In this document: one piece after another, positions 1 through 64,000 of the stretch | Position numbering within the stretch: the first letter of the stretch is position 1 | How the letters are laid out: every line of letters starts with the position of its first letter | Source of the DNA: Pseudomonadota bacterium | GTDB lineage: Bacteria; Desulfobacterota; JAPLJL01 | Length of the DNA stretch: 64,000 bases | Assembly: GCA_026388655.1 (NCBI GenBank) | Contig: JAPLJI010000138.1 | Location: 471-64,470 of the forward strand | Direction of reading: 5' to 3' | Notes under the pieces: model-generated | Told to the model about the DNA's origin: nothing | The model's input: only the letters and a program-made list of their open reading frames with translations | Database searches by the model: none | Program-made: the position numbers and the translations under genes

Positions 1-1025
1 TCATCAACATTCTTTCCGCGCTCATTCTCCTCATGGCCCTGGCGCCTTCGACCCAGGCGAAAGATAAACCTCAATACCACCTCAAGCTCGCCACGGTGGC
101 CCCGGAAGGGACGGGCTGGTCGGATGTTTTCCACAACTACGCGGACTACGTGGAAAAAGAATCCGGCGGCCGGGTCAACGTGATTCTCTACCTGGGGGCG
201 ATCATGGGGGATGAGCCGGACGAGGTCAGGAAGCTCCGGATCGGGCAGATCCAGGGGGCGGTGGTCACCCTGATGGGGATGGGGATAATCGCCGAGGAAT
301 TCAAGGCCCTGGAGCTTCCCCAGCTGATTATGAATTTCCAGGAGTCCGACCATGTCCTGGAAAAGCTCTCCCCGGTTTTTAAACAGATCCTCAAGGAAAA
401 GGATATAGTCCTGGCCGGCTGGTCGGAAATCGGGTATGTCCGGATCTATACCCGGGTCCCGATCAACTCGATCCAGGATTTCGATAAAACCAAGTTCTGG
501 TCCTGGGCCGGGGAGCCGGTGATTGAAGAAGCCCTGCGAACCCTGGGGATTAAAAATCTTATCCCCTTGTCGCTTACCGAGGTTTTGAACTCGCTCAAGA
601 CCGGCCTGGTTGATTCCTTCATCGGCTCATGCCTTACCATTATTCCCCTGCAGTGGTACACGGAGACCAGTTACATGTCCGATTTCACCTATGGTTATTC
701 GCCGGCGGCGGTGCTCCTGGACCGGAAATATTTCGACCAGCTTCCCCCCGATCTCCAGGGGATTATTCTGGAAGGATGGCGCCTGTTTCTCCCGGACCTG
801 ACCCGGAAGGTCAGGGAAGACGAGGAAAAAGCCTGCCGGGGACTCAAGGCGCGCGGGCTAAAAGAAAATCCTTCCAGCCCGGAACTGCTCCTGGAAGTTC
901 GGAAGCGGGCCGTCGAGGTCCAGGATAAGCTGGCGGGAAAGTATTATCCCCTCTCGCTCCTCCAGAAAATCCGCGCAGCCCTGGAAGAGTTCCGCCTCCA
1001 ATCCCATTCCAGCCCGGCCCCATAA
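1..1025 (+). CDS. TRAP-type periplasmic solute-binding protein (DctP-like), 5' partial. The frame is open from base 3 and the visible N-terminus ...INILSALILLMALAPSTQA looks like a signal peptide.
   Basis: Long ORF. DctP-family-like sequence (NVILYLGAIMGDEPDEVRKLRIGQIQGA, YTETSYMSDFTYGYSPAAVLLDRKYF). The ORF continues upstream of the window start. Confidence 0.5.
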   Translation, partial: INILSALILLMALAPSTQAKDKPQYHLKLATVAPEGTGWSDVFHNYADYVEKESGGRVNVILYLGAIMGDEPDEVRKLRIGQIQGAVVTLMGMGIIAEEFKALELPQLIMNFQESDHVLEKLSPVFKQILKEKDIVLAGWSEIGYVRIYTRVPINSIQDFDKTKFWSWAGEPVIEEALRTLGIKNLIPLSLTEVLNSLKTGLVDSFIGSCLTIIPLQWYTETSYMSDFTYGYSPAAVLLDRKYFDQLPPDLQGIILEGWRLFLPDLTRKVREDEEKACRGLKARGLKENPSSPELLLEVRKRAVEVQDKLAGKYYPLSLLQKIRAALEEFRLQSHSSPAP

Positions 1026-1053
1026 GGCATTTTCTTTTTCCTTTTTTTCAACT

Positions 1054-1410
1054 TTAAACCGGAAACTCGAAACCCGCCTCCGGCCCGGAGGGAAACCAGA
1101 AACTCGAAACATTAATAATGTCGCCTTGTAACTTCAGGTTGCTTTCTACAAACTTCTTTAAATTATACATTTCCTTGCGCATGAGAATGGTGGTAACGTA
1201 CTGGATCATGCGCGGGGAGGGGACGAATGAAAGGGTGATGTCCAGCTCGCAGTTGCGGCAAATCATGGTCGGCGAAAATCCCGATCCCCCCGGCGAAACA
1301 TCGTGGGTGATCCCGTCAAAGTTCTTGTTTTCGCAGGAAACGAAATATTTATAATTGGCTTGGATCCGGGGATAGGCGCGACTGACTCGATTTGGTTGAG
1401 GAGGATTCAC
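1054..1410 (-). CDS. Hypothetical small protein (118 aa, contains CxxC); possibly spurious
   Basis: ORF in a 500 bp gap between convergent genes. G+C is lower than the surroundings, the start is non-ATG, and no motif is recognisable. Confidence 0.2.
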   Translation of the reverse strand: MNPPQPNRVSRAYPRIQANYKYFVSCENKNFDGITHDVSPGGSGFSPTMICRNCELDITLSFVPSPRMIQYVTTILMRKEMYNLKKFVESNLKLQGDIINVSSFWFPSGPEAGFEFPV

Positions 1411-1534
1411 AATTCACATCTTGAGAGAAAAACTTCCGCCTAAAACATACCATTCTGAACCCGTTTGTTCAAGCGTTTAACTTGTAATTCCCCGTGGCCA
1501 TTCCACAGGGTTACCTTTCGGCGGATTGCTTATT

Positions 1535-3835
1535 TCAATGAACATTTAACTTTCCCCACCGTGGCTCGTACTGCAGGCCCAGAAGAAACCCGGGGAAGAG
1601 CTTCAAGTTACGGTCGCCGTCCGCCCGGCTCCAGAAGTTAAAACCCAGCCCCGCCTCATCCCGAAGCTCGGAGCAGAGAAAATTAAGCGTGGGTCCGGCA
1701 TAGAAGGAGAGCTGGTCCAGGATCCGGTAGCCGACCGAGACCCGCAGGCTGTCGATAAAATCCAACTCATCGTTATAGACGTAATCCGCGTATAGCTGAT
1801 GGTGAGCCGCGTCAATGTCTATCCATACCGGCTTGGCTTCGATGTGACCGCCCAGGCCGAAAACGGCATGGGAATATTCCTGTTTTCCAAAGGGGTGGAC
1901 GCCGAAGCCCAAAAGACCGTACAAGTGCCGGCTCCCCATTTTGAGTCCGATATTCAAAGGGGAGAAATCACTGCCCCAGATCGCAGGCTCGAGGATTCCG
2001 TTCCCGGCATAATTGACGATCCCGATGGAAGCTCCGTCCATTTCCTTGGCCACGTTGATCACCCCGACCTGGACGCCGTGGACCTTATCGGCGTAGTTAA
2101 TCACGCTCAACTGGAGACCGCGCACTTCCCCGGCGGAGACATTGATGGTGCCCAGTTGCGCGCCCGTGAGGGAGCCGGCGTAATTGAACACCCCGGCGGC
2201 CTGGATCCCATCCGCCGGACCGGCGGAGATATTAGACACGCCGGAACCCTGCAATCCCCTGAACGAGCCGGCATAGTTCGCCACGCCGGCAGCCTGGATA
2301 TGGTTCATGTGACCCCGGGAAATGTTTAAGACCCCGGCAGCCTGGAATCCCCGCCCGTCCCCGAACCCCCGGAGCGAGCCGGCGTGGTTGAACACCCCCG
2401 CGGCCTGGAACCCTTGCGCGGGCCCCCGGGTGACATTTGCCACCCCGCTGGCCTGCAGCCCGCTCAGCTTCCCGCCGGCATAATTGAAAACCCCGGCCAG
2501 CTGGGCTCCTTTTACATCCAGGGATCTCCAGGCCCCGATTCCGGAAAGCTCGGCCCCGGAAAGGATATCACTCCAGTCCAGGAAGAGGTTGACCGAAAAG
2601 TAGTTCTTAACTCGATATTTGATCGAAGCCCCGTAATTGGTGCTCAGGCCCGGGATGAAGGAAAAGCTGACCGGACGAATGACCACTTCTTTGTCCGACT
2701 GGGCTGGAAGCGAAACGGCTTCGGCGGGTTTGCCCCCGCGGGCGGAAGCGGCCTCGGGTTCAACCTTCTCCAGGGTTTCGGGATCCAGCCGGGTTTCCTT
2801 GCCTTCGGCGAGGAAAACGGTCCCTTTGCGCAACTGGTCATTCCGTTCCAGGGAAACCTGGTAAACGCCGGATTCGAGGCCCAGGCTCATCGAGCGCCCG
2901 CCGGGCTTATTAATCTCGGCCACCAGGCGGCCTTCGGCGTCGCGGATGAACAGGCGTCCTTCCAGCCCGGGGGTCAGAACCAGGATCGCGGAAGCGGCAT
3001 GGAGATCGGTGATCACCAGCTCGCCGCTGCCGGCCAACTGGATGTCGTAGTTGGGGTGCTGGGGTCCGGGCCGGGTCAACTCGGTGCGCGCCAGGGTCTC
3101 GTTGAAAGCGTACCGGTAGGCCTCGTTGAGCGTGACGCGGCCGTCGCGGCTTTCATCGGCGGCCCCGCGGAGACCGGAGACCAGGTAATGGGTGAAAAAA
3201 GAGCCTCCGACCCGGTCGGACTCCTGGGCGGTCTCGTCGGAAGAGGCGGAGGTGAGAAAGGCGTGCCCCCGCACCTGGGTCGAGGCGTCCGCCAAGAGCG
3301 GCGCCTGCCATTTCCCGCCTTTCCCCCGGGTCAGGGCCCCCGAGGCGCAGGAGTCGAGGACGGCGATGCGCACGTCGGCCGGCAGGTTCTCGAGGGTCCG
3401 GCGGATCTGGGGGTAGGTGAAATGCCGGTCATCCAGGAGCAGGCCCTCTTCGTCGGAATGCCCGGAGAAGTAAAAGAACAATTCGGTCCGAAGCCCCCGG
3501 GCCCGGGCTTCGGCTAGCAGGACCTTCATCCGGAAGAAGGCCGCCTCCAGGGCGTCGGGGCCGGGTTCCAGGAGCAGGATGGTATCTTCGGGCGAGATGC
3601 CGCCCAGGTCACGAAGGACCCGGGCCACCGCCCGGGCGTCGGATTGGGCGTAGCGCAGGAGAACCCGCTGGGGCCCGCCGTTGTTGGCGCCGGTCACCAG
3701 GGCGAAACGGCGAAGGGTGGCGGAGGCGGGGTCGTCCGCCCCGGCGGCCGGGACCGGAAAACCGGGGCGCGGCCAGGCGACCGCGAATAACAAGACCAGT
3801 AAAACCGGCAAATGGAATCTGGCGATAATCTTCAT
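1535..3835 (-). CDS. Secreted caspase-like peptidase (C14 family His/Cys dyad) fused to about 11 tandem 14-16 aa repeats and a C-terminal beta-rich domain
   Basis: N-terminal signal peptide (MKIIARFHLPVLLVLLFAVAW). Caspase His box FFYFSGHSDEEG and Cys box AVLDSCASG. Repeats with consensus h-Q-x-AGV-x-N-h-AG (for example IQAAGVFNYAGSLTG, FQAAGVLNISRGHMNH). The stop and start overlap with the upstream gene. Confidence 0.6.
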   Translation of the reverse strand: MKIIARFHLPVLLVLLFAVAWPRPGFPVPAAGADDPASATLRRFALVTGANNGGPQRVLLRYAQSDARAVARVLRDLGGISPEDTILLLEPGPDALEAAFFRMKVLLAEARARGLRTELFFYFSGHSDEEGLLLDDRHFTYPQIRRTLENLPADVRIAVLDSCASGALTRGKGGKWQAPLLADASTQVRGHAFLTSASSDETAQESDRVGGSFFTHYLVSGLRGAADESRDGRVTLNEAYRYAFNETLARTELTRPGPQHPNYDIQLAGSGELVITDLHAASAILVLTPGLEGRLFIRDAEGRLVAEINKPGGRSMSLGLESGVYQVSLERNDQLRKGTVFLAEGKETRLDPETLEKVEPEAASARGGKPAEAVSLPAQSDKEVVIRPVSFSFIPGLSTNYGASIKYRVKNYFSVNLFLDWSDILSGAELSGIGAWRSLDVKGAQLAGVFNYAGGKLSGLQASGVANVTRGPAQGFQAAGVFNHAGSLRGFGDGRGFQAAGVLNISRGHMNHIQAAGVANYAGSFRGLQGSGVSNISAGPADGIQAAGVFNYAGSLTGAQLGTINVSAGEVRGLQLSVINYADKVHGVQVGVINVAKEMDGASIGIVNYAGNGILEPAIWGSDFSPLNIGLKMGSRHLYGLLGFGVHPFGKQEYSHAVFGLGGHIEAKPVWIDIDAAHHQLYADYVYNDELDFIDSLRVSVGYRILDQLSFYAGPTLNFLCSELRDEAGLGFNFWSRADGDRNLKLFPGFLLGLQYEPRWGKLNVH

Positions 3836-4641
3836 TGTTTTCCCTCCTGGGAAGAAGATTTGCTTAAGAGAAAATCGACCTGGCGCAGGCCGTCCGGCAG
3901 GACCAGGGGATTTCTCTCCTCGGCCCCGAGGGCCCGCCCGGCGGCCAGGACCGTTTCGACCTTAATCGGCCGATCGGAGGTAACGAAAAAGAAACGTTCG
4001 AAGTCCGGGGCGTCATCAAGTTCATAGGCGCGGGGAAGTGGCTGGGCGCCCGCTTCCCCGAGCGCGGTGGGATCGGCGGGAGAAGCGGGGAAATGTAAAG
4101 TGACCGCGCCCCGTCCATCGATGGAGATAATCAAGCCGTAGGCGGCCCCGGCGGCCAGGTAACTGAGCTGGAGCACGTCTCCCGGACGGACCCGGGATCC
4201 GTGGCTCAGTTCTTCCACCCCTTGCGGAACCTTCCGGTAGATAATCAGGCCGGGGCTTCCCTTGACCCGGGTGGTTGACGGGGCCAACCCCGATCCCGGG
4301 ATTCCCGGCCGAGGTCCGCGTTCGAGGGGCAGGATCACCAAAAACAGGATAACCGCCGCGGCGGCCAGCGCGGGAGCCAACACCCAGACCCGGGAACGGG
4401 CCGGCCGGGTCCGGGTCTCCGGCCGGGTTCGGGCCAGGCGGCGATTGATTTCGGCCGCAGCCCTTTCCGGCGGATAGGTTCCGAGAATATCCTGATTGGA
4501 AGTCCGGAGACGGGCGAGGCGGTCCATCCCGCCGGGTTCCGCCTCAAGATCCCGGAGGATCTCGGCTTCCTTTTCGGGCGGGAGTTCACCCAGAATGAGT
4601 TGCTCTAAGAAGAAATCTGGCACGACTCTTTTTTTATTCAT
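3832..4641 (-). CDS. Anti-sigma factor-like single-pass membrane protein
   Basis: Directly downstream of an ECF sigma gene with a 4-nt overlap. Short cytoplasmic N-terminus, one transmembrane helix (VWVLAPALAAAAVILFLVIL) and a periplasmic C-terminal domain. Confidence 0.45.
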   Translation of the reverse strand: MNKKRVVPDFFLEQLILGELPPEKEAEILRDLEAEPGGMDRLARLRTSNQDILGTYPPERAAAEINRRLARTRPETRTRPARSRVWVLAPALAAAAVILFLVILPLERGPRPGIPGSGLAPSTTRVKGSPGLIIYRKVPQGVEELSHGSRVRPGDVLQLSYLAAGAAYGLIISIDGRGAVTLHFPASPADPTALGEAGAQPLPRAYELDDAPDFERFFFVTSDRPIKVETVLAAGRALGAEERNPLVLPDGLRQVDFLLSKSSSQEGKQ

Positions 4642-5123
4642 CTTGGTACTCCTTCCAGATTTTCCAGATTGGCGCGGAGGGATCTCAGGCGCTTGCGCAC
4701 GCCGGAGACGGAAAGCCCCACCTCCCGCGCCACCTCTTCCAGGGTCAAACCGTCCAGCAGGTGGAGCACGGCGATGGTCCGGGTGGACGGCTTTTCTCGG
4801 GCGAAGAGTCGGTCGAGGAGGTTCTGGGCCGAGAAACGGGATTCGGTTTCCTCGATCGACGCCAGACGATTAATCAGCTCGGTGTTGACATCCTCCGGCC
4901 GGCGTCTGGCCGCGCGGATCCGGTTCAGACAAATGTTGGTGGCCATCCGGAACAGGAGACTGGAGGGGGCCTCGGGCTCAAGCCTTTCCCGGGCCTTGAG
5001 GAGTTCGACAAAAGTGTCATGCATGGCATCCATCGCTTGGTCTTCGTTCCGGAGCAGGGATCGGCAACGACGGAGCACCATCGGTCCGTACCGGCGGTAA
5101 TAGTTTTCGATGTCGATCGCCAA
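4638..5123 (-). CDS. ECF-type RNA polymerase sigma-70 factor
   Basis: Region 2 (DAMHDTFVELLK) and region 4 helix-turn-helix (LTLEEVAREVGLSVSGVRKRLRSL). 161 aa. TTG start. It is the first gene of a sigma / anti-sigma / caspase operon. Confidence 0.75.
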   Translation of the reverse strand: MAIDIENYYRRYGPMVLRRCRSLLRNEDQAMDAMHDTFVELLKARERLEPEAPSSLLFRMATNICLNRIRAARRRPEDVNTELINRLASIEETESRFSAQNLLDRLFAREKPSTRTIAVLHLLDGLTLEEVAREVGLSVSGVRKRLRSLRANLENLEGVPR

Positions 5124-5235
5124 TTCCGACTAACCCGCTTTCACCTGATTAAACACCGCTCCCGGCCGGATCTGTCACTTTTACGGAAAGAGTTCTGCAG
5201 ATTTTGATTCCAAAATACCATGTCAAATTATAAAC

Positions 5236-5290
5236 GGTAGCCGCAGGCTTTAGCCTGCGAAAGTAGCGCAACCTAAAGGTTGCGGCTACC
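5236..5290 (-). terminator. Compact Y-shaped structured element: outer stem ggtagcc/ggctacc enclosing two 6-bp hairpins (gcaggc-ttta-gcctgc and gcaacc-taaa-ggttgc). Probably the intrinsic terminator of the ferredoxin gene, or a small structured RNA.
   Basis: Nested inverted repeats read directly from the sequence. On the minus strand a U-rich tract (guuuauaauuug) follows. It lies between the 3' end of the ferredoxin gene and the sigma gene promoter region. Confidence 0.3.
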
Positions 5291-5341
5291 CATCTTGTTG
5301 ATATTTCGATTGGGAATCGGTTTGCCGGAGACTGCTTTAGC

Positions 5342-6426
5342 CTACTTATTTTTTTCAGGATTGAGGTCTTTAAGCCTGGTCCCCGGTTCATGGTAGCGGC
5401 GGTAGAGGTGGGTCAGGGTGGTGTAGGTGAAAAGCTTGTTGATCAGGGGGACGCGGATGAGGGCGAAGAACAGGTAATAAGAAAGGAAGAGCGACAGGTA
5501 GGTGTAAATCAATTGGAGCAGGTTTTGCCCCAGAGGATTATCCAGGCTCCGGACCCCGGGAATATAGCCGCCCAGCCATTTCAAGAAATAAAACGCGAAA
5601 GGCAGCATCGTCAGGTAAATCAGGAGCGCGGCCCAGGAGTGTCCCGCCTCAACGGCCTTTTCCGGGCAGAAACCCATGCAGCGCATGCAGCTTTCGCATT
5701 TGTAGGTCCAGAAGGGGCGGGGGTTTTTCTTCCCGCGCATGATGATCGCCCCGACCGGGCAGTTCCGGGCGCAGATTTCACAGCCGTTGCATTTGGGGTT
5801 GGCGAAGAAGATCTTGGCCAGGAAAAATCTTCCCATCGCCATGTAGAGCAGGGAGATCGGCAGAAGCAGAAGCCCCAGGAGAAAAGTGATGACGTTGCCG
5901 GCCGTCCACCAATAGGGATTTCCCGCCAGGACTCGAGCGGCGAAGGCGGCGAGCCGGGGGCGGGCCCGGGCGATGATGGCTTCCACATTACTGGGCTTCA
6001 GCCCGGAGTGGAGGGCGATCCAGTTCACGGGCATGTCCAGGGAGAAGACGCCCCGGACCGAAAAACCGCGGAGGAACATGAGCAGGGCGACGATGAAGGT
6101 GGCGGAGGCCGAAAGGCCGGGGATGAAAACGGGCCCGACCTTCATGCACCCCTGGGTGGCGAGGGCGAAGGCGGGGACCCCCGGGCGCCGGGGCAGGGCG
6201 AAGGCGAATTTGAGCACGTTCCAGGGGGCGATGAAGCCGTGGGTGGGCGTCACGATCCCGACCAGCTCATTCTGGTCCCGGCCGATTTCCTCCGCGGGGC
6301 GGGCGGCGTCGAGAGGAATCACCCGGGTGGAGAGCCCCCGGGCTTTGGCCTCCTCCGCGAACCAGGCCGCGGCGCGGAAGGAATTGCCCGTGCCGCTGGT
6401 GAAATAAACGGTTGCTTGCTTATACA
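5342..6426 (-). CDS. Flavodoxin-like domain plus 2x[4Fe-4S] ferredoxin membrane protein (EFR1-like). The start is probably the internal Met at 6426 rather than at 6496.
   Basis: N-terminal MYKQATVYFTSGTGNS (flavodoxin-like). Two CxxCxxCxxxCP motifs (CNGCEICARNCP, CESCMRCMGFCP). Several transmembrane helices. The plus-strand ORF 5390..6445 is low-complexity antisense. Confidence 0.5.
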
Positions 6427-6552
6427 TAAACCTAATATAAGTTGAAAAAATGGGTTTGTCCAAAGGGTGCTTACGCGAAGATGGGATTTTTACCAAAATG
6501 CCTAAGATAACCTTTTTCGATTTTTTTGAGTTTTTTGTATATTATTTAACTC

Positions 6553-7236
6553 ATGCTGATTTCTATTATCATTCCCACTTTTAATGAAGCCGGTTCGATC
6601 GCAGAAGTAGTACGAGAGGTCGCCAAACTTTCCCTCGAAAAAGAGATCCTGGTGGTGGATGATGGCTCGCAGGACGGCACTCGGTTGCTGGTTCGCAAGC
6701 TGGAGAGGGAGATCAAGGAATTGCGCGGTCTTTATTTTCCCGAGAACCGGGGGAAGGGCTTCGCGATCCGGGCCGGGATCCGGGCGGCCCGGGGCGAGAT
6801 TGTCGCAATCCAGGACGCGGATCGGGAGTATCCCCCGATTCATATCTCCAGTTTGGTCGAGGAACTAGTTCGGAATCCGGAAATCACCGCGGTTTTCGGT
6901 TCGCGGATGCTCAAGAAAAATCCGATCTCCTACCGGCGCTATTACTGGGGCGGGCGGTTTTTAACCGCGATAGTAAACCTGGCCGGGAAAGCCCACTTAA
7001 CGGATGTCACCACCGGGCATAAAGCAATCCGTTGGAAAATACTGGAGGATTTACAACTGAAAGCGGACGGTTTTGAGATCGAGATGGAGATCGTGATGAA
7101 GCTTCTCCGGCGCGGGTTTCGGATCAAAGAGATCCCGATTGAATATTCTCCCCGGGGTTTTGAGGAAGGGAAGAAGATCCGATGGACCGACGGATTGAAA
7201 TCCGTCTGGATGATAATTAACCGGGGGAAAAATTAG
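6553..7236 (+). CDS. GT2 family glycosyltransferase, polyprenyl-phosphate sugar synthase-like (DPM1/GtrB-like)
   Basis: IIIPTFNEAGSI ... VVDDGSQDGT ... DXD-type QDADRE. 227 aa. AT-rich upstream region. It is the first gene of a long plus-strand run. Confidence 0.7.
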   Translation: MLISIIIPTFNEAGSIAEVVREVAKLSLEKEILVVDDGSQDGTRLLVRKLEREIKELRGLYFPENRGKGFAIRAGIRAARGEIVAIQDADREYPPIHISSLVEELVRNPEITAVFGSRMLKKNPISYRRYYWGGRFLTAIVNLAGKAHLTDVTTGHKAIRWKILEDLQLKADGFEIEMEIVMKLLRRGFRIKEIPIEYSPRGFEEGKKIRWTDGLKSVWMIINRGKN

Positions 7237-7296
7237 CGGGATGGGATAAAGCCGGTTGGAACAAAAATTAAGCTTCCGGATTTTAACGCCAGTTCG

Positions 7297-8802
7297 ATGA
7301 AAATACTGTTTATTAATAGGATCTTAGATCGAGAGAGTCTGTATCGGGAACCATTAGGAATCCTTTATTTGTCCAGTGTCCTTAAAAAAACAGGGCACGC
7401 GACCAAGATTGTGGATGCCTGCTCTTACCCAGAGGTTGAGAAGGTGGTCAAAGAGTGGAGACCACAAATTTTTGCCTATACAATTCGGACGGGCTTCCAC
7501 CAGGAGTATCTGGAGCTAAACCGGGTATTGAAATCTCACTGGGGAGGTTTTTCGGTTTTTGGCGGTCCGCATGCCACTTTTTTCCCCCAGATAATTGAAA
7601 GCGACCCAAATGTTGACGCGGTTTGTATAGGTGAGGGTGAACTTGCCCTGGCTGATTTTGTCAACCGGATGGAGGAGCAAAAAGATTACCGTTTTTGTCC
7701 GAATTTTTGGATTAGAACCGGGGGCGAGATATATCGGAATCTTGTCCGCCCACTGGTAGAGGATATTGATTCTCTTTCCTTTCCGGATCGGGATCTGCTG
7801 ACGCCCTACCCAGGGGTGGCCAAAGCCCCGATAAAAAATTTCATTACTTCTCGGGGTTGCCCTTTTAATTGTAGCTATTGTTTTAACAAGAATTATCGGG
7901 AAATTTACCAGCAGCAAGGTTTCCTGGTTCGCCGGCGATCAGTAAATAATACTATCCAAGAAATCGCTGCGGAATTGGCAAAACGGCCTTTTGAATTGGC
8001 GCATTTTGAAGATGATGTTTTTAATCTAAACCTTGACTGGCTGGAAAATTTTTCGGACCAATACCGGAAAGAAATCGGGCTGCCCTTTTCCTGTCATCTC
8101 CGGGCCAATTTAGTCAGCGCTAAAGCGGTTTCGTACCTCAAGCGCGCCGGCTGCATCAGTGCCGCCATAGCGATTGAGACCGGAAATGATTACCTGCGCA
8201 ATGGGGTTCTCAATCGCAACATGTCCAGAGAGGAAATTCTCCGGGCCACCCGTATGATCAAGGAACAGGGGATCAGGCTGGTGACCCTGAATATGGTGGC
8301 CATTCCCGGGGGAAGCCTGGAAGCCGACTTGGAAACCCTGGATTTGAATCTGCAATCCCGGCCGGATTGCGCCATTGCCTCGTTTTGCCAGCCCTATCCG
8401 GGAACCGAATTGGGTCAGAAGGCCATGGCCGAAGGTTTGTTTGACGGGAATTATGATGGGATCAAGGGTTTCTATCATCACCCGTTAGGGGTGGGGAATC
8501 CCCGATACTCCCGCCGCCTGCAAGGGTTGTTTCCTTTGCTGGTTAATTTTCGGATCGGAAAAAAGTGGGCCCGGTTTTTCCTGCGAATCCCGCTGGAGAG
8601 AATCTCCGGGATTTTGGGTACTATCTTTATCGGCTATGTTGTAAGATTTAAAATAATGCCTTACCGGTTTCGTTTCCGGCAGTCTTTCCGGGATCTCTGC
8701 CGTTATCTGGGTTTCCCCGATTTTTTTTCGGGGGCAGTTAAAAGAAATAGGATCATTTCCCATTTTGGAGAGGAAATAGGAATTGGAAAGAAGAATGTAT
8801 GA
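7297..8802 (+). CDS. B12-binding radical SAM protein (class B rSAM)
   Basis: N-terminal MKILFI... Rossmann-like B12 domain. ITSRGCPFNCSYC CxxxCxxC motif. 501 aa. Confidence 0.8.
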   Translation: MKILFINRILDRESLYREPLGILYLSSVLKKTGHATKIVDACSYPEVEKVVKEWRPQIFAYTIRTGFHQEYLELNRVLKSHWGGFSVFGGPHATFFPQIIESDPNVDAVCIGEGELALADFVNRMEEQKDYRFCPNFWIRTGGEIYRNLVRPLVEDIDSLSFPDRDLLTPYPGVAKAPIKNFITSRGCPFNCSYCFNKNYREIYQQQGFLVRRRSVNNTIQEIAAELAKRPFELAHFEDDVFNLNLDWLENFSDQYRKEIGLPFSCHLRANLVSAKAVSYLKRAGCISAAIAIETGNDYLRNGVLNRNMSREEILRATRMIKEQGIRLVTLNMVAIPGGSLEADLETLDLNLQSRPDCAIASFCQPYPGTELGQKAMAEGLFDGNYDGIKGFYHHPLGVGNPRYSRRLQGLFPLLVNFRIGKKWARFFLRIPLERISGILGTIFIGYVVRFKIMPYRFRFRQSFRDLCRYLGFPDFFSGAVKRNRIISHFGEEIGIGKKNV

Positions 8803-9544
8803 AGAAACGGCCCGCTTTCAGGACCGGCATTGGTATTTTATCGGGATGCGGGAGATCGTATTGGGATTGTTCCAGAGGGAAAAACCGGGGCGAAACCTCA
8901 ATATCTTGGATATGGGATGTGGCACAGGGCAGTATTTTAAGGCGCTGTCTGAATTTGGAAAAGTGATCGGGACAGATATTTCCAGGGAGGTATTTCGTTT
9001 CATAAGTAGGAATGGCAACTCGGTCTTTATTAACACAGATGTGCAGAAGTTGCCGTTTAAGAATTGCCGGTTCGATCTCATTTGGGCAAGTTCAATTCTT
9101 GAGCATTTAAAAGATGACCGATTTGCCTTACAGGAAATCTATCGGGTTTTGAAGCCGGGTGGACGGGTAGTAATTGCCGTGCCCGCACATCATTTTCTCT
9201 GGGGTCATAATGACGAGTTGGCCCACCATTTACGAAGATATTCGCAGAAAGAAATCGAGGAACTCTGCCGCGCAAGCGGATTTAGGCTCATGCGTACGAC
9301 TCATTACGGGGCGGCTCCTTTTCCGCTCGCCTTCGTGGTAAGAAAAATAAAAAATGGTCTGAGCCTGATTTTCCCCAAGCTCAAGGAAATCTCGGATTTT
9401 CGCCTGGCTTCTTTCCCGGGCCTGAAGCTTTTTTTCCTTTCGGTTCTGCGTTTGGAAAAACGGGGACTGAGCCGGTTTAATCTGCCCTTTGGCCTGATGT
9501 TGTATGTCTTGGCCGAGAAAGACCTTCCCGACCCGGATAAATAG
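8783..9544 (+). CDS. Class I SAM-dependent methyltransferase
   Basis: Motif I ILDMGCGTGQYF and post-I VLKPGGRVVIAV. The start overlaps the upstream rSAM (alternative ATG at 8795). Confidence 0.7.
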   Translation: MERRMYEETARFQDRHWYFIGMREIVLGLFQREKPGRNLNILDMGCGTGQYFKALSEFGKVIGTDISREVFRFISRNGNSVFINTDVQKLPFKNCRFDLIWASSILEHLKDDRFALQEIYRVLKPGGRVVIAVPAHHFLWGHNDELAHHLRRYSQKEIEELCRASGFRLMRTTHYGAAPFPLAFVVRKIKNGLSLIFPKLKEISDFRLASFPGLKLFFLSVLRLEKRGLSRFNLPFGLMLYVLAEKDLPDPDK

Positions 9545-9726
9545 TCCGTGTATTTATCCCAGTTATACCGAGCCGGTTTTTTTCCAAAACACGATTTGCT
9601 TATCTTCCAAGCGTTGTTTCTGGTTCTGATTTCGTGGAGGAGAAGTATCGGACTTCGTCCGCTCAGTAATTCTTCAGAAAATCCGGACCGGGACAATCAG
9701 CCAGCGGATCCCAGCTCCTGATCCCC

Positions 9727-11187
9727 ATGGCAAAAATTTTATTAGCCAAGGGCACGATCCCGAAAACCATTGAATTGAAAATCGGCTATCCCCTGGGGAT
9801 TTTGTCCCTGGCCTCCGTTTTAAGAAAAAGAGGACACCGGGTAAAAATAGTAGATTGCCGATTCCAGCCGACGGATTTGGACTGGTTTCGCCGGGAGGTG
9901 GAAAGCTTTTCTCCGGATCTCGTGGGAATCTCCGGGCTGACCCCCGAGGCCGGGTCGATCCACGCGCTGGCCCGAATGGCCAAGGAAGCAAAGGTTCCGG
10001 CGGTAATAGCGGGCGGTCCTTACCCATCCTCGGATCCGGAGGCGGCGCTGTCCGATCCCAACCTTGATTACTTGATCCTGGGGGAAGGGGAGGAGACCGT
10101 CCTGGAGCTGGTGGGGAAACTGGAAGACGGACACGACATTCGGGGAGTTCGGGGAATCGCCTTCCGCGGGGAGGGAGCCGTGGCAATCAATCCCCCCCGT
10201 CCGCCGATTACCGACCTGGATGGGCTTCCTTTTCCGGCCTGGGATTTAATTGATCCCCGGAAATATTTCCGGGCCCTCCGAAGCGGGATGGTTAAACCGG
10301 GGAAATATGCCTCCATTTTTACCAGTCGGGGGTGCCCTTTTCAATGCATATTTTGTCATGGTCTTTTTGGCGAGAAATTCCGGGCCCGGTCCCCGCTCAA
10401 TATCTGGGAGGAGATCGAATGGTTGAAGAAAGACTACGGGATCGAGGAATTCCAAGTGGATGATGATTGCTTCAATTTTAACCGGAAAAGGGCGGGGGAT
10501 TTTTGCGATCTGGTCCTAAGTAAAAATCGACCGAGCCGGTTCCTTTTTCCTAACGGGTTGCGGGGGGACCTCCTGGACCGGGAAACGTTGGAAAAATTAA
10601 AAGCGATCGGAACATATTATCTCGCCCTGGCGGTGGAAACCGCCTCCCCCCGCCTGCAGGAATTGATCGGCAAAAGGCTGGATTTGAATAAAGTCGGGGA
10701 AGCCGCCCGGGAGTGCCGGCGCCTGGGTATTACCACCCTGGGGTTCTTTATGATTGGTTTCCCGACCGAAACCAGAGAAGAGGCGATGATGACTATTCGC
10801 TGGGCGGCTGAATCCAAGTTTGATCTGGCCGACTTCTTTATCCTCAACCCTTTCAAGGGAACCAGGGTTTATAAAAATTATGTCCAGCCGAAGTCTTTTT
10901 TACAGGAGGCGTATCCCAAGTTAAGGTTCGATTACCATAAAACTAATTTGAATCTCAGCGAAATTCGTGAGCGGGATCTCCCGGTCCTGCTGCGGCGGGC
11001 TTATCGAAGTTTTTATTTTCCCAGAATCCTCCGGATAGTTTTGGGTCCCCCGGGGAGAAGGTTGTCGCTTTGGCGGGGGTTGGTGATCCTGGCCAGTCGG
11101 GTTTGGTATGCAATCCTCGCTCCCGGGGAAAAGCCGGGGAAACAAATTCGGGAGGAAGGTGATGCTCGAAGCCGGCCAAATCAATAA
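9727..11187 (+). CDS. B12-binding radical SAM protein (subfamily I)
   Basis: FTSRGCPFQCIFCH, FRARSP, FPNGLRGD, ETASPRLQ, GFFMIGFPTET. Confidence 0.8.
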   Translation: MAKILLAKGTIPKTIELKIGYPLGILSLASVLRKRGHRVKIVDCRFQPTDLDWFRREVESFSPDLVGISGLTPEAGSIHALARMAKEAKVPAVIAGGPYPSSDPEAALSDPNLDYLILGEGEETVLELVGKLEDGHDIRGVRGIAFRGEGAVAINPPRPPITDLDGLPFPAWDLIDPRKYFRALRSGMVKPGKYASIFTSRGCPFQCIFCHGLFGEKFRARSPLNIWEEIEWLKKDYGIEEFQVDDDCFNFNRKRAGDFCDLVLSKNRPSRFLFPNGLRGDLLDRETLEKLKAIGTYYLALAVETASPRLQELIGKRLDLNKVGEAARECRRLGITTLGFFMIGFPTETREEAMMTIRWAAESKFDLADFFILNPFKGTRVYKNYVQPKSFLQEAYPKLRFDYHKTNLNLSEIRERDLPVLLRRAYRSFYFPRILRIVLGPPGRRLSLWRGLVILASRVWYAILAPGEKPGKQIREEGDARSRPNQ

Positions 11188-12025
11188 GAAATTTCTTCAA
11201 GTCGGTCAAGCCCGGATAGCCTTTTTCGAGAAAGGCGAGGGTCTCCCGATTGTTTTTATCCATGGACTCCCGACTTCGTCTTTCCTTTGGCGGGGGGTGG
11301 TGGAGATCGCCAGGAGCAAATTCAAATGCCTGGCCCTGGATCTTTTGGGAATGGGCGACACCGAGGTCGCTCTGAATCAGGATTATTCCATGCCGGCCCA
11401 GGCGGAAATTATCTACGGATTCCTGAAAGCCTTGAAAATACCGCAAGCGGCCATCGTCGCCCATGACCAGGGCGGGGCTTGTGCCCAGATTTTTGCGACC
11501 CGTTTTCCCCGCATGGTTTCGCATTTAATCCTGGTGGACTCGGTGGCCTATGATTACTGGCCCGTCTTTGAAGTGAGAAGAATGCAGCGGTGGTTGAAAA
11601 TACCCCCGGCCGTCTGGGCGTTGAACCTGGGTTTGAGGATTAACCGGATAAAAGTGGTAAGATTTATGTTCCGGAAGCTGGTTTTTAACCAATCGGTTCT
11701 TAGTGATGAAGTGATGGATGAATACTCAAGGACAATCGGCGCTGATCCGGAAAGGAGAGAGCGGTTTCGCAGGTTTGTTCTCGCCGGGGATGGCAAACAT
11801 ACCCTGGCGGCGGCTCCCGGTCTGGCGAAGTTTGACCGGCCCACGATGATCGTCTGGGCCGCGGAGGATAAGGTTTTGCCCGTCAGCTGGGGGGAGAGAT
11901 TGTATCGAGAGATTCCCGGGGCCCGGAGGTTCGAGCTCGTGCCGGGAGCCGGGCATCTGGTTCCCGAGGAAAAACCCGAGATTCTTGGCCGTCTGATTCT
12001 GGATTTTATCAGCTCGGAAAATTAG
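11162..12025 (+). CDS. Alpha/beta hydrolase with an Asp nucleophile (epoxide hydrolase / haloalkane dehalogenase-like)
   Basis: PIVFIHGLPTSSFLW oxyanion region. Nucleophile elbow VAHDQGGA (Asp rather than Ser). GGAGGA ribosome-binding site before the ATG at 11162. Overlaps the upstream gene by 26 nt. Confidence 0.6.
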   Translation: MLEAGQINKKFLQVGQARIAFFEKGEGLPIVFIHGLPTSSFLWRGVVEIARSKFKCLALDLLGMGDTEVALNQDYSMPAQAEIIYGFLKALKIPQAAIVAHDQGGACAQIFATRFPRMVSHLILVDSVAYDYWPVFEVRRMQRWLKIPPAVWALNLGLRINRIKVVRFMFRKLVFNQSVLSDEVMDEYSRTIGADPERRERFRRFVLAGDGKHTLAAAPGLAKFDRPTMIVWAAEDKVLPVSWGERLYREIPGARRFELVPGAGHLVPEEKPEILGRLILDFISSEN

Positions 12026-12122
12026 CTTTTAGACATCAATAATTTTGACCTTGGCTAGAAATTCGTCATTAGAAATTAGGAATTTATGAGGATCAGTTCG
12101 CTGCGGGTTACCCTCAACTAAG

Positions 12123-13679
12123 ATGGTAATAGTCTTCGTCTATTGCACCTACGAAGGTCCGGGAATCGAATACCTGTCCGCGGTACTAAAGGCGGCCGGC
12201 CACGAAACCTATCTCCTCTACGACCCCCGGTTGTTTGCCCGCGAGGAAGGCCTTCCCACCAGTAAATTATTAGCCCGCTGGTTCGATCAGCGGAAGCTTT
12301 TCCGCCGGCAGTTAAACGACTATCATCCGGATCTGGTCGCCTTCTCGGTGGTGTGCGCGGATTATCTCTGGGCCTGCGAGACCGCCAAGATGATCAAGGA
12401 ATGGATGAACGTTCCGATCGTCTTTGGAAACATTCATCCGACCGTGATCCCCGAAAAAGTCCTGAAGAATGATTTCGTTGATTTCGTGGTGGTCGGGGAA
12501 GGGGAATACGCCCTCCTGGACCTGGTGGACAGCCTTGCCGCCAAGGAGAGGGATTATTCCATCAAGAATGTCTGGTCGAAAAAGGGGGGGGAGATCGTTT
12601 CCAATCCTCTCCGCCCTCTAATCAGCGACCTGGATTCCCTGCCTTTTCCCGACCGGGACCTGTTCCGCCGGGTCGGCCGGCCTTTTGACATCGGGATCAT
12701 GGCCCTGGGGAGAAGGGGATGTAAAAACGCCTGCCCCTATTGCAGCAACAGCTTTCGGCGCAAGCTTTATTTTGGAGATGATTATCTAAATCCCGCTTAT
12801 TTGCGGAGAAGAAGCGTGGCCAACCTGATCAAGGAATTGAAGGAGGCCAAGGAGAAATACGGATACAAGTTGATCAGGTTTAACGATGACGACCTGGCGG
12901 AAAACGAGCAATGGTTAAAGGAGTTTCACCAGGAATACAAACGGGAAATCGGGGTGCCATACAAATGCTTTGTCAACCCAGAGTCCATCAATGAAAACAC
13001 GATCCGATACCTGAAAGAATCGAACTGCGGGGAGATCCAGTTCGGGATGCAGTCAACCAATCCCCAGACCCGGCGGGAAGTGTTAAGAAGGTATTATTCC
13101 AACGAACAGGTCGCCCGGGTGATCAAGTTAATCCGGGAGAGCGGGATCCCGTTCTTCATCGATAACCTGGTGGGGCTCCCGGGAGAGTCCGGCGAGGATT
13201 TGGTCAACATGGTCAAATATTATGCCGAAAACCCGGGCGGATACATAAATACCTACTGGCTGCTTTATTTTGCCGGGCACGACATGGTCCAGATCGGGAA
13301 AGACCGGGGAGCGGTCGACAACCGCGATGAGGAGAAATTCCAGGCTTCCCCGTTTTCGGATACCAATGTAATCAGGCCGGAGGTTCATCAGCGCCGACTG
13401 GAGAGATATCAGATTCTCGCGAGGGTATATAACTATTTTCCCCTGCCGGTCACCAGGTTTATCATCAAGCATAAACTTTACCGGTTTTTCCCGGGTTTTG
13501 ATTTTACCCTGTTTTTCCGAAGGCTGCGCGTATTCAAAATAACCCGGAAGGATGCCTTTCCCAATCCCAAGGATGGTTTCGAACTCATCCATCTGAGACG
13601 GCGGGATGAATATTTATTTCATCTCTCCAACAAAATTAAATCCTTATTCGATTGGGATGGGCTTCGCCGGGTCAAGTAA
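12123..13679 (+). CDS. B12-binding radical SAM protein
   Basis: GRRGCKNACPYC motif. FPDRDLF motif shared with the 7297 gene. 518 aa. Confidence 0.75.
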   Translation: MVIVFVYCTYEGPGIEYLSAVLKAAGHETYLLYDPRLFAREEGLPTSKLLARWFDQRKLFRRQLNDYHPDLVAFSVVCADYLWACETAKMIKEWMNVPIVFGNIHPTVIPEKVLKNDFVDFVVVGEGEYALLDLVDSLAAKERDYSIKNVWSKKGGEIVSNPLRPLISDLDSLPFPDRDLFRRVGRPFDIGIMALGRRGCKNACPYCSNSFRRKLYFGDDYLNPAYLRRRSVANLIKELKEAKEKYGYKLIRFNDDDLAENEQWLKEFHQEYKREIGVPYKCFVNPESINENTIRYLKESNCGEIQFGMQSTNPQTRREVLRRYYSNEQVARVIKLIRESGIPFFIDNLVGLPGESGEDLVNMVKYYAENPGGYINTYWLLYFAGHDMVQIGKDRGAVDNRDEEKFQASPFSDTNVIRPEVHQRRLERYQILARVYNYFPLPVTRFIIKHKLYRFFPGFDFTLFFRRLRVFKITRKDAFPNPKDGFELIHLRRRDEYLFHLSNKIKSLFDWDGLRRVK

Positions 13680-13741
13680 TTCCAGTCCTATTTATATTTT
13701 CCTCCTTTTTGATTTTATGAGACCGTTGCCAAAACCCTCGA

Positions 13742-14082
13742 TATGTCATCCTGAGTCTTTCGCTTTTTGTCATTCCTTCATTTCATTCAGGACGGCGCCT
13801 GAACCCTTCATTTTCTGTCATTCTGAACCCTTCACTCACTGTCATTCTGAACCCTTCACTCACTGTCATTCTGAACGAAGTGAAGAATCTCAATGCGTTC
13901 AGGGTAAACTCCGTGAAGAATCTCAAGGCGTTCAGGGTAAACTCCGTGAAGAATCTCAAGGCACTCGGATAAACATCGCGAAGGATCTGGTTTCTCGGAT
14001 TTCTCCGATGGAAGAGAGATTCTTCGCCCTTCGACAGGATTCCCGCCGTTTCACATGGGACACGCAGGGCTCAGAATGACAG
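13742..14082. repeat. MITE-like composite repeat. Imperfect terminal inverted repeats (tgtcatCctgag ... ctcagaatgaca) flank a 24-nt periodic array (tgtcattctgaacccttcactcac, 6 units, the last 3 near-perfect) and 33-nt tandem units (gcgttcagggtaaactccgtgaagaatctcaag, 2 full copies plus a partial third) in partial inverted orientation.
   Basis: Repeat units read directly from the sequence. No coding potential: the six-frame ORF 13606..14079 is an artefact of the repeats. It sits in a 450 bp gap between two rSAM genes. Confidence 0.5.
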
Positions 14083-14132
14083 AAAAAGCTTTTTGCCACG
14101 GTCTCTTTATAATTAAATAGGGATATGCCGTA

Positions 14133-15545
14133 ATGCCCAGGGTTCTTCTCATCCGAACCGATTCTCGATCGATCCCGAGGGTATTATCCCCCCCGCTCGG
14201 AATCATGTATCTGGCCTCCGCCCTCAAATTCTGGGCCCGCCATGATTTCCAGGTCGAGGTGTTCGATCAGCGCCTCTTCCGGAAGCCTTTCCCCGCGCTT
14301 CAACGCTGGCTCCAGGAGTTTCGGCCTGACTTGGTCGGGTTAAGCACCCTTACTTTTGAAGACCGCGAGATGCGCCAGACGGCGGACCTGGTTAAAAAAT
14401 TTTCTCCGCGCTGCCCGGTGATCGTGGGCGGGCCCCATGGCACGATTTTCTATCCGGAAATCCTGACGGATGGAAACATTGATTTTGTCGTCGTGGGGGA
14501 GGGGGAGAAAAGCTTCGTCGAGCTGGCCGACGCCCTGGCGGAGGACGGGAAAAATGTTCCGCCCCCTCCCGGAGTGGCGTATCGTCAGGAGGAAAAGGCG
14601 GTTTTCCCGGGGGGGCGGGAGCCCATTACTGACCCGGACTCGATCCCTTTCCCGGCCTGGGATCTGGTTGATCTCGACCGGTATCCCCGTTTCGCGGATT
14701 TTAACGGGGGCCTGGGAAAAGGAAGATACATGGGGATTTTTACCTCCCGCGCCTGTCCCTACCAGTGCATCTACTGCCATTCGGTTTTTGGCAAGGGGTT
14801 CCGGGCCCGGAGCCCCGAAAATGTCATGAAGGAAATTGACACCTTGGTTTCTCAATTCCAGGTAAAAGAATTTCAGGTATTCGATGATTGTTTTAATCTC
14901 GATCGGGATCGGGTTATCGCGATCGCGAAGTTGATCGTGGACCGGGACTATGGGATCAGGCTTTCCTTCACCTTCGGGCTCCGGGGGGATCTATTGGACG
15001 AGGAGGTATTGACCTGGTTAAGAAGGGCGGGGGGGTATTCCATCACGATCGCGATCGAAACCGCCTCACCGCGGTTGCAAGAAATGATCGGGAAAAACCT
15101 TGACCTGGAGAAGGTCAAGGCCGCGATTGTTACCGCCGATCGTCTGGGATTCCTGGTCAAGGGGCTTTTCATGCTCGGTTTTCCCACCGAAACCCGGGAA
15201 GAGCTGGAAGCCACGGCCCGATTAGCCAGGGAGCTGCCCTTGTTCAACGCTTCTTTCTTCACGGTGGTTCCCTTCGCGAAAACGCCGATGTGGGAGATGT
15301 TTCAAACCGCGTATCCGGGGTATAATATTGATTACCAGCACCATCATTACCTTTTGTCTAAGGATCGAAATCCTTTCTATCCCGGCGCCGGCGTTAACCT
15401 GCGCCGGTTTCAAAAGTCGGCCCATGTAAAATTTTATCTGTTTAATCCGGGGCGGATAATCAAAGCGTTCATCCGGGCCCCCAATCCCTGGGGTTATTTA
15501 CTGAGGAATATTCTGAGAGGAATCAGGATCGTTTTATTTCATTGA
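14133..15545 (+). CDS. B12-binding radical SAM protein (subfamily I)
   Basis: FTSRACPYQCIYCH, FRARSP, GLRGD, ETASPRLQ, GLFMLGFPTET. Confidence 0.8.
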   Translation: MPRVLLIRTDSRSIPRVLSPPLGIMYLASALKFWARHDFQVEVFDQRLFRKPFPALQRWLQEFRPDLVGLSTLTFEDREMRQTADLVKKFSPRCPVIVGGPHGTIFYPEILTDGNIDFVVVGEGEKSFVELADALAEDGKNVPPPPGVAYRQEEKAVFPGGREPITDPDSIPFPAWDLVDLDRYPRFADFNGGLGKGRYMGIFTSRACPYQCIYCHSVFGKGFRARSPENVMKEIDTLVSQFQVKEFQVFDDCFNLDRDRVIAIAKLIVDRDYGIRLSFTFGLRGDLLDEEVLTWLRRAGGYSITIAIETASPRLQEMIGKNLDLEKVKAAIVTADRLGFLVKGLFMLGFPTETREELEATARLARELPLFNASFFTVVPFAKTPMWEMFQTAYPGYNIDYQHHHYLLSKDRNPFYPGAGVNLRRFQKSAHVKFYLFNPGRIIKAFIRAPNPWGYLLRNILRGIRIVLFH

Positions 15546-15560
15546 GTTTTTCCAAAAAAC

Positions 15561-17183
15561 ATGGGGAGAAAGCTGGCTATATTTTTTCAGGATTCCCTGG
15601 CCGGGGTTCGGGAAAAGGACCGTGGGGTGATTTTTTTCATCTTGTTGGCCGCCCTGGTTTTGCGAATCCGGGGTTTCGATCTACTTCTGCCCTACTTTGA
15701 AAGCGGCCCGGACGAAAGGTTTATTATCGAGCCTGCCCTCAATATCTTGAAGACCGGGGATCTGAACCCCCATTTTTTCTGGTATGGGTCCTTTCCGATC
15801 TATTGGACCACCCTGTTATATGGTCTGGTGTTGGGAGTCAGGTGTTGGGTATTGGGTGGGATAAATACAATTGGGGAATGCATAAATAATTTCGGGGTTT
15901 ACGATCAGGGATTTTTGCTTTTTTATCTCGGCCGGATCACCTCGATCGGATTCGGCCTGGCGACCATTTACCTGACCTGCCTGCTGGGGAAGAGGTTATT
16001 CAATCGGGAAACCGGCTATTTGGCCGCCTTTTTCCTGTCCATATCTCCCCTCCATATTTATTTTTCGCAGATTTTTAAGGTCGAGATTTCCCTGGTCTTC
16101 TGGATTCTTTTGGCTCTTTATTTTTCCTTAAAAATTTATCAAGGGGGCACATTTAAAGATTATTTATGGACCGGGATTGCCTCCGGATTGGCCCTGGGAA
16201 CGAAATATAACTTTATCGTTTTATTTCCCTTCCTGATTTTGTTATTCCGGTCCGGGATTTCCCTGAGTCAGCGCTTGAAAATGGGGTTCCTGACCCTCTA
16301 CATCGCTTTTTTTACTTTTATCATAACCTGTCCATATATATTGATTGATTTCCCCCACTTTTATAGTGAAATCAAATTGTTCTTTACTCATCCGGGTTTA
16401 TTTATTTATGGAAATGTCAAAACTTCCTCTGCGTTGCCATTATGGCTTTACCGACTGATCTTCCTGTTTCCTTTATACTTCAATCCCTTGATTTTTGTAA
16501 TTTCATTTGGGGGGATGGCTAAATTTATCCGTTCGGATCGTTTCCAGGGAATGATCTTTTTAAGCTTTCCGGCGGCCTATTTTATCTTTTCCTCCATTTT
16601 CAGCCCTTACCTGGTGCCGCAATACCAATTCCCCCTGTTTCCTTTTGTCGCTCTGGCCGGGGCAGCGGCTCAAGCCGGGATCATAAAAAGCCGGGTAAAA
16701 TGGGTTAGGCTGACCGGGTGGGGAATTCTCCTGCTTTCGACCGGTTTCTTTTTGTCCGATTTGAAATATTCCCATCTGAATGAGATCTCCCGGCCTTTCC
16801 GGGAAGCCGGGAGGTGGGTGGAAAATAATATTCCCCGGGACAGCCGGGTGCTCACCTACTGGTGGGTCTATCCTCCGACCGATCATTTTGGCTTTGCCCG
16901 GGAGAGCAATTATCGAAAGGCCGCCGATTTGTCGGAGGCAGAGCTGAAAAAGACGAATCCGGAGTGGATCGTGCTGGTGGACTCCGAAGTCTTTCGGAGC
17001 CAACGATATACGCAAACCTTTGCCGAATATGCCCGACTTTTACAGGGTTTGTCGGCCGGAAAACTGGGGGATTACCGGGTGCGGGCGGATTTCTCTCCGG
17101 CGCCATTATGGGGGAAACTGACGGGGTTTTTATATCATGAATTCCGGGGCTTCCGAATCCTGATTTATCAGAAAAGCGTTTAG
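15561..17183 (+). CDS. GT-C fold membrane glycosyltransferase, PMT/ArnT-like (GT39/83, PMT_2-type)
   Basis: Multi-pass membrane protein. Loop-1 DE motif (GPDERF). NPHFFWYGSFPIYWTT. LGTKYNF. 540 aa. Confidence 0.7.
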   Translation: MGRKLAIFFQDSLAGVREKDRGVIFFILLAALVLRIRGFDLLLPYFESGPDERFIIEPALNILKTGDLNPHFFWYGSFPIYWTTLLYGLVLGVRCWVLGGINTIGECINNFGVYDQGFLLFYLGRITSIGFGLATIYLTCLLGKRLFNRETGYLAAFFLSISPLHIYFSQIFKVEISLVFWILLALYFSLKIYQGGTFKDYLWTGIASGLALGTKYNFIVLFPFLILLFRSGISLSQRLKMGFLTLYIAFFTFIITCPYILIDFPHFYSEIKLFFTHPGLFIYGNVKTSSALPLWLYRLIFLFPLYFNPLIFVISFGGMAKFIRSDRFQGMIFLSFPAAYFIFSSIFSPYLVPQYQFPLFPFVALAGAAAQAGIIKSRVKWVRLTGWGILLLSTGFFLSDLKYSHLNEISRPFREAGRWVENNIPRDSRVLTYWWVYPPTDHFGFARESNYRKAADLSEAELKKTNPEWIVLVDSEVFRSQRYTQTFAEYARLLQGLSAGKLGDYRVRADFSPAPLWGKLTGFLYHEFRGFRILIYQKSV

Positions 17184-17224
17184 AAAATCTCCTTTTTGAG
17201 CTCGAAAAATGCAGTTAACATTTT

Positions 17225-17400
17225 AACGCATTATGTAGTTGCCCGATTTATTTATCCCGACTCCAGAGGGATTTATCAAGATATCGGAGGGATCGGGCGC
17301 TTTTTAAAACCGCCGATCCCCCCAGCGAAGGGACAAGTGAATCGGCAAACCACAAAAAAACGCTTGGGTAAGACGGTAAGATTAGATCAACTGAATTTTC
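17225..17400 (+). repeat. Conserved noncoding element, copy 1 of 2 (about 75-80% identical to 43240-43430), with a conserved hairpin and alternative-pairing potential
   Basis: attatgtagttgcccgatttatttatcccgactccagagggatttatc ... ctttttaaaa ... gtgaatcggca aligns with the second copy with indels and without a conserved reading frame. Confidence 0.4.
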
Positions 17401-17411
17401 CAGGTTAAAAG

Positions 17412-19001
17412 ATGACTCAGCGAATCATTCAAAGATTAAACCGGGATCGCATTCTCCTCCCGCTTTTACTCCTGCTCGCGCTGCTTTTCCGGCTGCCTCA
17501 TCTGAATTTTTTACTCCCCTACTTTGAGTACGGCGACGAGCGGGATGTGGTGGAAGCGGCCTTGAGGATCCTGAAAAGCGGAGATCCGAATCCCCATTTT
17601 TTCTGGTATGGGTCTTTTCCGATCTACTGGACCACCCTGTTATATGGCCTGGTGCTGGGAGTCAGGTGTTGGGTGTCGGGTGGGATAAATACAATTGGGG
17701 AATGCATAAATAATTTCGGGGTTTACGATCAGGGATTTTTGCTTTTTTATCTCGGTCGGATCACCTCGATCGGATTCGGCCTGGCGACCATTTACCTGAC
17801 CTGCCTTCTGGGCAGGAAATTGTTCAGCCGGCAAACGGGATACCTGGCCGCCCTTTTTCTGGCCATTTCTCCGTTTCATGTCTTTTTTTCCCAGGTTTTC
17901 AAGGTAGACATGTCGCTTTTGTTCTGGATCCTCCTGACCGTTCATTTTTCCCTCAACATTTACGAGCGGGGGGGGCTTAAGGATTTTGTCTGGGCGGGCG
18001 TGTGCGGGGGCCTGGCGCTTTCCACCAAGTATAATTTCTTCGCCTTCCTGCCCATCCTGCTTGCGGTGGGCTTGAAAACGGGAGGGCGGGGATGGTTTTC
18101 GGGAAAATTCCTTTTTTGCGGCTATATAGCGGCCGTCGTATTTTTAATTACCTGCCCATATTCGGTTTTGGATTTTGATACATTTCGAAATCAGCTCGGG
18201 GTGCAGATGGGCCTGAACCAGCAACATCTAATTCAGTTTCGAACCGATCCCTCCAGTTTTTTATACCGGCGGTTTTTTTACCAGATTTTTATTCTTTTTC
18301 CTTTCTTCTTTGGACCCTTAATCTGTCTGGCCGCTTCCCTGGGACTGGTTCGTTTTCTCCGGAAGGACTGGCGGAAATCACTGATTTTTATCTCGTTTCC
18401 CGTTATTTACTTTGTTTTTTCCGGCAGTGTTTCACAATTAGCCATGCCTCAGTATCAACTCCCTTATTTACCCTTTGTCGTTATCCTGGGGGTGGAGGCC
18501 ATGCGGTTTTTTCTCGCCGGCTCGAACCGGTCTCGCTGGGCCGGCGGCTTGCTCCTCGGCCTTTCTTTATTATTTTTCCTTTCGGATCTATGGGTTCCCC
18601 ATTTCCAGGGACAGTTCCAGGTTTATCGGAAAGCGGGGGGGTGGATAAATCAAGAAATCCCCAAGGATAAGAAGGTGGCGACTTATTTCGGGGTCTACAG
18701 CTCCACCCGTCATTTTGGCTTCCAGAATGAACTGGTTGTCCGGCGGGCCACCGATTTTTCCCTGGCCGGGCTGGAAAAATATGATCCGGATTTCCTGGTG
18801 ACTACCGAGTCTTCAATCTTTCAAGAGGAACGCTTTAAAAAGTCCTTCCAGGGTTACCGGGAGGTAATGCAGGCCATCTCCCGCGAGGAAAAATATCGGC
18901 TGGTTCGCAGTTTCCGGCCCGAGGGGGGCTGGGAATCTTGGGCCGGGATAGTGTATCCGGAGATTAAGGGTTTCCGGATCAGCATATATAAAAAGGAATA
19001 G
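17412..19001 (+). CDS. GT-C fold membrane glycosyltransferase, PMT/ArnT-like (tandem paralog of the 15561 gene)
   Basis: YGDERDVVEAALRIL, NPHFFWYGSFPIYWTT, LSTKYNF. 529 aa. Confidence 0.7.
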   Translation: MTQRIIQRLNRDRILLPLLLLLALLFRLPHLNFLLPYFEYGDERDVVEAALRILKSGDPNPHFFWYGSFPIYWTTLLYGLVLGVRCWVSGGINTIGECINNFGVYDQGFLLFYLGRITSIGFGLATIYLTCLLGRKLFSRQTGYLAALFLAISPFHVFFSQVFKVDMSLLFWILLTVHFSLNIYERGGLKDFVWAGVCGGLALSTKYNFFAFLPILLAVGLKTGGRGWFSGKFLFCGYIAAVVFLITCPYSVLDFDTFRNQLGVQMGLNQQHLIQFRTDPSSFLYRRFFYQIFILFPFFFGPLICLAASLGLVRFLRKDWRKSLIFISFPVIYFVFSGSVSQLAMPQYQLPYLPFVVILGVEAMRFFLAGSNRSRWAGGLLLGLSLLFFLSDLWVPHFQGQFQVYRKAGGWINQEIPKDKKVATYFGVYSSTRHFGFQNELVVRRATDFSLAGLEKYDPDFLVTTESSIFQEERFKKSFQGYREVMQAISREEKYRLVRSFRPEGGWESWAGIVYPEIKGFRISIYKKE

Positions 19002-19003
19002 TA

Positions 19004-19645
19004 ATGTTTGTCCGGATCCCGAGAAACTTTTACCAGGAAAATTTTATCCGGGAGAATGCCAACCTCACCACCGGGAACCTCTACTTCCATCCCCATCCGC
19101 TCCTCCGCTGGGTTTTCTGGGAGAGACTCCGGCAGATCTACCGTTTGGTCCGGGAGATAAAAGCAGAAACGGTTCTCGATCTCGGGTGCGGGGGAGGGGA
19201 GCTTCTTCCCACCCTGGCCGGGCTTTTCCCCCGGATTTGGGGAATTGATTTACAAGTTACCAACGCCCGGAGGGTGGTGGAATATTATCAGTTAAAGAAT
19301 GTTACCCTGATTGAAGGGGATTTCCTAACCCATGATTTCCGCCCGGCGTTCTTTGACCTGGTGGTGGCAGCGGATGTGCTCGAGCACCAGCGCGACCTGG
19401 AAGTTTTTTGCCGGAGAATGCACTCGGTTTTGAAAACCGGGGGAATCGCGGTGGTTTGCCTGCCGCGGGAAGGATTTTTCTACCATCTCGGCCGGAAGCT
19501 CTTCAGGATTTCCCCTCCGGAGGATCATTTCCAGAGTTATCGAGAAATCCGGGCCGGCCTGGAACGGCATTTCCAGGTCCAGGGGATTTCGGGCTTGCCC
19601 TTTATTCTTCCCCTCTTCGCGGTATTTAAATGTTTTAAAAAATAA
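19004..19645 (+). CDS. Class I SAM-dependent methyltransferase
   Basis: VLDLGCGGGELL motif I. Acidic post-II motif (AADVLEH). Confidence 0.65.
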   Translation: MFVRIPRNFYQENFIRENANLTTGNLYFHPHPLLRWVFWERLRQIYRLVREIKAETVLDLGCGGGELLPTLAGLFPRIWGIDLQVTNARRVVEYYQLKNVTLIEGDFLTHDFRPAFFDLVVAADVLEHQRDLEVFCRRMHSVLKTGGIAVVCLPREGFFYHLGRKLFRISPPEDHFQSYREIRAGLERHFQVQGISGLPFILPLFAVFKCFKK

Positions 19646-19652
19646 TAAAAAA

Positions 19653-21044
19653 ATGGCTAAAATCGCTTTAATCAAATGTTCCTCCCCGGCTGGCTTTAAT
19701 CTCTTAATTTCACCTCCGCTGGGATTGATGTATCTGGCCGCGGTTATTCAACCCCAGGGCCATCAAGTAAAGATATTCGATTCCCGATTCCAACCAGATA
19801 ATGATGGCCGGCTGGAGAAAGAGCTCCGGGATTTCGAGCCCGATTATATCGGCTTGAGCGCTATGGTTCCGGAAATGGATTCTTTCCATCGGTGGGCGAG
19901 AATCGCCTGCGGCCTGCCCGGCGTCAGGGCAGTGGTGGGAGGAGGGCCCTATGCTACGGCTATGCCTTTTCAGGCAATGGAGGATCGGAATATCGATGCC
20001 TTGGTTCTGGGCGAGGGAGAAATCAGCCTGTCCCGGCTATTAAAGAAGTGGGAAGAACCAGGTGCAGAAAGGGGGAGCGAGATTCCCGGGGTGCTTTTTA
20101 GAAAGGACGAGGGCTTAAGCGGGGGAAATTTTCCCGATCCGATCCCGGATCTGGATCGGATTCCTTTTCCGGCCTGGGATTTGATTAATCTGGATTCGTA
20201 CCGGAGGCATAAATGGACAGGCAACCCGCCCCAGTGCCGATATATCCATATCCTGACCTCCCGGGGTTGCCCTTATCGATGCAGTTATTGCCATCAGATG
20301 TTCGGGAAAATTTATCGAGCCCGGACGGCGGAAAACGTGGTGGATGAAATCGGGAAATGGCAGGAAAGTTTTCAGGTCGAGCAATTCGAGGTTATTGACG
20401 ATATTTTCAATCTGGATCGTGATCGGGTCTTGAAAATTTGCCGTCTCCTGCGAGAGCGAGGGCTGAAGATAAAACTTTCTTTTCCCAATGGATTGAGGGG
20501 AGATTTGCTGGACGAGGAAACTCTTGGGCAATTGAAATCGGTGGGGACGTATTGGATAAATTTCGGAGTCGAAACAGCTTCCCCCCGCTTGCAAAAATTG
20601 ATCGGAAAGAACTTGAATTCGGGAGCATTGAAGAAAAACATCGAGATTTGCCGGAAATTGCGGATTATCACCCATGGTTTTTTCATCTTGGGTTTCCCGA
20701 CCGAAACCCGCGCGGAGGTGGAAATGACGATCCGATCGGCGCGGGAATTTAATTTGGACTTTGCCAGCTTCTTCCAATTGATTCCTTTTCCCGGCTTTCC
20801 GCTCGCGGAGGAATTTGGGAAAGACGAACGGCAGCCGGGGGGGATTTCTTTCTGCGGTTTGGATTATTATGGAGAAGAGGTCAACTTGAGCCAGGCTTCG
20901 AACCAGGAATTGAGCCGTCTCCGCCGGCGGGCTTACTTGGAATTTTATTTGTACCGGATTCCCCGGATCTTGATTCGTGGGCATTGGCGGAAGGTTTCCC
21001 TAAGCTACGGCCTCCGACAATTCTGGCATCGAGCCGTTAGCTAA
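19653..21044 (+). CDS. B12-binding radical SAM protein (subfamily I)
   Basis: MAKIALIKCS..., LTSRGCPYRCSYCH, FPNGLRGD, ETASPRLQ. Confidence 0.8.
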   Translation: MAKIALIKCSSPAGFNLLISPPLGLMYLAAVIQPQGHQVKIFDSRFQPDNDGRLEKELRDFEPDYIGLSAMVPEMDSFHRWARIACGLPGVRAVVGGGPYATAMPFQAMEDRNIDALVLGEGEISLSRLLKKWEEPGAERGSEIPGVLFRKDEGLSGGNFPDPIPDLDRIPFPAWDLINLDSYRRHKWTGNPPQCRYIHILTSRGCPYRCSYCHQMFGKIYRARTAENVVDEIGKWQESFQVEQFEVIDDIFNLDRDRVLKICRLLRERGLKIKLSFPNGLRGDLLDEETLGQLKSVGTYWINFGVETASPRLQKLIGKNLNSGALKKNIEICRKLRIITHGFFILGFPTETRAEVEMTIRSAREFNLDFASFFQLIPFPGFPLAEEFGKDERQPGGISFCGLDYYGEEVNLSQASNQELSRLRRRAYLEFYLYRIPRILIRGHWRKVSLSYGLRQFWHRAVS

Positions 21045-21052
21045 ATAAATTC

Positions 21053-22459
21053 ATGGCCCGGATTGCTTTAATAAAATGCTCCCTTCCCCGGAGCTTTAAC
21101 CTGGTGATCTCACCACCTCTCGGAATCATGTATTTGGCTTCCGCCCTGCGCCGGAAAAATCATGAAGTAAAAATTATCGATTATCGCCTGCATCCCGGCT
21201 GGCTGGACCGTTTGCAGGAGGAACTCAGGCTGTTTTCCCCCGAGATTGTGGGTTTGTCTTCCCTCACCCAGGAAGCGAATTCGATTGCCGAAATTGCCGC
21301 GGTGGCTAAAAAGACGCCCGGAGTCAAGTTCATTATTGCGGGCGGGGCCCACCCCTCCGCGCATGCCCGGCAGATTTTAAAAGACCCCAATATTGATGTA
21401 GTGGTGCTCGGAGAAGGGGAAGTAACGGTTCCGGAATTGATTGAATGTCTGGAAGCGGGTAAAAGCATTCAGGAAATCGCGGGCATCGCCGGGAAGACCG
21501 CCGGAAAAATAGTTGAGAATGCCCCCCGCCCCTATGTCGAAAACCTGGACCGGGTACCCTTTCCGGCCTGGGACTTGATAGATTTAAAAAGCTATTCCAG
21601 CCGCCGGAGGTTTGGATACCTTCCCCGGAGGAAATATATGTCAATAATGACTTCCCGGGGTTGTCCTTTTTCCTGCATATATTGTCACAAGCTGTTTGGG
21701 AAAATGTTTCGGCCCCGGAGCCCGGGGAATGTCCTGGCGGAAATGGAGGAATTGTCTGACCGATACGGGATGCGAGAGTTCGAAATAGATGATGATGTTT
21801 TTAATTTTGAAATTCCCCGGGCGCAGGAAATTCTAGAGCGGATTGAGGCGAAAGCATGGGGAGTCAAACTGGCTTTTCCCAATGGCCTGCGCGGTGACCG
21901 CTTGAATTACGAGATTTTGGGAAAATTTAAATCAGCGGGGACCTACCTTCTGGCCATGGCCGTGGAAACCGTTTCCCCCCGCCTGCAGAAACTGATCGGG
22001 AAGAACCTCGACCTCGAGCGGGTCCGGCAGTCGGCGGAAGATTGCCGGAGACTCAAGATCACCACCCTGGGGTTTTTCATGCTGGGGTTTCCGACCGAAA
22101 CCCCGGAGGAAGCCCGGGCCACGGTGGAATGGGCGGTCAAGTCGAAGTTTGATTTTGCGTCTTTCACCATGATGGTTCCCTATGGCGGGACAAGATTATG
22201 GAAATCGCTGGAAGAAACAGGAAGGATTTCAGAACTACCTGATTTCATTGATCTGGATTACCATCGGAGTCGTTACAACCTAAGCGAGGTTCCCGACCGG
22301 GAATTATTTAATCTCCAGAGATGGGCCTATTGGAAGTTTTACATCGGGAGGATATTCGCTTTTGTTTTCCGAGGTTTGCTGTTCAAGATTGACTGGGAAA
22401 ATGGGATCAGGAATTTTTCCCGAGCGTTCTTCATTAAAAAGCGGGGATTCCTCAAGTGA
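21053..22459 (+). CDS. B12-binding radical SAM protein (subfamily I)
   Basis: MARIALIKCSLP..., MTSRGCPFSCIYCH, FRPRSP, FPNGLRGD, ETVSPRLQ. Confidence 0.8.
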   Translation: MARIALIKCSLPRSFNLVISPPLGIMYLASALRRKNHEVKIIDYRLHPGWLDRLQEELRLFSPEIVGLSSLTQEANSIAEIAAVAKKTPGVKFIIAGGAHPSAHARQILKDPNIDVVVLGEGEVTVPELIECLEAGKSIQEIAGIAGKTAGKIVENAPRPYVENLDRVPFPAWDLIDLKSYSSRRRFGYLPRRKYMSIMTSRGCPFSCIYCHKLFGKMFRPRSPGNVLAEMEELSDRYGMREFEIDDDVFNFEIPRAQEILERIEAKAWGVKLAFPNGLRGDRLNYEILGKFKSAGTYLLAMAVETVSPRLQKLIGKNLDLERVRQSAEDCRRLKITTLGFFMLGFPTETPEEARATVEWAVKSKFDFASFTMMVPYGGTRLWKSLEETGRISELPDFIDLDYHRSRYNLSEVPDRELFNLQRWAYWKFYIGRIFAFVFRGLLFKIDWENGIRNFSRAFFIKKRGFLK

Positions 22460-23868
22460 AAATTCTGCTGGCGATTCCTCCCCGCCTCACCAATATCCAT
22501 CGAGATGTTGCTTTTAATGCCTCGGCTCCACATCTGGGAGTGGCTTATCTGGCCGCGGTATTACGGAAGCAGAATTACCAAGTTACGGTAGTCGATGCCC
22601 AGGTTGAAGGTATTTCCTTGGGGGAATTTAAACGGAGAGTAAGGTTGTGCAATCCAGAACTGGTGGGATTCACGGCTTTTACCGAACAGGTTGAGGAAGC
22701 CCACCGGGCAGCGCAGATGATCAAGGAATCCAATCCGAATCTCCCGATCGTGGTCGGAGGTTGTCACCCTTCGGCCTTGCCCCGGGAAACCCTGGAGGAA
22801 TTCCCTCGGTTTGATTTTATCGTGGCGGGAGAAGGGGAGAACACCCTTCTGGACCTGGTGGAAAGAATAAGCCGGAAAGATGGTTTCACCGATCTTCCCG
22901 GGGTCAGCTATCGGGACGGTTCCCGGGTAATCTGCAATTCCCCCCGGAAATACATTAAAGACCTGGATACGCTGCCTTTTCCCGCGTTCGATCTTTTCCC
23001 CCTGGATCGGTATAAGAATTATTACCGGATTTTAAACCGGGGCAGGAACCTTCCCCTTCTGACTTCCCGCGGCTGCCCGTATTCCTGCATTTTCTGCTAC
23101 AAACTCATGGATGCGCCGGTTCGGTTTCGTTCTGTAGATAATGTCATGGAAGAGATCCGGCACTGGGTGAATAATTATTCGGTACGGCAATTCATTGTCA
23201 TGGATGAATGTTTTACACTGAAAAAGGATCGGGCCATTAAAATCAGCGAGGCTATCCTAGAAGAAGGGCTGCAGAAGCAGATGACCTTCGCCTGCGAAAC
23301 CAGGGTGGATTTGATTGACCGTGAAATCCTAGGAAAATTGAAAGAGGCAGGTTGCTTTTTAGTAAGTTATGGAGTGGAGTCCGGCAACCAAGATATCATT
23401 AATCAAACTCAAAAAAGAATACAAGTCGAACAGGCGGAGAAAGCGTTCAGTCTAACCCGACAAGCTGGGATAAAATCTCAAGCCAATTTTATTATCGGAT
23501 TTCCGAGTGAAAGTGCAAACCAGGTAAAAGATACAATTCGCCTGGCTATGAGAATAGATTCGGATTATTGTATTTTCAATATTCTCTCGCCTTTTCCTGG
23601 TACCCGGGTGTTGGAAATGGTTCAGTCAGGGGAGAGTGGAGCAAAGCTGCTTTCAAAAAAATGGAGCCAATTCGGCAAACATATGGGTTCAGCTTATGAA
23701 ACAGATCTGCTCTCTCGTCGACAATTAGAGAAATTACAGCTTGCCGCTTATATTAAATTTTATTTACGGGGGCGCCGTATAGGAAATCTATTCCGACATG
23801 TAAGACTTAGATTCTTCCCTGTTTATTTATGGCGTTTGATCTTTATTTATTTTAAAAGCAGATTATGA
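22456..23868 (+). CDS. B12-binding radical SAM protein (subfamily II). The 3' part falls to low G+C.
   Basis: GTG start overlapping the upstream stop. FTAFTEQVEEA. LTSRGCPYSCIFC. From about 23150 onward the coding sequence is much more AT-rich. Confidence 0.8.
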   Translation: MKILLAIPPRLTNIHRDVAFNASAPHLGVAYLAAVLRKQNYQVTVVDAQVEGISLGEFKRRVRLCNPELVGFTAFTEQVEEAHRAAQMIKESNPNLPIVVGGCHPSALPRETLEEFPRFDFIVAGEGENTLLDLVERISRKDGFTDLPGVSYRDGSRVICNSPRKYIKDLDTLPFPAFDLFPLDRYKNYYRILNRGRNLPLLTSRGCPYSCIFCYKLMDAPVRFRSVDNVMEEIRHWVNNYSVRQFIVMDECFTLKKDRAIKISEAILEEGLQKQMTFACETRVDLIDREILGKLKEAGCFLVSYGVESGNQDIINQTQKRIQVEQAEKAFSLTRQAGIKSQANFIIGFPSESANQVKDTIRLAMRIDSDYCIFNILSPFPGTRVLEMVQSGESGAKLLSKKWSQFGKHMGSAYETDLLSRRQLEKLQLAAYIKFYLRGRRIGNLFRHVRLRFFPVYLWRLIFIYFKSRL

Positions 23869-24533
23869 AAATGAGTATTTTAGATTCAATACGAAGAAAA
23901 TTCATAATTTACAGTTCGTTTATTTACGATATGAGAACTATTATTTATCCGCTTACTCTGCAGACAAAATATTATCATAAAATAATTAATATGGCGGAGA
24001 TAAAAAATGGATTTAGAATTTTAGATATAGGATGTGGAACAGGAATGCTAGGGATTTTGTTGAAAACTTTATATGGAAGTTCAATTGAGTATTTTGCTGT
24101 GGATCCCAATAAATATGTTGTTAAAGCTGCTCAGATCAAAGCCGATAAAAATAATTATAATTTTAAAATTTTAAGAGGAAAAATTGAAAATATGCCATTT
24201 AAAGATAAATCGTTTGATTTAATATTTTGTAATTTAGTCGTTCATCATTTACCGCTGAATATATTTAAAACCGGGTTGTCAGAGATTAGAAGAGTTTTAA
24301 AATCAAAAGCTAATCTTTTGATTTTTGATTATTGTCCTACACATTCATTTGTCCATTATATTGTTTATTTAATTACATACGTTTGGACTTCAATTCATGA
24401 ACATGGAAAAGATTTATTCAAAGGACGAATGCCTATTCATTTAGAAAAAGAATTTAGCGATATAAATGTTTTCCAGATATCCAAATTATTTCCTTTAGCG
24501 ATTTATAGAGCGAAAAATGACTCAATTAAATAA
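23865..24533 (+). CDS. Class I SAM-dependent methyltransferase (AT-rich island)
   Basis: ILDIGCGTGMLG. ATGA overlap with the upstream gene. Confidence 0.65.
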   Translation: MKMSILDSIRRKFIIYSSFIYDMRTIIYPLTLQTKYYHKIINMAEIKNGFRILDIGCGTGMLGILLKTLYGSSIEYFAVDPNKYVVKAAQIKADKNNYNFKILRGKIENMPFKDKSFDLIFCNLVVHHLPLNIFKTGLSEIRRVLKSKANLLIFDYCPTHSFVHYIVYLITYVWTSIHEHGKDLFKGRMPIHLEKEFSDINVFQISKLFPLAIYRAKNDSIK

Positions 24534-26346
24534 ATATTTGAATACTGAGATAAACAGTAAATATTATTTAGCATTTATAATATTAGTATCAATATTATTA
24601 AGGCTTAATGGACTTGAAATGGCATTGCCATATTTTCATTCTGATGGAGGAGATGTAGTTCCCGTAGCATATAATATAGTAAAGAATCATGACTTTGATT
24701 ACAAGATATATAAATATGGCGGATTTTATTTTTATTTATCCGCGATTTATTTTTACATTATATTTATATGCATATGGATTTTAAATTGGTTCTCTATTCC
24801 TTTAAAAGAAATAATAAATTCTTATTCACTTCAAAGCGACACAACTCTTTCATTATTTTATTTTAGCAAGTATTTATCCTTTTTGATTGGTATTACGACC
24901 ATAATAGCGACTTATTTTATCGCCAAAATTCTGTTTAATAAGAAAGTTGCTTTATTATCTGCATTTTTATTGGCTATTCATCCTCTTCATATTTTACAAT
25001 CTCAGCTTGCCAATGTTGATATTAGCCTGCTTCTTTGGGTGCTGTTAAGCTTCTATTGCTCAATAAAGATATTAAATTCTCCTAATATTATTTATTATAT
25101 CTTGAGTAGTATATTTATAGGTTTATCCATGTCCACAAAATATTATTTCTTTGGTATATTTCCGCTTCTAGTATGTCACATATTAAAAAATAAAAAAGAT
25201 AATAAAATAAATGTAAAATCCATATTTAATCCAAAAATGATTATATCTATATATTTAATTATTATTGTATTTATTGTAACAAATCCTTATTTTGTTTTCA
25301 AATTATATGAAATAATTAAAAAACCTTTGCAATTAATATTATCATTAACCTTAACTCCACGTTTTAATAATAATTTATTAAGTAAATTAATGATGGGAAT
25401 TGTTTACCAAATATTATTTAGTTCAATTGTACTAAATATACCAATATTTATTTTATTTATTATAGGTATGAAAAATATTAAAATATATAATGTAAATTAT
25501 TTTTTAATATTTTTATTATCTGTCGGTATTTATATGATTTTATTTATTTTGATTATAAAATATCCATTTCCTCAGTATTTATTACCGATATTACCATTTG
25601 TTATAATTATATGTTCCTATTATATATTTGAAAAGAAGTACCTTAAGAATTATTTAAATGTTATAAAATATTTATTACTTATTTTTGGAATAATATATTC
25701 TCTTTCAGATATAATAATGCCACATTATAGATCTATAATAAATTCTCATTTACAGATGGGAAAATGGATTGAAAGTAAAAATAATGATGGTAAAAGCGTA
25801 TTTTTACCAAACATGTTATTTTTTTCAACAATATATTTAAAGCAAAATAATAATTTCATTTATTATGGAAAAAAGAAAACAAAATATTATGATTATTTAG
25901 GTGGTATTGAAGAAAAGCAATCAGATTTAAATACATTTAATTCAACATTTATTACTTTAGTAAATCCAGATTACTTAATTACTTTTAATGCGGATTATTT
26001 ACATTCTTTCCCGACATCACTTTCATTTGAATCAGACATTTATTTTAAAACTATTAATGATATTGAAAAAGGAAAATATAACTATAAAATAATTAAAGAG
26101 ATTTCACCACCAGATTACTGGATGAATCTGGCAAAATTAATTATGCCTATGATTAAAAATTATAAATTTAAAATATATCAAAAAACAAATATCTATAATC
26201 AAGATGATAAAATAATATTTATTAATAATTTATTTAAAAATAAAGATATTAATAAAAAAGAAATAGATTTTCTTCCTTTATATATTAAAGATATTAAAAA
26301 TCCGGAAAAGAATATTTTGAAAAATATAATTAATAAATATCGTTAA
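24517..26346 (+). CDS. GT-C fold membrane glycosyltransferase, PMT/ArnT-like (AT-rich island)
   Basis: PYFHSDGGDVVPVAYNIV loop. YKYGGFYFYL. MSTKYYF. 609 aa with many transmembrane helices. Extremely AT-rich codon usage. Confidence 0.6.
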   Translation: MTQLNKYLNTEINSKYYLAFIILVSILLRLNGLEMALPYFHSDGGDVVPVAYNIVKNHDFDYKIYKYGGFYFYLSAIYFYIIFICIWILNWFSIPLKEIINSYSLQSDTTLSLFYFSKYLSFLIGITTIIATYFIAKILFNKKVALLSAFLLAIHPLHILQSQLANVDISLLLWVLLSFYCSIKILNSPNIIYYILSSIFIGLSMSTKYYFFGIFPLLVCHILKNKKDNKINVKSIFNPKMIISIYLIIIVFIVTNPYFVFKLYEIIKKPLQLILSLTLTPRFNNNLLSKLMMGIVYQILFSSIVLNIPIFILFIIGMKNIKIYNVNYFLIFLLSVGIYMILFILIIKYPFPQYLLPILPFVIIICSYYIFEKKYLKNYLNVIKYLLLIFGIIYSLSDIIMPHYRSIINSHLQMGKWIESKNNDGKSVFLPNMLFFSTIYLKQNNNFIYYGKKKTKYYDYLGGIEEKQSDLNTFNSTFITLVNPDYLITFNADYLHSFPTSLSFESDIYFKTINDIEKGKYNYKIIKEISPPDYWMNLAKLIMPMIKNYKFKIYQKTNIYNQDDKIIFINNLFKNKDINKKEIDFLPLYIKDIKNPEKNILKNIINKYR

Positions 26347-27743
26347 ATGTTAAGTAATAATCGAATAGAAGATCTAATTTTATTAAAAAATTCTTTTAAT
26401 GTTTTTGTTTCAAATAATATTTCGTAAATTTTACCAATTCTTAAATAAAATTTTCGGTAAGACCATTTAATGATTTTTGATAATTGTTGGAAGGTAAGAA
26501 TATTGCTACAATGTATCACTGCAAAATCTTCACTTGGGTTTAGAGCATATTCCTGAAAATAATCGCGTTTAAAGTATCCCTTATCAATCATCCATTGATA
26601 AAGTTCAGTTTTTGGAACAGGGGTTAAAATACAAAAACGAGCATAATTGGGATTTAATTTAATGGCATATTTAACGGTATCTTTAATGTCCTTTATGGTT
26701 TCTTCCGGAAATCCAATTATAAAATCTGCGTTGGTTTTGATCCCATATTTATTGGCTAAATAAAAAGAATCTTCAATTTGTTTGATATTGATTCTTTTTT
26801 TAATAAAATCAAGATTATTAGGAGCGAATGATTCGACTCCAAATTCAATTTTATCACAGCCAGCCTTTTTTAAAAGGTTACAAATATCATCATCTATAAT
26901 ATCTACTCTTCCATTAATAAGCCATTTAATAGTTAAATTTCTTGAAATAAATTCATTGCAGACATTTGAAACCCATTTCTTACTTACATTGAAAGTGCCT
27001 TCAACAAAATCGAGATATTTATATCCTTGTTTGGATAACATTTCAACTTCATCGGCAAGATTAGAAGGTGAGCGGTATCGATAAATTGAAGTTGACATAG
27101 TACAAAAAATACATTTATATGGGCAACCTCGACTGCCGACTATTGTTGTGAATGGATATTCACGATGAGCGGTTGCACTATAATATTGTTGAGGTAAAAA
27201 AGATCGATCGGGGAAAGGTAAAGTATCTAAGTTTTTTATGATAGCAGGTGAGTTGTTTTTTATATATTGATTATTATTTTTAAACCAGATTCCAGGAATA
27301 TCAACAGGAATCTGGTTAATATTTAAAGCTTCAGCAAGTTTAGTAAAAGCTATTTCACCATCTCCGATTGTTATTGAATCTACGAAAGGAAATTTTAAAG
27401 TTTCATCCGGATATAAAGTGAGGTGAGGACCGCCTAAATTAATATGAATTTTGGGATTATAATTTTTGATATATTTGCACAGATAGGTAAGACCGAATAA
27501 TTCATATGTATATGAAGTAATCCCAACTAGATCGGGGTTGAAAATTTTTAAAGTATCATCTAATTTATTATAATCTCTGGCAGTTAACATATCCAATATT
27601 TTTACATTATAATCCTTTTCCTTTTTCATATAAGCTGCAATATATAACAAACCAAGAGGAATAAAATGTCCTTCAAAGTGGGTTTTGGGAAAGGCGGATT
27701 TAATCATTTTGAATCTTGGGGGAGAAATAAGTAATATCTTCAA
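26343..27743 (-). CDS. B12-binding radical SAM protein (AT-rich island)
   Basis: MKILLISPP.... VGSRGCPYKCIFC. Convergent 4-nt stop overlap with the 24517 gene. Confidence 0.8.
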   Translation of the reverse strand: MKILLISPPRFKMIKSAFPKTHFEGHFIPLGLLYIAAYMKKEKDYNVKILDMLTARDYNKLDDTLKIFNPDLVGITSYTYELFGLTYLCKYIKNYNPKIHINLGGPHLTLYPDETLKFPFVDSITIGDGEIAFTKLAEALNINQIPVDIPGIWFKNNNQYIKNNSPAIIKNLDTLPFPDRSFLPQQYYSATAHREYPFTTIVGSRGCPYKCIFCTMSTSIYRYRSPSNLADEVEMLSKQGYKYLDFVEGTFNVSKKWVSNVCNEFISRNLTIKWLINGRVDIIDDDICNLLKKAGCDKIEFGVESFAPNNLDFIKKRINIKQIEDSFYLANKYGIKTNADFIIGFPEETIKDIKDTVKYAIKLNPNYARFCILTPVPKTELYQWMIDKGYFKRDYFQEYALNPSEDFAVIHCSNILTFQQLSKIIKWSYRKFYLRIGKIYEILFETKTLKEFFNKIRSSIRLLLNI

Positions 27744-29992
27744 AAGGCATCCTTTCTAAAATTATTAAGAATTAAGAAAGATATAATGAACAAAACAATA
27801 CCAGAAAAATAAAATATTTTAAAGCCCCAAAATATGGGAATAATTAAAGAAAGCAAACCTCCGAAAATTACACCGAGAGCATCGATCGAATAGATTAGAA
27901 TCAAACGAGATTTATGGCCGAAAAAGATAGATGGAAAAAAAGAACCGGATAAGAAAATTAAAGGAATTGAAAAAAGTAACAAAATTAAGTTGTTGTTAGT
28001 ATTAATTAAAACAAGAAAAAATATTGATGATAATAAACAAACGATGAAAATGATATTTACGTGTTTTTTATTTGTCAATATGCTACCCAAACCGGCAAAG
28101 AATAAAAATAATACGGTACCCCAAAAAGCTGAATCCATTGGAATTGAAAGGTATTTTAGAAGTAAGTATATTATCAAGTATTCCAATAAAATAAAATTAA
28201 GTCCAATCATAAAACTAATTAAGGAAAGCTTGATAATATTTTTTGGAAATTCAGTATTTCTGAAAATCAGTTTTTTCCTAATAATTATGTTTATTAATAT
28301 CATAAAAATAACAGTCAAGAATACAATAAGAGAACAAAACAAATAAGTTATTTTAGGGGTAATAAAAATTGAAATCGCATGAATTGGAAATGGTTTGTCA
28401 TCAGTTATATCTACGATATCTGATGATAAGCCTAAATTATTAGTATTTATTTCACGATATTTATATTTTGAAAGGTTTTCAAACAATTTATTTTGAAGGT
28501 TAAAGTCGAAAGTACCTTTCTGTCCGATAATCATATAGGAAAATATCGGTATTTGGTTAGAATTAATTTCCTGGCTAATCGGCCATGAAGTATTATCATT
28601 GAGAAAACCATAAGTGTTTAGACCTAAATCTTCTAACATTTTAAAAGATCTTTTAAAAAATATTAGGTTGGGATCAAAAGGAGTAATCTTAATTATTGCT
28701 AGGATTCCTCCTTCTTTCAAATGGTGAGCTATAGATTGAAATGCTTCTCGAGTATATAAAGTTTGGGAAGGTTCGAAATATGCTTTTAAACTAGTCAAAT
28801 GTGAATCAACTGATGATAAAAGAATCAAATTAAATTTTTGAGTGGTATTTTGAATATATTTTCTTCCATCAGTCGAATAAACTTTAACTTTGGGGTTTTG
28901 ATAGACGTGACCGGGATAATAATTTTTAAAATATTCAATGACTTTGGGAATTATTTCTACCGCAACTATTTTTTGAGGATTTTGAAGCTCCAATGCTTCT
29001 TTTAATTGTAATCCGCCACCCGACCCCAAAATAGCTATATCAAGGCTGGAAGAATCAGGAATAGAATTCAACAAGTTATAATCAAGGAAAAAATGACTTG
29101 AAGATGAAGAAATAAATTGTTTTAAATTCTTTGGATATATCCAGGCAAGCAAACCATTGTAAAACCCATAAATTAAATTATTATCTTCGCTGATTGATAA
29201 ATGGCAATATTTTGACCAACCTTGAAAAATATTTTTTGAATCTAAATTAGAAAAATATTTTGTTGAAAAACCTGATTCTTTGCTTTCGAGAATATCAAGG
29301 TAAATGTTTTCCAATTTTGAATTGAATAGCATGATAATCAAAATTAATATTTTGGCATAATTTAAATAATTATTTTTTGATTTGATTAATAAATTTGCGG
29401 ATATAATTCCGATTAAAGAGAAAAATATTAATGAACTGATCCCGACATGATCTAATAATAATCTGAAAAATAAATAAGATGATGCGGTACCGAAAAGGTA
29501 CAAACTGTAAATTAATTTGCTGTTTTGATTAAGATATGTCAAACCAATCTGATACCCTAAAAATTCAGTCATTCCGTAAGAAATAAAAAATGATAAAAAG
29601 AATAATATGCCGAAAAATAGTCTTATTATTAATTTTAAAATAAGTATATAATTCGAAGAAAGATCGATTCCAAAAAATAAAAAATTCTCAATTTTAATGA
29701 AAATAATGAATAAGATTAATGAAGAAATCATGGAAAATTCAGTAATATATAAACTTTTCTGAAAATCATGTCTGTTATCATTGAAATATTTAATGGAAAT
29801 AATTGATCCGATTGGCATCCCAAACAAAAGCAAAATGAAAAAATAAATAACGGGAATAATTAAAAATGAAAGGGTTTGGAATATTGTCAATGAAAATAAA
29901 CCAGTAGAAAAAGAAAGAATAAATAATGAAAATGCAATTCTGGTTCTAAAAATATTTACATATTTAAATTTATAATTTATTAAATTAACCAT
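27740..29992 (-). CDS. Polytopic membrane protein fused to a spermidine synthase-like (aminopropyltransferase / class I methyltransferase-fold) domain
   Basis: About 12 predicted transmembrane helices plus LDIAILGSGGGLQLKEALE ... VAVEIIPKV (SpeE-like). 750 aa. AT-rich. Confidence 0.5.
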   Translation of the reverse strand: MVNLINYKFKYVNIFRTRIAFSLFILSFSTGLFSLTIFQTLSFLIIPVIYFFILLLFGMPIGSIISIKYFNDNRHDFQKSLYITEFSMISSLILFIIFIKIENFLFFGIDLSSNYILILKLIIRLFFGILFFLSFFISYGMTEFLGYQIGLTYLNQNSKLIYSLYLFGTASSYLFFRLLLDHVGISSLIFFSLIGIISANLLIKSKNNYLNYAKILILIIMLFNSKLENIYLDILESKESGFSTKYFSNLDSKNIFQGWSKYCHLSISEDNNLIYGFYNGLLAWIYPKNLKQFISSSSSHFFLDYNLLNSIPDSSSLDIAILGSGGGLQLKEALELQNPQKIVAVEIIPKVIEYFKNYYPGHVYQNPKVKVYSTDGRKYIQNTTQKFNLILLSSVDSHLTSLKAYFEPSQTLYTREAFQSIAHHLKEGGILAIIKITPFDPNLIFFKRSFKMLEDLGLNTYGFLNDNTSWPISQEINSNQIPIFSYMIIGQKGTFDFNLQNKLFENLSKYKYREINTNNLGLSSDIVDITDDKPFPIHAISIFITPKITYLFCSLIVFLTVIFMILINIIIRKKLIFRNTEFPKNIIKLSLISFMIGLNFILLEYLIIYLLLKYLSIPMDSAFWGTVLFLFFAGLGSILTNKKHVNIIFIVCLLSSIFFLVLINTNNNLILLLFSIPLIFLSGSFFPSIFFGHKSRLILIYSIDALGVIFGGLLSLIIPIFWGFKIFYFSGIVLFIISFLILNNFRKDAF

Positions 29993-29996
29993 TATT

Positions 29997-31781
29997 TTAT
30001 TTAGAATATATTTCAGTATTGATGGAAGAAAGATTTAAACGAAAAACACCATAACTAGACATTATGTATAATGACTGATTGTCAGGAGTCAAAAATAATC
30101 CTCTTGGTTTATTTCCAACCAAAAATGATTTAATTATTTTGCCATTTGTTTTGTTTAAAATTAATAACTTACCTTGTCGATAATCAGATAAATATAATAA
30201 ATTTCTTTGGTTGTCGACAATAATATTAAATATAAAAGGGTGGGATTGGAAGATAGATTTGACTGAAAAATCATTTAAATCATATTCAATAATTTTGCCT
30301 TTCAAAAGATAGGCAACAAAAATAGAATTATTTCCAATGGATGCAGCCGATACCAAATCATCGAAATGAAATACTTTTTCAATTTTCATATTATTTGAAT
30401 TAATTAATAATCTTTTTGAAATTTTATCTGCGATAAAAACATAATAATAATTTTTATTTTTATTTTCGAGTAACATATAACCCTGATCACCGAATTTAAT
30501 GATGTGTTCATTTAAAAAATCAAGGCGTTTGATTTGAATTAATTTATCATTATGGTCGGATTTTTTATTTGTAGAATTATTAATATAATCAGGAAATAAG
30601 TAAATATCAAAATAATTGAGGAAATTATTTATAAGAACTTTTAAAAAGCGTTTTATAATATGAAATGATTTATTTTTATGTGAATTAAATCTGGAAGAAT
30701 CATAATCATCTATTGTTTTCTGGAATATATCATTGTTTGATTGAGAAATGTTACTTGGTATTGGAGGTAAGTGATATTGATCAAGAAAGACATTAGTAGT
30801 TGAAAGAATTGAAATACTTTGATTATCTTCGTTTACAATTAACTGGATAGGTTCTTTAAAGTTTTCACTCAATTGAAATCTTTTTAAAATAAGGAATTTT
30901 TCTTTAGAAATAATATAAAATAAATTTAAATCCCAATCTATGGCATAAATATAATCGGAGTAGGAACTTGGATAGAAATTTCTGACCACGCCTCCGATGA
31001 CGCATTGATAATTTAAATTATCATTAACAGATACTTTGCATAAAATCGGATTTTTATTGTAAAGAAAATTAAAAGTAGATCCCATAGAAAAATATATTTC
31101 TTTTTTGTCATCATCTAAGAAGATCTGACGATTATGAGTCATGTCTATAGGTATAGATTTAGAATAGAAAGGCTTTTCTCGACATTTATTAGACCAAAAA
31201 ATAGGTTCAAGATTATTTTGATCATAAATTTTATTACAAGAAGGTCCGGCTAAGGAATAATAAAATATGAATGAAACAGGAACGAGACCCAGGAAGACAA
31301 TAATAATACTAATTAAAAAGGATTCTGTATGGGAAAACCATTTTCTGAAAATTAGATAAGATAAGACGGAAATAATTAAAATCGGGACATAAAAGATAAA
31401 TTCTTTTTCAGTTACTTTTATTAGTATTGGAATGGTAACATTAATAATCCATCGGACCCATCCGATCTGATTCCATAAATTAAGGAATGTGAACCAACAA
31501 AAAGTTAAAGTAATTAAAAAGATTATATTAAAAATAATATTTTTATTTGAAACAATTTTTAAAATAAAAATGAGAACTATTAATGAAATGAATTTGAAAA
31601 AAAGAGAATTTAAATCCCAATTGAGTTGACTAAGGAAAAAATAAAATTGCCAAAAAGCGATAAAAATCAAAAAAAACGAAGAAATCCAAAATATTAACGA
31701 ATGAAAGAATATTAATAATTTAGAATCAGATCTGAGCAAGGTTTTAAATACGATTAAAAGTTCTACGCAAAAAAAGCACAA
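29997..31781 (-). CDS. Membrane-anchored hypothetical protein with a C-terminal beta-propeller-like repeat region
   Basis: N-terminal cluster of transmembrane helices. The C-terminal part is rich in beta-strand-like repeats (NKPRGLFLTPDNQSLYI). 594 aa. AT-rich. Confidence 0.4.
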   Translation of the reverse strand: MCFFCVELLIVFKTLLRSDSKLLIFFHSLIFWISSFFLIFIAFWQFYFFLSQLNWDLNSLFFKFISLIVLIFILKIVSNKNIIFNIIFLITLTFCWFTFLNLWNQIGWVRWIINVTIPILIKVTEKEFIFYVPILIISVLSYLIFRKWFSHTESFLISIIIVFLGLVPVSFIFYYSLAGPSCNKIYDQNNLEPIFWSNKCREKPFYSKSIPIDMTHNRQIFLDDDKKEIYFSMGSTFNFLYNKNPILCKVSVNDNLNYQCVIGGVVRNFYPSSYSDYIYAIDWDLNLFYIISKEKFLILKRFQLSENFKEPIQLIVNEDNQSISILSTTNVFLDQYHLPPIPSNISQSNNDIFQKTIDDYDSSRFNSHKNKSFHIIKRFLKVLINNFLNYFDIYLFPDYINNSTNKKSDHNDKLIQIKRLDFLNEHIIKFGDQGYMLLENKNKNYYYVFIADKISKRLLINSNNMKIEKVFHFDDLVSAASIGNNSIFVAYLLKGKIIEYDLNDFSVKSIFQSHPFIFNIIVDNQRNLLYLSDYRQGKLLILNKTNGKIIKSFLVGNKPRGLFLTPDNQSLYIMSSYGVFRLNLSSINTEIYSK

Positions 31782-31807
31782 AAAATCGGAAGAGGTAAGA
31801 TTTTAAT

Positions 31808-33238
31808 TTAGATAAAAAGATTAATTCTCAATCTTTTTAATGATTTTCCCAGATAAATCATAAGGAAAGAAATAAATATTTGTCTGAAACTATAAAATTT
31901 AAGGAAAGGTTTACGCATAATCCGAAAAATACGTCCCGGAAAGTAAAATTTCCAATAGGCTTTTCTTTGGGTTTTATTCAAATCAAACCCGGTGGCAAAG
32001 GAATAAAAAGACTTGCCGTAGTAATACAGGTCATAATCAATATTATCAATATCAGGATACTGAAGGCGGGCGAGTTCATATAAAGGAGTTTTACGAAAAG
32101 GGACCACATTGAAAAAAGAAGCAAAAAGAAGAGGGGATTTAACCGCGAAATCCACCGTTTTGTTAATCTCCTCCTGTGTCTCAGTGGGAAAACCGATCAT
32201 AAAATAACCTTTGGTGAGAAACCCCAATTGATCGGCAGCAATTATCATCTCTATGGTTTTATTAAGATCAAGGTTTTTCTTAATCATTTTCTGAATGCGG
32301 AGAGAGGCAGATTCCACTGCGAAGCTGAGTATATAAGCTCCGGCTTTCTTTAAGAGGGATAACAATTCCCTGTCGAGCAAGTCGGCGCGGATTCCGTTCG
32401 GGAAAGCAATCTTTATTTTTAAACCCTCGGCAATAATTCGCCGGCAAATCTCTTTGGCTCTTTCCGCATGATAGTTGAAACAATCGTCAACGATGTGAAA
32501 CTCTTTTATCCTATAGCGAGAAACTAGGATCTTGATTTGCTCCAAAACGTTTTGCGGACTCGCTTCCCGGATGCTTTTCCCCAAAATGTCATGACAATAA
32601 GCACACTGAAAAGGGCATCCCCGGGAAGTGAAAATGTACATATAAGGCCTGGCAGCCAAAATCACGTTCGCGTTCTGGATCCATCGGGAATAAGCCGGAA
32701 TATCTACGAGATCCCAGGCCGGAAAAGGCAGGGTATCAAGATCAGCGACCGGTTTACGGTTCCCCGAATGGTTGATATTACCGTTTTGCCGATAAGCGAT
32801 CCCTTCTACCTTGGTAATATCTCCATCACGAAAGTATGTATCAAGTAATTCGGTGAAGGTTATTTCCCCTTCCCCGATTACTACCCAGTCCACTCGATTA
32901 TCCTGTAAAATTTCCGTGCTCCACATGGTACCATAAGGTCCCCCAACTACCACCCGACAATCCGGTTTGAATTCCTTGATCAGTCGGGCGGTCCGGTGCA
33001 CCGCCTGTCGTTCAAAAGCTAGGGCGCTCAGACCCACCAACTCGGGGTCGAAATCCTGTAGAACTTCCTTAAGTTTTTCGGGTTTCATCCGGGTGAGATT
33101 CATGTCCACAATTTTTATCTGGTATTGCTCTTTCCCAAATTTTCGAATGGCCGACGCTAAGTGCATCAGCCCCAGTGGAGGCCCCGCTACATGCACAGGG
33201 TAGGGTTGAAAAACCCGGGCCAAAAGGATTTTTCTCAT
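31808..33238 (-). CDS. B12-binding radical SAM protein (subfamily I). The C-terminal, 3' part is AT-rich.
   Basis: FTSRGCPFQCAYCH, FPNGIRAD, ESASLRIQ, GYFMIGFPTET. Confidence 0.8.
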   Translation of the reverse strand: MRKILLARVFQPYPVHVAGPPLGLMHLASAIRKFGKEQYQIKIVDMNLTRMKPEKLKEVLQDFDPELVGLSALAFERQAVHRTARLIKEFKPDCRVVVGGPYGTMWSTEILQDNRVDWVVIGEGEITFTELLDTYFRDGDITKVEGIAYRQNGNINHSGNRKPVADLDTLPFPAWDLVDIPAYSRWIQNANVILAARPYMYIFTSRGCPFQCAYCHDILGKSIREASPQNVLEQIKILVSRYRIKEFHIVDDCFNYHAERAKEICRRIIAEGLKIKIAFPNGIRADLLDRELLSLLKKAGAYILSFAVESASLRIQKMIKKNLDLNKTIEMIIAADQLGFLTKGYFMIGFPTETQEEINKTVDFAVKSPLLFASFFNVVPFRKTPLYELARLQYPDIDNIDYDLYYYGKSFYSFATGFDLNKTQRKAYWKFYFPGRIFRIMRKPFLKFYSFRQIFISFLMIYLGKSLKRLRINLFI

Positions 33239-34707
33239 CTCCTGTACCTCCGAACTCGAACCCAGAAAAATCTCAAAAGCTGGGCTAGATTTCTCTCAAA
33301 CAGAAGAAAGAAAAAGAAGTGTTTGATCCGGAATTCCGCTACCGGCCGGTAGATCGACACTATAAAATTTACCCACCTGGGAGCGTTGTATTCCCGGGCC
33401 TTTCGATCTAAAAAATTGGACAGGAAGTAAAGCTTGGCCAGTCTTGAGCTTTTTTCCCTCCCTGAACGATTCTTTTTCTCCTGATCCCACCCGCCCGTCC
33501 TTCCCCACCCTTCCAAGGAATCGGGTATATCGTAGCCCTCCCGGGCTGCTGTATCAAACATCAAAGTTCCGGGATATGGGGTGTAACTGTAGAGCGGAGA
33601 AATTTGGACCCGGGGGTTGCTTCGCTTGAGCCCGAGAATAAGCTGCAGGGTGAGCCGCAGGTCTTCCTCTTCTTCGCCGGGGAAACCCACGATAAAACTG
33701 CAATAGACCGAGAGCGGGAACGGTTTTAACCTCGAGATCTGCTCGCCGACCTCCTCCACGGTCTCCCCCTTACCCATTAACTTTCGGACCCGAGGTGAGC
33801 CTGATTCCACCCCCAAAGTAATCCGGAGGCAGCCGCTTTCTACTAAAGATGCGAGAAAATCATCATCCATCCGTTTCAGCGAGGTAACATCCACCCCCTG
33901 AATTTGCCACGAAAGCCGCAGGTTCTTCAGGCCCGCCATGATCTCCCGGCACCAGTCAAAATCGAGGAAAAAATTGTCATCCACGAAATAGATATTCTCC
34001 ACCCCATAATGTTGTTTTGCTGCCTGCAGCCGTGCAATAACCTGGCCAGCGGCTATCTTTCGCCATCTCCTCCGGTTGAAATTAGCGTTGTAGCAAAAGG
34101 TGCAGGCCGAGGGGCAGCCGCGAGAGGCTTGAAAATAAAAACTTCTCTGGCCTCGGTATAAGGGCAGATATTGCTTGACATTAATGAGGTGATAAGGTAG
34201 ATCGGGCAGGAGGTCTAGGTCTGAAAACTCCCTCTCGGGATTGGATTTGATCCCGCCGTTTTGCCGGTAAGAGATTCCCTTTATATTTTCCAGAGGGTTA
34301 CCTCTTAACAAGGCTTCGGTAAGTTCAAGTAAGGTGACCTCACCTTCGCCACGAATGACAATATCCACACGATTATCCCGGAGGGTATCTTCTGAGAGAA
34401 TTGATGGATGTACTCCCCCCCAGACAATGGGAACATTATGAATTTTCCTGATGGTAGCGCACATCTTGAGGGCCTCGAGAATCATGGGACCGGTGAAAGA
34501 TGTTACTCCCACAAGGACAGTATCCTGATCAATCAAATTTGGCAAAGAATTTTCTAATTTTTGATTCAATCTCTGATCGAGGAACCTGATTTCGTACTTC
34601 TGGGCAACTAGGGAAGAAGCGTGAAGCAAACCGAGGGGCAGGGCAGGATGAGTTCTCAGGAAATCCATGTCCCCGATCTTGGGTTGTAAAAGCACAAGGT
34701 TTTTCAT
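33235..34707 (-). CDS. B12-binding radical SAM protein
   Basis: Start preferred at MKNLVLLQPK (ATGA overlap with the upstream gene) rather than at 34752. QASRGCPSACTFC. Confidence 0.75.
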   Translation of the reverse strand: MKNLVLLQPKIGDMDFLRTHPALPLGLLHASSLVAQKYEIRFLDQRLNQKLENSLPNLIDQDTVLVGVTSFTGPMILEALKMCATIRKIHNVPIVWGGVHPSILSEDTLRDNRVDIVIRGEGEVTLLELTEALLRGNPLENIKGISYRQNGGIKSNPEREFSDLDLLPDLPYHLINVKQYLPLYRGQRSFYFQASRGCPSACTFCYNANFNRRRWRKIAAGQVIARLQAAKQHYGVENIYFVDDNFFLDFDWCREIMAGLKNLRLSWQIQGVDVTSLKRMDDDFLASLVESGCLRITLGVESGSPRVRKLMGKGETVEEVGEQISRLKPFPLSVYCSFIVGFPGEEEEDLRLTLQLILGLKRSNPRVQISPLYSYTPYPGTLMFDTAAREGYDIPDSLEGWGRTGGWDQEKKNRSGREKSSRLAKLYFLSNFLDRKAREYNAPRWVNFIVSIYRPVAEFRIKHFFFFLLFERNLAQLLRFFWVRVRRYRR

Positions 34708-36134
34708 TTTCGCCTGTGAAAATAGTTGCTGATAAGAACTAACCCTCCCCACAAAATACTCCGCCAGCTCAACAGTCTTTTCGTAACTAATTTGAGAATT
34801 TTTCGAGGCCGGAGGTAAAACTTTCGCATGGCTTCTTTCTGCAAGCCAATCAATTCATCTGCACTCATTCCCTGGGGAATAAACACAGGTCCACCTTGCA
34901 AGGAACTGTCGTGCCAGGCAGAAAAACCATCAGAGCTGGACCGGTTAATCAGCGTGTCTTGATAATCTTCAAAGAATCTTGATCCAGGATATGGCGTGGC
35001 AATGCTGAATTTGGCCAGATCACAATCCAGCTTTAGGGCAAAATCGATAGTCTGACGGCAACTTGATTGGTTTTCTCCCGGCAAGCCGAGTATAAAACAT
35101 CCAAAGGTATTTAATTTGGCTTCCCGAGCAGAATTCATAATCACTTGGGAATCATTTAAGGTTATTCTTTTATTAATTTTGTTTAAAATGTTTTCGCTTC
35201 CGGATTCAAAACCAAATGCGATTAAACTTAATCCTGCTTCTTTCATTCTTGAGCATAATTGATCATTTAGGACATCAACCCGCGATTCAATTACCCATTT
35301 AATTCGTTTGTTTAAGCCCCTGCTGATTAATTCGTCACAAAACTCAAAACCATACTGGGGGTTTATCGGAAAATAGGGATCGTTAAAACGGAAGAATTTT
35401 ATTCCCATTTTCCCATGGAAATATTCAATTTCATCCACTATCTTTTTTACTTTCCTGATGCGAACTCCGTGGAAAACCCGATCCTGGGCACAAAAATAGC
35501 AGCGATAACTACATCCTCTCATCGACTGAATTGGAAGATAGATATCTTTGAATCCCAATAAAGGAAGGGTATTGTATTTTTTAAGATTGAAATGGTGCCA
35601 GGCGGGATAAGGAAGGTCATCCAAGTCTTTGATCATCGGACGATCGGGATTGTGAAGAATAGTGCCGTTATTTCGATATGTTATACCTTTAACTTCAGTT
35701 AGATCCTTCTTGTTCTCAAGATATTCTAGCAATTCCAGGATAGTAAGTTCTCCTTCACCCCTGACAATAATATCAGCGGGAACTGTTTTGAGTGTGTTTT
35801 CCGGGAGAACAGTAGGGTGAATATTACCCAAAATAATTTTTATCGCCGGCTTGATCTTTTTAATTTCTTCGCATAATATCCTTGCTGCGGGGATGGAATT
35901 GCTAAGACATGAAAATCCGATAGCATCCGGGTTAGAACGATAAATAAAATCAAGAAGATTTTTATTAGTCATATTATCGGCATACTGATCTATGACTTGT
36001 ACTAAATGACCACTTTTTTCAAGAACAGAGGCAATGTATGCAATCCCGAGCGGAAGCACGGGGGATATAAAGTATGACCATTTTCCCATGGTTTTTTTTA
36101 AGCTTGATCCAGGATTTATCAACAGGACATTCAT
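34704..36134 (-). CDS. B12-binding radical SAM protein
   Basis: MNVLLINPG.... SMRGCSYRCYFC. Confidence 0.8.
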   Translation of the reverse strand: MNVLLINPGSSLKKTMGKWSYFISPVLPLGIAYIASVLEKSGHLVQVIDQYADNMTNKNLLDFIYRSNPDAIGFSCLSNSIPAARILCEEIKKIKPAIKIILGNIHPTVLPENTLKTVPADIIVRGEGELTILELLEYLENKKDLTEVKGITYRNNGTILHNPDRPMIKDLDDLPYPAWHHFNLKKYNTLPLLGFKDIYLPIQSMRGCSYRCYFCAQDRVFHGVRIRKVKKIVDEIEYFHGKMGIKFFRFNDPYFPINPQYGFEFCDELISRGLNKRIKWVIESRVDVLNDQLCSRMKEAGLSLIAFGFESGSENILNKINKRITLNDSQVIMNSAREAKLNTFGCFILGLPGENQSSCRQTIDFALKLDCDLAKFSIATPYPGSRFFEDYQDTLINRSSSDGFSAWHDSSLQGGPVFIPQGMSADELIGLQKEAMRKFYLRPRKILKLVTKRLLSWRSILWGGLVLISNYFHRRK

Positions 36135-36138
36135 AATA

Positions 36139-37470
36139 TCATTTAATAATCACACGCTTGGTCAGGGAAAACCCCAGTTTTATCGAATCAAATAGTTCCG
36201 TAAGATATTTTATGGAAAAGAGTCTGGTAAGAAGATAATCGAGGTTAAAGTAAAAATTTCGATAAAATTGGTTTTGGAGTCGAACCAGGGCTAAATTATC
36301 GCAGGATTTTTTGTTTTTAAGTCTTGCCTCCAGGCGGGGAGAGAAAATATTTATTGAAATATAACTCGGTTTCAAACGTTTGATGAAGTTGGATGTGGCC
36401 TGGAAATGGTTTATATCAGATTCAGAAAGACCAAAAATGAAATGCGCCCCGGTGAGGATGTTATTTCTTTTACAGAGGTCAAAAGTTTTCAAAGTAATAT
36501 CTAAGGGAATACACTTCCCGACGCTTCTGAGCAATTCTTCGTCTACACTTTCCACACCAAATTGGATCAATCTGCAACCTGCCGCTTTCATGATTTGCAA
36601 GAGGTCTTCGTCAATCAAGTCTGTTCGACTATAGCAATTCCAAATTATTTTTATGTTGTGATCAATAATTTTTTGGCAAAATTCCCAGGCTCGGGACCGC
36701 TCGGCGGCAAAAGTCATGTTTTTAACAAATATGCTTTTTATCCCGGAATCGGATAAATCATGGATTTCCTGAATAGCGTTGTCGAGGTTTCTGGCTTTAT
36801 ATCCAAAAGATCCTGAATTACAAAAAGAACAGGAATAAGGGCAACCGTAATCGGTTAAGACTGTGGCAAACGGCCGAGGAACGAAGGGCATACAATAATT
36901 CGGACTCACAAACAGATGATGCTGAGGAGAGGGGAAGGTAAATTCTCGAACGGATTTAGGGGACTTTTTAATGATTACCTCAGAACCAACTTTGAAAATC
37001 ATTTTTTCGATTAATTCATATTTGCCTTCGAGGTAAAACCGGAAGTCGGAGTTGGTAAAATCAAGAATGGCTCCGTTCAGAAAAGGTTGGGAGTTAAGGA
37101 TCTCCGCCCCGCCGGAAAGGAAAATCTCGCCCGAACCCACTAAGCAAGCACCGGTGGCTTCCTTCACCTTTTTCAGGAAGGCAAAGTCGCCGGTCCACGA
37201 CTGGGTCCCCGAGAGGAAAAGGACGGCATCAGGATGGATATCGATGATTTTTTGCAAGCATTTCTGAGGCGAGATTTTTCCCGCGATAGCATCGATAAAC
37301 TTGACCTCGAATTCAGAATGAAGGATTCCACTCTGAACCAGGAGATCAACCGGATGCCAGTAATATCCCGCTTTGGAGACAGTACTGCAATAATAATCTC
37401 GCAGGTACATTTGATCCCCCGGGGGATTGAGCAGGAGGACCTTGGGTGGTGTTTTTAACGGAGCAGCCAT
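36139..37470 (-). CDS. B12-binding radical SAM protein (subfamily III; paralog of the 44943 gene)
   Basis: KVLLLNPPGDQMYLRDYYC. LTDYGCPYSCSFC. Confidence 0.7.
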   Translation of the reverse strand: MAAPLKTPPKVLLLNPPGDQMYLRDYYCSTVSKAGYYWHPVDLLVQSGILHSEFEVKFIDAIAGKISPQKCLQKIIDIHPDAVLFLSGTQSWTGDFAFLKKVKEATGACLVGSGEIFLSGGAEILNSQPFLNGAILDFTNSDFRFYLEGKYELIEKMIFKVGSEVIIKKSPKSVREFTFPSPQHHLFVSPNYCMPFVPRPFATVLTDYGCPYSCSFCNSGSFGYKARNLDNAIQEIHDLSDSGIKSIFVKNMTFAAERSRAWEFCQKIIDHNIKIIWNCYSRTDLIDEDLLQIMKAAGCRLIQFGVESVDEELLRSVGKCIPLDITLKTFDLCKRNNILTGAHFIFGLSESDINHFQATSNFIKRLKPSYISINIFSPRLEARLKNKKSCDNLALVRLQNQFYRNFYFNLDYLLTRLFSIKYLTELFDSIKLGFSLTKRVIIK

Positions 37471-38945
37471 CTTTTCATCCGGCGAATGAGATAATACAGA
37501 TGTTTCGGGGATTTGATATCGGCAATCAAATTAAACAGCGATCGAGGCCGGAGATAAAATTTGAGAAATGCCATTCTTTGAAAATTTTTCAGTTCCGGGA
37601 GGGAGATTCCATTCGGAGCCAGGACCGGGTCGGCATATGTTGATCCCTGCGGGTTACCGGCTTTGATTAGACGAGGATTAAGACCGGCATAGATTGGGCT
37701 TCCCGGAAAAGGATGAAAGAGAATGTATTGAGCTCGTTTTAGCCCCAGGTCCAAGGAGAATCGGACCGTTTGGCGAAGATCTTCCCGGCTTTCGGGCGGG
37801 AAACCCAGCACAAAAAAGCCGATAACTTCAATCCCCGTGTCCCGGATAAGATTAATTTTTTCTCGAATCAGGTTGGTGGAGATGTTTTTGTTTATATAAT
37901 TCAAGATGGAATCTGATCCTGATTCAATCCCGATCGAGAGTGCATAGCAACCCGACTTTTTCATGACCGTAAGCATTTCTTTATCCAGGGTATCCGCTCT
38001 CACACCGTTGGGACAAGTCCAGGTGATTCGCTGCCCGTTTTGGTTAAGTGAGTGACAAAATTGGAAAACGTATTCGCGGTTATAGGTAAAGTTGTCATCA
38101 ATAATATGGATTTCACGGATATTGAATTTAGAGGAAAGAAGACGGATTTCTGCCAGCACATTTTCAACGGTCCGGTATCGAATTTTTTCCCCGGAGATTT
38201 TTTTTGCTGAGCAGAAGGCACAGGAAAAGGGACAACCCCGAGAGATGTTGATGGGCGCGACCGGGAATTGGCGATAGAACCCGCCATGGGGAGCGGGAGG
38301 GTATTTTTGGGGTTTTAACAGGTCCCAAGCGGGGAATCCAAGGGCGTCCAAATTATCGATGAATAAAGGGGGATTGGCTTGGATACCATCTTGGTTTCGA
38401 TAGATTAGGCCGGGAATCTCGGAAAAAAATTGCGGATTGTCCCTCGATGGGTCTCGGGATGAACGGATTGCGGATTGCGGATTTTTATTTTCAAGATTTG
38501 AACTTTGAACTCTGTCTTCAGTCTCTTGAACCCTCGAACCCTGGAACCCTTGAACCCTTAACTTATCCAGAAGCTGGGGAAAGCCGATTTCAGCTTCACC
38601 TTGAAAAGCAAAGTCGGCTTGCGGAAAATCCAAAAGCGCGGCCGCGCCCGCCGATGATGGATGAGGCCCACCGATTATGGTGATAATATTGGAATTAAAC
38701 TTTTTAATCGTGGCCAGGTAGTCATTGACCAGCTTGAGATCGGTAGTTAAGGACTGGATCCCAACGACCTCTGGATTATAATCGTAAATAAATCGCTTAA
38801 ATTTCGAGGGGGGGAGTTTTTCCTTGATGCAATCTAATATTTTTACTTCCTGGTTTTTTTTTAATTGAGCGGCGAGATAACCTAATCCCAAAATTGGCTG
38901 GATGCTGTCACTATTAGATTGGGGTTTGACTAAAAGAACACGCAT
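37455..38945 (-). CDS. B12-binding radical SAM protein with a low-complexity insertion
   Basis: MRVLLVKPQ.... NISRGCPFSCAFC. The insertion GFQGSRVQETEDRVQSS is encoded by tandem 8-nt 'Ngaaccc' units at about 38520-38560. Confidence 0.8.
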   Translation of the reverse strand: MRVLLVKPQSNSDSIQPILGLGYLAAQLKKNQEVKILDCIKEKLPPSKFKRFIYDYNPEVVGIQSLTTDLKLVNDYLATIKKFNSNIITIIGGPHPSSAGAAALLDFPQADFAFQGEAEIGFPQLLDKLRVQGFQGSRVQETEDRVQSSNLENKNPQSAIRSSRDPSRDNPQFFSEIPGLIYRNQDGIQANPPLFIDNLDALGFPAWDLLKPQKYPPAPHGGFYRQFPVAPINISRGCPFSCAFCSAKKISGEKIRYRTVENVLAEIRLLSSKFNIREIHIIDDNFTYNREYVFQFCHSLNQNGQRITWTCPNGVRADTLDKEMLTVMKKSGCYALSIGIESGSDSILNYINKNISTNLIREKINLIRDTGIEVIGFFVLGFPPESREDLRQTVRFSLDLGLKRAQYILFHPFPGSPIYAGLNPRLIKAGNPQGSTYADPVLAPNGISLPELKNFQRMAFLKFYLRPRSLFNLIADIKSPKHLYYLIRRMKRWLLR

Positions 38946-39244
38946 AGGAGCAGGAAGGGATTATCAAAAAAGGAATCTCATTCCCTGGGAGGAGTTAAGC
39001 TGAGATTTTTTTCTGAAAGAAATTATGTAAGAATTTTCCCGCCCAGAAAGCTAAAATTACTCTTTCGGTTTCGGTCTGGGAGAGGGACGCCATTGAGGGA
39101 AACGCATCTTTTAACCTCCTTGTAATATACGCAATTATTATATAGCCCCTATCGAATAAAATCAATTTTTATCAGACTATTAAAAGCAATTTTTTCATTT
39201 TGGATTTGATTCGGATTAAAATAAATTAACGGGGTTTTAATCCA

Positions 39245-40207
39245 ATGTTTTCGCGGTCAAAGAAATTTCGTTGTTTAACGCCGGCTTTGGGAAAATTATA
39301 TTCAAATCTTAATCATCCGATTAAAATTTGCCGCGATGTTCCTGGTTTTTGGAACATTACCGGGTATGAACGGGAATGGCCTAAATTAGGAAAATTGTTT
39401 GATTTTCTCAATCCCCAATCGGAGATTTATTGGCTTAAGTTGCTGGAAAAAGAAATTTATCTGAGTTATTTCGATCCCTACCTGGCCAAAGTTCCCCGGG
39501 GGAAAAAGATTCTCGATGCCGGAGGGGGGGTAGGAAGATTTTCTTTGGAATTGGGGAAACGTAATTATCAAATAACCCTGCTCGATGCCTGCCGTTCCAA
39601 TCTCGCTGCCGCCCAAAAACACCTGGCGAAAAATGGGATACGTGATTTTGAGATCCTTTGGGCGGATGTTGCCGACTTGGGTTTCATTCCCAGTTCGAAA
39701 TATGCCGCTGTTTTCGGGATTGAGCTCCTTTCCTATCTCACCGATACGGAAAAGGGACTGCGGGAACTTATCAGGGTGACTGAGCCAGGGGGCCTAATTT
39801 TCCTTTCCGTGGAAGGAAAATACGGAAGCGTACTGGCGGATCCGAACATTCCTCCCGATCAGGTAGACAAAATATTAAATGAAGATATTTTATTGATTGA
39901 GGGAGACCGTTATACTCGCTATTTTACCCGGGATGGTTTCAAAAAGATCATCGGAAAATGCGGACTGGAGATCATACTTTTGGAGGGGTGCCATTATCTT
40001 GCCGAGGGGCCATTCCAGCGTTTATTGGATGAAAAACGCCTTTCCGAACCTGAATACCGAAAAGAGATCCTGGCCGGAGAAAGACGATTCCGAGATGAGC
40101 CGATCCTCAAAAACCTGGCCCGGGCGTGGGTGGCGGTAGCGCGGAAGCCGGTTGCCGGCGACAAGTTGCCAGTCACCAGTCGAAGAACTAATACAAAAGC
40201 CAAATGA
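39245..40207 (+). CDS. Class I SAM-dependent methyltransferase
   Basis: ILDAGGGVGRFS. 320 aa. ATGA overlap with the downstream rSAM. Confidence 0.6.
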   Translation: MFSRSKKFRCLTPALGKLYSNLNHPIKICRDVPGFWNITGYEREWPKLGKLFDFLNPQSEIYWLKLLEKEIYLSYFDPYLAKVPRGKKILDAGGGVGRFSLELGKRNYQITLLDACRSNLAAAQKHLAKNGIRDFEILWADVADLGFIPSSKYAAVFGIELLSYLTDTEKGLRELIRVTEPGGLIFLSVEGKYGSVLADPNIPPDQVDKILNEDILLIEGDRYTRYFTRDGFKKIIGKCGLEIILLEGCHYLAEGPFQRLLDEKRLSEPEYRKEILAGERRFRDEPILKNLARAWVAVARKPVAGDKLPVTSRRTNTKAK

Positions 40208-41733
40208 AGGTTCTTTTAGTTCAGCCGCCTCGATACTACTGGCCTTTTATTAGCGAAGGGGATAATTACCTTCTGCCTCAGGCCCTACCATATTTAGCCG
40301 GGGCGGTCCGGGAAAAGGGCTATGAGGTGAAGGTGATCGATTGCCTGCCGGAAAAAATAGGCTGGGAAAGCTTGGCCAAAATTATCAGTGAGGAAAAACC
40401 CCAGGTTGTGGCGGCGGGTGAAAGCCACGCTCTCTATGCCCACGAGGCGAACAGGTTATTTCGGCTGGCTAAAGAAATAGATCCTAAAATCATTACGGTG
40501 GCCGGCGGAGTTCATTTCACCAATTACGCGGATGGTTCTCTCGCCGGGAATCGGGATTTGGATTATATCGTGGTGGGGGAAGGCGAGGCTACTTTCCCCG
40601 CTCTCCTGGAGGGGTTGGCGGAGGGCGATGGCCATCACCAAGAAATACCCGGGATCGCTTTCCGAGAGGAAGATAAGATTTTCCATACACCTCCGCGCGC
40701 GCTGATTCCCGATCTCGACCAACTTCCTCTCCCTGCTTATGATCTTTTACCCATGGACCTTTACGGAAAATCCCGCCTGCTTTTTTCGCCGGGGGGGACC
40801 ACGATCCATCATAGCCGGGGTTGTGTCAGTCAATGTAAGTTTTGCGTTTGGTGGGTGCAAATGGCTGAGCGTACGGAACAAAATGGGCAAATTGTTCTTA
40901 ACCCGAAGTGGCGGACTAAATCCGTGGAGCGAACCATATCAGAGATCGAAATCCTTTCCAGGAAATATCGGAAAAATTGCCTGGTTTTTACGGACGACAC
41001 TTGGAATGTTGATCCTCAATGGAATGAGACTTTTGCGGAAGCGTTGATTCGGGAGAACCTGGGGATCAAATGGTTTGCCTTTATGCGGGCCGATTTTATC
41101 CTGCGGGATGAGCAGGAAGGCATTTTTGAAAAGATGGTCAGGTCCGGTCTCTCTCACGTTTGCATCGGAGTGGAGCGGGCCGAGGACGACCAGTTAAAGG
41201 ATTTCGGAAAGAATTTTTATTCCGCCGATAAAACCCGCCGATGCTTTGAGCTTTTACGCCGGAAATACCCAAGTGTCTTCCGTCAGGCCACTTTCATTGT
41301 CGGAACTAGAGAAGAAACCCGGGAATCGATGCAATCCCAGCTTGAATTTGCCAAAGAGCTAAAGGCAGATTACCCGGCTTTCCACCCCCTTACCCCGGTT
41401 CCGGGCACTGAACTTTGGGAGGAAGCGAACCACAACGGCTGGATCGAGGTTAAGGATTTTCGGAGCTATGACTGGATGACACCGGTAATGTCTTCCCGAT
41501 TCCTTACCCGTCCGGAGATCGAGCGGGGGTTGCTGGAGCTTAATTGGCGGTTTGTTCGAGCAAGCTGGCTGCTCAAAGGCTTATTCAGCCGGGGGGCTTA
41601 TAAAAGGAACCTTTATCTCTGGTGGATCTGGGTCGTACTGAAATTATCCTGGAATTCTTTCTGGCAGCGTTTCAACCCTTTTTCCCGAAAGGAATTCACC
41701 GGCTTGAAGAAACCCGCCTGGTACGATGATTAG
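40204..41733 (+). CDS. B12-binding radical SAM protein
   Basis: MKVLLVQPP.... HHSRGCVSQCKFC. Confidence 0.75.
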   Translation: MKVLLVQPPRYYWPFISEGDNYLLPQALPYLAGAVREKGYEVKVIDCLPEKIGWESLAKIISEEKPQVVAAGESHALYAHEANRLFRLAKEIDPKIITVAGGVHFTNYADGSLAGNRDLDYIVVGEGEATFPALLEGLAEGDGHHQEIPGIAFREEDKIFHTPPRALIPDLDQLPLPAYDLLPMDLYGKSRLLFSPGGTTIHHSRGCVSQCKFCVWWVQMAERTEQNGQIVLNPKWRTKSVERTISEIEILSRKYRKNCLVFTDDTWNVDPQWNETFAEALIRENLGIKWFAFMRADFILRDEQEGIFEKMVRSGLSHVCIGVERAEDDQLKDFGKNFYSADKTRRCFELLRRKYPSVFRQATFIVGTREETRESMQSQLEFAKELKADYPAFHPLTPVPGTELWEEANHNGWIEVKDFRSYDWMTPVMSSRFLTRPEIERGLLELNWRFVRASWLLKGLFSRGAYKRNLYLWWIWVVLKLSWNSFWQRFNPFSRKEFTGLKKPAWYDD

Positions 41734-41751
41734 GCCGACGGGTCTGAGCCG

Positions 41752-43155
41752 TTATCGAAGAAGGGCATAAACTCCCCGGACAATATCGCGCAGGGGAATG
41801 GTGCGAATCCGAAAAAACTGCCGAAGAATCATTCGAAGCCGGAAATAAAATTTCCGATGGGCTTTTTTCTGGAGCTCGATGAGGGTTTGCCCGGACAATC
41901 CAGGGGGAACATAGACCAAATCCGCCGGGTCGGGATTGAAGGTTGAAAAATTTTCCCAGTCCCTCCGATCCCAGCCGGTTTTGCGAAGATCTTCATATGC
42001 CCGGCTTCCCGGGAAAGGGACAAAGATGGCAAATTTGGCGAAGTCCAGATCCAACTCGGTTGCGTAATTTATCGTCCGGGTGATGGATTCCGAGCTTTCG
42101 CCGGGGAGCCCGATCATAAAAAGTCCAATGGTTTCCAAACCCGCTGCTTGGACTTGTTTGATAATGATTTTGGTTGTTTCGATTTTGGCTGCTTTCCCAA
42201 TTCGGTTAAGGGTGTCTTGGTGACCGGACTCGATCCCGAAGATCAACCTTCGGCAACCGGCTTCTTTGAGGGCGGCGATAATTTCCGGATCCAGACAATC
42301 GGGCCGGGTCTCGGTGGTCCAGATTACCTTTTGGGAGGCTTTGCGATTCACCATCTCCCGGCAAAAATCGAGACCATCGTTTTTGTTCAAAGGGAAGATC
42401 GCGTCCACGAACCCAAACTGGCGGATTTTAAAACGATCAATCAGATATTCAATCTCATCAACAACCTTTTCCGGTTTTCGTTTTCGATATTTGTTCCCCC
42501 AGTAAGTAACCGAGCAAAAACTGCATTGGTAGGGGCAGCCCCGGGAACCCAGCACGGTTAAGATCGGTTTTTTTATATCGGCGAAAGGGAAAAGTCCATA
42601 TTTTTCAACCGGGAAAAGATGCCAGGCCGGGAAGGGGAGGACATCCAAGTCGGAAAGCGGGATGTGTTTTTTATTACGCCGGATTTCACCATTTTTTAAC
42701 TTATAGGATATGCTTTCCAAACCGTCCCAGGTTTGTGAGTCTCGAATTGCCCGGGCCAGGTTGAGCATCGGGAGTTCCCCTTCTCCGTGAATAATCACAT
42801 CTATTCCTTGCCGGAGCAGTTCATCCGCGAAATAACTGGCATGTACGTTGCCAAGGGCAATATTGGCATCGGGAAAGTTTTGTTTAAGGGTTTGGGCGAG
42901 TTTGAATACATAGGGGGCGGAGGGAGTAAGGCAGGAGATCCCGACCAAAGCCGGCTGGATCTGCCGAGCTTTCCTCACGATTTTTTCAATTCCGTAATGA
43001 AGGGCAAAATCATCAATCACCTCCACCGGGAAACCGTCTTTCTCAAGAATAGAGGCAATATAAGCCAGGCCGATTCCCGGCATCGGTTCCATCAGTCGGG
43101 AAAATTTCCCGAATTTTTGGAGATTCATGCCGGGATTAATGAGAAGAATTTTCAT
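41752..43155 (-). CDS. B12-binding radical SAM protein
   Basis: MKILLINPG.... LGSRGCPYQCSFC. Confidence 0.8.
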   Translation of the reverse strand: MKILLINPGMNLQKFGKFSRLMEPMPGIGLAYIASILEKDGFPVEVIDDFALHYGIEKIVRKARQIQPALVGISCLTPSAPYVFKLAQTLKQNFPDANIALGNVHASYFADELLRQGIDVIIHGEGELPMLNLARAIRDSQTWDGLESISYKLKNGEIRRNKKHIPLSDLDVLPFPAWHLFPVEKYGLFPFADIKKPILTVLGSRGCPYQCSFCSVTYWGNKYRKRKPEKVVDEIEYLIDRFKIRQFGFVDAIFPLNKNDGLDFCREMVNRKASQKVIWTTETRPDCLDPEIIAALKEAGCRRLIFGIESGHQDTLNRIGKAAKIETTKIIIKQVQAAGLETIGLFMIGLPGESSESITRTINYATELDLDFAKFAIFVPFPGSRAYEDLRKTGWDRRDWENFSTFNPDPADLVYVPPGLSGQTLIELQKKAHRKFYFRLRMILRQFFRIRTIPLRDIVRGVYALLR

Positions 43156-43239
43156 GACTGAGATCTTATTACTTTAACCCGATAATTCAAAATCTTTTCA
43201 TGAGAAGGCCAGAAACTGGTAAGGCGGATTTACCCGGAA

Positions 43240-43430
43240 ATGAATTTTCGAATTATGTAGTTGCCCGATTTACTTGTCCCGACTTCAGAGGGATTTATCC
43301 CGACAACGGAGGATCCGGCTCTTTTTAAAAACGCCGATTCCGCCTAGCTAGTGACGGGACACGTGAATCGGCAGACTACAAAAATATCCGCTCGCGAAAG
43401 ACGGTAGTACGAATCCAACTGCATTTTTCG
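43240..43430 (+). repeat. Conserved noncoding element, copy 2 of 2 (see 17225-17400)
   Basis: attatgtagttgcccgatttacttgtcccgacttcagagggatttatc ... ctctttttaaaaacgccgattcc ... gtgaatcggcagac. No ORF. It lies in a 300 bp gap between two minus-strand rSAM genes. Confidence 0.4.
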
Positions 43431-43456
43431 GGTTCAAATGATTTCGGACTTCCGAA

Positions 43457-44893
43457 TTATTCGGCTTTATAACGGAGGCCGGACCGGGAGGAGCCGAACC
43501 TTTCCCGGGTGGATTTAACAGCAAAGAAGATAAATTCGATATAGCTCCGGAGGAGGAACGGATTATTCAGGATCTTCTTCAAGGTCCGGAAGAAATAGCG
43601 GGGATTAAAATAAAAAGGGAAGAACATTTTGCGGTGGAAGGCCAGCAGTTCCTTTTGATCCAGCTGGTAGGTTCGCATGACCGGAACGGAATGCGTCCAG
43701 CGATTGGTATCGTGATCGAAAAGCAATCCGGAGTCCTTTACCTGTTCAAATAAATCTGTCCCCGGGTAGGGAGCGGCGAAATGGATGTTAATAAAATCGG
43801 CGTCGAGCCGGGAGATAAATTTCATTTCTTGGGAAAGTGAGTCGCGGGTTTCCCACGGGAAGCCGATCACGAAATGACATTGAGTAGTGATCCCGTGGGC
43901 GCTGACGGTTTTCAGGGTTTGCAGGATCTCGGATGGATTTATCTTTTTCCCGATCCGCTCCTGAGACTCCGGGAGGTTCGTTTCGATCCCGAAGGATAAA
44001 AACCGGCAGCCTCCGGATTTCAGGACTTTCAGAAAAGACTCATCGATACTATCCACCCGGGCAAATGAACCCCATTGGATTTTTAAATCCCGGCGGGCGA
44101 TCTCCTCGCAGATTTCCTGTATTCTGGGCCGGTTGAGGGTGGGCTCCTCGTCCCGGAAAAAGATCAGATTGGCCTGGTATTTTTCCTGGACATATTCAAT
44201 TTCCGCGATGATACTGGCGGCGGATCGGGCGATCCAGCGCCGTCCCCAGTGGGAGGGACTGTTGCAGAAACTGCAGTTAAAAGGGCAGCCGCGCGAGGAG
44301 CAAATACTGCATGCTTTTTGCCTGGAAATGGGAAGGTCGAGAAATATTTGCAGGTTGTAACGGCGTAACGGGAGGCCGTCTCGTTGGGGGAAAGGGAGCG
44401 CATCAAGATCGGTGATTCTTTCCCGGGGAGGATTGACCTGGACCTGATGATTGCGATTTAAAAAAGCAATCCCTTTGATATCATCCAATTCTTTTTCTGA
44501 TTCCCAGGAAGCCAAGATTTCGAGCAGGGTTAATTCCCCTTCACCCCTCACCACCAGATCAATCCCTTTTTCCTGGACGATTTCAGGGACAGCGGTGGCG
44601 TGAACCCCGCCAAAGATGGTCCGAATGTCCAGTTCACTTTTTAACAATCGGGCGATTCGCAGCCCGTTTTTATAATTTTCCGTCAGGCAGGAAAAACCCA
44701 CTACCTCGGGCTGAAAATCCCGGGCCAAATTCAAAATCTCCAGGCTGGATGGTTCCTGGAAATTCAATTGGTGAATAATTTTAACCTGGTGGCCGGCTTT
44801 CTCGGCATAGGCGGCGAGGGAGCAGAGTCCGAGCGGTTCGAGAAAGGTACGGTTCCTGATCTGACTATCCGGCTCGATTAAAAGAATCCTCAT
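43457..44893 (-). CDS. B12-binding radical SAM protein
   Basis: MRILLIEPD.... CSSRGCPFNCSFC. Confidence 0.8.
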   Translation of the reverse strand: MRILLIEPDSQIRNRTFLEPLGLCSLAAYAEKAGHQVKIIHQLNFQEPSSLEILNLARDFQPEVVGFSCLTENYKNGLRIARLLKSELDIRTIFGGVHATAVPEIVQEKGIDLVVRGEGELTLLEILASWESEKELDDIKGIAFLNRNHQVQVNPPRERITDLDALPFPQRDGLPLRRYNLQIFLDLPISRQKACSICSSRGCPFNCSFCNSPSHWGRRWIARSAASIIAEIEYVQEKYQANLIFFRDEEPTLNRPRIQEICEEIARRDLKIQWGSFARVDSIDESFLKVLKSGGCRFLSFGIETNLPESQERIGKKINPSEILQTLKTVSAHGITTQCHFVIGFPWETRDSLSQEMKFISRLDADFINIHFAAPYPGTDLFEQVKDSGLLFDHDTNRWTHSVPVMRTYQLDQKELLAFHRKMFFPFYFNPRYFFRTLKKILNNPFLLRSYIEFIFFAVKSTRERFGSSRSGLRYKAE

Positions 44894-44942
44894 AAATAAA
44901 TCCCCGGAGGATTAAAAAGCGGGCGAAATTCAGGCGAAAAAT

Positions 44943-46265
44943 TCAGGTTTTATTTCGGAACAAACTGATCCCGCTCCTGATATTGTCCCAGAGTTGCGAT
45001 AGTGACTTGATCCCGGCAAGGTGATGATACATGATCCGGGGCCGCAAGTAGAATTTCCGGTGGGCCCGTCTTAATATCTTAATCCTTTGTTTCCCGCTCA
45101 AAGGAATATGATCAATGGTCGGGATCGCGGTTGCGGAACGGCTGAAAAGTATATTGAAAGACATGTAATCACAACCGGAATTGATGGCGAAATTTATGGT
45201 GTCTTGGACGGAATCCGGACTTTCGCCTGGGAGTCCCAGGATGAAATGGGCGAGGATTTTGATTTTCGATTCCCGGCAGGCCTGAAACAGAGCGCGAATT
45301 TCTTCATTGGAGATGGTCATTTTATGGATCTTCCGGACCTCCTCATTCCCATTTTCGATCCCAAACATAATCAGAAAGCATCCGGATTGTCTCATCAATT
45401 GGAGAAATTGGGGAGTAATCGTGTCGGGACGGGAATGGCAGATCCAGTTAAAATAAAGATTTTCCGCTTTCATCCGGTTGATTAAATCAAGGGTATGCGG
45501 AAGAACATTGGTCAGGCTGGAGTCCCGGAAAACCAGATTGTTGATTTTCAGGGATTGCAGGTGATGCAGCTCTTCGATAATATTCTCGACTTTTCGGAGA
45601 CGGAACCCCATCTCGGGGACGGGGCAGAAATAGCAGGAATAAGGACAGCCATAACTGGTATATGAACTTCCCCAGAGCCCGGGGTTTCCAAAGGGGAGGG
45701 AATAGCGACTGATCGGGAAAAGTTCGTACTTGGCAGCCGGAACCTCGAAAGGATCAGCGGGGCGAATCCGAGGACCGGACACAATCTCGTGGTTATTCCG
45801 GTAAATCAGATTGGGAATGGTTACCCCGGGATGGTCGAGAAACTTCAGGATGGAATCCGAGATTAAATCCAAGAGGATTCCATCAAGGAAAAGGTTTTCC
45901 CGAAAGATTTTTTCTCCCTGGAATTGGAGCATGTCGCCGGAGCCGATGAGGACGGGATGAAATCCGGTTTTGAGCTGCCGTAAAAAATCGCGATCCTCTT
46001 CCCAGGAAAGAGAGCTGGTGAGAAAAAATATCAGGTCCGGCTGGAATCGCTCGATTTCCCCGAGGGTTTTTTGAGGGGAAAGCCCGGAGGCAATCGCGTC
46101 AATCACCTTAAGGAAATGAATCTGGGAAAGGATACCGCTTTGCAGCAGCAGGTCCCCGGGCGGCCATACATATCGGGCCTTGGCGACATTGGGACAATAA
46201 TAATCACGAAGGTAGCTTTTCTTTCCGGGAGGATTGAGTAAGAGGATTTTCCGGGCGGGAGGCAT
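44943..46265 (-). CDS. B12-binding radical SAM protein (subfamily III)
   Basis: KILLLNPPGKKSYLRDYYC. YTSYGCPYSCYFC. Confidence 0.7.
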   Translation of the reverse strand: MPPARKILLLNPPGKKSYLRDYYCPNVAKARYVWPPGDLLLQSGILSQIHFLKVIDAIASGLSPQKTLGEIERFQPDLIFFLTSSLSWEEDRDFLRQLKTGFHPVLIGSGDMLQFQGEKIFRENLFLDGILLDLISDSILKFLDHPGVTIPNLIYRNNHEIVSGPRIRPADPFEVPAAKYELFPISRYSLPFGNPGLWGSSYTSYGCPYSCYFCPVPEMGFRLRKVENIIEELHHLQSLKINNLVFRDSSLTNVLPHTLDLINRMKAENLYFNWICHSRPDTITPQFLQLMRQSGCFLIMFGIENGNEEVRKIHKMTISNEEIRALFQACRESKIKILAHFILGLPGESPDSVQDTINFAINSGCDYMSFNILFSRSATAIPTIDHIPLSGKQRIKILRRAHRKFYLRPRIMYHHLAGIKSLSQLWDNIRSGISLFRNKT

Positions 46266-46291
46266 TGGCGCCAGTTTAAGTAATGTTCTAA

Positions 46292-47674
46292 CTATTGCAA
46301 AAGTTCATTCTTAAAACATTGAGATAACCGTTGGGCGGATTCCAAAGTGAGGTAAGGGGATAAAAATCCTAGGTTCATTTCGATTGAACCGTTGAAACTT
46401 GTAACGGTGACGGTGTATCCCCAAGGGAAAATGCGGGGCGAAAGCAGGGAGAGACGCAGAAGCTTAGCTCCGCCCCAGTCGGAAAGCGTGGGGTCAATAA
46501 TTCCCAGGTTCGTAACTCCATTTCGAAGGTGGGAAGGTGAATGAATCCGCCGGCCGAACCAGTGGAAAAATCCTTTCACCATCGGGTAAGGCAGGATTCG
46601 GCTGCAGGCGAGAGGAAGGAGATAAGGCAACCCCGGGTTCCGGGATTTTATCCGGGAGGTTTGGGCTTTCACCTCAGCCACGGTTTGCGGGAAGGAGCCG
46701 AGTTCGGATCTGGGCACCGAGATGATTTCAATTCCACTCATATTGGCGAGCATCGCCGGATGTCCGAAAGTGCCGCGAAGATCTACCGCCATTAAAATTT
46801 CAGGATTTCCTTCGCCCTGGAAAGGATTCAAGTCGCTCCGGAAAAAAGTCCGGACCGCGGCCGCCAAAATAATATCATTAATCTTAACCTCGTATCTCCG
46901 GGCCCGGTTGTGAATTGCCAGGGCTTCATCCGGGGGAAAAAACAAATTAAGCCAGTGGAGGCGAGAATCATGACCAAGAGCAGCTGGCTTCGCGGAGGCA
47001 GAAGGCAGGAGTTGCCCGGGGTGGAATTTATGCCGGGAGGCCCAGGCCAGGGAAAAGAGGCGGAACAATATTCCAGGCCAACGGTGGATGCCGGCCTTAA
47101 GGTAGCGCGGGAAAAACCCCCGGTTTTCGGCCGGGGGGGGTTCCCGGGCATTTTCATCGGCAGGATCAAGATAACACCGGCGCATCTCATTAAGCAGAAA
47201 AAGCAGACCTTTTCCATCGGAAAAGCCATGGTGGGATTTGATTATCATTCGACTCTGGTTTGGGCCTGAAGAGAAGAGAATCCGGATCGGGGGTTGGGAG
47301 GTAAGATCCAGGCGGGAGTTAACGAAATCAATGACAGCTGGATCTTTCTCTTCCGGAAGGAAAGCGGTTGGTTTTGAACGCGATGGAAGAATTATTTTGT
47401 CAGGATCCGGAACAGGTTCAATTTGCCAACGGTCTCTTAAACTAAAGAGATCATTAATATTAAGTGTTCCCCCCGTAAGGGGAAAACGATTCAACAGCTT
47501 AGTGACCGCTTGACGCAGTCTTTGGGGTTCCAGGGGACGGTCAAAATGAAGAAAAGCGTGAATATGGAAGGGAGGGAAAGAACGGACCGAGTCTATCGCC
47601 CAAGCGACGCGGTCAAAGGCGACGGCAGGTAAAGACCTCCGCGGGGGAGAGGTGTTTCTGGACAAGTTTTTCAT
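46292..47674 (-). CDS. HHxxxDG-motif acyltransferase (CoA-dependent acyltransferase superfamily; WS/DGAT-, PapA5- or condensation-domain-like)
   Basis: SHHGFSDGKG at about residue 148 of 460, the position typical of WS/DGAT and condensation domains. The rest of the protein is unrecognised. Confidence 0.4.
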   Translation of the reverse strand: MKNLSRNTSPPRRSLPAVAFDRVAWAIDSVRSFPPFHIHAFLHFDRPLEPQRLRQAVTKLLNRFPLTGGTLNINDLFSLRDRWQIEPVPDPDKIILPSRSKPTAFLPEEKDPAVIDFVNSRLDLTSQPPIRILFSSGPNQSRMIIKSHHGFSDGKGLLFLLNEMRRCYLDPADENAREPPPAENRGFFPRYLKAGIHRWPGILFRLFSLAWASRHKFHPGQLLPSASAKPAALGHDSRLHWLNLFFPPDEALAIHNRARRYEVKINDIILAAAVRTFFRSDLNPFQGEGNPEILMAVDLRGTFGHPAMLANMSGIEIISVPRSELGSFPQTVAEVKAQTSRIKSRNPGLPYLLPLACSRILPYPMVKGFFHWFGRRIHSPSHLRNGVTNLGIIDPTLSDWGGAKLLRLSLLSPRIFPWGYTVTVTSFNGSIEMNLGFLSPYLTLESAQRLSQCFKNELLQ

Positions 47675-47911
47675 TGCCGTCGGGTTATCTCAAGATGTTC
47701 TATTTCCGATGGTGCGCTTATAATTTCAAGATTGCATCCCCACGATAATATCGGCGGGAAAATGATATCGGCTCGGGAAATCAACTTGGGACGGGTTGGG
47801 CATCTCAGGCAAGCTACCTCAAAATATCTTTATTATAGGGTATCATGGATTTCAATTATAATAAATTCCAAATATATTTTCGGGGATAATAAGAAAAGGA
47901 ATTAAATAAAT

Positions 47912-49516
47912 TTGGTTCCAACCAACTGGAAAAGTTTGTTCCCCGGGCAAAAAAATAACACGCTGGCCCTGATCCTGATTTTAGGGGCCTCCCTGGCGAT
48001 TCGTTTACGGGGGCTCGATTTTCTATTTCCTTACTTCATCGTCAACGATGAAGGCTACATGGTAAATTCAGCCTTGAAAATTCTGCAGACCGGCGACCTG
48101 GATCCGGGCTTTTTCAAGTATGGCGGCTTCACGATTTATCTGACCGCGGCGCTTTATTTCATTTACTTCAAGGTTGTCGGTTGGTGGGGCGGCCCTATCG
48201 AAGCGATGCCGTTTTTCTATGAGGATCAAAATTTCATTCTTTTCATGTTGGGCCGAATCATGTGCGTCGGATTCGGCCTGCTCATCATCTGGACCGGATA
48301 TCTTCTGGGAAAAAGAGTTTTTGGTCGCGGGGTAGGGCTTCTAACCGCGATTTTGCTGGTCTTATCCCCTCTCCAGATCGATCGATCGCAGGTTTTTAAC
48401 GTGGATGGGATCATGACATTATTTATCTTGTTGTCGGTGTATTTCGCATTTGAGATTAAGGAAAGAGGCGGCTGGAAGGGATATCTCGGGGGAGGGATCT
48501 TTGCGGGGCTGGCCCTGGCCACGAAATACAATTTTGTCGCCATCGTGCCGGTTCTGGTGGGGCATTATTTCCGGGTGGGCCAAGATGGGAAAAGGTTTGG
48601 CCAGGCGGTTTTTGATCTTCGGTTGTGGGTTTCCATTTGTTTGTATTTATTCATATTCGCCTTTTTTAATCCTTATTTTTTCCTGAATTTATCGCATGTC
48701 CTGAAAGAGATGGTTTTTTTTCTGGGGATACATTTCAAACCCCAGCTTTCTTATTTACATTCGCTTATTTACCAAAAATATATTTTTCAGCTCTTTTTGC
48801 TTTTCCCGGCCATTTTTAGCCCGTTTCTTTACCTGGCCTCCTGGGTGGGAGTGGGCTGGCTGGTCCGTGAGGATAAGGCCAAACTAGTATTATTGCTATC
48901 CTTTCCTTTCTCTTATTTTTTGGTGCTAGGGGCAATATCATATGCCTCCTTCTATACGCATTATTTCCCGCTTCTTCCTTTCGTGGTTTTGCTGGGTTCT
49001 TACTTTTTTCAACAAGCCCTAAAAAGCCGGGTTTTATCCTTTCGAATTATCAGCGGAGGTCTCCTGGTTTTATCCCTGCTTTTTTACCTTTCGAATTTTT
49101 TCTTTCCCCAGTACCGGCCCCTTTTTGATATCCACCAGGACCTGGGAAAGTGGCTGGAACAAAGCGTAAAACCGGATGAAAAAGCAATCCTGACCGGCTG
49201 GTTTTTTCCTCCCTCACGAAGTTTCTGGCAGGGGCGATATCAACGGACGGCTCGGTCATCGGGTTTTAACGATGAGTTAATCAAGTCGGGCGGATACGAT
49301 TATATCGTGGTGTTAGCGGCTGAAACCTTGGAGAAAGACGCCGGATTTTTCCATTCTCAAGAGGGATGGGAAACCTCAGAAAAATTACGAGAGGGAAGAT
49401 TTAATTACCGGCTGGCCGAAACGATCAATTTTCCTCCGTGGTGGCAGAAGGGGGCGGAACTGGTTTTTCCTCTTCTCCGGGGTTACCGGTTTGAGATTTA
49501 CCGGAGGATGAAGTGA
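47912..49516 (+). CDS. GT-C fold membrane glycosyltransferase, PMT/ArnT-like
   Basis: TTG start. VNDEGYMVNSALKIL loop. FKYGGFTIYL. LATKYNF. 534 aa. Confidence 0.65.
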   Translation: MVPTNWKSLFPGQKNNTLALILILGASLAIRLRGLDFLFPYFIVNDEGYMVNSALKILQTGDLDPGFFKYGGFTIYLTAALYFIYFKVVGWWGGPIEAMPFFYEDQNFILFMLGRIMCVGFGLLIIWTGYLLGKRVFGRGVGLLTAILLVLSPLQIDRSQVFNVDGIMTLFILLSVYFAFEIKERGGWKGYLGGGIFAGLALATKYNFVAIVPVLVGHYFRVGQDGKRFGQAVFDLRLWVSICLYLFIFAFFNPYFFLNLSHVLKEMVFFLGIHFKPQLSYLHSLIYQKYIFQLFLLFPAIFSPFLYLASWVGVGWLVREDKAKLVLLLSFPFSYFLVLGAISYASFYTHYFPLLPFVVLLGSYFFQQALKSRVLSFRIISGGLLVLSLLFYLSNFFFPQYRPLFDIHQDLGKWLEQSVKPDEKAILTGWFFPPSRSFWQGRYQRTARSSGFNDELIKSGGYDYIVVLAAETLEKDAGFFHSQEGWETSEKLREGRFNYRLAETINFPPWWQKGAELVFPLLRGYRFEIYRRMK

Positions 49517-50154
49517 AACCGCGAAATAAAATCATCCTGGTGGTTCCGCCGGTGAAGCCCGGGGGGGATCGTTTTTTAACCTCTTCGGTCAATGCTCCCC
49601 ACATGGGATTGGCCTATCTGGCGGCGGTTTTACAACAGGATGGATTCACGGTGGAGGTTTTAGACGCGCAGATCGAAAAGCTCAGCTTGAGAGAATTCGC
49701 CCGGGCGGTGAAGAAGATTAATCCGGAGGTAGTGGGAATTACCGCTTTCACCGAACAGGTTGAGGAAGCCGGGTTGGCCGGCAGGATCATTAAGCGGATA
49801 AATCCGGATATTCCCGTAATCGTGGGGGGGTGCCATCCCACCGCCCTTCCGGAACTTACCTTGAAGGAATTCCCTGATTTTGATTTCGCGGTTTTTGGGG
49901 AAGGGGAGGTAACTTTTTTAGAGGCGGCCCGAGCTCTCCGGGAAGCGGGGTCATTAAGGGGGATTTTGGGGGTGGCCGGCCGGAAGGCCGGAGAGATCTG
50001 GGTTAATTCTCCCCGTCCCTTCCTCCCGGATTTGGATGCGCTGCCTTTCCCGGCCTTCGAGCTTTTTCCCTTAAAAAGGTATCCGGCTTCTTATCGCTTA
50101 TCGAAAAAATATCGGGAGATTCCCATCCAGGCGTCCCGGGGCTGTCCGTATTAA
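49513..50154 (+). pseudogene. Truncated B12-binding radical SAM gene. The N-terminal B12 domain only; the ORF stops immediately after ...QASRGCPY.
   Basis: 213 aa, highly similar to the N-terminus of the 22456 gene (FTEQVEEA, IVGGCHP). The stop falls inside the CxxxCxxC motif and the rest of the gene is absent. Confidence 0.6.
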
Positions 50155-50198
50155 GGTCGCACTACGAAAATGTTTAAAATGGTGATTGAATAATAACG

Positions 50199-51605
50199 AT
50201 GGCTCGAATCGCTTTAATCAAGTGTTCCCTTCCCCCGAGCTTTAACCTTCTGGTCTCTCCGCCCCTGGGAATAATGTATATCGCCTCGGTCCTCAGAGAG
50301 CAGGGACACGAGGTTAAGATCCTCGACTCAAGGTTTAAGCCGGGCCGGCCGGAGGGATTTCGCGATGAGCTTAAGGTTTTTTCCCCCGAGATCGTAGGGC
50401 TTTCCGCGCTCACCCAGGAGTCAGATTCCCTGCATCGTTTCGCCGGACTGGCCCGGGAGATTCCGGGGGTGAAGGCGATTGTCGCGGGGGGCCCCCATCC
50501 CTCCGCCTACCCGGAGGAGGTTCTTTCCGATCCCCGGGTCGATTGGGTTGTGATCGGGGAGGGGGAAGAGACAATCCGGGAACTCGTCGAGGTCTTGATG
50601 TCGGGGGGGGAACCGGACCGGATCCGGGGGATCGCCCGTCGGGAAGGGGGAAGGGTGGTCAGAAACGAGCCCCGGCCCTATATCGCAAACCTGGACCAAC
50701 TGCCGTTCCCCGCCTGGGACTTGATCCCGCTCCCTGCCTATGCCCGGGTGAAAAGAAATGGGAATCTTCCGAAACGGAGATATATGTCGTTGATGACCTC
50801 CCGGGCTTGCCCCTATGACTGCATCTATTGTCACAAGCTTTTTGGTCGGGGCTTCCGGCCCCGGAGCCCGGAGAGTGTGATCGAGGAATTCGAGCGGCTT
50901 TATCGGGATTATGGGATCCGGGAATTCGAGGTGATCGACGATATTTTCAACCTGGATCTTCCCCGGGTAGAGGAGATCATCAGGTTGATCGGGGAGCGCA
51001 AACTGAAGATTCGCCTGGCCTTTCCGAACGGTCTGCGCGGGGACCGCTTGAATTATAATTCTTTAAAAATGATGAAGGAGGCGGGAACCTATTTCGCCGC
51101 CCTAGCGGTGGAAACCGCTTCCCCCCGTTTGCAGGAGGTGATCGGGAAGAAACTTGATCTCGAACGGGTTCGCCAGGCGGTGGAAGACTGCCGGAAATTG
51201 GGGATCACGACCATTGGTTTTTTCATGCTGGGTTTTCCGACCGAAACCTTGGGGGAGGCCAGAAAAACGGTGGAATGGGCCTGGTCCTCCCGGCTGGATT
51301 TCGCTACTTTTTTCATGGTTGTTCCCTACGGGGGGACCCCCATGGGCGAAAAATTCAATTCCAACAACTATCTCTCCCCGCGGCCTTTTCGTTTTGCGGA
51401 TCTGGACTTCCATCAGGGTTTCATCAATTTGAGCGAGGTACCCGACGCGGATCTTTTCGCCCTCCAGAGGAAAGCTTACCGCCGCTTTTACCTTTCCCGG
51501 GCCGGATCGCTCTTTTTTCGGGGCGCTTTCCTGGACGTGTCGTTCGGAGACGGGCTTAGACATTTTACCCTCCGGGCCTGGAAACGGGCGAGGGGATTTC
51601 ATTAG
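50199..51605 (+). CDS. B12-binding radical SAM protein (subfamily I; close paralog of the 21053 gene)
   Basis: MARIALIKCSLPPSFN.... MTSRACPYDCIYCH. FPNGLRGD. ETASPRLQ. Confidence 0.8.
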   Translation: MARIALIKCSLPPSFNLLVSPPLGIMYIASVLREQGHEVKILDSRFKPGRPEGFRDELKVFSPEIVGLSALTQESDSLHRFAGLAREIPGVKAIVAGGPHPSAYPEEVLSDPRVDWVVIGEGEETIRELVEVLMSGGEPDRIRGIARREGGRVVRNEPRPYIANLDQLPFPAWDLIPLPAYARVKRNGNLPKRRYMSLMTSRACPYDCIYCHKLFGRGFRPRSPESVIEEFERLYRDYGIREFEVIDDIFNLDLPRVEEIIRLIGERKLKIRLAFPNGLRGDRLNYNSLKMMKEAGTYFAALAVETASPRLQEVIGKKLDLERVRQAVEDCRKLGITTIGFFMLGFPTETLGEARKTVEWAWSSRLDFATFFMVVPYGGTPMGEKFNSNNYLSPRPFRFADLDFHQGFINLSEVPDADLFALQRKAYRRFYLSRAGSLFFRGAFLDVSFGDGLRHFTLRAWKRARGFH

Positions 51606-51616
51606 CCGAGGGCACC

Positions 51617-52108
51617 ATGAGAGTCATGCTCATCATTCCCCCCCGGATCAAGAGCCGCCATCGGGATTTCGCCCTTTATTACTCGAATCCTCATATCGGG
51701 ATGGCCTACCTGGCGGCGGCGCTCCGGGAGAAAGGCCATTCGGTCAAAATGATTGATGCTCAGGCCCAGGAGCTTTCATTCGGCGATCTGCAGACCCAGG
51801 TGACGGTTTTTTCCCCCGAATTCGTAGGGATCACGGTTTATACCGAGCAAATCGAGGAAGCCGGTAATGCGGCTCGGGGGATTAAAAGCTGGAATCCGGC
51901 AGTTCCAATTATCATCGGCGGGTGCCAAGCTTCGACGCTGCCGCGCGAGACCCTGGAAAAATTCCCCCATTTTGACCAGGTGATCCGGGGCGAAGCGGAA
52001 GATCAAGATCGGAATTGGCCTGTTGAAAGAGTTGTATTGGGGGCACAAGGTGCCGGCGGGTTTCTGATGGCGGTTAAAATAATCCGGGTTGGCGGCCTCA
52101 GGGCATAA
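51617..52108 (+). pseudogene. Truncated B12-binding radical SAM gene (subfamily II N-terminal domain, about 130 aa, then out-of-frame sequence)
   Basis: MRVMLIIPPRIKSRHRDF ... YTEQIEEA ... IIGGCQ, then similarity is lost and the ORF terminates early. Confidence 0.55.
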
Positions 52109-52137
52109 TTAATAATGCGCGTATTATATTAGTAAGG

Positions 52138-52719
52138 CCGAAGGTCAAAAGCGATGGGATCCAACCGGTTTTAGGTTTGGGATATCTCGCCGCCCAAATT
52201 CGGCAGAATGATGAGGTAAAGATATTAAATTGCATTAAAGAGAATTTTTCCTTGGGCCGATTCAAACGGTATCTGGCCGATCAGAAGCCCGAGGTGATTG
52301 GCCTTCAGGTCCAGCTGGATTTAATCATCGGACATCCCGGGGAAACCGAAAGGGAGATCGAAAAATCCTTGAAAATGGTTCTGGCCTGGGATCCCGATTA
52401 CCTGGTCTGGGCGCGCCTGGTTCCCTACCCGGGAACGAGGGTGGCGGAGGAAATGAAAGCGCGGACCGGAAAGGAAGAATTCTCCGGGGTGCCCTGGTCT
52501 TCCTACCAGAAACAGATCAAATCCGCTTTGGGAAACCTGGGCCTCACCCCGGAAACTCTCGGACGCTGGCAGATCAGGGGGTATGTAAAATTTTACCTTC
52601 GGCCCGGAAAAATCCTGAATCTTTTTCGTATCGTTCGCCTCCGGGTCTTGTTTTTATCCGTCTGGTATCAAATAAAAAGAATTTTTCCGAGGGGATCCAC
52701 CGGTTGGATGTCTCATTGA
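52138..52719 (+). pseudogene. Internal-deletion derivative of a radical SAM gene of the 37455 type. An N-terminal segment is fused to a C-terminal segment and the rSAM core is missing.
   Basis: GIQPVLGLGYLAAQIRQNDEVKILNCIKE matches SIQPILGLGYLAAQLKKNQEVKILDCIKE of the 37455 gene. It then jumps to C-terminal-type sequence (GHPGETEREIEKSL ... YVKFYLRP). There is no CxxxCxxC. Confidence 0.55.
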
Positions 52720-52816
52720 TTAATTCGTATCGAATCATACCCCCGGGGCTACCGTATTTTTCGCCGTTGACTAGATATGTTTTTAGCAGGGTGGGATCTG
52801 CGCAGGAAGAGGGCGT

Positions 52817-54475
52817 ATGATGCGGACTTATAAAGCAAACCAAAGCCAAACCCTTTCTAGCCGGTTGGGTTCGATTTTAAACAAGGAGAATTGGTTTTTT
52901 ATTTTTGTTTTTCTCCTGGCATTAATTTTGCGAATTAAAGATATAGGTTTGTTTCTTCCTTATTTCGAAGCCGGGGATGAAAAATTTCTAGTTGAATCAT
53001 CTTTAAATATCATTCGGACGGGGGATTTAAACCCGCATTTTTTCTGGTATGGATCCTTTCCGATTTATTGGATCTCGGCAATCTATTACCTGGTTATTCT
53101 GATTTTATGGCCTTTTTCAAACCAATCATCGTTAGCGAGTTTTATCGAGAATCTACATATTCATGATTACCATTGTTTGTTTTTCTACATCGGAAGAATC
53201 ACCTCGGTTTTATTTGGCTTGCTTACAATTTATCTCCTTTACGTGGTCGGGAAAAATCTATTTGGGAAAAAAACCGGGAAAATAATCCTATTTTTATCCT
53301 CCTTCAATGTTTTTCATGCATTTCTTTCTCAGTTTTTTAAGGTGGATATTTCCCTTTCCTTTTGGATCCTGGCTACGGTTTATTTTGCTTTGAAAATTTT
53401 AGAAAGCGGGAAAATCATAAATTATGTGCTGGGAGGGATCTGCATGGGATTGGCCATGTCAACCAAATATAATTTTCTGGCCTTTATCCCGTTGGTGGTT
53501 GCCCATATTTTGAAGGATAAAAATTTGAAATCAATATTTGATTTAAAGCTTTTTCTCGCCGGTTATGTGGCAGCGGTCACATTTATCGTGACCTGCCCGT
53601 TTTCAATTCTGGATTTTAAGGATTTCTATTCACAATTGTATTTTCAGATGAAAACTCTTCAGCAAGGTCCTTATGACCCGATGAGCTTTTTAACCGGGAT
53701 TCCCTATTTGGCTCCTTTGATCGCTATCGGGGGTTCCGATCCCTTGATCGCTTTTTCCTCGGTATTCGGGCTGATAATAGTTTTTCGAAAGGATTGGAGA
53801 TCGGCCGTTTTGGTTTCTTGCTTTCCGGTAATATATTTCATTTTCGCTTTTGGGGTTTCGAAACTGCCAAATCCCCAAAACATTTTCCCGACATTTCCTT
53901 TCCTGGTAATTTTCTCTGGATTTTTTTTCAAGCAATTTTTTGAAAGTAATAGACCGCGATATCGGCATCTGGCCGTCGGGATTTTTATTTTAAATATTAT
54001 TTTTCAAATTTTATTTTATTTTATTTATTTACCTCCTTATCAAGCTTGGGAATATCCTTACAAGGAATCTGTTAAGTGGATTGAAAAAAATATAGATAAA
54101 AATTCCATCGTCATGAGTTACTATGGCAGCCCTGGGAATTTCAGGTATATTAAAGGTTCTTTCGGGTTCGCTCAGGAGTACATGATTAGACCAAAACTAA
54201 AAAACTATGAAGAAAACCTGGTAAAATTTAAACCGGATTTTCTAATCCTGATGAATTGGGGAATGGAGAATCAAAGCAATGACGATTTTAAGGCGTATGG
54301 AAATTGGGTGAATGCCATACTTAAAAAACCATTTTCCGATTACTGTTTGATTAAAGGGTTTTATTTGCCTAAAATCTATCGGGGGATTTCGGAGAAATTT
54401 ATCCCGGTCAGTGAAAATTATGGTTTGTTGATTTTTCAGAGAAAAGAAGTACAAGGGTGCGAAAAGGAAAGTTAG
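52817..54475 (+). CDS. GT-C fold membrane glycosyltransferase, PMT/ArnT-like (lower G+C)
   Basis: GDEKFLVESSLNII loop. NPHFFWYGSFPIYW. MSTKYNF. 552 aa. Confidence 0.65.
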   Translation: MMRTYKANQSQTLSSRLGSILNKENWFFIFVFLLALILRIKDIGLFLPYFEAGDEKFLVESSLNIIRTGDLNPHFFWYGSFPIYWISAIYYLVILILWPFSNQSSLASFIENLHIHDYHCLFFYIGRITSVLFGLLTIYLLYVVGKNLFGKKTGKIILFLSSFNVFHAFLSQFFKVDISLSFWILATVYFALKILESGKIINYVLGGICMGLAMSTKYNFLAFIPLVVAHILKDKNLKSIFDLKLFLAGYVAAVTFIVTCPFSILDFKDFYSQLYFQMKTLQQGPYDPMSFLTGIPYLAPLIAIGGSDPLIAFSSVFGLIIVFRKDWRSAVLVSCFPVIYFIFAFGVSKLPNPQNIFPTFPFLVIFSGFFFKQFFESNRPRYRHLAVGIFILNIIFQILFYFIYLPPYQAWEYPYKESVKWIEKNIDKNSIVMSYYGSPGNFRYIKGSFGFAQEYMIRPKLKNYEENLVKFKPDFLILMNWGMENQSNDDFKAYGNWVNAILKKPFSDYCLIKGFYLPKIYRGISEKFIPVSENYGLLIFQRKEVQGCEKES

Positions 54476-54552
54476 CCCTTTTTGGAGATCAATGCCAAAA
54501 ACATTTTTTCCGCCAGGCCCAAGGACGAAATCCTTTCCAAAAAGCGGGATGA

Positions 54553-55461
54553 TTGATGAAAAATTCAATAGGTTATAGGTTGTTTCGGGAACATCTCTGG
54601 GGATACCTGCGTTTGATTTTTACCTTGGATGTCGTGATACCCATTATTTCTTTATCCGTGGGAATCGGAGTCGGAGGAAGCCTGCGATATCCCGCTCCCA
54701 ACCTGGTAACGACGGTGATAATCGCGGTGATAATTGCGCTAATTTATCCGGGAATAATCGGGGCGGCGATGGCGGGCAGGGCTTTTCGAGAAATTCTCGC
54801 GCCCCGATTCTTGAGCCGGTTTGAGCTCGGAATGGTGATCGCCGTGGGGATGGGCATCCCCATCGGCGTTATAATTTATTACCGGGTTTGGGAAGTGCTG
54901 GGGGTCTGGATTCTGGGCTCGGGTCTGCTTCTATACTGGCATTGGCTTTCCTTCCGGGCGGGGCCAAACATTAATATCCTCCGGGAAACTGTCGGCGCGG
55001 TTCTCCTGGTTCCGTTTCCTATGCTTTTGGTTTGGACGGCCTATATCCGGAACTTTTTTCCGGACCGGGAGATCGGCCTCGTTATGTTGATTTTCGGGCT
55101 CTTGGCTTTGGGCGCCAATCTGGGCCGGGCCTGGTCGGAAGCGGGAGGACTTGGGCCTTCGAGCGGTTCTTTTTTCGGAAAGGCGGAGGTCATCATTGCT
55201 GCTTTCACCTTGTCTTTCCTCTTTTTGTTCTTTGGAATTCAAAAGGGAATTTTTATGCCAATGAGAATGCAGTATCTAAAATTCGGAGGGGTTATAACGT
55301 TCATTATAAGTTTGTTAATTTGCTATTTGGGTTTTACAAATATTTTTGATAAAGTTATAAAAAATAATAAATTGACAAGATATGTGTACTATGGTGTAAT
55401 ATTTTTGGGTTTTCTTGGATTCTGGCTTGCCTACAAAAGCAGGCCGTTACGGTTAATGTGA
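54553..55461 (+). CDS. Polytopic membrane protein of unknown function
   Basis: 302 aa with about 8 hydrophobic helices. No recognisable motif. Confidence 0.4.
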   Translation: MMKNSIGYRLFREHLWGYLRLIFTLDVVIPIISLSVGIGVGGSLRYPAPNLVTTVIIAVIIALIYPGIIGAAMAGRAFREILAPRFLSRFELGMVIAVGMGIPIGVIIYYRVWEVLGVWILGSGLLLYWHWLSFRAGPNINILRETVGAVLLVPFPMLLVWTAYIRNFFPDREIGLVMLIFGLLALGANLGRAWSEAGGLGPSSGSFFGKAEVIIAAFTLSFLFLFFGIQKGIFMPMRMQYLKFGGVITFIISLLICYLGFTNIFDKVIKNNKLTRYVYYGVIFLGFLGFWLAYKSRPLRLM

Positions 55462-55669
55462 GAAATCATTTCCCAAATTTTATACTTTTCTTACTTAAAT
55501 GCCGGTTTAAGTAAAAATTTAATCTTTTCAACGAAATTTTCCGGTTTGAAAAACAGATATTTCAATTGAAAAACAGCATGTTAAGTTTTTCACCGGGTGA
55601 TCGAATCTTGGGAATGGTTTTTGCGAGAAATATCTCTAGGATTAAAATTAAGTAAAAGGGGGGTTTTTA

Positions 55670-58600
55670 ATGAAGCTGAAAATTTTATGGTTCGTTTTAC
55701 CCCTTACTTTCTTTATTTTTTTGATCCTGGGCGTCGTGACGGGGGCGGTGGAGCAACCCGCCGGCGGCCAGCTTGATCCGTGGTTCGCCCTGAAAAAAAT
55801 CGAGGGCAACCAGAACAGCATTGGGATGGCTCTTACCTATGGGGATCTTGACCGTGGCTGCATTTGCTTTCCGAACACAGAGGATGGCAGTTGCACCGGC
55901 GCCCGTAGTTGCCAGGACCCAGGGTATCCCGCCTGCCGGGTAAATGATCCTGGAGATGGAACTGGAACTGGAACTTCGAATTACTGCACCGATTCCCGAT
56001 CCACATTAGGCGGCTGGAATCAGATTACATTCCCAGGGGATAAAACCACAGGACCTGGCGAGTTCGTCGGTCTTTTCAACTGGATGGAGGACACGATTGA
56101 GGGAGTTTTCCGGGATAACCTCAAAATAGTATGGCCGACGCTCCAAGGATTGCTTTGCGGATTCCAAATGTGCCAAGCCCAAGCCCCCATAAATATGTGC
56201 ATAAATATCCTGGATTTCGATGGGGCAACAGGTGGAGGAAGTAATAATAACACGTGCACCTGCCCTGATCCTGGGTCGGATAGTGTAAATGACGGTATAA
56301 TCCTGTGGGTTAATCGGGCCTTCGTCAAAATCTGGCCGCTCGGGGATGGCAGCACTCTTCGGGCGGTGATTGCCCTTTACGCAGTTTCCCAAAATGAGAT
56401 CCCGGCGGACCCGAATATCCCGGGGGATATCGGCGTTCCGGCATTCCCGCGAATCAACACGGCTTCTTCCTCTGCCGCAAGATACTACGGGGCAGACGGG
56501 AATGTTGGGTCATCGGAAATATGCGCGGAAGCCGAAATCTGCGGAACCTGTGGCGGATATTACGGGGGTTGCACCACTCTCCACACCGATGCCTTAATCA
56601 TCAGGATGGATATCAAAACAAAAGTTATGCAAAATCCGCAAACCGGGGAATATTCGCTTTTGGATGTCTGCGTCACCGAGGGCCAGATGGACTTTAAGGG
56701 CGCCAACGCGCAAGGTAACGTTGCCGGCACCAATTTGAATTGTGATTTGGAATTAGGGGAAGACGGAGCGCTTACAAATGGTGCAACAGCTTTGGATCTG
56801 GAAACGCTGCTGCCCTCAGCTATGCTTCCTAGTATGGTTAATGCACTTCTTCATGGGAACTGCCCCAACGCCCTCCATAGCTGTGACTCCTACCAGACCA
56901 CTTACTATGGGGGGGGGCCCGGATGTTCAGGGAAGGTGGACGCCTGCTACCGGAGCGGGGTGGGTGAAGCGGATACTAATTGTCGTCAATGCAGTCCTTG
57001 CAACCGGACCAATGAAGGCGCGGTCTGCAATGCCGTCGGTTGGGGGCAAAAGCGGCTCAAGTCCACCGGCATTCCTCCGATCGACAAATGGGTAGACGAC
57101 ATGGAGACAAAGCGCGAAGGGGAAGGAGGGTGCAAGATAGGCTTCCTCCCCGTTGACCTGAACAATATCCTCAATCCCTACCAGCCTTTCATGACCCAGT
57201 TTCCCGGGTATGATCCACAAGATTCCCGTTACGGGATCGCCCAGCTGGGGGGGGCCACTTTCGACGTGGGGATTTACGTGGACCCGAATTTCCCGGTGCT
57301 GGACAACAACCGGATGTTGGTGGGAATCGATGTCTCCCTCAAGCCCCGCTGGGGAGAATATTGGGGCTGCATTGATCCTCAAGAAATGGGTTACCCTCAA
57401 TATACCAACCCCGGCTGGGTTACGCCCCGCGTCTGGACCAGTTTCCCCAACCCGAGCAGCGGCCAATATGGCATGGCGGCTTCCATCAGCCAGGACTTTT
57501 TCACGGAGATTTTCAATCTCCTTTACGCTTCCAACATGTTCTGCTGGGACATCAGCAAGGACACCATCGCCGGCCTCATCCCCATGACCATGGGGTTTGA
57601 CCTCAGCTTTTTATCCGAACTCCTTCACGTTCCGAGCTTCGCGACGCTGGCGCCGGGGGTAGAGGCGGTGGCGGACCCGGATGGCTACGCCTCGATCCAC
57701 CTGGTTCCGGCCGGAACCCCCTCGACCCGGGTCGGCGTCGGCACCTACACCTACCCGGTGGAATACCTCGAGGACATCATGCCGGAATTATCCAACCCTA
57801 CCCAGGGAGGGCTCAAGGGCGATTACTATCGAGGGATCAACCTTGCCCTCTTCGCCGGGAGCCGGCTGGACGGCTGCGGCACGGCCTGCAATTACCGCGG
57901 CCACGGCAACTCGGGGAACGGGATCAACTTCACCAACTGGAACACCAATGGCCCGGAGACGATCAATCGGTACCCCGGGAGCGTTACCTCCAATGATTTC
58001 CACACCCCCAACCAGGGGGCGGATTGGTCCCCCAGCGGGAGCGCTACTTATACCGCCGGCTGGATGCAGCTCACCTCTGCTGTCAACCAGCGGGGGGCGA
58101 TCCGATCGCCGATTACCCTCGCGGACGCTTACCCCGAGGTTATCACCCAGTGGTCAATCAGATTCGATTTAAACATCGGGGATGTTGCGACGACCCAACT
58201 CAACCAAGCTCGTTTAAACATGTATTACGACACTGTCGATACGGCCAGCAGGTGTTTCCCCACCAACGGCTACTCGATTCAATTTGACCATTATAATAAT
58301 TTAATTAGTTTATACCGAGATTCAGCGGGATCGGAAACCCTGCTCAACCAGACTCCCTATGATTTCGGAAGCGCTGGGGCCGTTACCCTTTATCCCCGGG
58401 TGGATTGGCTCGGCTTTGAAGAAGGAGGAAAAGCGTTAATCCAGGTTTTTATGGAGGCGAACAATGGCCAGGGCGGGAAATTAATCTTCACCGCCACTAT
58501 TAGTAATCCAAATTACACCAATATAAATATTGGTTTCTCGGCCCAGACCGAAGCAGCATCGTTCTCAACGCATTTTATCGACAATGTTAGTTTTGACCGG

Positions 58601-60469
58601 CGGGCCGGGGCCTATTCCGCGATCTGGACCGGCTACCTGATGGCGCCCTTCACCGGGAGTTACACCGTCTGCACCCGCTCCGACGACGGGGCCCGGCTCT
58701 TCCTTGACAATGTCATCCAGATCAATAACTGGGACGACGGTGTAATGACCGCCTTCCCGGGCGAATGCGCGTCGCTCACCCTGACCCAGGGGTTCCACCC
58801 CCTCCGCCTCGAATATTATGAGAACCAGAGCGGTGCGGGGATCGGGCTTTACTGGTGCACGCCCTCGGCGAACCCCTATGGAATCAGCACTAGCTGTGGC
58901 GTGGCGATGACCGAGGCCAACACCATCTCCCCCACCTATCTCTACTACAGCGGGGTGATTGCGAAACAAAGTACCGGAACTTACGACGTTTACGTCAAAC
59001 TGCCGTCCAGCCGCTTCGAGATCTGGGCCCCTCTCAACGACGGCGTCCCCGGCAAGATTACCAACGAGCCGGTCCGGCTCTTCTCCCTTGAGTCCTATAT
59101 AAATATAGGCATGGACATCGAATACATCCGCGGGGTCACGAAGACCCTCCGCTATTGGGGGTGGGACAGCGGTTCTTCCGGAAGCATGAAGACGGGTTCC
59201 TTCCAGGACTTTTTCCGGATCTTCGCCGAGGTTCATCCCGAGCTGGTGGACATCAAGTACGCGGCCGACCAAAGGTTGACCCGGGCGGAAATGGAGAACG
59301 CCATCACCTCGATTTTCTCGACCATCGCTTCCAGCTACATTCAGATGCAGATTGAAACCGGCATGAACATTAACGCCCTCCTGGGCAGTCTGGGCATGCT
59401 GATTCCACGGAGCGGGCCCGATCCCTGGAAGGACGTGGGATTCATCCCCACGTATATCGGCCCCCTGGGACCGGACAGCCCGGCCATTCGGGAAACCCAG
59501 CCGCCTTTCTGGGCCGACAATCCCGCCGGGGACAATCTCGGTCTCACCTTCGATATCGGTACCTACACCAAGTTAAACGCCACCTTTATCATCCCGTTCT
59601 TGAGCATGGTATCCCTCGCCCCCGGGGTTCCGGTCGGCCTCCAGGCCCTGTCGCTCTCAAGGGAAAGCCAACCGGAGGGGCCCGTGGTGACTACCGCCAT
59701 CGCCGCGCCTCCGGGAGTGTTCTTTGAAAGCGAGCCCGATCCCATCTGGACCCGGGGCTATGCGCTGTCTCCCCTGGAGTCGGGTGCGGCGGGGCTGGGG
59801 GCGAAAGGCGCGGAGATCGGCTTTGCCGGGTACGATTCCCGGGGCACGGATATCCGCGAGCTGCGCTACTCCTGGAGGCTGGACGGCGGGCTCTGGAATG
59901 TCCCGAAATACACCCAGAAGGCCAAACTGCCCCCGCTCCTAGAGGGAAAACATATCTTCGAGGTCATGGCGATCGCTCCGGACGGCTGGATTGATGCGGA
60001 GCCGGCCCGGCTGGACTTCACGGTCGACACCCAGGCGCCCCGGCTCAAGCTCCAGAATGTTTCCGAGGAGTCCTTTATCACCTCTGAAAACCCCACCTTC
60101 GTGGTGGAGGCGTCGGATTTCCAGACCCAGCCGGAAAACATCCGGATCGCCTACCGCCTGGACGGCGGAGAGATCGTGGACAACGGTTTTTCCAAGGTCA
60201 TCGATCTTCGCCGGGTGCCGGCCTTGGAGCACAAGCTCGAGATTTACGCCCAGGACGAGGCCGGGAACCTGGGAGCGCTGATCCAGGAATTCTTCACCGA
60301 CACCACCCGCGGCGGGTACGGGTGCGGGGTGCTGGCTTCCGGGAAGACCAGCAAGGCGGGCACCATCGCGCTGGTGATCATCCTGCTTTCCCTGCCGTTC
60401 ATGGTGATCCTGGCCCTGAAGCTTCATTACCGGGAAAAAAAGGAAAAGCCGCAAACCAACAAGGGATAA
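55670..60469 (+). CDS. Giant secreted, C-terminally membrane-anchored protein (1599 aa) with a PA14 domain and Ig-like domains
   Basis: Signal peptide MKLKILWFVLPLTFFIFLILG. Cys-rich N-terminal region. PA14 signature at about 58600-58870 (WTGYLMAPFTGSYTVCTRSDDGARLFLDNVIQINNWDDG ... LRLEYYENQSGAGIGLYW). C-terminal transmembrane helix plus basic tail (IALVIILLSLPFMVILALKLHYREKKEK). Confidence 0.7.
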   Translation: MKLKILWFVLPLTFFIFLILGVVTGAVEQPAGGQLDPWFALKKIEGNQNSIGMALTYGDLDRGCICFPNTEDGSCTGARSCQDPGYPACRVNDPGDGTGTGTSNYCTDSRSTLGGWNQITFPGDKTTGPGEFVGLFNWMEDTIEGVFRDNLKIVWPTLQGLLCGFQMCQAQAPINMCINILDFDGATGGGSNNNTCTCPDPGSDSVNDGIILWVNRAFVKIWPLGDGSTLRAVIALYAVSQNEIPADPNIPGDIGVPAFPRINTASSSAARYYGADGNVGSSEICAEAEICGTCGGYYGGCTTLHTDALIIRMDIKTKVMQNPQTGEYSLLDVCVTEGQMDFKGANAQGNVAGTNLNCDLELGEDGALTNGATALDLETLLPSAMLPSMVNALLHGNCPNALHSCDSYQTTYYGGGPGCSGKVDACYRSGVGEADTNCRQCSPCNRTNEGAVCNAVGWGQKRLKSTGIPPIDKWVDDMETKREGEGGCKIGFLPVDLNNILNPYQPFMTQFPGYDPQDSRYGIAQLGGATFDVGIYVDPNFPVLDNNRMLVGIDVSLKPRWGEYWGCIDPQEMGYPQYTNPGWVTPRVWTSFPNPSSGQYGMAASISQDFFTEIFNLLYASNMFCWDISKDTIAGLIPMTMGFDLSFLSELLHVPSFATLAPGVEAVADPDGYASIHLVPAGTPSTRVGVGTYTYPVEYLEDIMPELSNPTQGGLKGDYYRGINLALFAGSRLDGCGTACNYRGHGNSGNGINFTNWNTNGPETINRYPGSVTSNDFHTPNQGADWSPSGSATYTAGWMQLTSAVNQRGAIRSPITLADAYPEVITQWSIRFDLNIGDVATTQLNQARLNMYYDTVDTASRCFPTNGYSIQFDHYNNLISLYRDSAGSETLLNQTPYDFGSAGAVTLYPRVDWLGFEEGGKALIQVFMEANNGQGGKLIFTATISNPNYTNINIGFSAQTEAASFSTHFIDNVSFDRRAGAYSAIWTGYLMAPFTGSYTVCTRSDDGARLFLDNVIQINNWDDGVMTAFPGECASLTLTQGFHPLRLEYYENQSGAGIGLYWCTPSANPYGISTSCGVAMTEANTISPTYLYYSGVIAKQSTGTYDVYVKLPSSRFEIWAPLNDGVPGKITNEPVRLFSLESYINIGMDIEYIRGVTKTLRYWGWDSGSSGSMKTGSFQDFFRIFAEVHPELVDIKYAADQRLTRAEMENAITSIFSTIASSYIQMQIETGMNINALLGSLGMLIPRSGPDPWKDVGFIPTYIGPLGPDSPAIRETQPPFWADNPAGDNLGLTFDIGTYTKLNATFIIPFLSMVSLAPGVPVGLQALSLSRESQPEGPVVTTAIAAPPGVFFESEPDPIWTRGYALSPLESGAAGLGAKGAEIGFAGYDSRGTDIRELRYSWRLDGGLWNVPKYTQKAKLPPLLEGKHIFEVMAIAPDGWIDAEPARLDFTVDTQAPRLKLQNVSEESFITSENPTFVVEASDFQTQPENIRIAYRLDGGEIVDNGFSKVIDLRRVPALEHKLEIYAQDEAGNLGALIQEFFTDTTRGGYGCGVLASGKTSKAGTIALVIILLSLPFMVILALKLHYREKKEKPQTNKG

Positions 60470-60489
60470 AGTCTGGGGAGGGAAAAAAC

Positions 60490-63400
60490 ATGATTCTTAG
60501 ATTCAAGGATCGCTTCAGACCCAAAGAGCGAGGCGGACCACCCGGGGCCGGGATTCCCGGGGACCGGGAATCCGGAGCGCCTGGAGGCGCGAAGAATCGC
60601 TCCCGGTTTTCCGGCCGGTTCGGGGCCGTGGCGATCTTTCTCTGCCTGGCCGCCTACGTTTTCCTCCCCTCCGACACCCCCGCCCAGGATCCCCTTACCC
60701 AGGCCGGCTTCGGCTATCTGCGCGGCCTGAAGGGGGAATACTTCGATAATTCCGACCCCCGGTTTGCCACGACGGTGGAGCCGGTCCGGGGTGCGACCGC
60801 CCCGAATCCCTGGTCGTATAATACTTCGGCTTGTACAAACGCTAATGATGATGACTGCGACGGGGCCGGTACCGGTGGCCCCGATTCTACCAGCTGTTGC
60901 TGTCCTCAGCATTTAAATGTGAACGCGGCCAGGCTTGAAGATGGTAAGGAGGCCCTCCTTTCAACCCTGCATACCGGGAATGCCATCCGGCTTAAGGACT
61001 TTCCGATGTCCCGCTATGGCGACCCTGAGATCACTGATGCTCTTGTCTGGGTTCGGTATATGTGTCGCCGGCAAAGCCCTGCTATTTGTGCCGCAGTAAC
61101 CACTGCCTTCACTGCTGATGATACCGATCCGGTTCAGTTTCGGATCCGCTTCCGGGGGCAGGATCAGTCAATGACCACTGCCGATATCACCGGTTGCCCC
61201 TCTGATTTCCAATGGATCTCGTTTTCTCTCTGCGGAAATACCTCCCCGGCCACCCCCTGGAAATGCGATCCTTCCGCCGGCGGAACCCCCCTGACCTGGA
61301 AAGAGTTGGGGGAAAAGGATAATCTCAGTGATGGGGAGCAGAATAATATCGGGATAACGATTGAGCTTTATGTCGTTGGCGATCAAGGCTCACGGGGATT
61401 AGACGATTGGCGCTGGATCCTCTGGGATGTGGGTTACATCGAGGTCATCTCCGACCCGATGTTACGGGGCTCGCGGGTGGATCCATTGGTTGATTTCGGG
61501 CCTGGATACACGGTGGACTGGCGGGGCGATGATAGCCCGGCCTACGAAGGGAGCGGAGGCCCGTCCGACATGCTTTTAAATCGAAGCGCCACCGTCAATG
61601 TCGCCAATATCTTGAGAACGGAGGGCGCCGTCGACTGCGGGGCGGACGCCGCCATCGACGGTGACGATGCTAATAATTTGACCACCGCTTACACCTGCGA
61701 CAACACTACTTCCTTAGCCGGGAACTGGTACATATATTGGGGCGCGGCCCAGTACATAAACAAGGTAAAAATTTATTGGAACACTCAAATCGGAAGCGCA
61801 GATGTGAGTGGCCCTCTTTCCCTGCAATATTCTCCCGATACGACGAACGGGACTGATGGTGCCTGGTATACCCTGAAAACAATTTACCGGGAAGCGATGG
61901 CTGGCGATGCCCGGGGGGAGCAGACCTACGCTTTTTCCACGGTCAGCGCCAAAGGATTCCGAATCCTTAAATCAACGACAGCCGGCGGGTTCAGCTTCTG
62001 GGAGTTTCACGCTTACGCCGAGGAGTATGACTATTTCGAGGCCCGCTGGATCGGGGAGGTGAAATTTGATTCTGCCGATACCAGGCGTTTGTGCACCGTA
62101 ACCGATGCCGGTTCCCGGCTGTTTATTAATGAAGATCTTAGATTTGATGCCTGGTCAACAATTCAGACCACCCCGACAAAAAATTTTGATCCCAACCCAC
62201 CGACGCTGACTGACGGCTGGCACCAGGTCCGGATGGAATATTACGACTGGACCGGGGGGGCGGCGGCCCGGCTGGGGTATTGTTCGGACGACCCTTGCAC
62301 CACCTGCACCCCCATTCCCACCGACCGCCTCCGGGCCTCGTGGGAGGGGCCGACCAATTTCAGTTTCCTGAGCGGCTGGTTCGCAAACTTTTGGCTCGAT
62401 TTAACCCCCACCAGCGTAAATCCGGAAGCCCCCAACGATGGAATCTGGAAAGGGTTTGAACACCAGCAGACAATTGACTTTAATTGGGCCGCGGGGGCAC
62501 CCTGCCCCTTAAAAAAACAGACGGATTTAACGAACATTACTGTGACCATCTTGAATGAGAATTTTGACTCCGCTGGTGATGACAACATTCCGGCCGGTTG
62601 GACCCGGACCCCGGATGGAGCCTGTAACGTTAATACATGGGGAAATGACTGTGGCAATTCCAGAGCCGGTACCCATAGTGGCTCTTGTGCGCAATGGTGC
62701 CGCGGCAAGTGCTACGATTCTGGCACCGGCCCTACACCTTTCGTAAATAATATGAACACTTATTTGATGTACGGCCCTTTTAATCTTTCTGACGCTACTG
62801 CTGCCTCTTATTCATTTTATGCTTATATTGACCAGCTCGATCTTAGTGGTGACGATTTTTATTATTATGCTTCCCTGGATGGCGCTACCTGGCACGGGCC
62901 TGCCAGTATCGACACTAACCCGAATTGGACCACCCAGTATACCATGGACCTGGCCAATGTCACTGGCTACGGAAGCATGCTGGGCCCCTCTGTCTGGATC
63001 GCCTTCAGGTTCACCTCTGATGGTGCGACCGCAACAGGTTTTGGCTCTTTTGTTGACGACGTTGTCATAACCAAAGTCGTGCCGACCCCAATCTCTACCT
63101 GGAACGCCCGCTACACCGGCTTCATCCGGGCCGAATGCGCCGGGACGCTTTCGGTCTGCCTGACCCAAGACGGCGGGGCCCGGCTCGATCTCGACGGCAA
63201 CGGTTCCTGGGAAATTGACACCTGGGCCGGCAAAACCGCGGTGGAAAGGAGATGCTACAACCGGACGGTAACCACCCCGGGGGAGATTTACACCGTCCTC
63301 GAATATTACGATCAAAACACCACCGACGCCACCCTGAAGCTCGAATGGATCCCAGTCTGCTCCGACATGACCTCGGCCCTGGATTTGAAAGTGGTGAATG

Positions 63401-64000
63401 ATTATTACTTAGATTATGCCAGCGATGTTACTAGGGCGCTTTATCACTTGAATGAAGGTCCATCCCAGACTCCTTGGTGTGTTGGGACGGCAGGCGTAAC
63501 TGTTTGTGATTCCGCCGGGGCCCAAGATAAAGGCACCATCACCGGCGCCCAGTGGACCCAGGAGGAAATCGGGGAGGTTCCCCTGATTGGAGCTGTTTCC
63601 GCCCCCAAGCTTTACTTTGACGGGGTGGGGGATTATATCGATGTTCCGGATTCAGTGGAACTTAGTATTACCGGCAGGATAACGATTGAGGCCTGGGTAA
63701 AGGCCGAGCCCTGCGGGAGCGGTTCTTACTATCCCTTTATCGTAAAGAAAGGGGACTGGATTGATGAGGAAAGATATGCCCTGGGGTACTGGTGTAACAA
63801 TGGATTATTCGCCGGGTTATATTTTGGCTACGATGATGGAGTTCAACCATCCAATACCTGCGAGAGGTTCTCTCTTACTACCTCGGCATTTAATATAACG
63901 GATGGGCAGTGGCACTATGTGGCGGTCACCTCCATACCGGGGGGGAATCAGCCGGTTAGATTCTATGTTGGTACGGGTTCGTCAATTGCTACCGATACCA
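60490..64000 (+). CDS. Second giant secreted protein (at least 1170 aa; continues beyond the window) with a discoidin (F5/8 type C)-like domain, two PA14 domains and a LamG/concanavalin-like domain
   Basis: The open frame from the ATG at 60490 to the window end was translated by hand. It is not in the ORF track because there is no in-window stop. Hydrophobic N-terminus. Discoidin-like region about 61690-62010 (NWYIYWGAAQYINKVKIYW ... GFRILKS). PA14-like regions about 62040-62290 and 63100-63350 (GEIYTVLEYYDQNTTDATLKLEW). LamG_3-like region about 63600-64000 (LYFDGVGDYIDVPDSVELSITGRITIEAWVK). Confidence 0.65.
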   Translation, partial: MILRFKDRFRPKERGGPPGAGIPGDRESGAPGGAKNRSRFSGRFGAVAIFLCLAAYVFLPSDTPAQDPLTQAGFGYLRGLKGEYFDNSDPRFATTVEPVRGATAPNPWSYNTSACTNANDDDCDGAGTGGPDSTSCCCPQHLNVNAARLEDGKEALLSTLHTGNAIRLKDFPMSRYGDPEITDALVWVRYMCRRQSPAICAAVTTAFTADDTDPVQFRIRFRGQDQSMTTADITGCPSDFQWISFSLCGNTSPATPWKCDPSAGGTPLTWKELGEKDNLSDGEQNNIGITIELYVVGDQGSRGLDDWRWILWDVGYIEVISDPMLRGSRVDPLVDFGPGYTVDWRGDDSPAYEGSGGPSDMLLNRSATVNVANILRTEGAVDCGADAAIDGDDANNLTTAYTCDNTTSLAGNWYIYWGAAQYINKVKIYWNTQIGSADVSGPLSLQYSPDTTNGTDGAWYTLKTIYREAMAGDARGEQTYAFSTVSAKGFRILKSTTAGGFSFWEFHAYAEEYDYFEARWIGEVKFDSADTRRLCTVTDAGSRLFINEDLRFDAWSTIQTTPTKNFDPNPPTLTDGWHQVRMEYYDWTGGAAARLGYCSDDPCTTCTPIPTDRLRASWEGPTNFSFLSGWFANFWLDLTPTSVNPEAPNDGIWKGFEHQQTIDFNWAAGAPCPLKKQTDLTNITVTILNENFDSAGDDNIPAGWTRTPDGACNVNTWGNDCGNSRAGTHSGSCAQWCRGKCYDSGTGPTPFVNNMNTYLMYGPFNLSDATAASYSFYAYIDQLDLSGDDFYYYASLDGATWHGPASIDTNPNWTTQYTMDLANVTGYGSMLGPSVWIAFRFTSDGATATGFGSFVDDVVITKVVPTPISTWNARYTGFIRAECAGTLSVCLTQDGGARLDLDGNGSWEIDTWAGKTAVERRCYNRTVTTPGEIYTVLEYYDQNTTDATLKLEWIPVCSDMTSALDLKVVNDYYLDYASDVTRALYHLNEGPSQTPWCVGTAGVTVCDSAGAQDKGTITGAQWTQEEIGEVPLIGAVSAPKLYFDGVGDYIDVPDSVELSITGRITIEAWVKAEPCGSGSYYPFIVKKGDWIDEERYALGYWCNNGLFAGLYFGYDDGVQPSNTCERFSLTTSAFNITDGQWHYVAVTSIPGGNQPVRFYVGTGSSIATDT

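Follow-up and report, generated by a model that had tools for sequence, protein, structure and literature searches.

How might a single bacterial locus use eighteen class B radical SAM (rSAM) enzymes, and how are they related to the membrane glycosyltransferases encoded among them? The window, a 64,000-nucleotide (64-kb) stretch of DNA from an uncultivated anaerobe, contains an island of ∼50 kb with 18 intact class B rSAM genes and three remnants. Their partners are five GT-C glycosyltransferases of the PMT_2 type, one GT2 and four class I methyltransferases, together with an alpha/beta hydrolase, a membrane protein resembling spermine synthase and an acyltransferase-like protein with an HHxxxDG motif; this list was already given by the initial annotation and was recovered here by Pfam and motif searches. 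Nearly all features it described lie at the coordinates it gave. Its boundaries (6553-54475) need extending: the island starts at 5342, as an EFR1 ferredoxin gene belongs to it, and reaches at least 55461. Besides this gene, the modular structure, a low-GC cassette and the hypervariability between strains are additions to that description. Islands of this type recur, yet no such cluster has been characterised so far; our literature search, in line with the earlier claim, found no characterised counterpart for an rSAM array clustered with GT-Cs.

We counted an rSAM as intact if its open reading frame contains CxxxCxxC and a full-length Pfam Radical_SAM match. By this definition the earlier count of 17 intact genes rises to 18, and that of three decayed ones is exact:

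7297..8802, plus strand: class B rSAM, singleton type (Radical_SAM and B12-binding)
9727..11187, plus strand: class B rSAM, subfamily I
12123..13679, plus strand: class B rSAM, singleton type (dN/dS 0.07-0.11 against L011 and L007)
14133..15545, plus strand: class B rSAM, subfamily I (Pfam, motifs)
19653..21044, plus strand: class B rSAM, subfamily I (Pfam, motifs)
21053..22459, plus strand: class B rSAM, subfamily I (Pfam, AF2/Foldseek)
22456..23868, plus strand: class B rSAM, FTEQVEEA type (Pfam, motif)
26343..27743, minus strand: class B rSAM, low-GC cassette (GC 0.29)
31808..33238, minus strand: class B rSAM, subfamily I (dN/dS 0.10 against L051)
33235..34752, minus strand: class B rSAM (Pfam; dN/dS 0.24)
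34704..36134, minus strand: class B rSAM (Pfam; dN/dS 0.15)
36139..37470, minus strand: rSAM, subfamily III (Radical_SAM match only, diverged B12-like N-domain; dN/dS 0.24)
37455..38945, minus strand: class B rSAM with strain recombination breakpoint (Pfam)
40204..41733, plus strand: class B rSAM (Pfam)
41752..43155, minus strand: class B rSAM (Pfam)
43457..44893, minus strand: class B rSAM (Pfam)
44943..46265, minus strand: rSAM, subfamily III (Radical_SAM, motif)
50199..51605, plus strand: class B rSAM, subfamily I (Pfam, motifs)
49513..50154, plus strand: truncated rSAM, B12-binding domain only (PF02310, 92.9 bits)
51617..52108, plus strand: truncated rSAM, B12-binding domain only (residues 1-129 matched over 51617-52003)
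52177..52719, plus strand: internally deleted rSAM remnant (52120-52665: residues 10-72 fused to 338-459)

The domain calls hold, and Pfam, NCBIfam, AF2 and Foldseek agree on domains and folds. The B12-binding domain (PF02310) scores above the gathering threshold in 16 of the 18 intact proteins. The same architecture had been claimed for every locus; 36139 and 44943, which form subfamily III (PPG..YLRDYYC), give no PF02310 match at E<=1e-3. However, hhalign aligns the N-domain of this type to the B12 domain of the paralogs (97% probability, E 7e-11, 19% identity), and it is a diverged form of that shared architecture. Subfamily I has the six members and shared motifs attributed to it earlier, with minor variants. 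FTEQVEEA is restricted to 22456 and the remnant at 49513, which tblastn matches (49528-50151) to residues 2-209 of a 22456-like protein, stopping right before the Cys motif; its counterpart in a sibling strain has 160 aa. The paralogs are old, being 21-57% identical to one another, and their dN/dS ratios (0.07-0.30 in 16 comparisons) indicate purifying selection. No island rSAM reaches the cut-off of a named NCBIfam family. For the AF2 model of 21053 (pLDDT 91.6), the best 17 Foldseek matches are all solved class B enzymes, TsrM, AprD4, MgmA, CysS, OxsB and TokK at the top, with 16-22% identity to the solved enzymes. The best by TM-score (0.72) is AprD4, whose structure was solved with the aminoglycoside pseudodisaccharide paromamine bound.

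The glycosyltransferases and the ferredoxin gene are located as follows:

5342..6496, minus strand: EFR1-family 4Fe-4S ferredoxin (NCBIfam NF038196, 105.3 bits against a cut-off of 75)
6553..7236, plus strand: soluble GT2 (PF00535, 104.8 bits)
15561..17183, plus strand: GT-C glycosyltransferase, PMT_2/GT39-like (PF13231)
17412..19001, plus strand: GT-C glycosyltransferase (PF13231)
24517..26346, plus strand: GT-C glycosyltransferase, low-GC cassette (Pfam; GC 0.21)
47912..49516, plus strand: GT-C glycosyltransferase (PF13231)
52817..54475, plus strand: GT-C glycosyltransferase (PF13231)

The ferredoxin is probably the dedicated electron donor of the rSAM set. The GT2 has no predicted transmembrane (TM) segment and is most similar in NCBIfam to AglJ, Dol-P-hexose transferase, PpgS and ArnC, all below cut-off, which makes it a candidate polyprenyl-phosphate-sugar synthase. 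The AF2 model of the GT-C at 15561 (pLDDT 89.8) retrieves STT3, ArnT, ALG9/12, AglB, Pmt4 and PglB as top Foldseek matches, and D51, which is the Asp in the DE motif of the first loop, is conserved without exception across 39 homologs. An 88% identical nucleotide tract common to 15561 and 17412 points to gene conversion. True PMTs carry a MIR domain; Pfam finds none in the island GT-Cs, and they resemble ArnT, STT3 and ALG9 about equally. Of the former label "PMT/ArnT-like", the five PMT_2 GT-Cs therefore stand and "PMT-like" is overstated.

The remaining genes include the methyltransferases and several membrane proteins:

8783..9544, plus strand: class I SAM methyltransferase (Methyltransf_11/25/23)
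11108..12025, plus strand: alpha/beta hydrolase, haloalkane-dehalogenase/epoxide-hydrolase type (Abhydrolase_1; PRK03592 of NCBIfam at 115 bits, below cut-off)
19004..19645, plus strand: class I methyltransferase (Pfam)
23865..24533, plus strand: class I methyltransferase, first gene of the low-GC cassette (GC 0.26)
27740..29992, minus strand: polytopic membrane protein, low GC, with a central spermine-synthase-like SAM-dependent domain (PF01564, residues 318-432) flanked by TM segments on both sides
29997..31781, minus strand: 594-aa protein, low GC, ∼6 TM segments and a C-terminal repeat domain (no Pfam family)
39245..40207, plus strand: class I methyltransferase (Pfam)
46292..47674, minus strand: HHxxxDG acyltransferase-like protein, condensation / WS-DGAT superfamily (HHGFSDG at residue 148; weak matches only, to TIGR02946 at E 2.6e-9, below cut-off, and to a Condensation domain at E 1e-3)
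54553..55461, plus strand: 8-TM membrane protein by TM prediction (no family found)

The protein at 29997 has one full-length relative among 1.84 billion representatives; by eye, its translated C-terminal repeats read like a YVTN beta-propeller. The gene at 54553 follows the last GT-C in sibling strains too, and its membership in the island unit is uncertain.

The island is a compositional mosaic, with GC from 0.18 to 0.57 against 0.57-0.65 in the flanks, and includes an 8-kb block of 18-30% GC. This cassette was seen in independent runs and assemblies, its junction at 23865 being present in both L001 and L002. For its rSAM (26343) the best non-self homolog is merely 42% identical, and named matches are mostly from Patescibacteria. 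Within 37455, identity to L051 falls from 98.6% to 79% at the nucleotide level between 38569 and 38420: a sibling strain is 98.6% identical, then continues with a 79% identical block, next to which another low-GC cassette takes the place of the one found here. This hypervariability is the strongest clue for a surface-exposed product; together with the low GC it is compatible with a surface structure, without proving one.

Such swaps between sibling strains would be unexpected for a core membrane-lipid pathway, and they bear on the possibility that the rSAMs methylate, cyclise or cross-link lipid hydrocarbon chains or head groups (hopanoid, ether or other), with head-group sugars added by the GT-Cs and the GT2. 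Most rSAMs characterised as lipid-modifying are of this general kind (PMC13459092), HpnJ, HpnR and the ladderane-type lipid rSAM TIGR04072 are among the closest NCBIfam matches under threshold, and the WS/DGAT-like acyltransferase and alpha/beta hydrolase would suit a lipid substrate. However, all scores fall far short of the curated cut-offs (90-224 bits against 360-750), and genes for squalene-hopene cyclase, hpn, fab, pls, polyprenyl synthase or ether lipids are absent from the window. The HpnP/HpnR precedents invoked earlier, like ladderane-type ones, thus fail as family assignments, and we consider lipid tailoring improbable.

The search for syntenic clusters recovered the combination of rSAM, GT-C and methyltransferase in unrelated genomic contexts. 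In the metagenome-assembled genome STA_72, a stand-alone triad adjoins aspS, in which the rSAM shares 51% identity with 9727 and the GT-C 56% with 15561. There too, the EFR1 ferredoxin gene is paired divergently with the GT2 (89% nucleotide, 83% amino acid identity); this anchor is kept, with different outer flanks and other gene content. Among GTDB species representatives, an rSAM adjoins the GT-C in all four loci with a GT-C at least 52% identical. Contigs of matching size occur in both the rSAM and the GT-C match lists, and an Elusimicrobiales locus has GT-C, rSAM and GT2 together. Fifteen independent metagenomic rSAM arrays, with 92 neighbour proteins, are enriched in GT2 (7), PMT_2 (6) or YfhO (2) and methyltransferases (6); one DUF2079 protein came from a separate scan. 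A Patescibacteria homolog sits in a polysaccharide locus amid Bac_transf, GT2s, a Wzx-type flippase and PMT_2-like proteins. Most metagenomic relatives of subfamily I are without a GT-C (4 of 48 loci of at least 8 kb have one, as detected with a narrow local HMM), which makes the link frequent and not universal. A polytopic neighbour in Desulfatibacillum could not be demonstrated to be a GT-C.

The other arrays also have 10 SPASM-domain rSAMs as neighbours, which, with sub-threshold likeness of island rSAMs to ApyD and the RiPP C-methyltransferase family TIGR03975, would suit C-methylation or cross-linking of a ribosomal peptide whose gene lies in the island or close to it. However, the partners are glycosyltransferases, and the Patescibacteria SPASM rSAM itself lies between GT2 genes. 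The island genes are tightly packed, often with 4-nt overlaps as described earlier, but the claim that all spacers are under 30 bp does not hold: six gaps measure 182-453 bp and have repeats inside. None of the six contains a credible peptide ORF, and the window has no peptidase, no transporter such as an ABC/PCAT exporter, and no YcaO or Lan-type enzyme. RiPP maturation, which had been called unlikely before, is therefore highly improbable.

We propose that the island is a hypervariable locus for tailoring a surface glycoconjugate, with radical chemistry diversifying the polyprenyl-phosphate sugars or their acceptors; we judge the chances of this to be about even. The island would make and diversify a cell-envelope glycoconjugate through lipid-carrier-dependent periplasmic glycosylation. 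The soluble GT2 would transfer a sugar to polyprenyl phosphate on the cytoplasmic face, where class B rSAMs, probably with electrons from the adjacent ferredoxin, and class I methyltransferases would act on the sugar once lipid-linked, on its precursor or on the acceptor. C-methylation and O-methylation are the likely chemistry, with dehydration, epimerisation or ring rearrangement possible. After flipping, the five GT-Cs would pass the modified sugars to an acceptor outside the membrane; a glycan, a surface protein or the head group of a lipid may serve as such. The putative functional module pairs one GT-C with one subfamily-I rSAM and in most cases adds a methyltransferase; about five modules would be stacked together with a 12-gene block of further rSAM types, and modules and whole cassettes appear to be exchanged between strains and lineages. 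Among class B rSAMs, GenK, GenD1, Fms7 and MoeK5 are precedents with sugars or a phosphoglycolipid as substrates (PMC9204698). Against this proposal, 18 rSAMs with five GT-Cs represent a tailoring capacity far above the needs of any known sugar, and the sequences, which fit no named family, do not appear to specify an rSAM substrate. The window contains no nucleotide-sugar synthesis gene, initiating phosphoglycosyltransferase, Wzx/Wzy or small GtrA-like flippase, so the pathway is incomplete as encoded there.

One candidate acceptor lies downstream:

55670..60469, plus strand: giant secreted or anchored PA14-domain protein (PF07691), with a signal-like N-terminus and a C-terminal TM segment; context only

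This protein is a possible acceptor or an unrelated adhesin. The window encodes two giant PA14/LamG surface proteins just past the last GT-C, and in the sibling strain giant secreted proteins likewise come directly after it, which, with the PMT and PMT_2 matches and Pmt4 among the structural ones, raises the possibility of protein O-glycosylation: the GT-Cs would act like PMT or bacterial Pmt on these or other secreted proteins, with donor sugars decorated by rSAMs and methyltransferases. This would be our main explanation with another acceptor and not a full alternative. It seems unlikely: the GT-Cs lack MIR, and their matches to ArnT, STT3 and ALG9 equal or exceed that to Pmt4. The PA14 protein is moreover not rich in Ser/Thr (S+T 0.10-0.18 per 100 residues), and no giant surface protein lies by the STA_72 triad or the Patescibacteria locus within the stretch seen.

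Several known systems share parts of this organisation. Proteusin/polytheonamide RiPP clusters (PoyB/PoyC) also combine several class B rSAMs with many modifications; they encode a precursor and contain few rSAMs, each used repeatedly, whereas the island has no precursor, 18 divergent rSAMs and glycosyltransferase partners. GenK/GenD1/Fms7 (aminoglycoside C-methylation), MoeK5 (moenomycin), AprD4 (paromamine dehydratase) and HpnJ share the three-part architecture and fold of the island rSAMs, and their substrates are sugars or a phosphoglycolipid. In contrast to the island enzymes, which fall below all NCBIfam equivalog cut-offs, these are found as single genes or pairs within antibiotic or hopanoid clusters and are not known to form arrays beside GT-Cs.

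Three-component periplasmic glycosylation is represented by GtrA/GtrB/GtrC (O-antigen glucosylation), CsbB/GtcA/YfhO (teichoic-acid glycosylation), ArnC/ArnE-F/ArnT (lipid A) and PpgS/Rv3779 (mycobacteria). The island similarly places a small GT2 of the polyprenyl-phosphate-sugar-synthase type beside membrane transferases of the GT-C fold whose first outer loop carries a conserved acidic motif, and related metagenomic arrays have PMT_2 and YfhO members. It differs in having five GT-Cs per GT2, a GT2 under every curated cut-off, no GtrA-like flippase in the window, and 18 class B rSAMs with a probably dedicated ferredoxin, which none of these systems is known to have.

O-antigen and capsule loci are hypervariable, low-GC, horizontally exchanged islands. 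The window lacks their Wzx/Wzy, ABC transporter, initiating transferase and nucleotide-sugar genes, and its variable genes are rSAMs rather than ordinary GT-A/GT-B transferases. As in those loci, conserved anchor genes enclose a variable interior of lower, mosaic GC, with alternative cassettes at one site in co-occurring strains and breakpoints within genes. By this analogy, the gene differences among sibling strains resemble those of surface-sugar loci, and the swapping of modules and whole cassettes between strains and across lineages suggests that the displayed structure is strain-specific.

Combining an ORF listing with Pfam scans, we found 18 intact radical SAM (rSAM) genes in the island, which extends from position 5342 to at least 55461 of the window. 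All 18 ORFs (440–518 aa; genes are named by their start coordinates) contain the CxxxCxxC motif and a full-length match to Radical_SAM (PF04055). The initial annotation had counted 17 intact and three decayed copies; the three remnants stand, and the intact count is corrected to 18. The B12-binding domain (PF02310) exceeds the gathering score in 16 of these proteins. The remaining two, 36139 and 44943 of subfamily III (the PPG..YLRDYYC type), have no PF02310 match; their N-terminal domain aligns with the B12 domain of the paralogs (hhalign probability 97%, 19% identity) and, judged by this alignment, is a diverged homologous B12-type domain. A tblastn search with four paralogs as queries recovered exactly three further copies, all incomplete:

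Remnants of rSAM genes in the island (tblastn)
49528–50151: rSAM remnant, ends just ahead of the cluster motif
51617–52003: rSAM remnant, N-terminal fragment
52120–52665: rSAM remnant, copy with an internal deletion

The corresponding ORFs (49513–50154, 51617–52108 and 52177–52719) still have open reading frames, and the first of them has the top PF02310 score in the window (92.9 bits). The possibility that these B12-only ORFs encode conserved stand-alone corrinoid proteins is unsupported, as both their lengths (160, 152 and 215 aa in the strain contig L116) and their 3′ ends vary among near-identical strains, whose divergence is too small for a selection test.

The partner genes proposed earlier were all recovered by Pfam and sequence scans: five GT-C glycosyltransferases with PMT_2 domains, a GT2 gene, four class I methyltransferases, an alpha/beta hydrolase, a membrane protein with a Spermine_synth domain and an HHGFSDG protein. 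The assignment of six rSAMs to a subfamily I by shared motifs likewise holds, the members being 38–57% identical to one another. The remaining rSAM pairs are 21–38% identical. Pairwise identities in the overall range of 21–57% rule out recent tandem duplication or amplification as the source of the paralogs; on sequence divergence, the paralogs are ancient.

The genes are densely packed, as had been described, with the correction that six gaps of 182–453 bp are present. No peptide genes were found in these gaps, their small ORFs being only repeat-derived or implausible. Maturation of a RiPP by the rSAMs had been considered unlikely in the initial annotation, and we agree: the gap ORFs and Pfam scans reveal no precursor gene, leader peptidase or exporter in the window. 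Rfam and tRNA scans of the window returned no matches, and the signal of a promoter and terminator scan was no higher than the shuffled background.

The gaps hold repeats of two kinds. Adjoining tandem arrays at 13799–13962 (24 nt × 3.2 copies and 33 nt × 2.5 copies) occupy part of the 453-bp spacer that separates two rSAM genes; the ORF covering them (13606–14079, 157 aa) belongs to no family and is probably spurious. A 100-nt dispersed element occurs twice, at 17227–17326 and 43249–43348, with 77% identity between the copies. A 96–98% identical strain (L007) has, in place of the interval with the first copy, a shorter sequence that does not align, which suggests a small mobile repeat; weak fold z-scores and no Rfam match lend no support to a structured RNA. 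Upstream of the tandem arrays, strain L007 carries a 23S_rRNA_IVP gene, located between the hydrolase gene and rSAM 12123.

Class B is one of the largest rSAM classes, with reactions known for just a few dozen of its enzymes (PMC9204698). We compared the island rSAMs with the named class B families BchE, HpnJ, HpnR, ladderane-type TIGR04072, PhpK, ApyD, MgmA, BzaD, AprD4 and TsrM-type. None of the 18 reaches a curated NCBIfam cut-off (best scores of 90–224 bits against cut-offs of 251–775), the top similarities below cut-off being to BchE, HpnJ and ApyD. For the one paralog modelled, 21053 (AF2, pLDDT 91.6), the top 17 Foldseek PDB matches are TsrM, AprD4, MgmA, CysS, OxsB and TokK at TM-scores of 0.62–0.72, with AprD4 the nearest (0.72). 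The predicted overall fold of 21053 is that of solved class B enzymes. AprD4 is cobalamin-independent despite its class B fold, and the fold alone therefore cannot establish cobalamin binding and catalysis in the island rSAMs.

PF13231 matches all five GT-Cs at 45–52 bits against a gathering score of 26.1, and each protein has 7–11 hydrophobic segments. The first 37 Foldseek matches of an AF2 model of 15561 (pLDDT 89.8, pTM 0.89), which comprise every match at E≤0.13, are GT-C enzymes (STT3, ArnT, ALG9/12/3, AglB, Pmt1/2/4, PglB, PimE, AftD and Emb); as modelled, 15561 is a GT-C fold protein. The first extracytoplasmic loop of the GT-Cs contains an acidic LPYF-x3-4-DE motif, in which D51 is invariant and E52 at least 90% conserved among 39 sequences. 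Together, the fold and the neighbouring GT2 suggest a polyprenyl-phosphate-linked sugar as the putative GT-C donor. Pfam finds no MIR beta-trefoil domain in any of the five at E≤1e-3, so these GT-Cs are not PMTs proper. Their subfamily is narrow, with 21 representatives at ≥30% identity, and the contigs bearing these agree in length with those of the rSAM matches. A tract of 300 nt is 88% identical between two adjacent GT-C genes (15711–16010 versus 17535–17834), while their proteins are just 50% identical overall; the tract looks like gene conversion spanning the region that codes for the catalytic loop.

The GT2 gene (6553) matches PF00535. Its best NCBIfam similarities, all below cut-off, are to AglJ (108 bits against 325), Dol-P-hexose transferase, PpgS and ArnC, so that in sequence it most resembles polyprenyl-phosphate-hexose synthases. 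Divergent from it, and just beyond the range covered by the initial annotation, lies an EFR1-family ferredoxin gene (5342–6496, minus strand; NCBIfam score above cut-off). Hydrophobic segments follow the Fe-S domain of the product, which may be membrane-anchored.

A related island in the metagenome-assembled genome (MAG) STA_72 also has the ferredoxin gene (89% nucleotide identity) divergent from the GT2 gene (81%), followed in order by a methyltransferase, four GT-Cs, a methyltransferase, five rSAMs, a GT-C and one more rSAM. Its outer flanks are unlike those of the window. This layout, with the ferredoxin–GT2 pair preserved despite differing flanks, places the ferredoxin inside the unit and shows that gene content is fluid. 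The same MAG has a separate stand-alone triad adjoining aspS, composed of an rSAM 51% identical to 9727, a GT-C 56% identical to 15561 and a methyltransferase. Every GT-C of the window is accompanied by an rSAM, either adjacent or one to two genes off, and usually by a methyltransferase too; the rSAM belongs to subfamily I for four GT-Cs and is 26343 for the GT-C of the low-GC block. Twelve more rSAMs are of other types; ten of these lie at 33–46 kb, where no GT-C is encoded. In the cultured Desulfatibacillum aliphaticivorans (CP001322, ∼5.875–5.879 Mb), an rSAM of 45% identity has a methyltransferase and a 573-aa protein with 10 TM segments as neighbours, and this minimal locus makes the question open to experiment. 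Neither the 573-aa protein nor an 8-TM protein of the window could be identified as a hidden GT-C, hhalign giving no significant match. Contigs nearly identical to the window come from two SRA runs, two ENA assemblies and JGI metagenomes, and a Lac Pavin sediment MAG is ∼84% identical.

The GC content is 0.57–0.65 in the flanks and 0.18–0.57 in the island interior. Within a cluster of ∼50% GC, an 8-kb block at 23.8–31.8 kb drops to a GC of 0.18–0.30 (GC3 0.16–0.23). Its five genes encode a methyltransferase, a GT-C, an rSAM, a spermine-synthase-like protein and an uncharacterised 594-aa protein, the same functional families as in the rest of the island. A chimeric assembly is ruled out, since contigs from independent runs cover both junctions at 99.9–100% identity. 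The nearest relative of the cassette rSAM is just 42% identical, its named matches are mostly Patescibacteria, and a search for the donor of the cassette found no relative closer than this. The 594-aa protein (29997–31781, minus strand) has ∼6 TM segments and C-terminal repeats that, by eye, resemble the blades of a YVTN beta-propeller; its single full-length relative among 1.84 billion representatives lies in the alternative cassette of a sibling strain.

This sibling strain (L051/L114) is 98.6% identical to the window at the nucleotide level down to position 38569, inside rSAM 37455–38945, and then 79% identical across five rSAM genes. Past 31830 the strain has a low-GC cassette of other content, encoding an rSAM (42% identity), a protein of the 594-aa type (36%), and another rSAM and a methyltransferase (29–35%). 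From these alignments, the difference between the strains is a cassette replacement with an intragenic recombination breakpoint. The dN/dS ratio is 0.07–0.30 in all 16 orthologous comparisons, indicating that the genes are in use and ruling out that the intact genes form a pseudogene graveyard. Loci for surface-exposed antigens are typically marked by the features seen here: an anchor that is conserved, an interior that is mosaic and low in GC, cassettes that alternate among co-occurring strains, and breakpoints within genes. The island is real, functional and uncharacterised.

Upstream of the island lies an operon (1535–5123, minus strand) that encodes an ECF sigma factor together with an anti-sigma factor, and a secreted protein of 766 aa with a caspase domain (Peptidase_C14); it is kept in sibling strains and not in STA_72. 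On the 3′ side are genes for two giant secreted or anchored proteins (55670–60469, and ∼60490 to beyond 64000). The first contains a PA14 domain, and the second has faint PA14 and Laminin_G_3 matches in a sibling strain. They are possible glycosylation targets or unrelated adhesins.

Scanning metagenomes with a subfamily-I profile yielded 80 loci. Among the 48 loci that span 8 kb or more, 25 contain at least two class B rSAMs and nine at least four. The rSAM density of the island (0.38 per kb) is similar to that of other arrays. In 15 arrays that are independent of the population of the window, Pfam assignments for 92 neighbouring proteins outside class B gave 16 other rSAMs (10 with SPASM), 7 GT2, 6 PMT_2, 2 YfhO, 6 methyltransferases, 3 GDSL lipases and 2 carbamoyltransferases. 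One DUF2079 protein and several PMT_2 matches below threshold came from a separate scan. Our local GT-C HMM misses distant GT-Cs, finding them in 4 of 48 loci against the 6 PMT_2 and 2 YfhO detected by Pfam in the 15 arrays. In a Patescibacteria contig (L113; GCA_018830295.1, ∼6.3–21.4 kb), a class B rSAM lies among Bac_transf, three GT2s, a SPASM rSAM, a Wzx-type flippase, a methyltransferase, two weak PMT_2-like proteins and an LPG_synthase_TM protein, at a GC of 0.28–0.32 against 0.43–0.48 in the flank. By its gene content this is plainly a surface-polysaccharide locus. Since arrays of class B rSAMs recur in metagenomes and Patescibacteria, the window is an extreme and well-delimited case of an uncharacterised type of cluster found repeatedly in uncultivated anaerobes.

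The evidence best supports periplasmic glycosylation that depends on a lipid carrier and includes radical tailoring, a reading to which we give about even chances and whose every chemical step we infer. The GT2 would load polyprenyl phosphate, cytoplasmic rSAMs and methyltransferases would alter the sugar, with the ferredoxin probably feeding the rSAMs, and the GT-Cs would transfer the sugar outside the membrane. The acceptor could be a glycan, the head group of a lipid or a protein at the cell surface, with the two giant PA14/LamG proteins encoded downstream as candidates. However, the window lacks nucleotide-sugar genes and, by Pfam, any initiating phosphoglycosyltransferase, flippase/polymerase (Wzx/Wzy) or ABC exporter; between 5 and 56 kb there is no ORF of 60–200 aa with at least three hydrophobic segments, as for a GtrA-type small flippase. 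Glycosylation also leaves the excess of rSAMs unexplained. Tailoring of lipid chains by the rSAMs is possible, but the enzymes belong to no lipid-modifying family, have no lipid-pathway neighbours, and such a role would fit the hypervariability of the island poorly.

We tentatively propose, while considering it less likely than not, an undescribed route to surface-glycan diversity in which rSAMs, and not ordinary glycosyltransferases, are the variable element. A GT-C, a class B rSAM and a methyltransferase would together form a module, and every module would produce its own C-alkylated or rearranged sugar and attach it from a polyprenyl-phosphate carrier; modules would be exchanged as cassettes between strains and across phyla. 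If so, cells would show heavily radical-modified, strain-specific glycoconjugates, and the same logic would account for the many class B rSAM arrays that stand unexplained in metagenomes of anoxic sediments. Should rSAMs tailor carrier-linked sugars, they would represent a rich source of new chemistry on unactivated sugar carbons, explain many 'orphan' rSAM arrays, and add a new dimension to surface-antigen variation, with relevance to how cells in sediments evade phages and predators.

A literature search found no characterised member of this cluster type. Full-text queries returned no reports of rSAM–GT-C clusters, some of the wording being unsuited ('PMT_2' matched yeast PMT2, and 'EFR1' was unproductive). 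Reviews of class B and lipid-modifying rSAMs (PMC9204698, PMC13459092) list no such cluster, and the lipocone paper mentions neither rSAM nor GT-C. Among known systems, Wzx/Wzy or ABC-type polysaccharide loci differ from the island in their initiating transferase and flippase genes, which are present around the Patescibacteria homolog and absent from the window, and three-component periplasmic glycosylation systems differ in their GtrA-type flippase, not found in the island. The components of the island are those of known superfamilies; their combination and behaviour are new.

What the first reader, a model, noticed from the sequence alone, without database searches (positions are those of the whole stretch)
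23150..32450. Very AT-rich island embedded in the GC-rich battery, carrying the same enzyme classes and bounded by chimeric radical SAM genes
Base composition drops abruptly over about 9 kb, with the core at 23.9-31.8 kb. The island nevertheless encodes the same functional set as the GC-rich flanks: a methyltransferase, a PMT-like GT-C gene, a B12-rSAM gene, plus two membrane proteins. Both boundaries lie inside B12-rSAM genes whose C-terminal-encoding halves point into the island and are AT-rich while their 5' halves are GC-rich (22456..23868 on plus, 31808..33238 on minus). This is the pattern expected if a module from a low-GC donor with a homologous system was recombined in via the conserved rSAM sequences. 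Mosaic genes of partly foreign origin are an alternative. No integrase or transposase is present.
Basis: seen in the sequence. Interest (0 to 1): 0.75.

Follow-up and report, generated by a model that had tools for sequence, protein, structure and literature searches.

The report
Strain-variable AT-rich core of enzyme battery
The very AT-rich 8 kb block is real and is the strain-variable centre of a large envelope-modification gene cluster. Co-occurring strains swap it piecewise by recombination, much as bacteria swap O-antigen or capsule genes, so it is not a one-off import of foreign DNA.

Summary
The island is real. G+C falls from about 0.50 to 0.13-0.30 between about 23.8 and 32.0 kb, while the window ends are at 0.57-0.63. 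Independent assemblies from several sequencing runs and samples reproduce both junctions.

Comparison with related metagenome contigs changes the interpretation. At least four haplotypes (A = the window, and B, C, D) co-occur. A and B are 98-100% identical in the outer battery. Identity then falls stepwise towards the core (dS 0 to 0.3 to about 1 to saturated). The right half of the core holds different genes in A and B. Haplotype C shares 2 kb of the core with A at 97-100% but has a diverged boundary gene.

The jump from a normal-GC rSAM gene to AT-rich methyltransferase and GT-C genes is conserved in all four alleles. Every core is AT-rich and under purifying selection. One significant breakpoint lies inside the left boundary gene (about 23217). 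None was detected inside the right one.

This is a serotype-like variable cassette region that shows the pattern of exchange by homologous recombination. A single import from a low-GC donor is not supported, and no donor exists in the databases. Why the core stays AT-rich is unresolved.

The parts
22456..23868 (+). Left boundary B12-binding radical SAM gene. It is linked to the AT-rich methyltransferase and/or GT-C gene in four alleles (A, B, C and D; allele D lacks the methyltransferase).
   Evidence: Pfam PF02310 + PF04055. CxxxCxxC motif seen in alignment A2. Alleles are 78/72/69% identical. GC3 falls from 0.6 to 0.29 in the last third.
23200..23235 (.). Recombination breakpoint inside the left boundary gene (estimate 23217) between haplotype A (the window) and haplotype B
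   Evidence: Maximum chi-square test: divergence 15% on the 5' side and 29% on the 3' side; 0 of 500 codon permutations reach the observed value. Sliding identity drops from 0.82-0.89 to 0.66-0.76.
23748..23868 (.). Left compositional step, G+C about 0.49 to 0.24-0.27
   Evidence: Likelihood change points at 23822 (one-step model) and 23748 (two-step model). The step is at the same place in haplotypes B and C.
23865..24533 (+). Class I SAM-dependent methyltransferase, G+C 0.265. Its start codon overlaps the stop codon of the boundary gene.
   Evidence: Pfam Methyltransf_25/11/31. Alleles in B and C; dN/dS about 0.3.
24517..26346 (+). GT-C glycosyltransferase (PMT_2 / GT39-like, about 11 TM segments). 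This is the lowest-GC gene (0.208).
   Evidence: Pfam PF13231/PF02366. TM scan. NCBI names it a glycosyltransferase family 39 protein. Only its own alleles exceed 35% identity in 1.84 billion representatives.
25386..25485 (.). Breakpoint inside the island (within the GT-C gene) between haplotypes A and C. Identity is 74-95% to its left and 97-100% to its right.
   Evidence: Sliding identity, window against L023.
26343..26346 (.). Point where the two long gene arrays converge (plus strand 6553 to 26346, minus strand 38945 to 26343). The two stop codons overlap (TTAA) and there is no terminator-like site. The G+C minimum (0.13-0.16) lies here.
   Evidence: ORF coordinates, sequence, terminator scan, G+C profile.
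26343..27743 (-). Island B12-binding radical SAM gene, from a different subfamily than the flank paralogues
   Evidence: Pfam. Identity to window paralogues is 31% or less, against 36-42% to outside proteins. Best PDB matches are AprD4, TokK and CysS. 99% identical in haplotype C.
27740..29992 (-). 750-aa polytopic membrane protein with a central spermidine-synthase-like (SAM-binding fold) domain. It is present in the A core only and has no paralogue in the window.
   Evidence: Pfam PF01564, residues 318-432. NCBIfam PRK03612-like, below cutoff. TM scan. PDB spermidine synthases. Nearest non-self homologue is 24% identical.
29997..31781 (-). 594-aa protein with N-terminal TM helices and a C-terminal YVTN-type beta-propeller-like region. 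There is no Pfam hit.
   Evidence: TM scan. PDB hits Lp49, an S-layer protein and YncE over residues 470-577. 36% identical to a 575-aa protein in the haplotype-B core.
31808..33238 (-). Right boundary B12-binding radical SAM gene. As a whole it is a deeply diverged allele (64% aa against haplotype B).
   Evidence: Pfam. Alignment A1. dS about 2.6, dN/dS 0.10. No significant internal breakpoint.
31900..32295 (.). Right compositional transition zone, G+C 0.25 | 0.37 | 0.49
   Evidence: Change-point analysis. The haplotype-B allele shows the same 3' decline.
33254..33403 (.). Right-hand A/B identity break. Identity is 83-99% on the outer side and 57-76% from here inward.
   Evidence: Sliding identity, window against L005.
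21354..22253 (.). Outer left steps in A/B divergence: 100% to about 90% near 21400, then to about 80% near 22100
   Evidence: Sliding identity, window against L021. dS is 0.00 for 19653-21044 and 0.31 for 21053-22459.

Best explanation
The AT-rich block (about 23.8-32.0 kb) is the hypervariable centre of a roughly 50-kb battery. The battery holds about 18 B12-radical-SAM genes, five GT-C glycosyltransferase genes, several SAM methyltransferase genes and one polyprenyl-phosphate-sugar-synthase-like GT2 gene. The block lies where two long, tightly packed gene arrays converge.

Co-occurring strains of one uncultured bacterium (an NCBI MAG labelled 'Proteobacteria bacterium') carry alternative, anciently diverged versions of this centre. 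Breakpoints at and inside the conserved rSAM genes, and inside the core itself, indicate that pieces of it are reshuffled by homologous recombination. This produces a gradient of divergence towards the core. It is the population-genetic pattern of O-antigen and capsule loci.

SHOWN: the island and its junctions are real; the haplotypes, the mosaic identity blocks and the breakpoints exist; the compositional junction is old; the core genes are under purifying selection.

INFERRED: haplotypes A and B belong to one species. The core encodes the specificity-determining, membrane- or periplasm-facing steps (GT-C, the 750-aa SpeE-like membrane protein, the membrane-anchored propeller) plus tailoring enzymes (methyltransferase, B12-rSAM) of a cell-envelope glycoconjugate or lipid. 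Diversity is kept by frequency-dependent selection, for example from phages or predators.

The low G+C is an old, conserved property of the core genes. It was probably acquired long ago from low-GC lineages and has not drifted back towards the host composition. How it is maintained is unknown.
For: REALITY OF THE ISLAND. The junctions are reproduced in independent assemblies and samples.

HAPLOTYPES.
- B against the window is 98.3-98.6% identical over 43301-38569 and 99-100% over 18354-21400.
- Identity then falls stepwise to 65-79% on the left.
- On the right it is mosaic, alternating between 56-73% and 83-99% blocks.
- Beyond 31830 the gene set differs (rSAM467, 575 aa, rSAM483, MT276, rSAM468), up to a homologous convergent GT-C that is 53% identical in protein.
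- C shares 25400-27377 at 97-100% but has a boundary gene only 69% identical, plus a stub and a truncated rSAM upstream.
- D has the boundary gene (72%) followed directly by the GT-C.

DIVERGENCE AND SELECTION. dS rises 0.00, 0.31, 0.97, 0.8-1.4 on the left, and 0.4-0.5, 2.6, saturated on the right. dN/dS is 0.10-0.36 wherever dS could be estimated.

COMPOSITION. All cores are AT-rich, and the GC junction is conserved in four alleles.

BREAKPOINT at 23217.

FUNCTIONAL CONTEXT.
- The GT2 gene at 6553-7236 resembles AglJ, dolichyl-P-hexose synthases, PpgS and ArnC, which make donors for GT-C enzymes, but below the curated cutoffs.
- A Patescibacteria homologue of the island rSAM sits in a glycan locus with GT2 genes, Bac_transf and a Polysacc_synt flippase.
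- The propeller region resembles surface-protein domains.

PRECEDENT. In Salmonella O-antigen clusters the centre (GT, wzx, wzy) is at 28-37% GC in a 51-52% genome, and both divergence and GC grade across the rml genes towards the specific centre (PMC3715488).
Against: - No Wzx/Wzy/Wzz, ABC transporter or sugar-nucleotide genes lie in the window, so a glycan product is an inference.
- The haplotype contigs are short, and their membership of one species rests on about 8 kb of near-identical flank inside the battery.
- No haplotype B, C or D contig spans a whole core.
- Frequency-dependent selection is not tested.
- Deep divergence alone does not explain the low G+C. Segments at 37.4-38.6 kb are 56-69% identical yet have G+C 0.41-0.54. 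The AT-richness therefore still needs its own explanation.
- A related battery in MAG STA_72 has uniform G+C of about 0.55 and no AT-rich core in the 21 kb retrieved. This fits acquisition rather than an intrinsic feature of the battery.
Confidence: 0.6

Rival explanations
1. A single, fairly recent import of one module from a low-GC donor with a homologous system, integrated by homologous recombination inside the two boundary rSAM genes. Each boundary gene would then be a native-5'/foreign-3' chimera.
For: - GC3 declines in the last third of both boundary genes.
- A significant A/B breakpoint at 23217 coincides with the start of the decline on the left.
- The deep amino-acid bias of the island proteins implies long evolution under AT pressure.
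- The nearest outside relatives of the island rSAM include many low-GC Patescibacteria.
- A related battery at uniform G+C lacks the core in the region retrieved.
Against: - The 3' thirds are intermediate (0.37-0.44), not island-like. The main steps lie 46 and 245 nt from the stop codons.
- The right boundary gene shows no internal breakpoint and is uniformly diverged from its allele, which has the same 3' decline.
- The GC junction is shared by four alleles separated by dS of about 1-1.4.
- The alternative cores are also AT-rich.
- No candidate donor exists: 42% identity or less for the rSAM, 35% or less for the GT-C and 24% for the 750-aa protein, searched against billions of proteins.
Confidence: 0.12
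2. The low G+C is generated or maintained in place, with no foreign origin. One version is a locally AT-biased equilibrium, because diverged alleles no longer recombine and so lack GC-biased gene conversion, or because of convergent transcription. Another version is selection for AT-rich sequence, such as low expression through rare codons or binding by a silencing nucleoid protein.
For: - The junction and the low GC3 (0.11-0.28) persist in alleles separated by dS of about 1, with no drift towards the host's roughly 0.6.
- The G+C minimum sits exactly at the convergence point.
- The whole battery is GC-depressed relative to the window ends, with secondary dips.
- Identity and G+C correlate weakly (rho 0.36).
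- There are no mobility genes.
- The same unexplained pattern is noted for wzx/wzy genes (PMC3715488).
Against: - Equally diverged segments (37.4-38.6 kb, and the 5' two-thirds of the right boundary gene) keep G+C of 0.41-0.54.
- The steps are sharp and lie at gene ends.
- The island rSAM belongs to a different subfamily from the battery paralogues, so it did not arise by local duplication followed by decay.
- The related STA_72 battery shows no such dip in the region retrieved.
Confidence: 0.15
3. The island is an integrative mobile element or a phage-derived serotype-conversion module.
For: Atypical composition. GT-C genes carried on mobile serotype-converting modules (gtrC) are known from my own knowledge, not from a tool result.
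Against: - No integrase, transposase, tRNA or att-like repeat.
- No specific PHROG or PADLOC hit beyond generic methyltransferase and rSAM folds.
- No relative of the GT-C in viral contigs.
- The genes overlap their neighbours at both edges.
- Strains carry alternative cassettes rather than an empty site.
Confidence: 0.03
4. The island is an assembly or binning chimera that joins DNA from two organisms.
For: The source is a metagenome-assembled genome, and the compositional change is extreme.
Against: - Both junctions recur in other assemblies from at least two runs and in JGI samples, with SNP differences between them.
- The same architecture is present in diverged alleles.
- Intact ORFs with full-length orthologues cross the transition zones.
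Confidence: 0.02

Closest known systems
O-antigen (rfb) and capsule loci of Enterobacteria, e.g. the Salmonella galactose-initiated O-antigen clusters (Reeves et al. 2013, PMC3715488)
   Same: - A strain-variable centre between conserved flanks within one species.
- The centre has much lower G+C than the genome, and the lowest values are in membrane-protein and GT genes.
- Segments differ in G+C.
- Both divergence and G+C grade across the flanking genes towards the specific centre.
- Exchange is by homologous recombination in the flanks.
- No integrase.
- The origin of the low G+C is unresolved.
   Different: - No Wzx/Wzy/Wzz, ABC-transporter or sugar-nucleotide genes lie in the window.
- The locus is built from B12-radical-SAM, GT-C and methyltransferase genes.
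- The recombination substrates are paralogous rSAM genes, not housekeeping genes such as galF and gnd.
- The G+C contrast is more extreme (0.13-0.30 against about 0.6).
- The product is unknown.
gtrABC-type glycan modification modules: a polyprenyl-P-sugar synthase (GT2) plus a variable, type-specific polytopic transferase (own knowledge, not tested here)
   Same: The battery holds a GtrB/ArnC/AglJ-like GT2 gene (6553-7236) and several polytopic GT-C-type transferases. The copy in the core is the most variable and the most AT-rich.
   Different: There is no GtrA-like flippase and no phage context. The GT-C genes are PMT_2/GT39-like, not GtrC family. Many rSAM genes are present.
Class B (cobalamin-dependent) radical SAM enzymes: AprD4, TokK, CysS, TsrM, HpnP/HpnR, BchE
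   Same: An N-terminal B12-binding domain plus a radical SAM core with a CxxxCxxC motif. The best solved-structure match of the island enzyme is AprD4, which acts on an aminoglycoside sugar.
   Different: No curated NCBIfam equivalog cutoff is reached by any of the three rSAM proteins scanned (the island enzyme and both boundary enzymes). Substrate and chemistry are unknown. Such enzymes have not been described, as far as I could find, as batteries of about 18 paralogues with a strain-variable core.
Classical horizontally acquired genomic islands (tRNA-linked, integrase-bearing, flanked by direct repeats)
   Same: Atypical composition and codon usage, strain-specific content.
   Different: There is no integrase, tRNA or repeats. 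The genes overlap their neighbours at both edges. Alternative alleles replace an empty site. The compositional junction is ancient.

Membership tests
Surface-polysaccharide-type hypervariable locus (O-antigen/capsule-like) | Alternative, non-homologous or deeply diverged central gene sets between near-identical flanks in strains of one species | tested here: met
   A against B: flanks are 98-100% identical, core genes are 36-53% identical in protein or absent, and gene order differs. C and D are further alleles. Membership of one species is inferred from about 8 kb of flank only.
Surface-polysaccharide-type hypervariable locus (O-antigen/capsule-like) | The centre has lower G+C than the genome, with a gradient of G+C and divergence in the adjoining genes | tested here: met
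   Compare PMC3715488.
Surface-polysaccharide-type hypervariable locus (O-antigen/capsule-like) | Wzx/Wzy or ABC-transporter processing genes and sugar-nucleotide synthesis genes | tested here: not met
   Pfam and NCBIfam scans of all ORFs of 150 aa or more in the window found none. Only a GT2 gene, five GT-C genes, methyltransferases and rSAM genes are present. It is therefore not filed as an O-antigen or capsule cluster; the resemblance is in how it evolves.
Surface-polysaccharide-type hypervariable locus (O-antigen/capsule-like) | The product is a surface glycan that determines serotype or phage receptor | not testable with these tools
   This needs chemistry and genetics in an uncultured organism.
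Integrative genomic island / prophage remnant | Integrase or transposase, tRNA or att target, flanking direct repeats | tested here: not met
Cobalamin-dependent (class B) radical SAM enzymes | An N-terminal B12-binding domain (PF02310) plus a radical SAM core (PF04055) with CxxxCxxC | tested here: met
   Both domains score above the gathering threshold in the island gene and both boundary genes. The motif C207-x3-C211-x2-C214 is invariant in alignment A2, and C208/C212/C215 in alignment A1.
Cobalamin-dependent (class B) radical SAM enzymes | Assignment to a characterised subfamily (BchE, HpnJ/R, PhpK, AprD4 and others) | tested here: not met
   Every NCBIfam score is far below its curated cutoff, for example BchE 176-214 bits against a cutoff of 481.
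GT-C glycosyltransferases (PMT_2 / GT39, ArnT-like) | A PMT_2 domain above threshold on a polytopic membrane protein | tested here: met
   PF13231 scores 50 bits against a cutoff of 26.1. About 11 TM-like segments. NCBI names it a GT39 family protein.
GT-C glycosyltransferases (PMT_2 / GT39, ArnT-like) | A catalytic acidic motif in the first extracytoplasmic loop, and use of a polyprenyl-phosphate sugar donor | not tested
   No structure model or motif analysis was made. A donor-synthase-like GT2 gene is present at 6553-7236.

The most novel reading that the evidence does not exclude
An uncultured anaerobe keeps a balanced, serotype-like polymorphism in a cell-envelope pathway built on cobalamin-dependent radical SAM chemistry and GT-C transferases. 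This would be a previously undescribed class of strain-variable surface-modification locus. Its core genes would hold an extreme AT composition (down to 13-20% G+C in a genome of roughly 60%) over an evolutionary depth of dS of 1 or more, next to normal-GC genes. That would mean low G+C is actively maintained in place rather than being a fading mark of transfer. Because the same unexplained pattern is seen in wzx/wzy genes, this locus could serve as an independent test case.
Probability: 0.3. Interest if true: 0.7.

Novelty: new variant of a known kind. Interest (0 to 1): 0.5.

Why it matters
The locus shows that O-antigen-style evolution is not confined to classical polysaccharide clusters of cultured pathogens. 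That style combines a low-GC hypervariable centre, mosaic flanks and cassette exchange by homologous recombination. Here it occurs in an environmental, uncultured bacterium, in a locus made of B12-radical-SAM, GT-C and methyltransferase genes whose product is unknown.

It picks out the core genes (GT-C, the SpeE-like membrane protein, the membrane-anchored propeller, one rSAM and one methyltransferase) as the likely specificity determinants of that pathway.

It also gives a clean natural test of whether low G+C in variable surface loci is inherited from donors or maintained locally. A sharp compositional junction is conserved across alleles that are saturated at synonymous sites.

For annotation practice, it warns against reading every AT-rich block as a recent foreign insertion.

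Tried and rejected
DONOR SEARCH.
- The 750-aa protein has a nearest non-self hit of only 24% identity, in Desulfatibacillum, in an unrelated housekeeping context.
- The island rSAM reaches 42% at most.
- The GT-C reaches 35% at most, apart from its own alleles, in 1.84 billion representatives.
- Amino-acid composition of the hits, used as a proxy for donor G+C, gave a weak trend (FYMINK 0.36 against 0.31). It is confounded by query composition, so it was not used as evidence.

GENOME AND VIRAL SCANS.
- A scan of GTDB genomes with the left boundary protein found nothing.
- A second scan with alignment A2 found only distant batteries: STA_72 at 53%, the rest at 39% or less.
- A viral-contig scan with the GT-C found nothing.

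MOBILE ELEMENT, DEFENCE SYSTEM OR RNA.
- No tRNA.
- Only low-complexity repeats. The single long inverted repeat, 22960-22994 with 32709-32743, is the conserved DLDTLPFPA motif of the two oppositely oriented boundary genes.
- PHROG and PADLOC hits were generic folds only.
- No Rfam family.
- Promoter-like sites are only mildly above the shuffled expectation, as expected for AT-rich DNA, and there is no terminator at the convergence point.

LITERATURE. Searches for rSAM + GT-C batteries and for cobalamin rSAM glycan methylation found nothing relevant.

NOT ATTEMPTED, OR CUT SHORT.
The paralogues are only 25-57% identical in protein. Allele comparisons were used instead.
- Structure prediction of the 594-aa and 750-aa proteins was not run. 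Only very shallow alignments were permitted, and the function of these proteins is secondary to the finding.

Full report
1. THE OBSERVATION

G+C in 1-kb windows is 0.20-0.31 from 24 to 32 kb. The rest of the window averages 0.51 (sd 0.06, minimum 0.376), and the genes at the window ends are at 0.57-0.63. The minimum, measured in 200-nt windows, is 0.13-0.16 at 25.2-26.4 kb. All three codon positions are depressed: GC1 0.25-0.36, GC2 0.21-0.31, GC3 0.16-0.23. The encoded proteins are strongly enriched in F, Y, M, I, N and K (0.43-0.53, against 0.25-0.33 in flank paralogues). The bias is therefore deep and is not confined to synonymous sites.

- a class I SAM methyltransferase (23865-24533, +)
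- a PMT_2/GT39 GT-C transferase (24517-26346, +)
- a B12-binding radical SAM enzyme (26343-27743, -)
- a 750-aa polytopic protein with a spermidine-synthase-like domain (27740-29992, -)
- a 594-aa protein with N-terminal TM helices and a beta-propeller-like C-terminus (29997-31781, -)

The surrounding window holds about 18 B12-rSAM paralogues, five GT-C genes, several methyltransferases and a GT2 gene that resembles polyprenyl-phosphate-sugar synthases. There is no integrase, transposase, tRNA or flanking direct repeat.

2. THE BOUNDARY GENES

GC3 by sixths is 0.47/0.63/0.60/0.52/0.35/0.29 for 22456-23868 and 0.54/0.49/0.53/0.51/0.38/0.31 for 31808-33238. The gradient is real, but it covers the last third and its composition there is intermediate. 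The likelihood change points are at 23822, which is 46 nt before the left stop codon, and at 32053, with an intermediate zone at 31900-32295. Several paralogues also lose G+C in their last sixth, so part of the decline belongs to the gene family.

The genes are packed tightly across the transitions. Stop and start codons overlap at 23865-23868 and at 33235-33238. The island also sits exactly where two long gene arrays converge: the two stop codons overlap at 26343-26346.

3. NOT AN ARTEFACT

Logan assemblies of SRR20698646 cover 25505-37413 with 3 mismatches and 17783-24339 with 1 mismatch. A Logan assembly of SRR12594517 covers 17834-24650 with 5 mismatches, all in the flank. A JGI contig (Ga0315297) covers 30845-36210 at 98.4%. 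The window derives from an NCBI MAG labelled 'Proteobacteria bacterium' (proteins MCX58678xx, contig of 67,595 bp).

4. RELATED SEQUENCES CHANGE THE PICTURE

The best hit of the island rSAM led to contigs L005, L006, L010, L017 and L019, called haplotype B here.

Right arm, B against the window:
- 98.3-98.6% identical to the window over 43301-38569
- then mosaic: about 60% (38570-37450), 84-98% (37450-36480), about 70% (36480-36030), 83-99% (36030-33330), and 57-76% across the whole right boundary gene
- beyond 31830, no nucleotide homology

The B core carries a different gene set, all AT-rich at G+C 0.18-0.35:
- rSAM467, 42% identical to the island rSAM
- a 575-aa protein, 36% identical to the 594-aa protein
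- rSAM483, MT276 and rSAM468
- then a convergent GT-C, 53% identical in protein to the island GT-C

Left arm, B (L021, L022) against the window:
- 99-100% identical from 18354 to 21400, apart from a 350-nt patch
- about 90% up to 22100
- 76-89% up to 23250
- 65-79% from there into the methyltransferase and GT-C genes

Haplotype C (L023-L025) begins homology at the start of the left boundary gene. That gene is 69% identical in protein. Identity is a mosaic of 74-95% up to about 25400 and 97-100% from 25400 to 27377, which is across the AT minimum and the convergence point. Upstream, C carries the tail of the 21053-22459 orthologue, a 17-codon stub of a boundary-type gene and a truncated rSAM gene. 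Haplotype D (L026, L027) has a 72% boundary allele followed directly by a 55% GT-C allele, with no methyltransferase.

Synonymous divergence between A and B is as follows:
- left side: 0.00 (19653-21044), 0.31 (21053-22459), 0.97 (boundary gene), 0.83 (methyltransferase), 1.39 (GT-C)
- right side: 0.53 and 0.40 for the two outer rSAM genes, 2.6 for the right boundary gene, and saturated in the core
- dN/dS is 0.10-0.36 wherever dS could be estimated, so the genes are functional

5. TESTING THE CHIMERIC-GENE CLAIM

For the left gene, a maximum chi-square test between A and B finds a breakpoint at gene nucleotide 761, which is window position 23217. Divergence is 15% on one side and 29% on the other, and 0 of 500 permutations reach this value. 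The position coincides with the start of the GC decline.

For the right gene there is no significant breakpoint (77 of 500 permutations reach the observed value). Third positions are near saturation along the whole gene, the protein is conserved evenly along its length, and the B allele shows the same 3' decline. [quoted passage not shown]

The compositional junction itself is conserved in alleles A to D. The boundary gene has GC3 of 0.46-0.61, and the downstream methyltransferase and GT-C have GC3 of 0.11-0.28. A junction shared by alleles with dS of about 1-1.4 cannot be the scar of a recent import.

6. ORIGIN OF THE LOW G+C

No donor is detectable:
- the nearest non-self relative of the 750-aa protein is 24% identical
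- the GT-C has nothing above 35% apart from its own alleles in 1.84 billion cluster representatives
- the best outside hits of the island rSAM are 36-42% identical, and many are labelled Patescibacteria; one of these sits in a glycan-synthesis locus

The island rSAM is still closer to those outside proteins than to any paralogue in the window (31% or less), so it is not a local duplicate that decayed. A related battery in MAG STA_72 has an 81% GT-C, a 76% methyltransferase and a 53% boundary-gene orthologue. It has uniform G+C of about 0.55 and no AT-rich core in the region retrieved.

These points favour an old acquisition. Against simple decay in non-recombining alleles, equally diverged segments keep G+C of 0.41-0.54. 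Against a simple import, the low GC3 has not moved towards the host value over dS of about 1. The means of maintenance is therefore unresolved. The same is said of wzx and wzy genes (PMC3715488).

7. MECHANISM PROPOSED

The block is the specificity-determining, strain-variable centre of an envelope glycoconjugate or lipid modification pathway.

Shown: alternative cores exist, the flanks are mosaic, breakpoints lie at and inside rSAM genes and inside the core, and the core genes are under purifying selection.

Inferred, step by step:
- the GT2 enzyme makes a polyprenyl-phosphate sugar
- the GT-C enzymes transfer it outside the membrane
- the rSAM and methyltransferase enzymes tailor the product
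- the SpeE-like membrane protein and the membrane-anchored propeller act at the envelope
- diversity is kept by frequency-dependent selection

8. COMPARISON WITH KNOWN SYSTEMS, AND VERDICT

In its evolution the locus behaves like an O-antigen or capsule locus. Salmonella clusters show segments of different G+C, the lowest values in GT, wzx and wzy genes, and a gradient of divergence and G+C across the rml genes. It fails the compositional definition of such clusters, because it has no Wzx/Wzy, ABC transporter or sugar-nucleotide genes. It also fails the definition of an integrative island. The enzymes are class B rSAM and GT-C family members at superfamily level only.

I rate it a new variant of a known kind. 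The single-donor, two-chimera model is not supported. Interest is 0.5.

Noticed in passing
window 49513-50154, 51617-52108, 52177-52719: Three short ORFs are fragments of B12-rSAM genes. 49513-50154 (213 aa, B12-binding domain only) is 81% identical to the first 213 residues of a full-length 473-aa rSAM in MAG STA_72 (L028 17524-18945) and 51% identical to the left boundary gene. These look like truncation or recombination scars inside the battery.
   Followed up: partly
window 34704-36134 and 52817-54475: Two secondary G+C dips lie within the battery: an rSAM gene at 0.39 and a GT-C gene at 0.36 (FYMINK 0.42). The whole battery (7-56 kb, about 0.45-0.55) is GC-depressed relative to the window ends (0.57-0.63). 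The island is therefore the extreme of a general mosaic.
   Followed up: partly
window 19250-19600 (inside methyltransferase gene 19004-19645): A 350-nt patch is only about 70% identical between haplotypes A and B, and is embedded in sequence that is 99-100% identical. It looks like a short conversion tract.
   Followed up: no
window 37450-38570 and 36030-36480: Sharp blocks of 56-73% identity alternate with blocks of 84-99% between haplotypes A and B in the right arm. The breaks lie both at gene boundaries and inside genes, which shows the whole battery is a recombination mosaic.
   Followed up: partly
L023 1-1602 (haplotype C): Upstream of its full boundary gene, haplotype C has the last 31 codons of the 21053-22459 orthologue, a 17-codon stub of a boundary-type gene, and a 334-aa rSAM that lacks the B12 domain. 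This is a footprint of exchange at the conserved 5' end of the rSAM genes.
   Followed up: partly
window 31445-31744 against L009: A 300-nt patch in the 594-aa gene is 95% identical, in a contig that otherwise matches the window at 99-100%.
   Followed up: no
window 22960-22994 and 32709-32743: A 35-nt inverted repeat (80% complementary) is formed by the conserved DLDTLPFPA motif of the two oppositely oriented boundary genes. Recombination between the two copies would invert the island. No inverted allele was seen.
   Followed up: no
window 55670-60469: A 1599-aa protein with a PA14 (carbohydrate-binding, adhesin-type) domain lies just downstream of the battery. An ECF sigma factor (4638-5123) with a gene named anti-sigma factor RsiW in JGI (3832-4641) and a caspase-domain protein (1535-3835) lie upstream.
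   Followed up: no
window 46292-47674: A 460-aa protein inside the battery has no Pfam hit, but it has a weak NCBIfam match (36.5 bits, far below cutoff) to wax-ester/diacylglycerol acyltransferases. This hints at a lipid substrate.
   Followed up: no
L007/L008 (Patescibacteria MAGs): A 36% homologue of the island rSAM lies in a surface-glycan-type locus with GT2 genes, Bac_transf, a Polysacc_synt flippase, LPG_synthase_TM, a methyltransferase and an rSAM-SPASM gene. This supports a glycan-related role for this rSAM subfamily.
   Followed up: partly
window 5342-6496 (-) and 5390-6445 (+): Two long ORFs overlap almost completely on opposite strands. The minus-strand ORF has 4Fe-4S ferredoxin-type Pfam hits and the higher GC3, so it is probably the real gene.
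   Followed up: no
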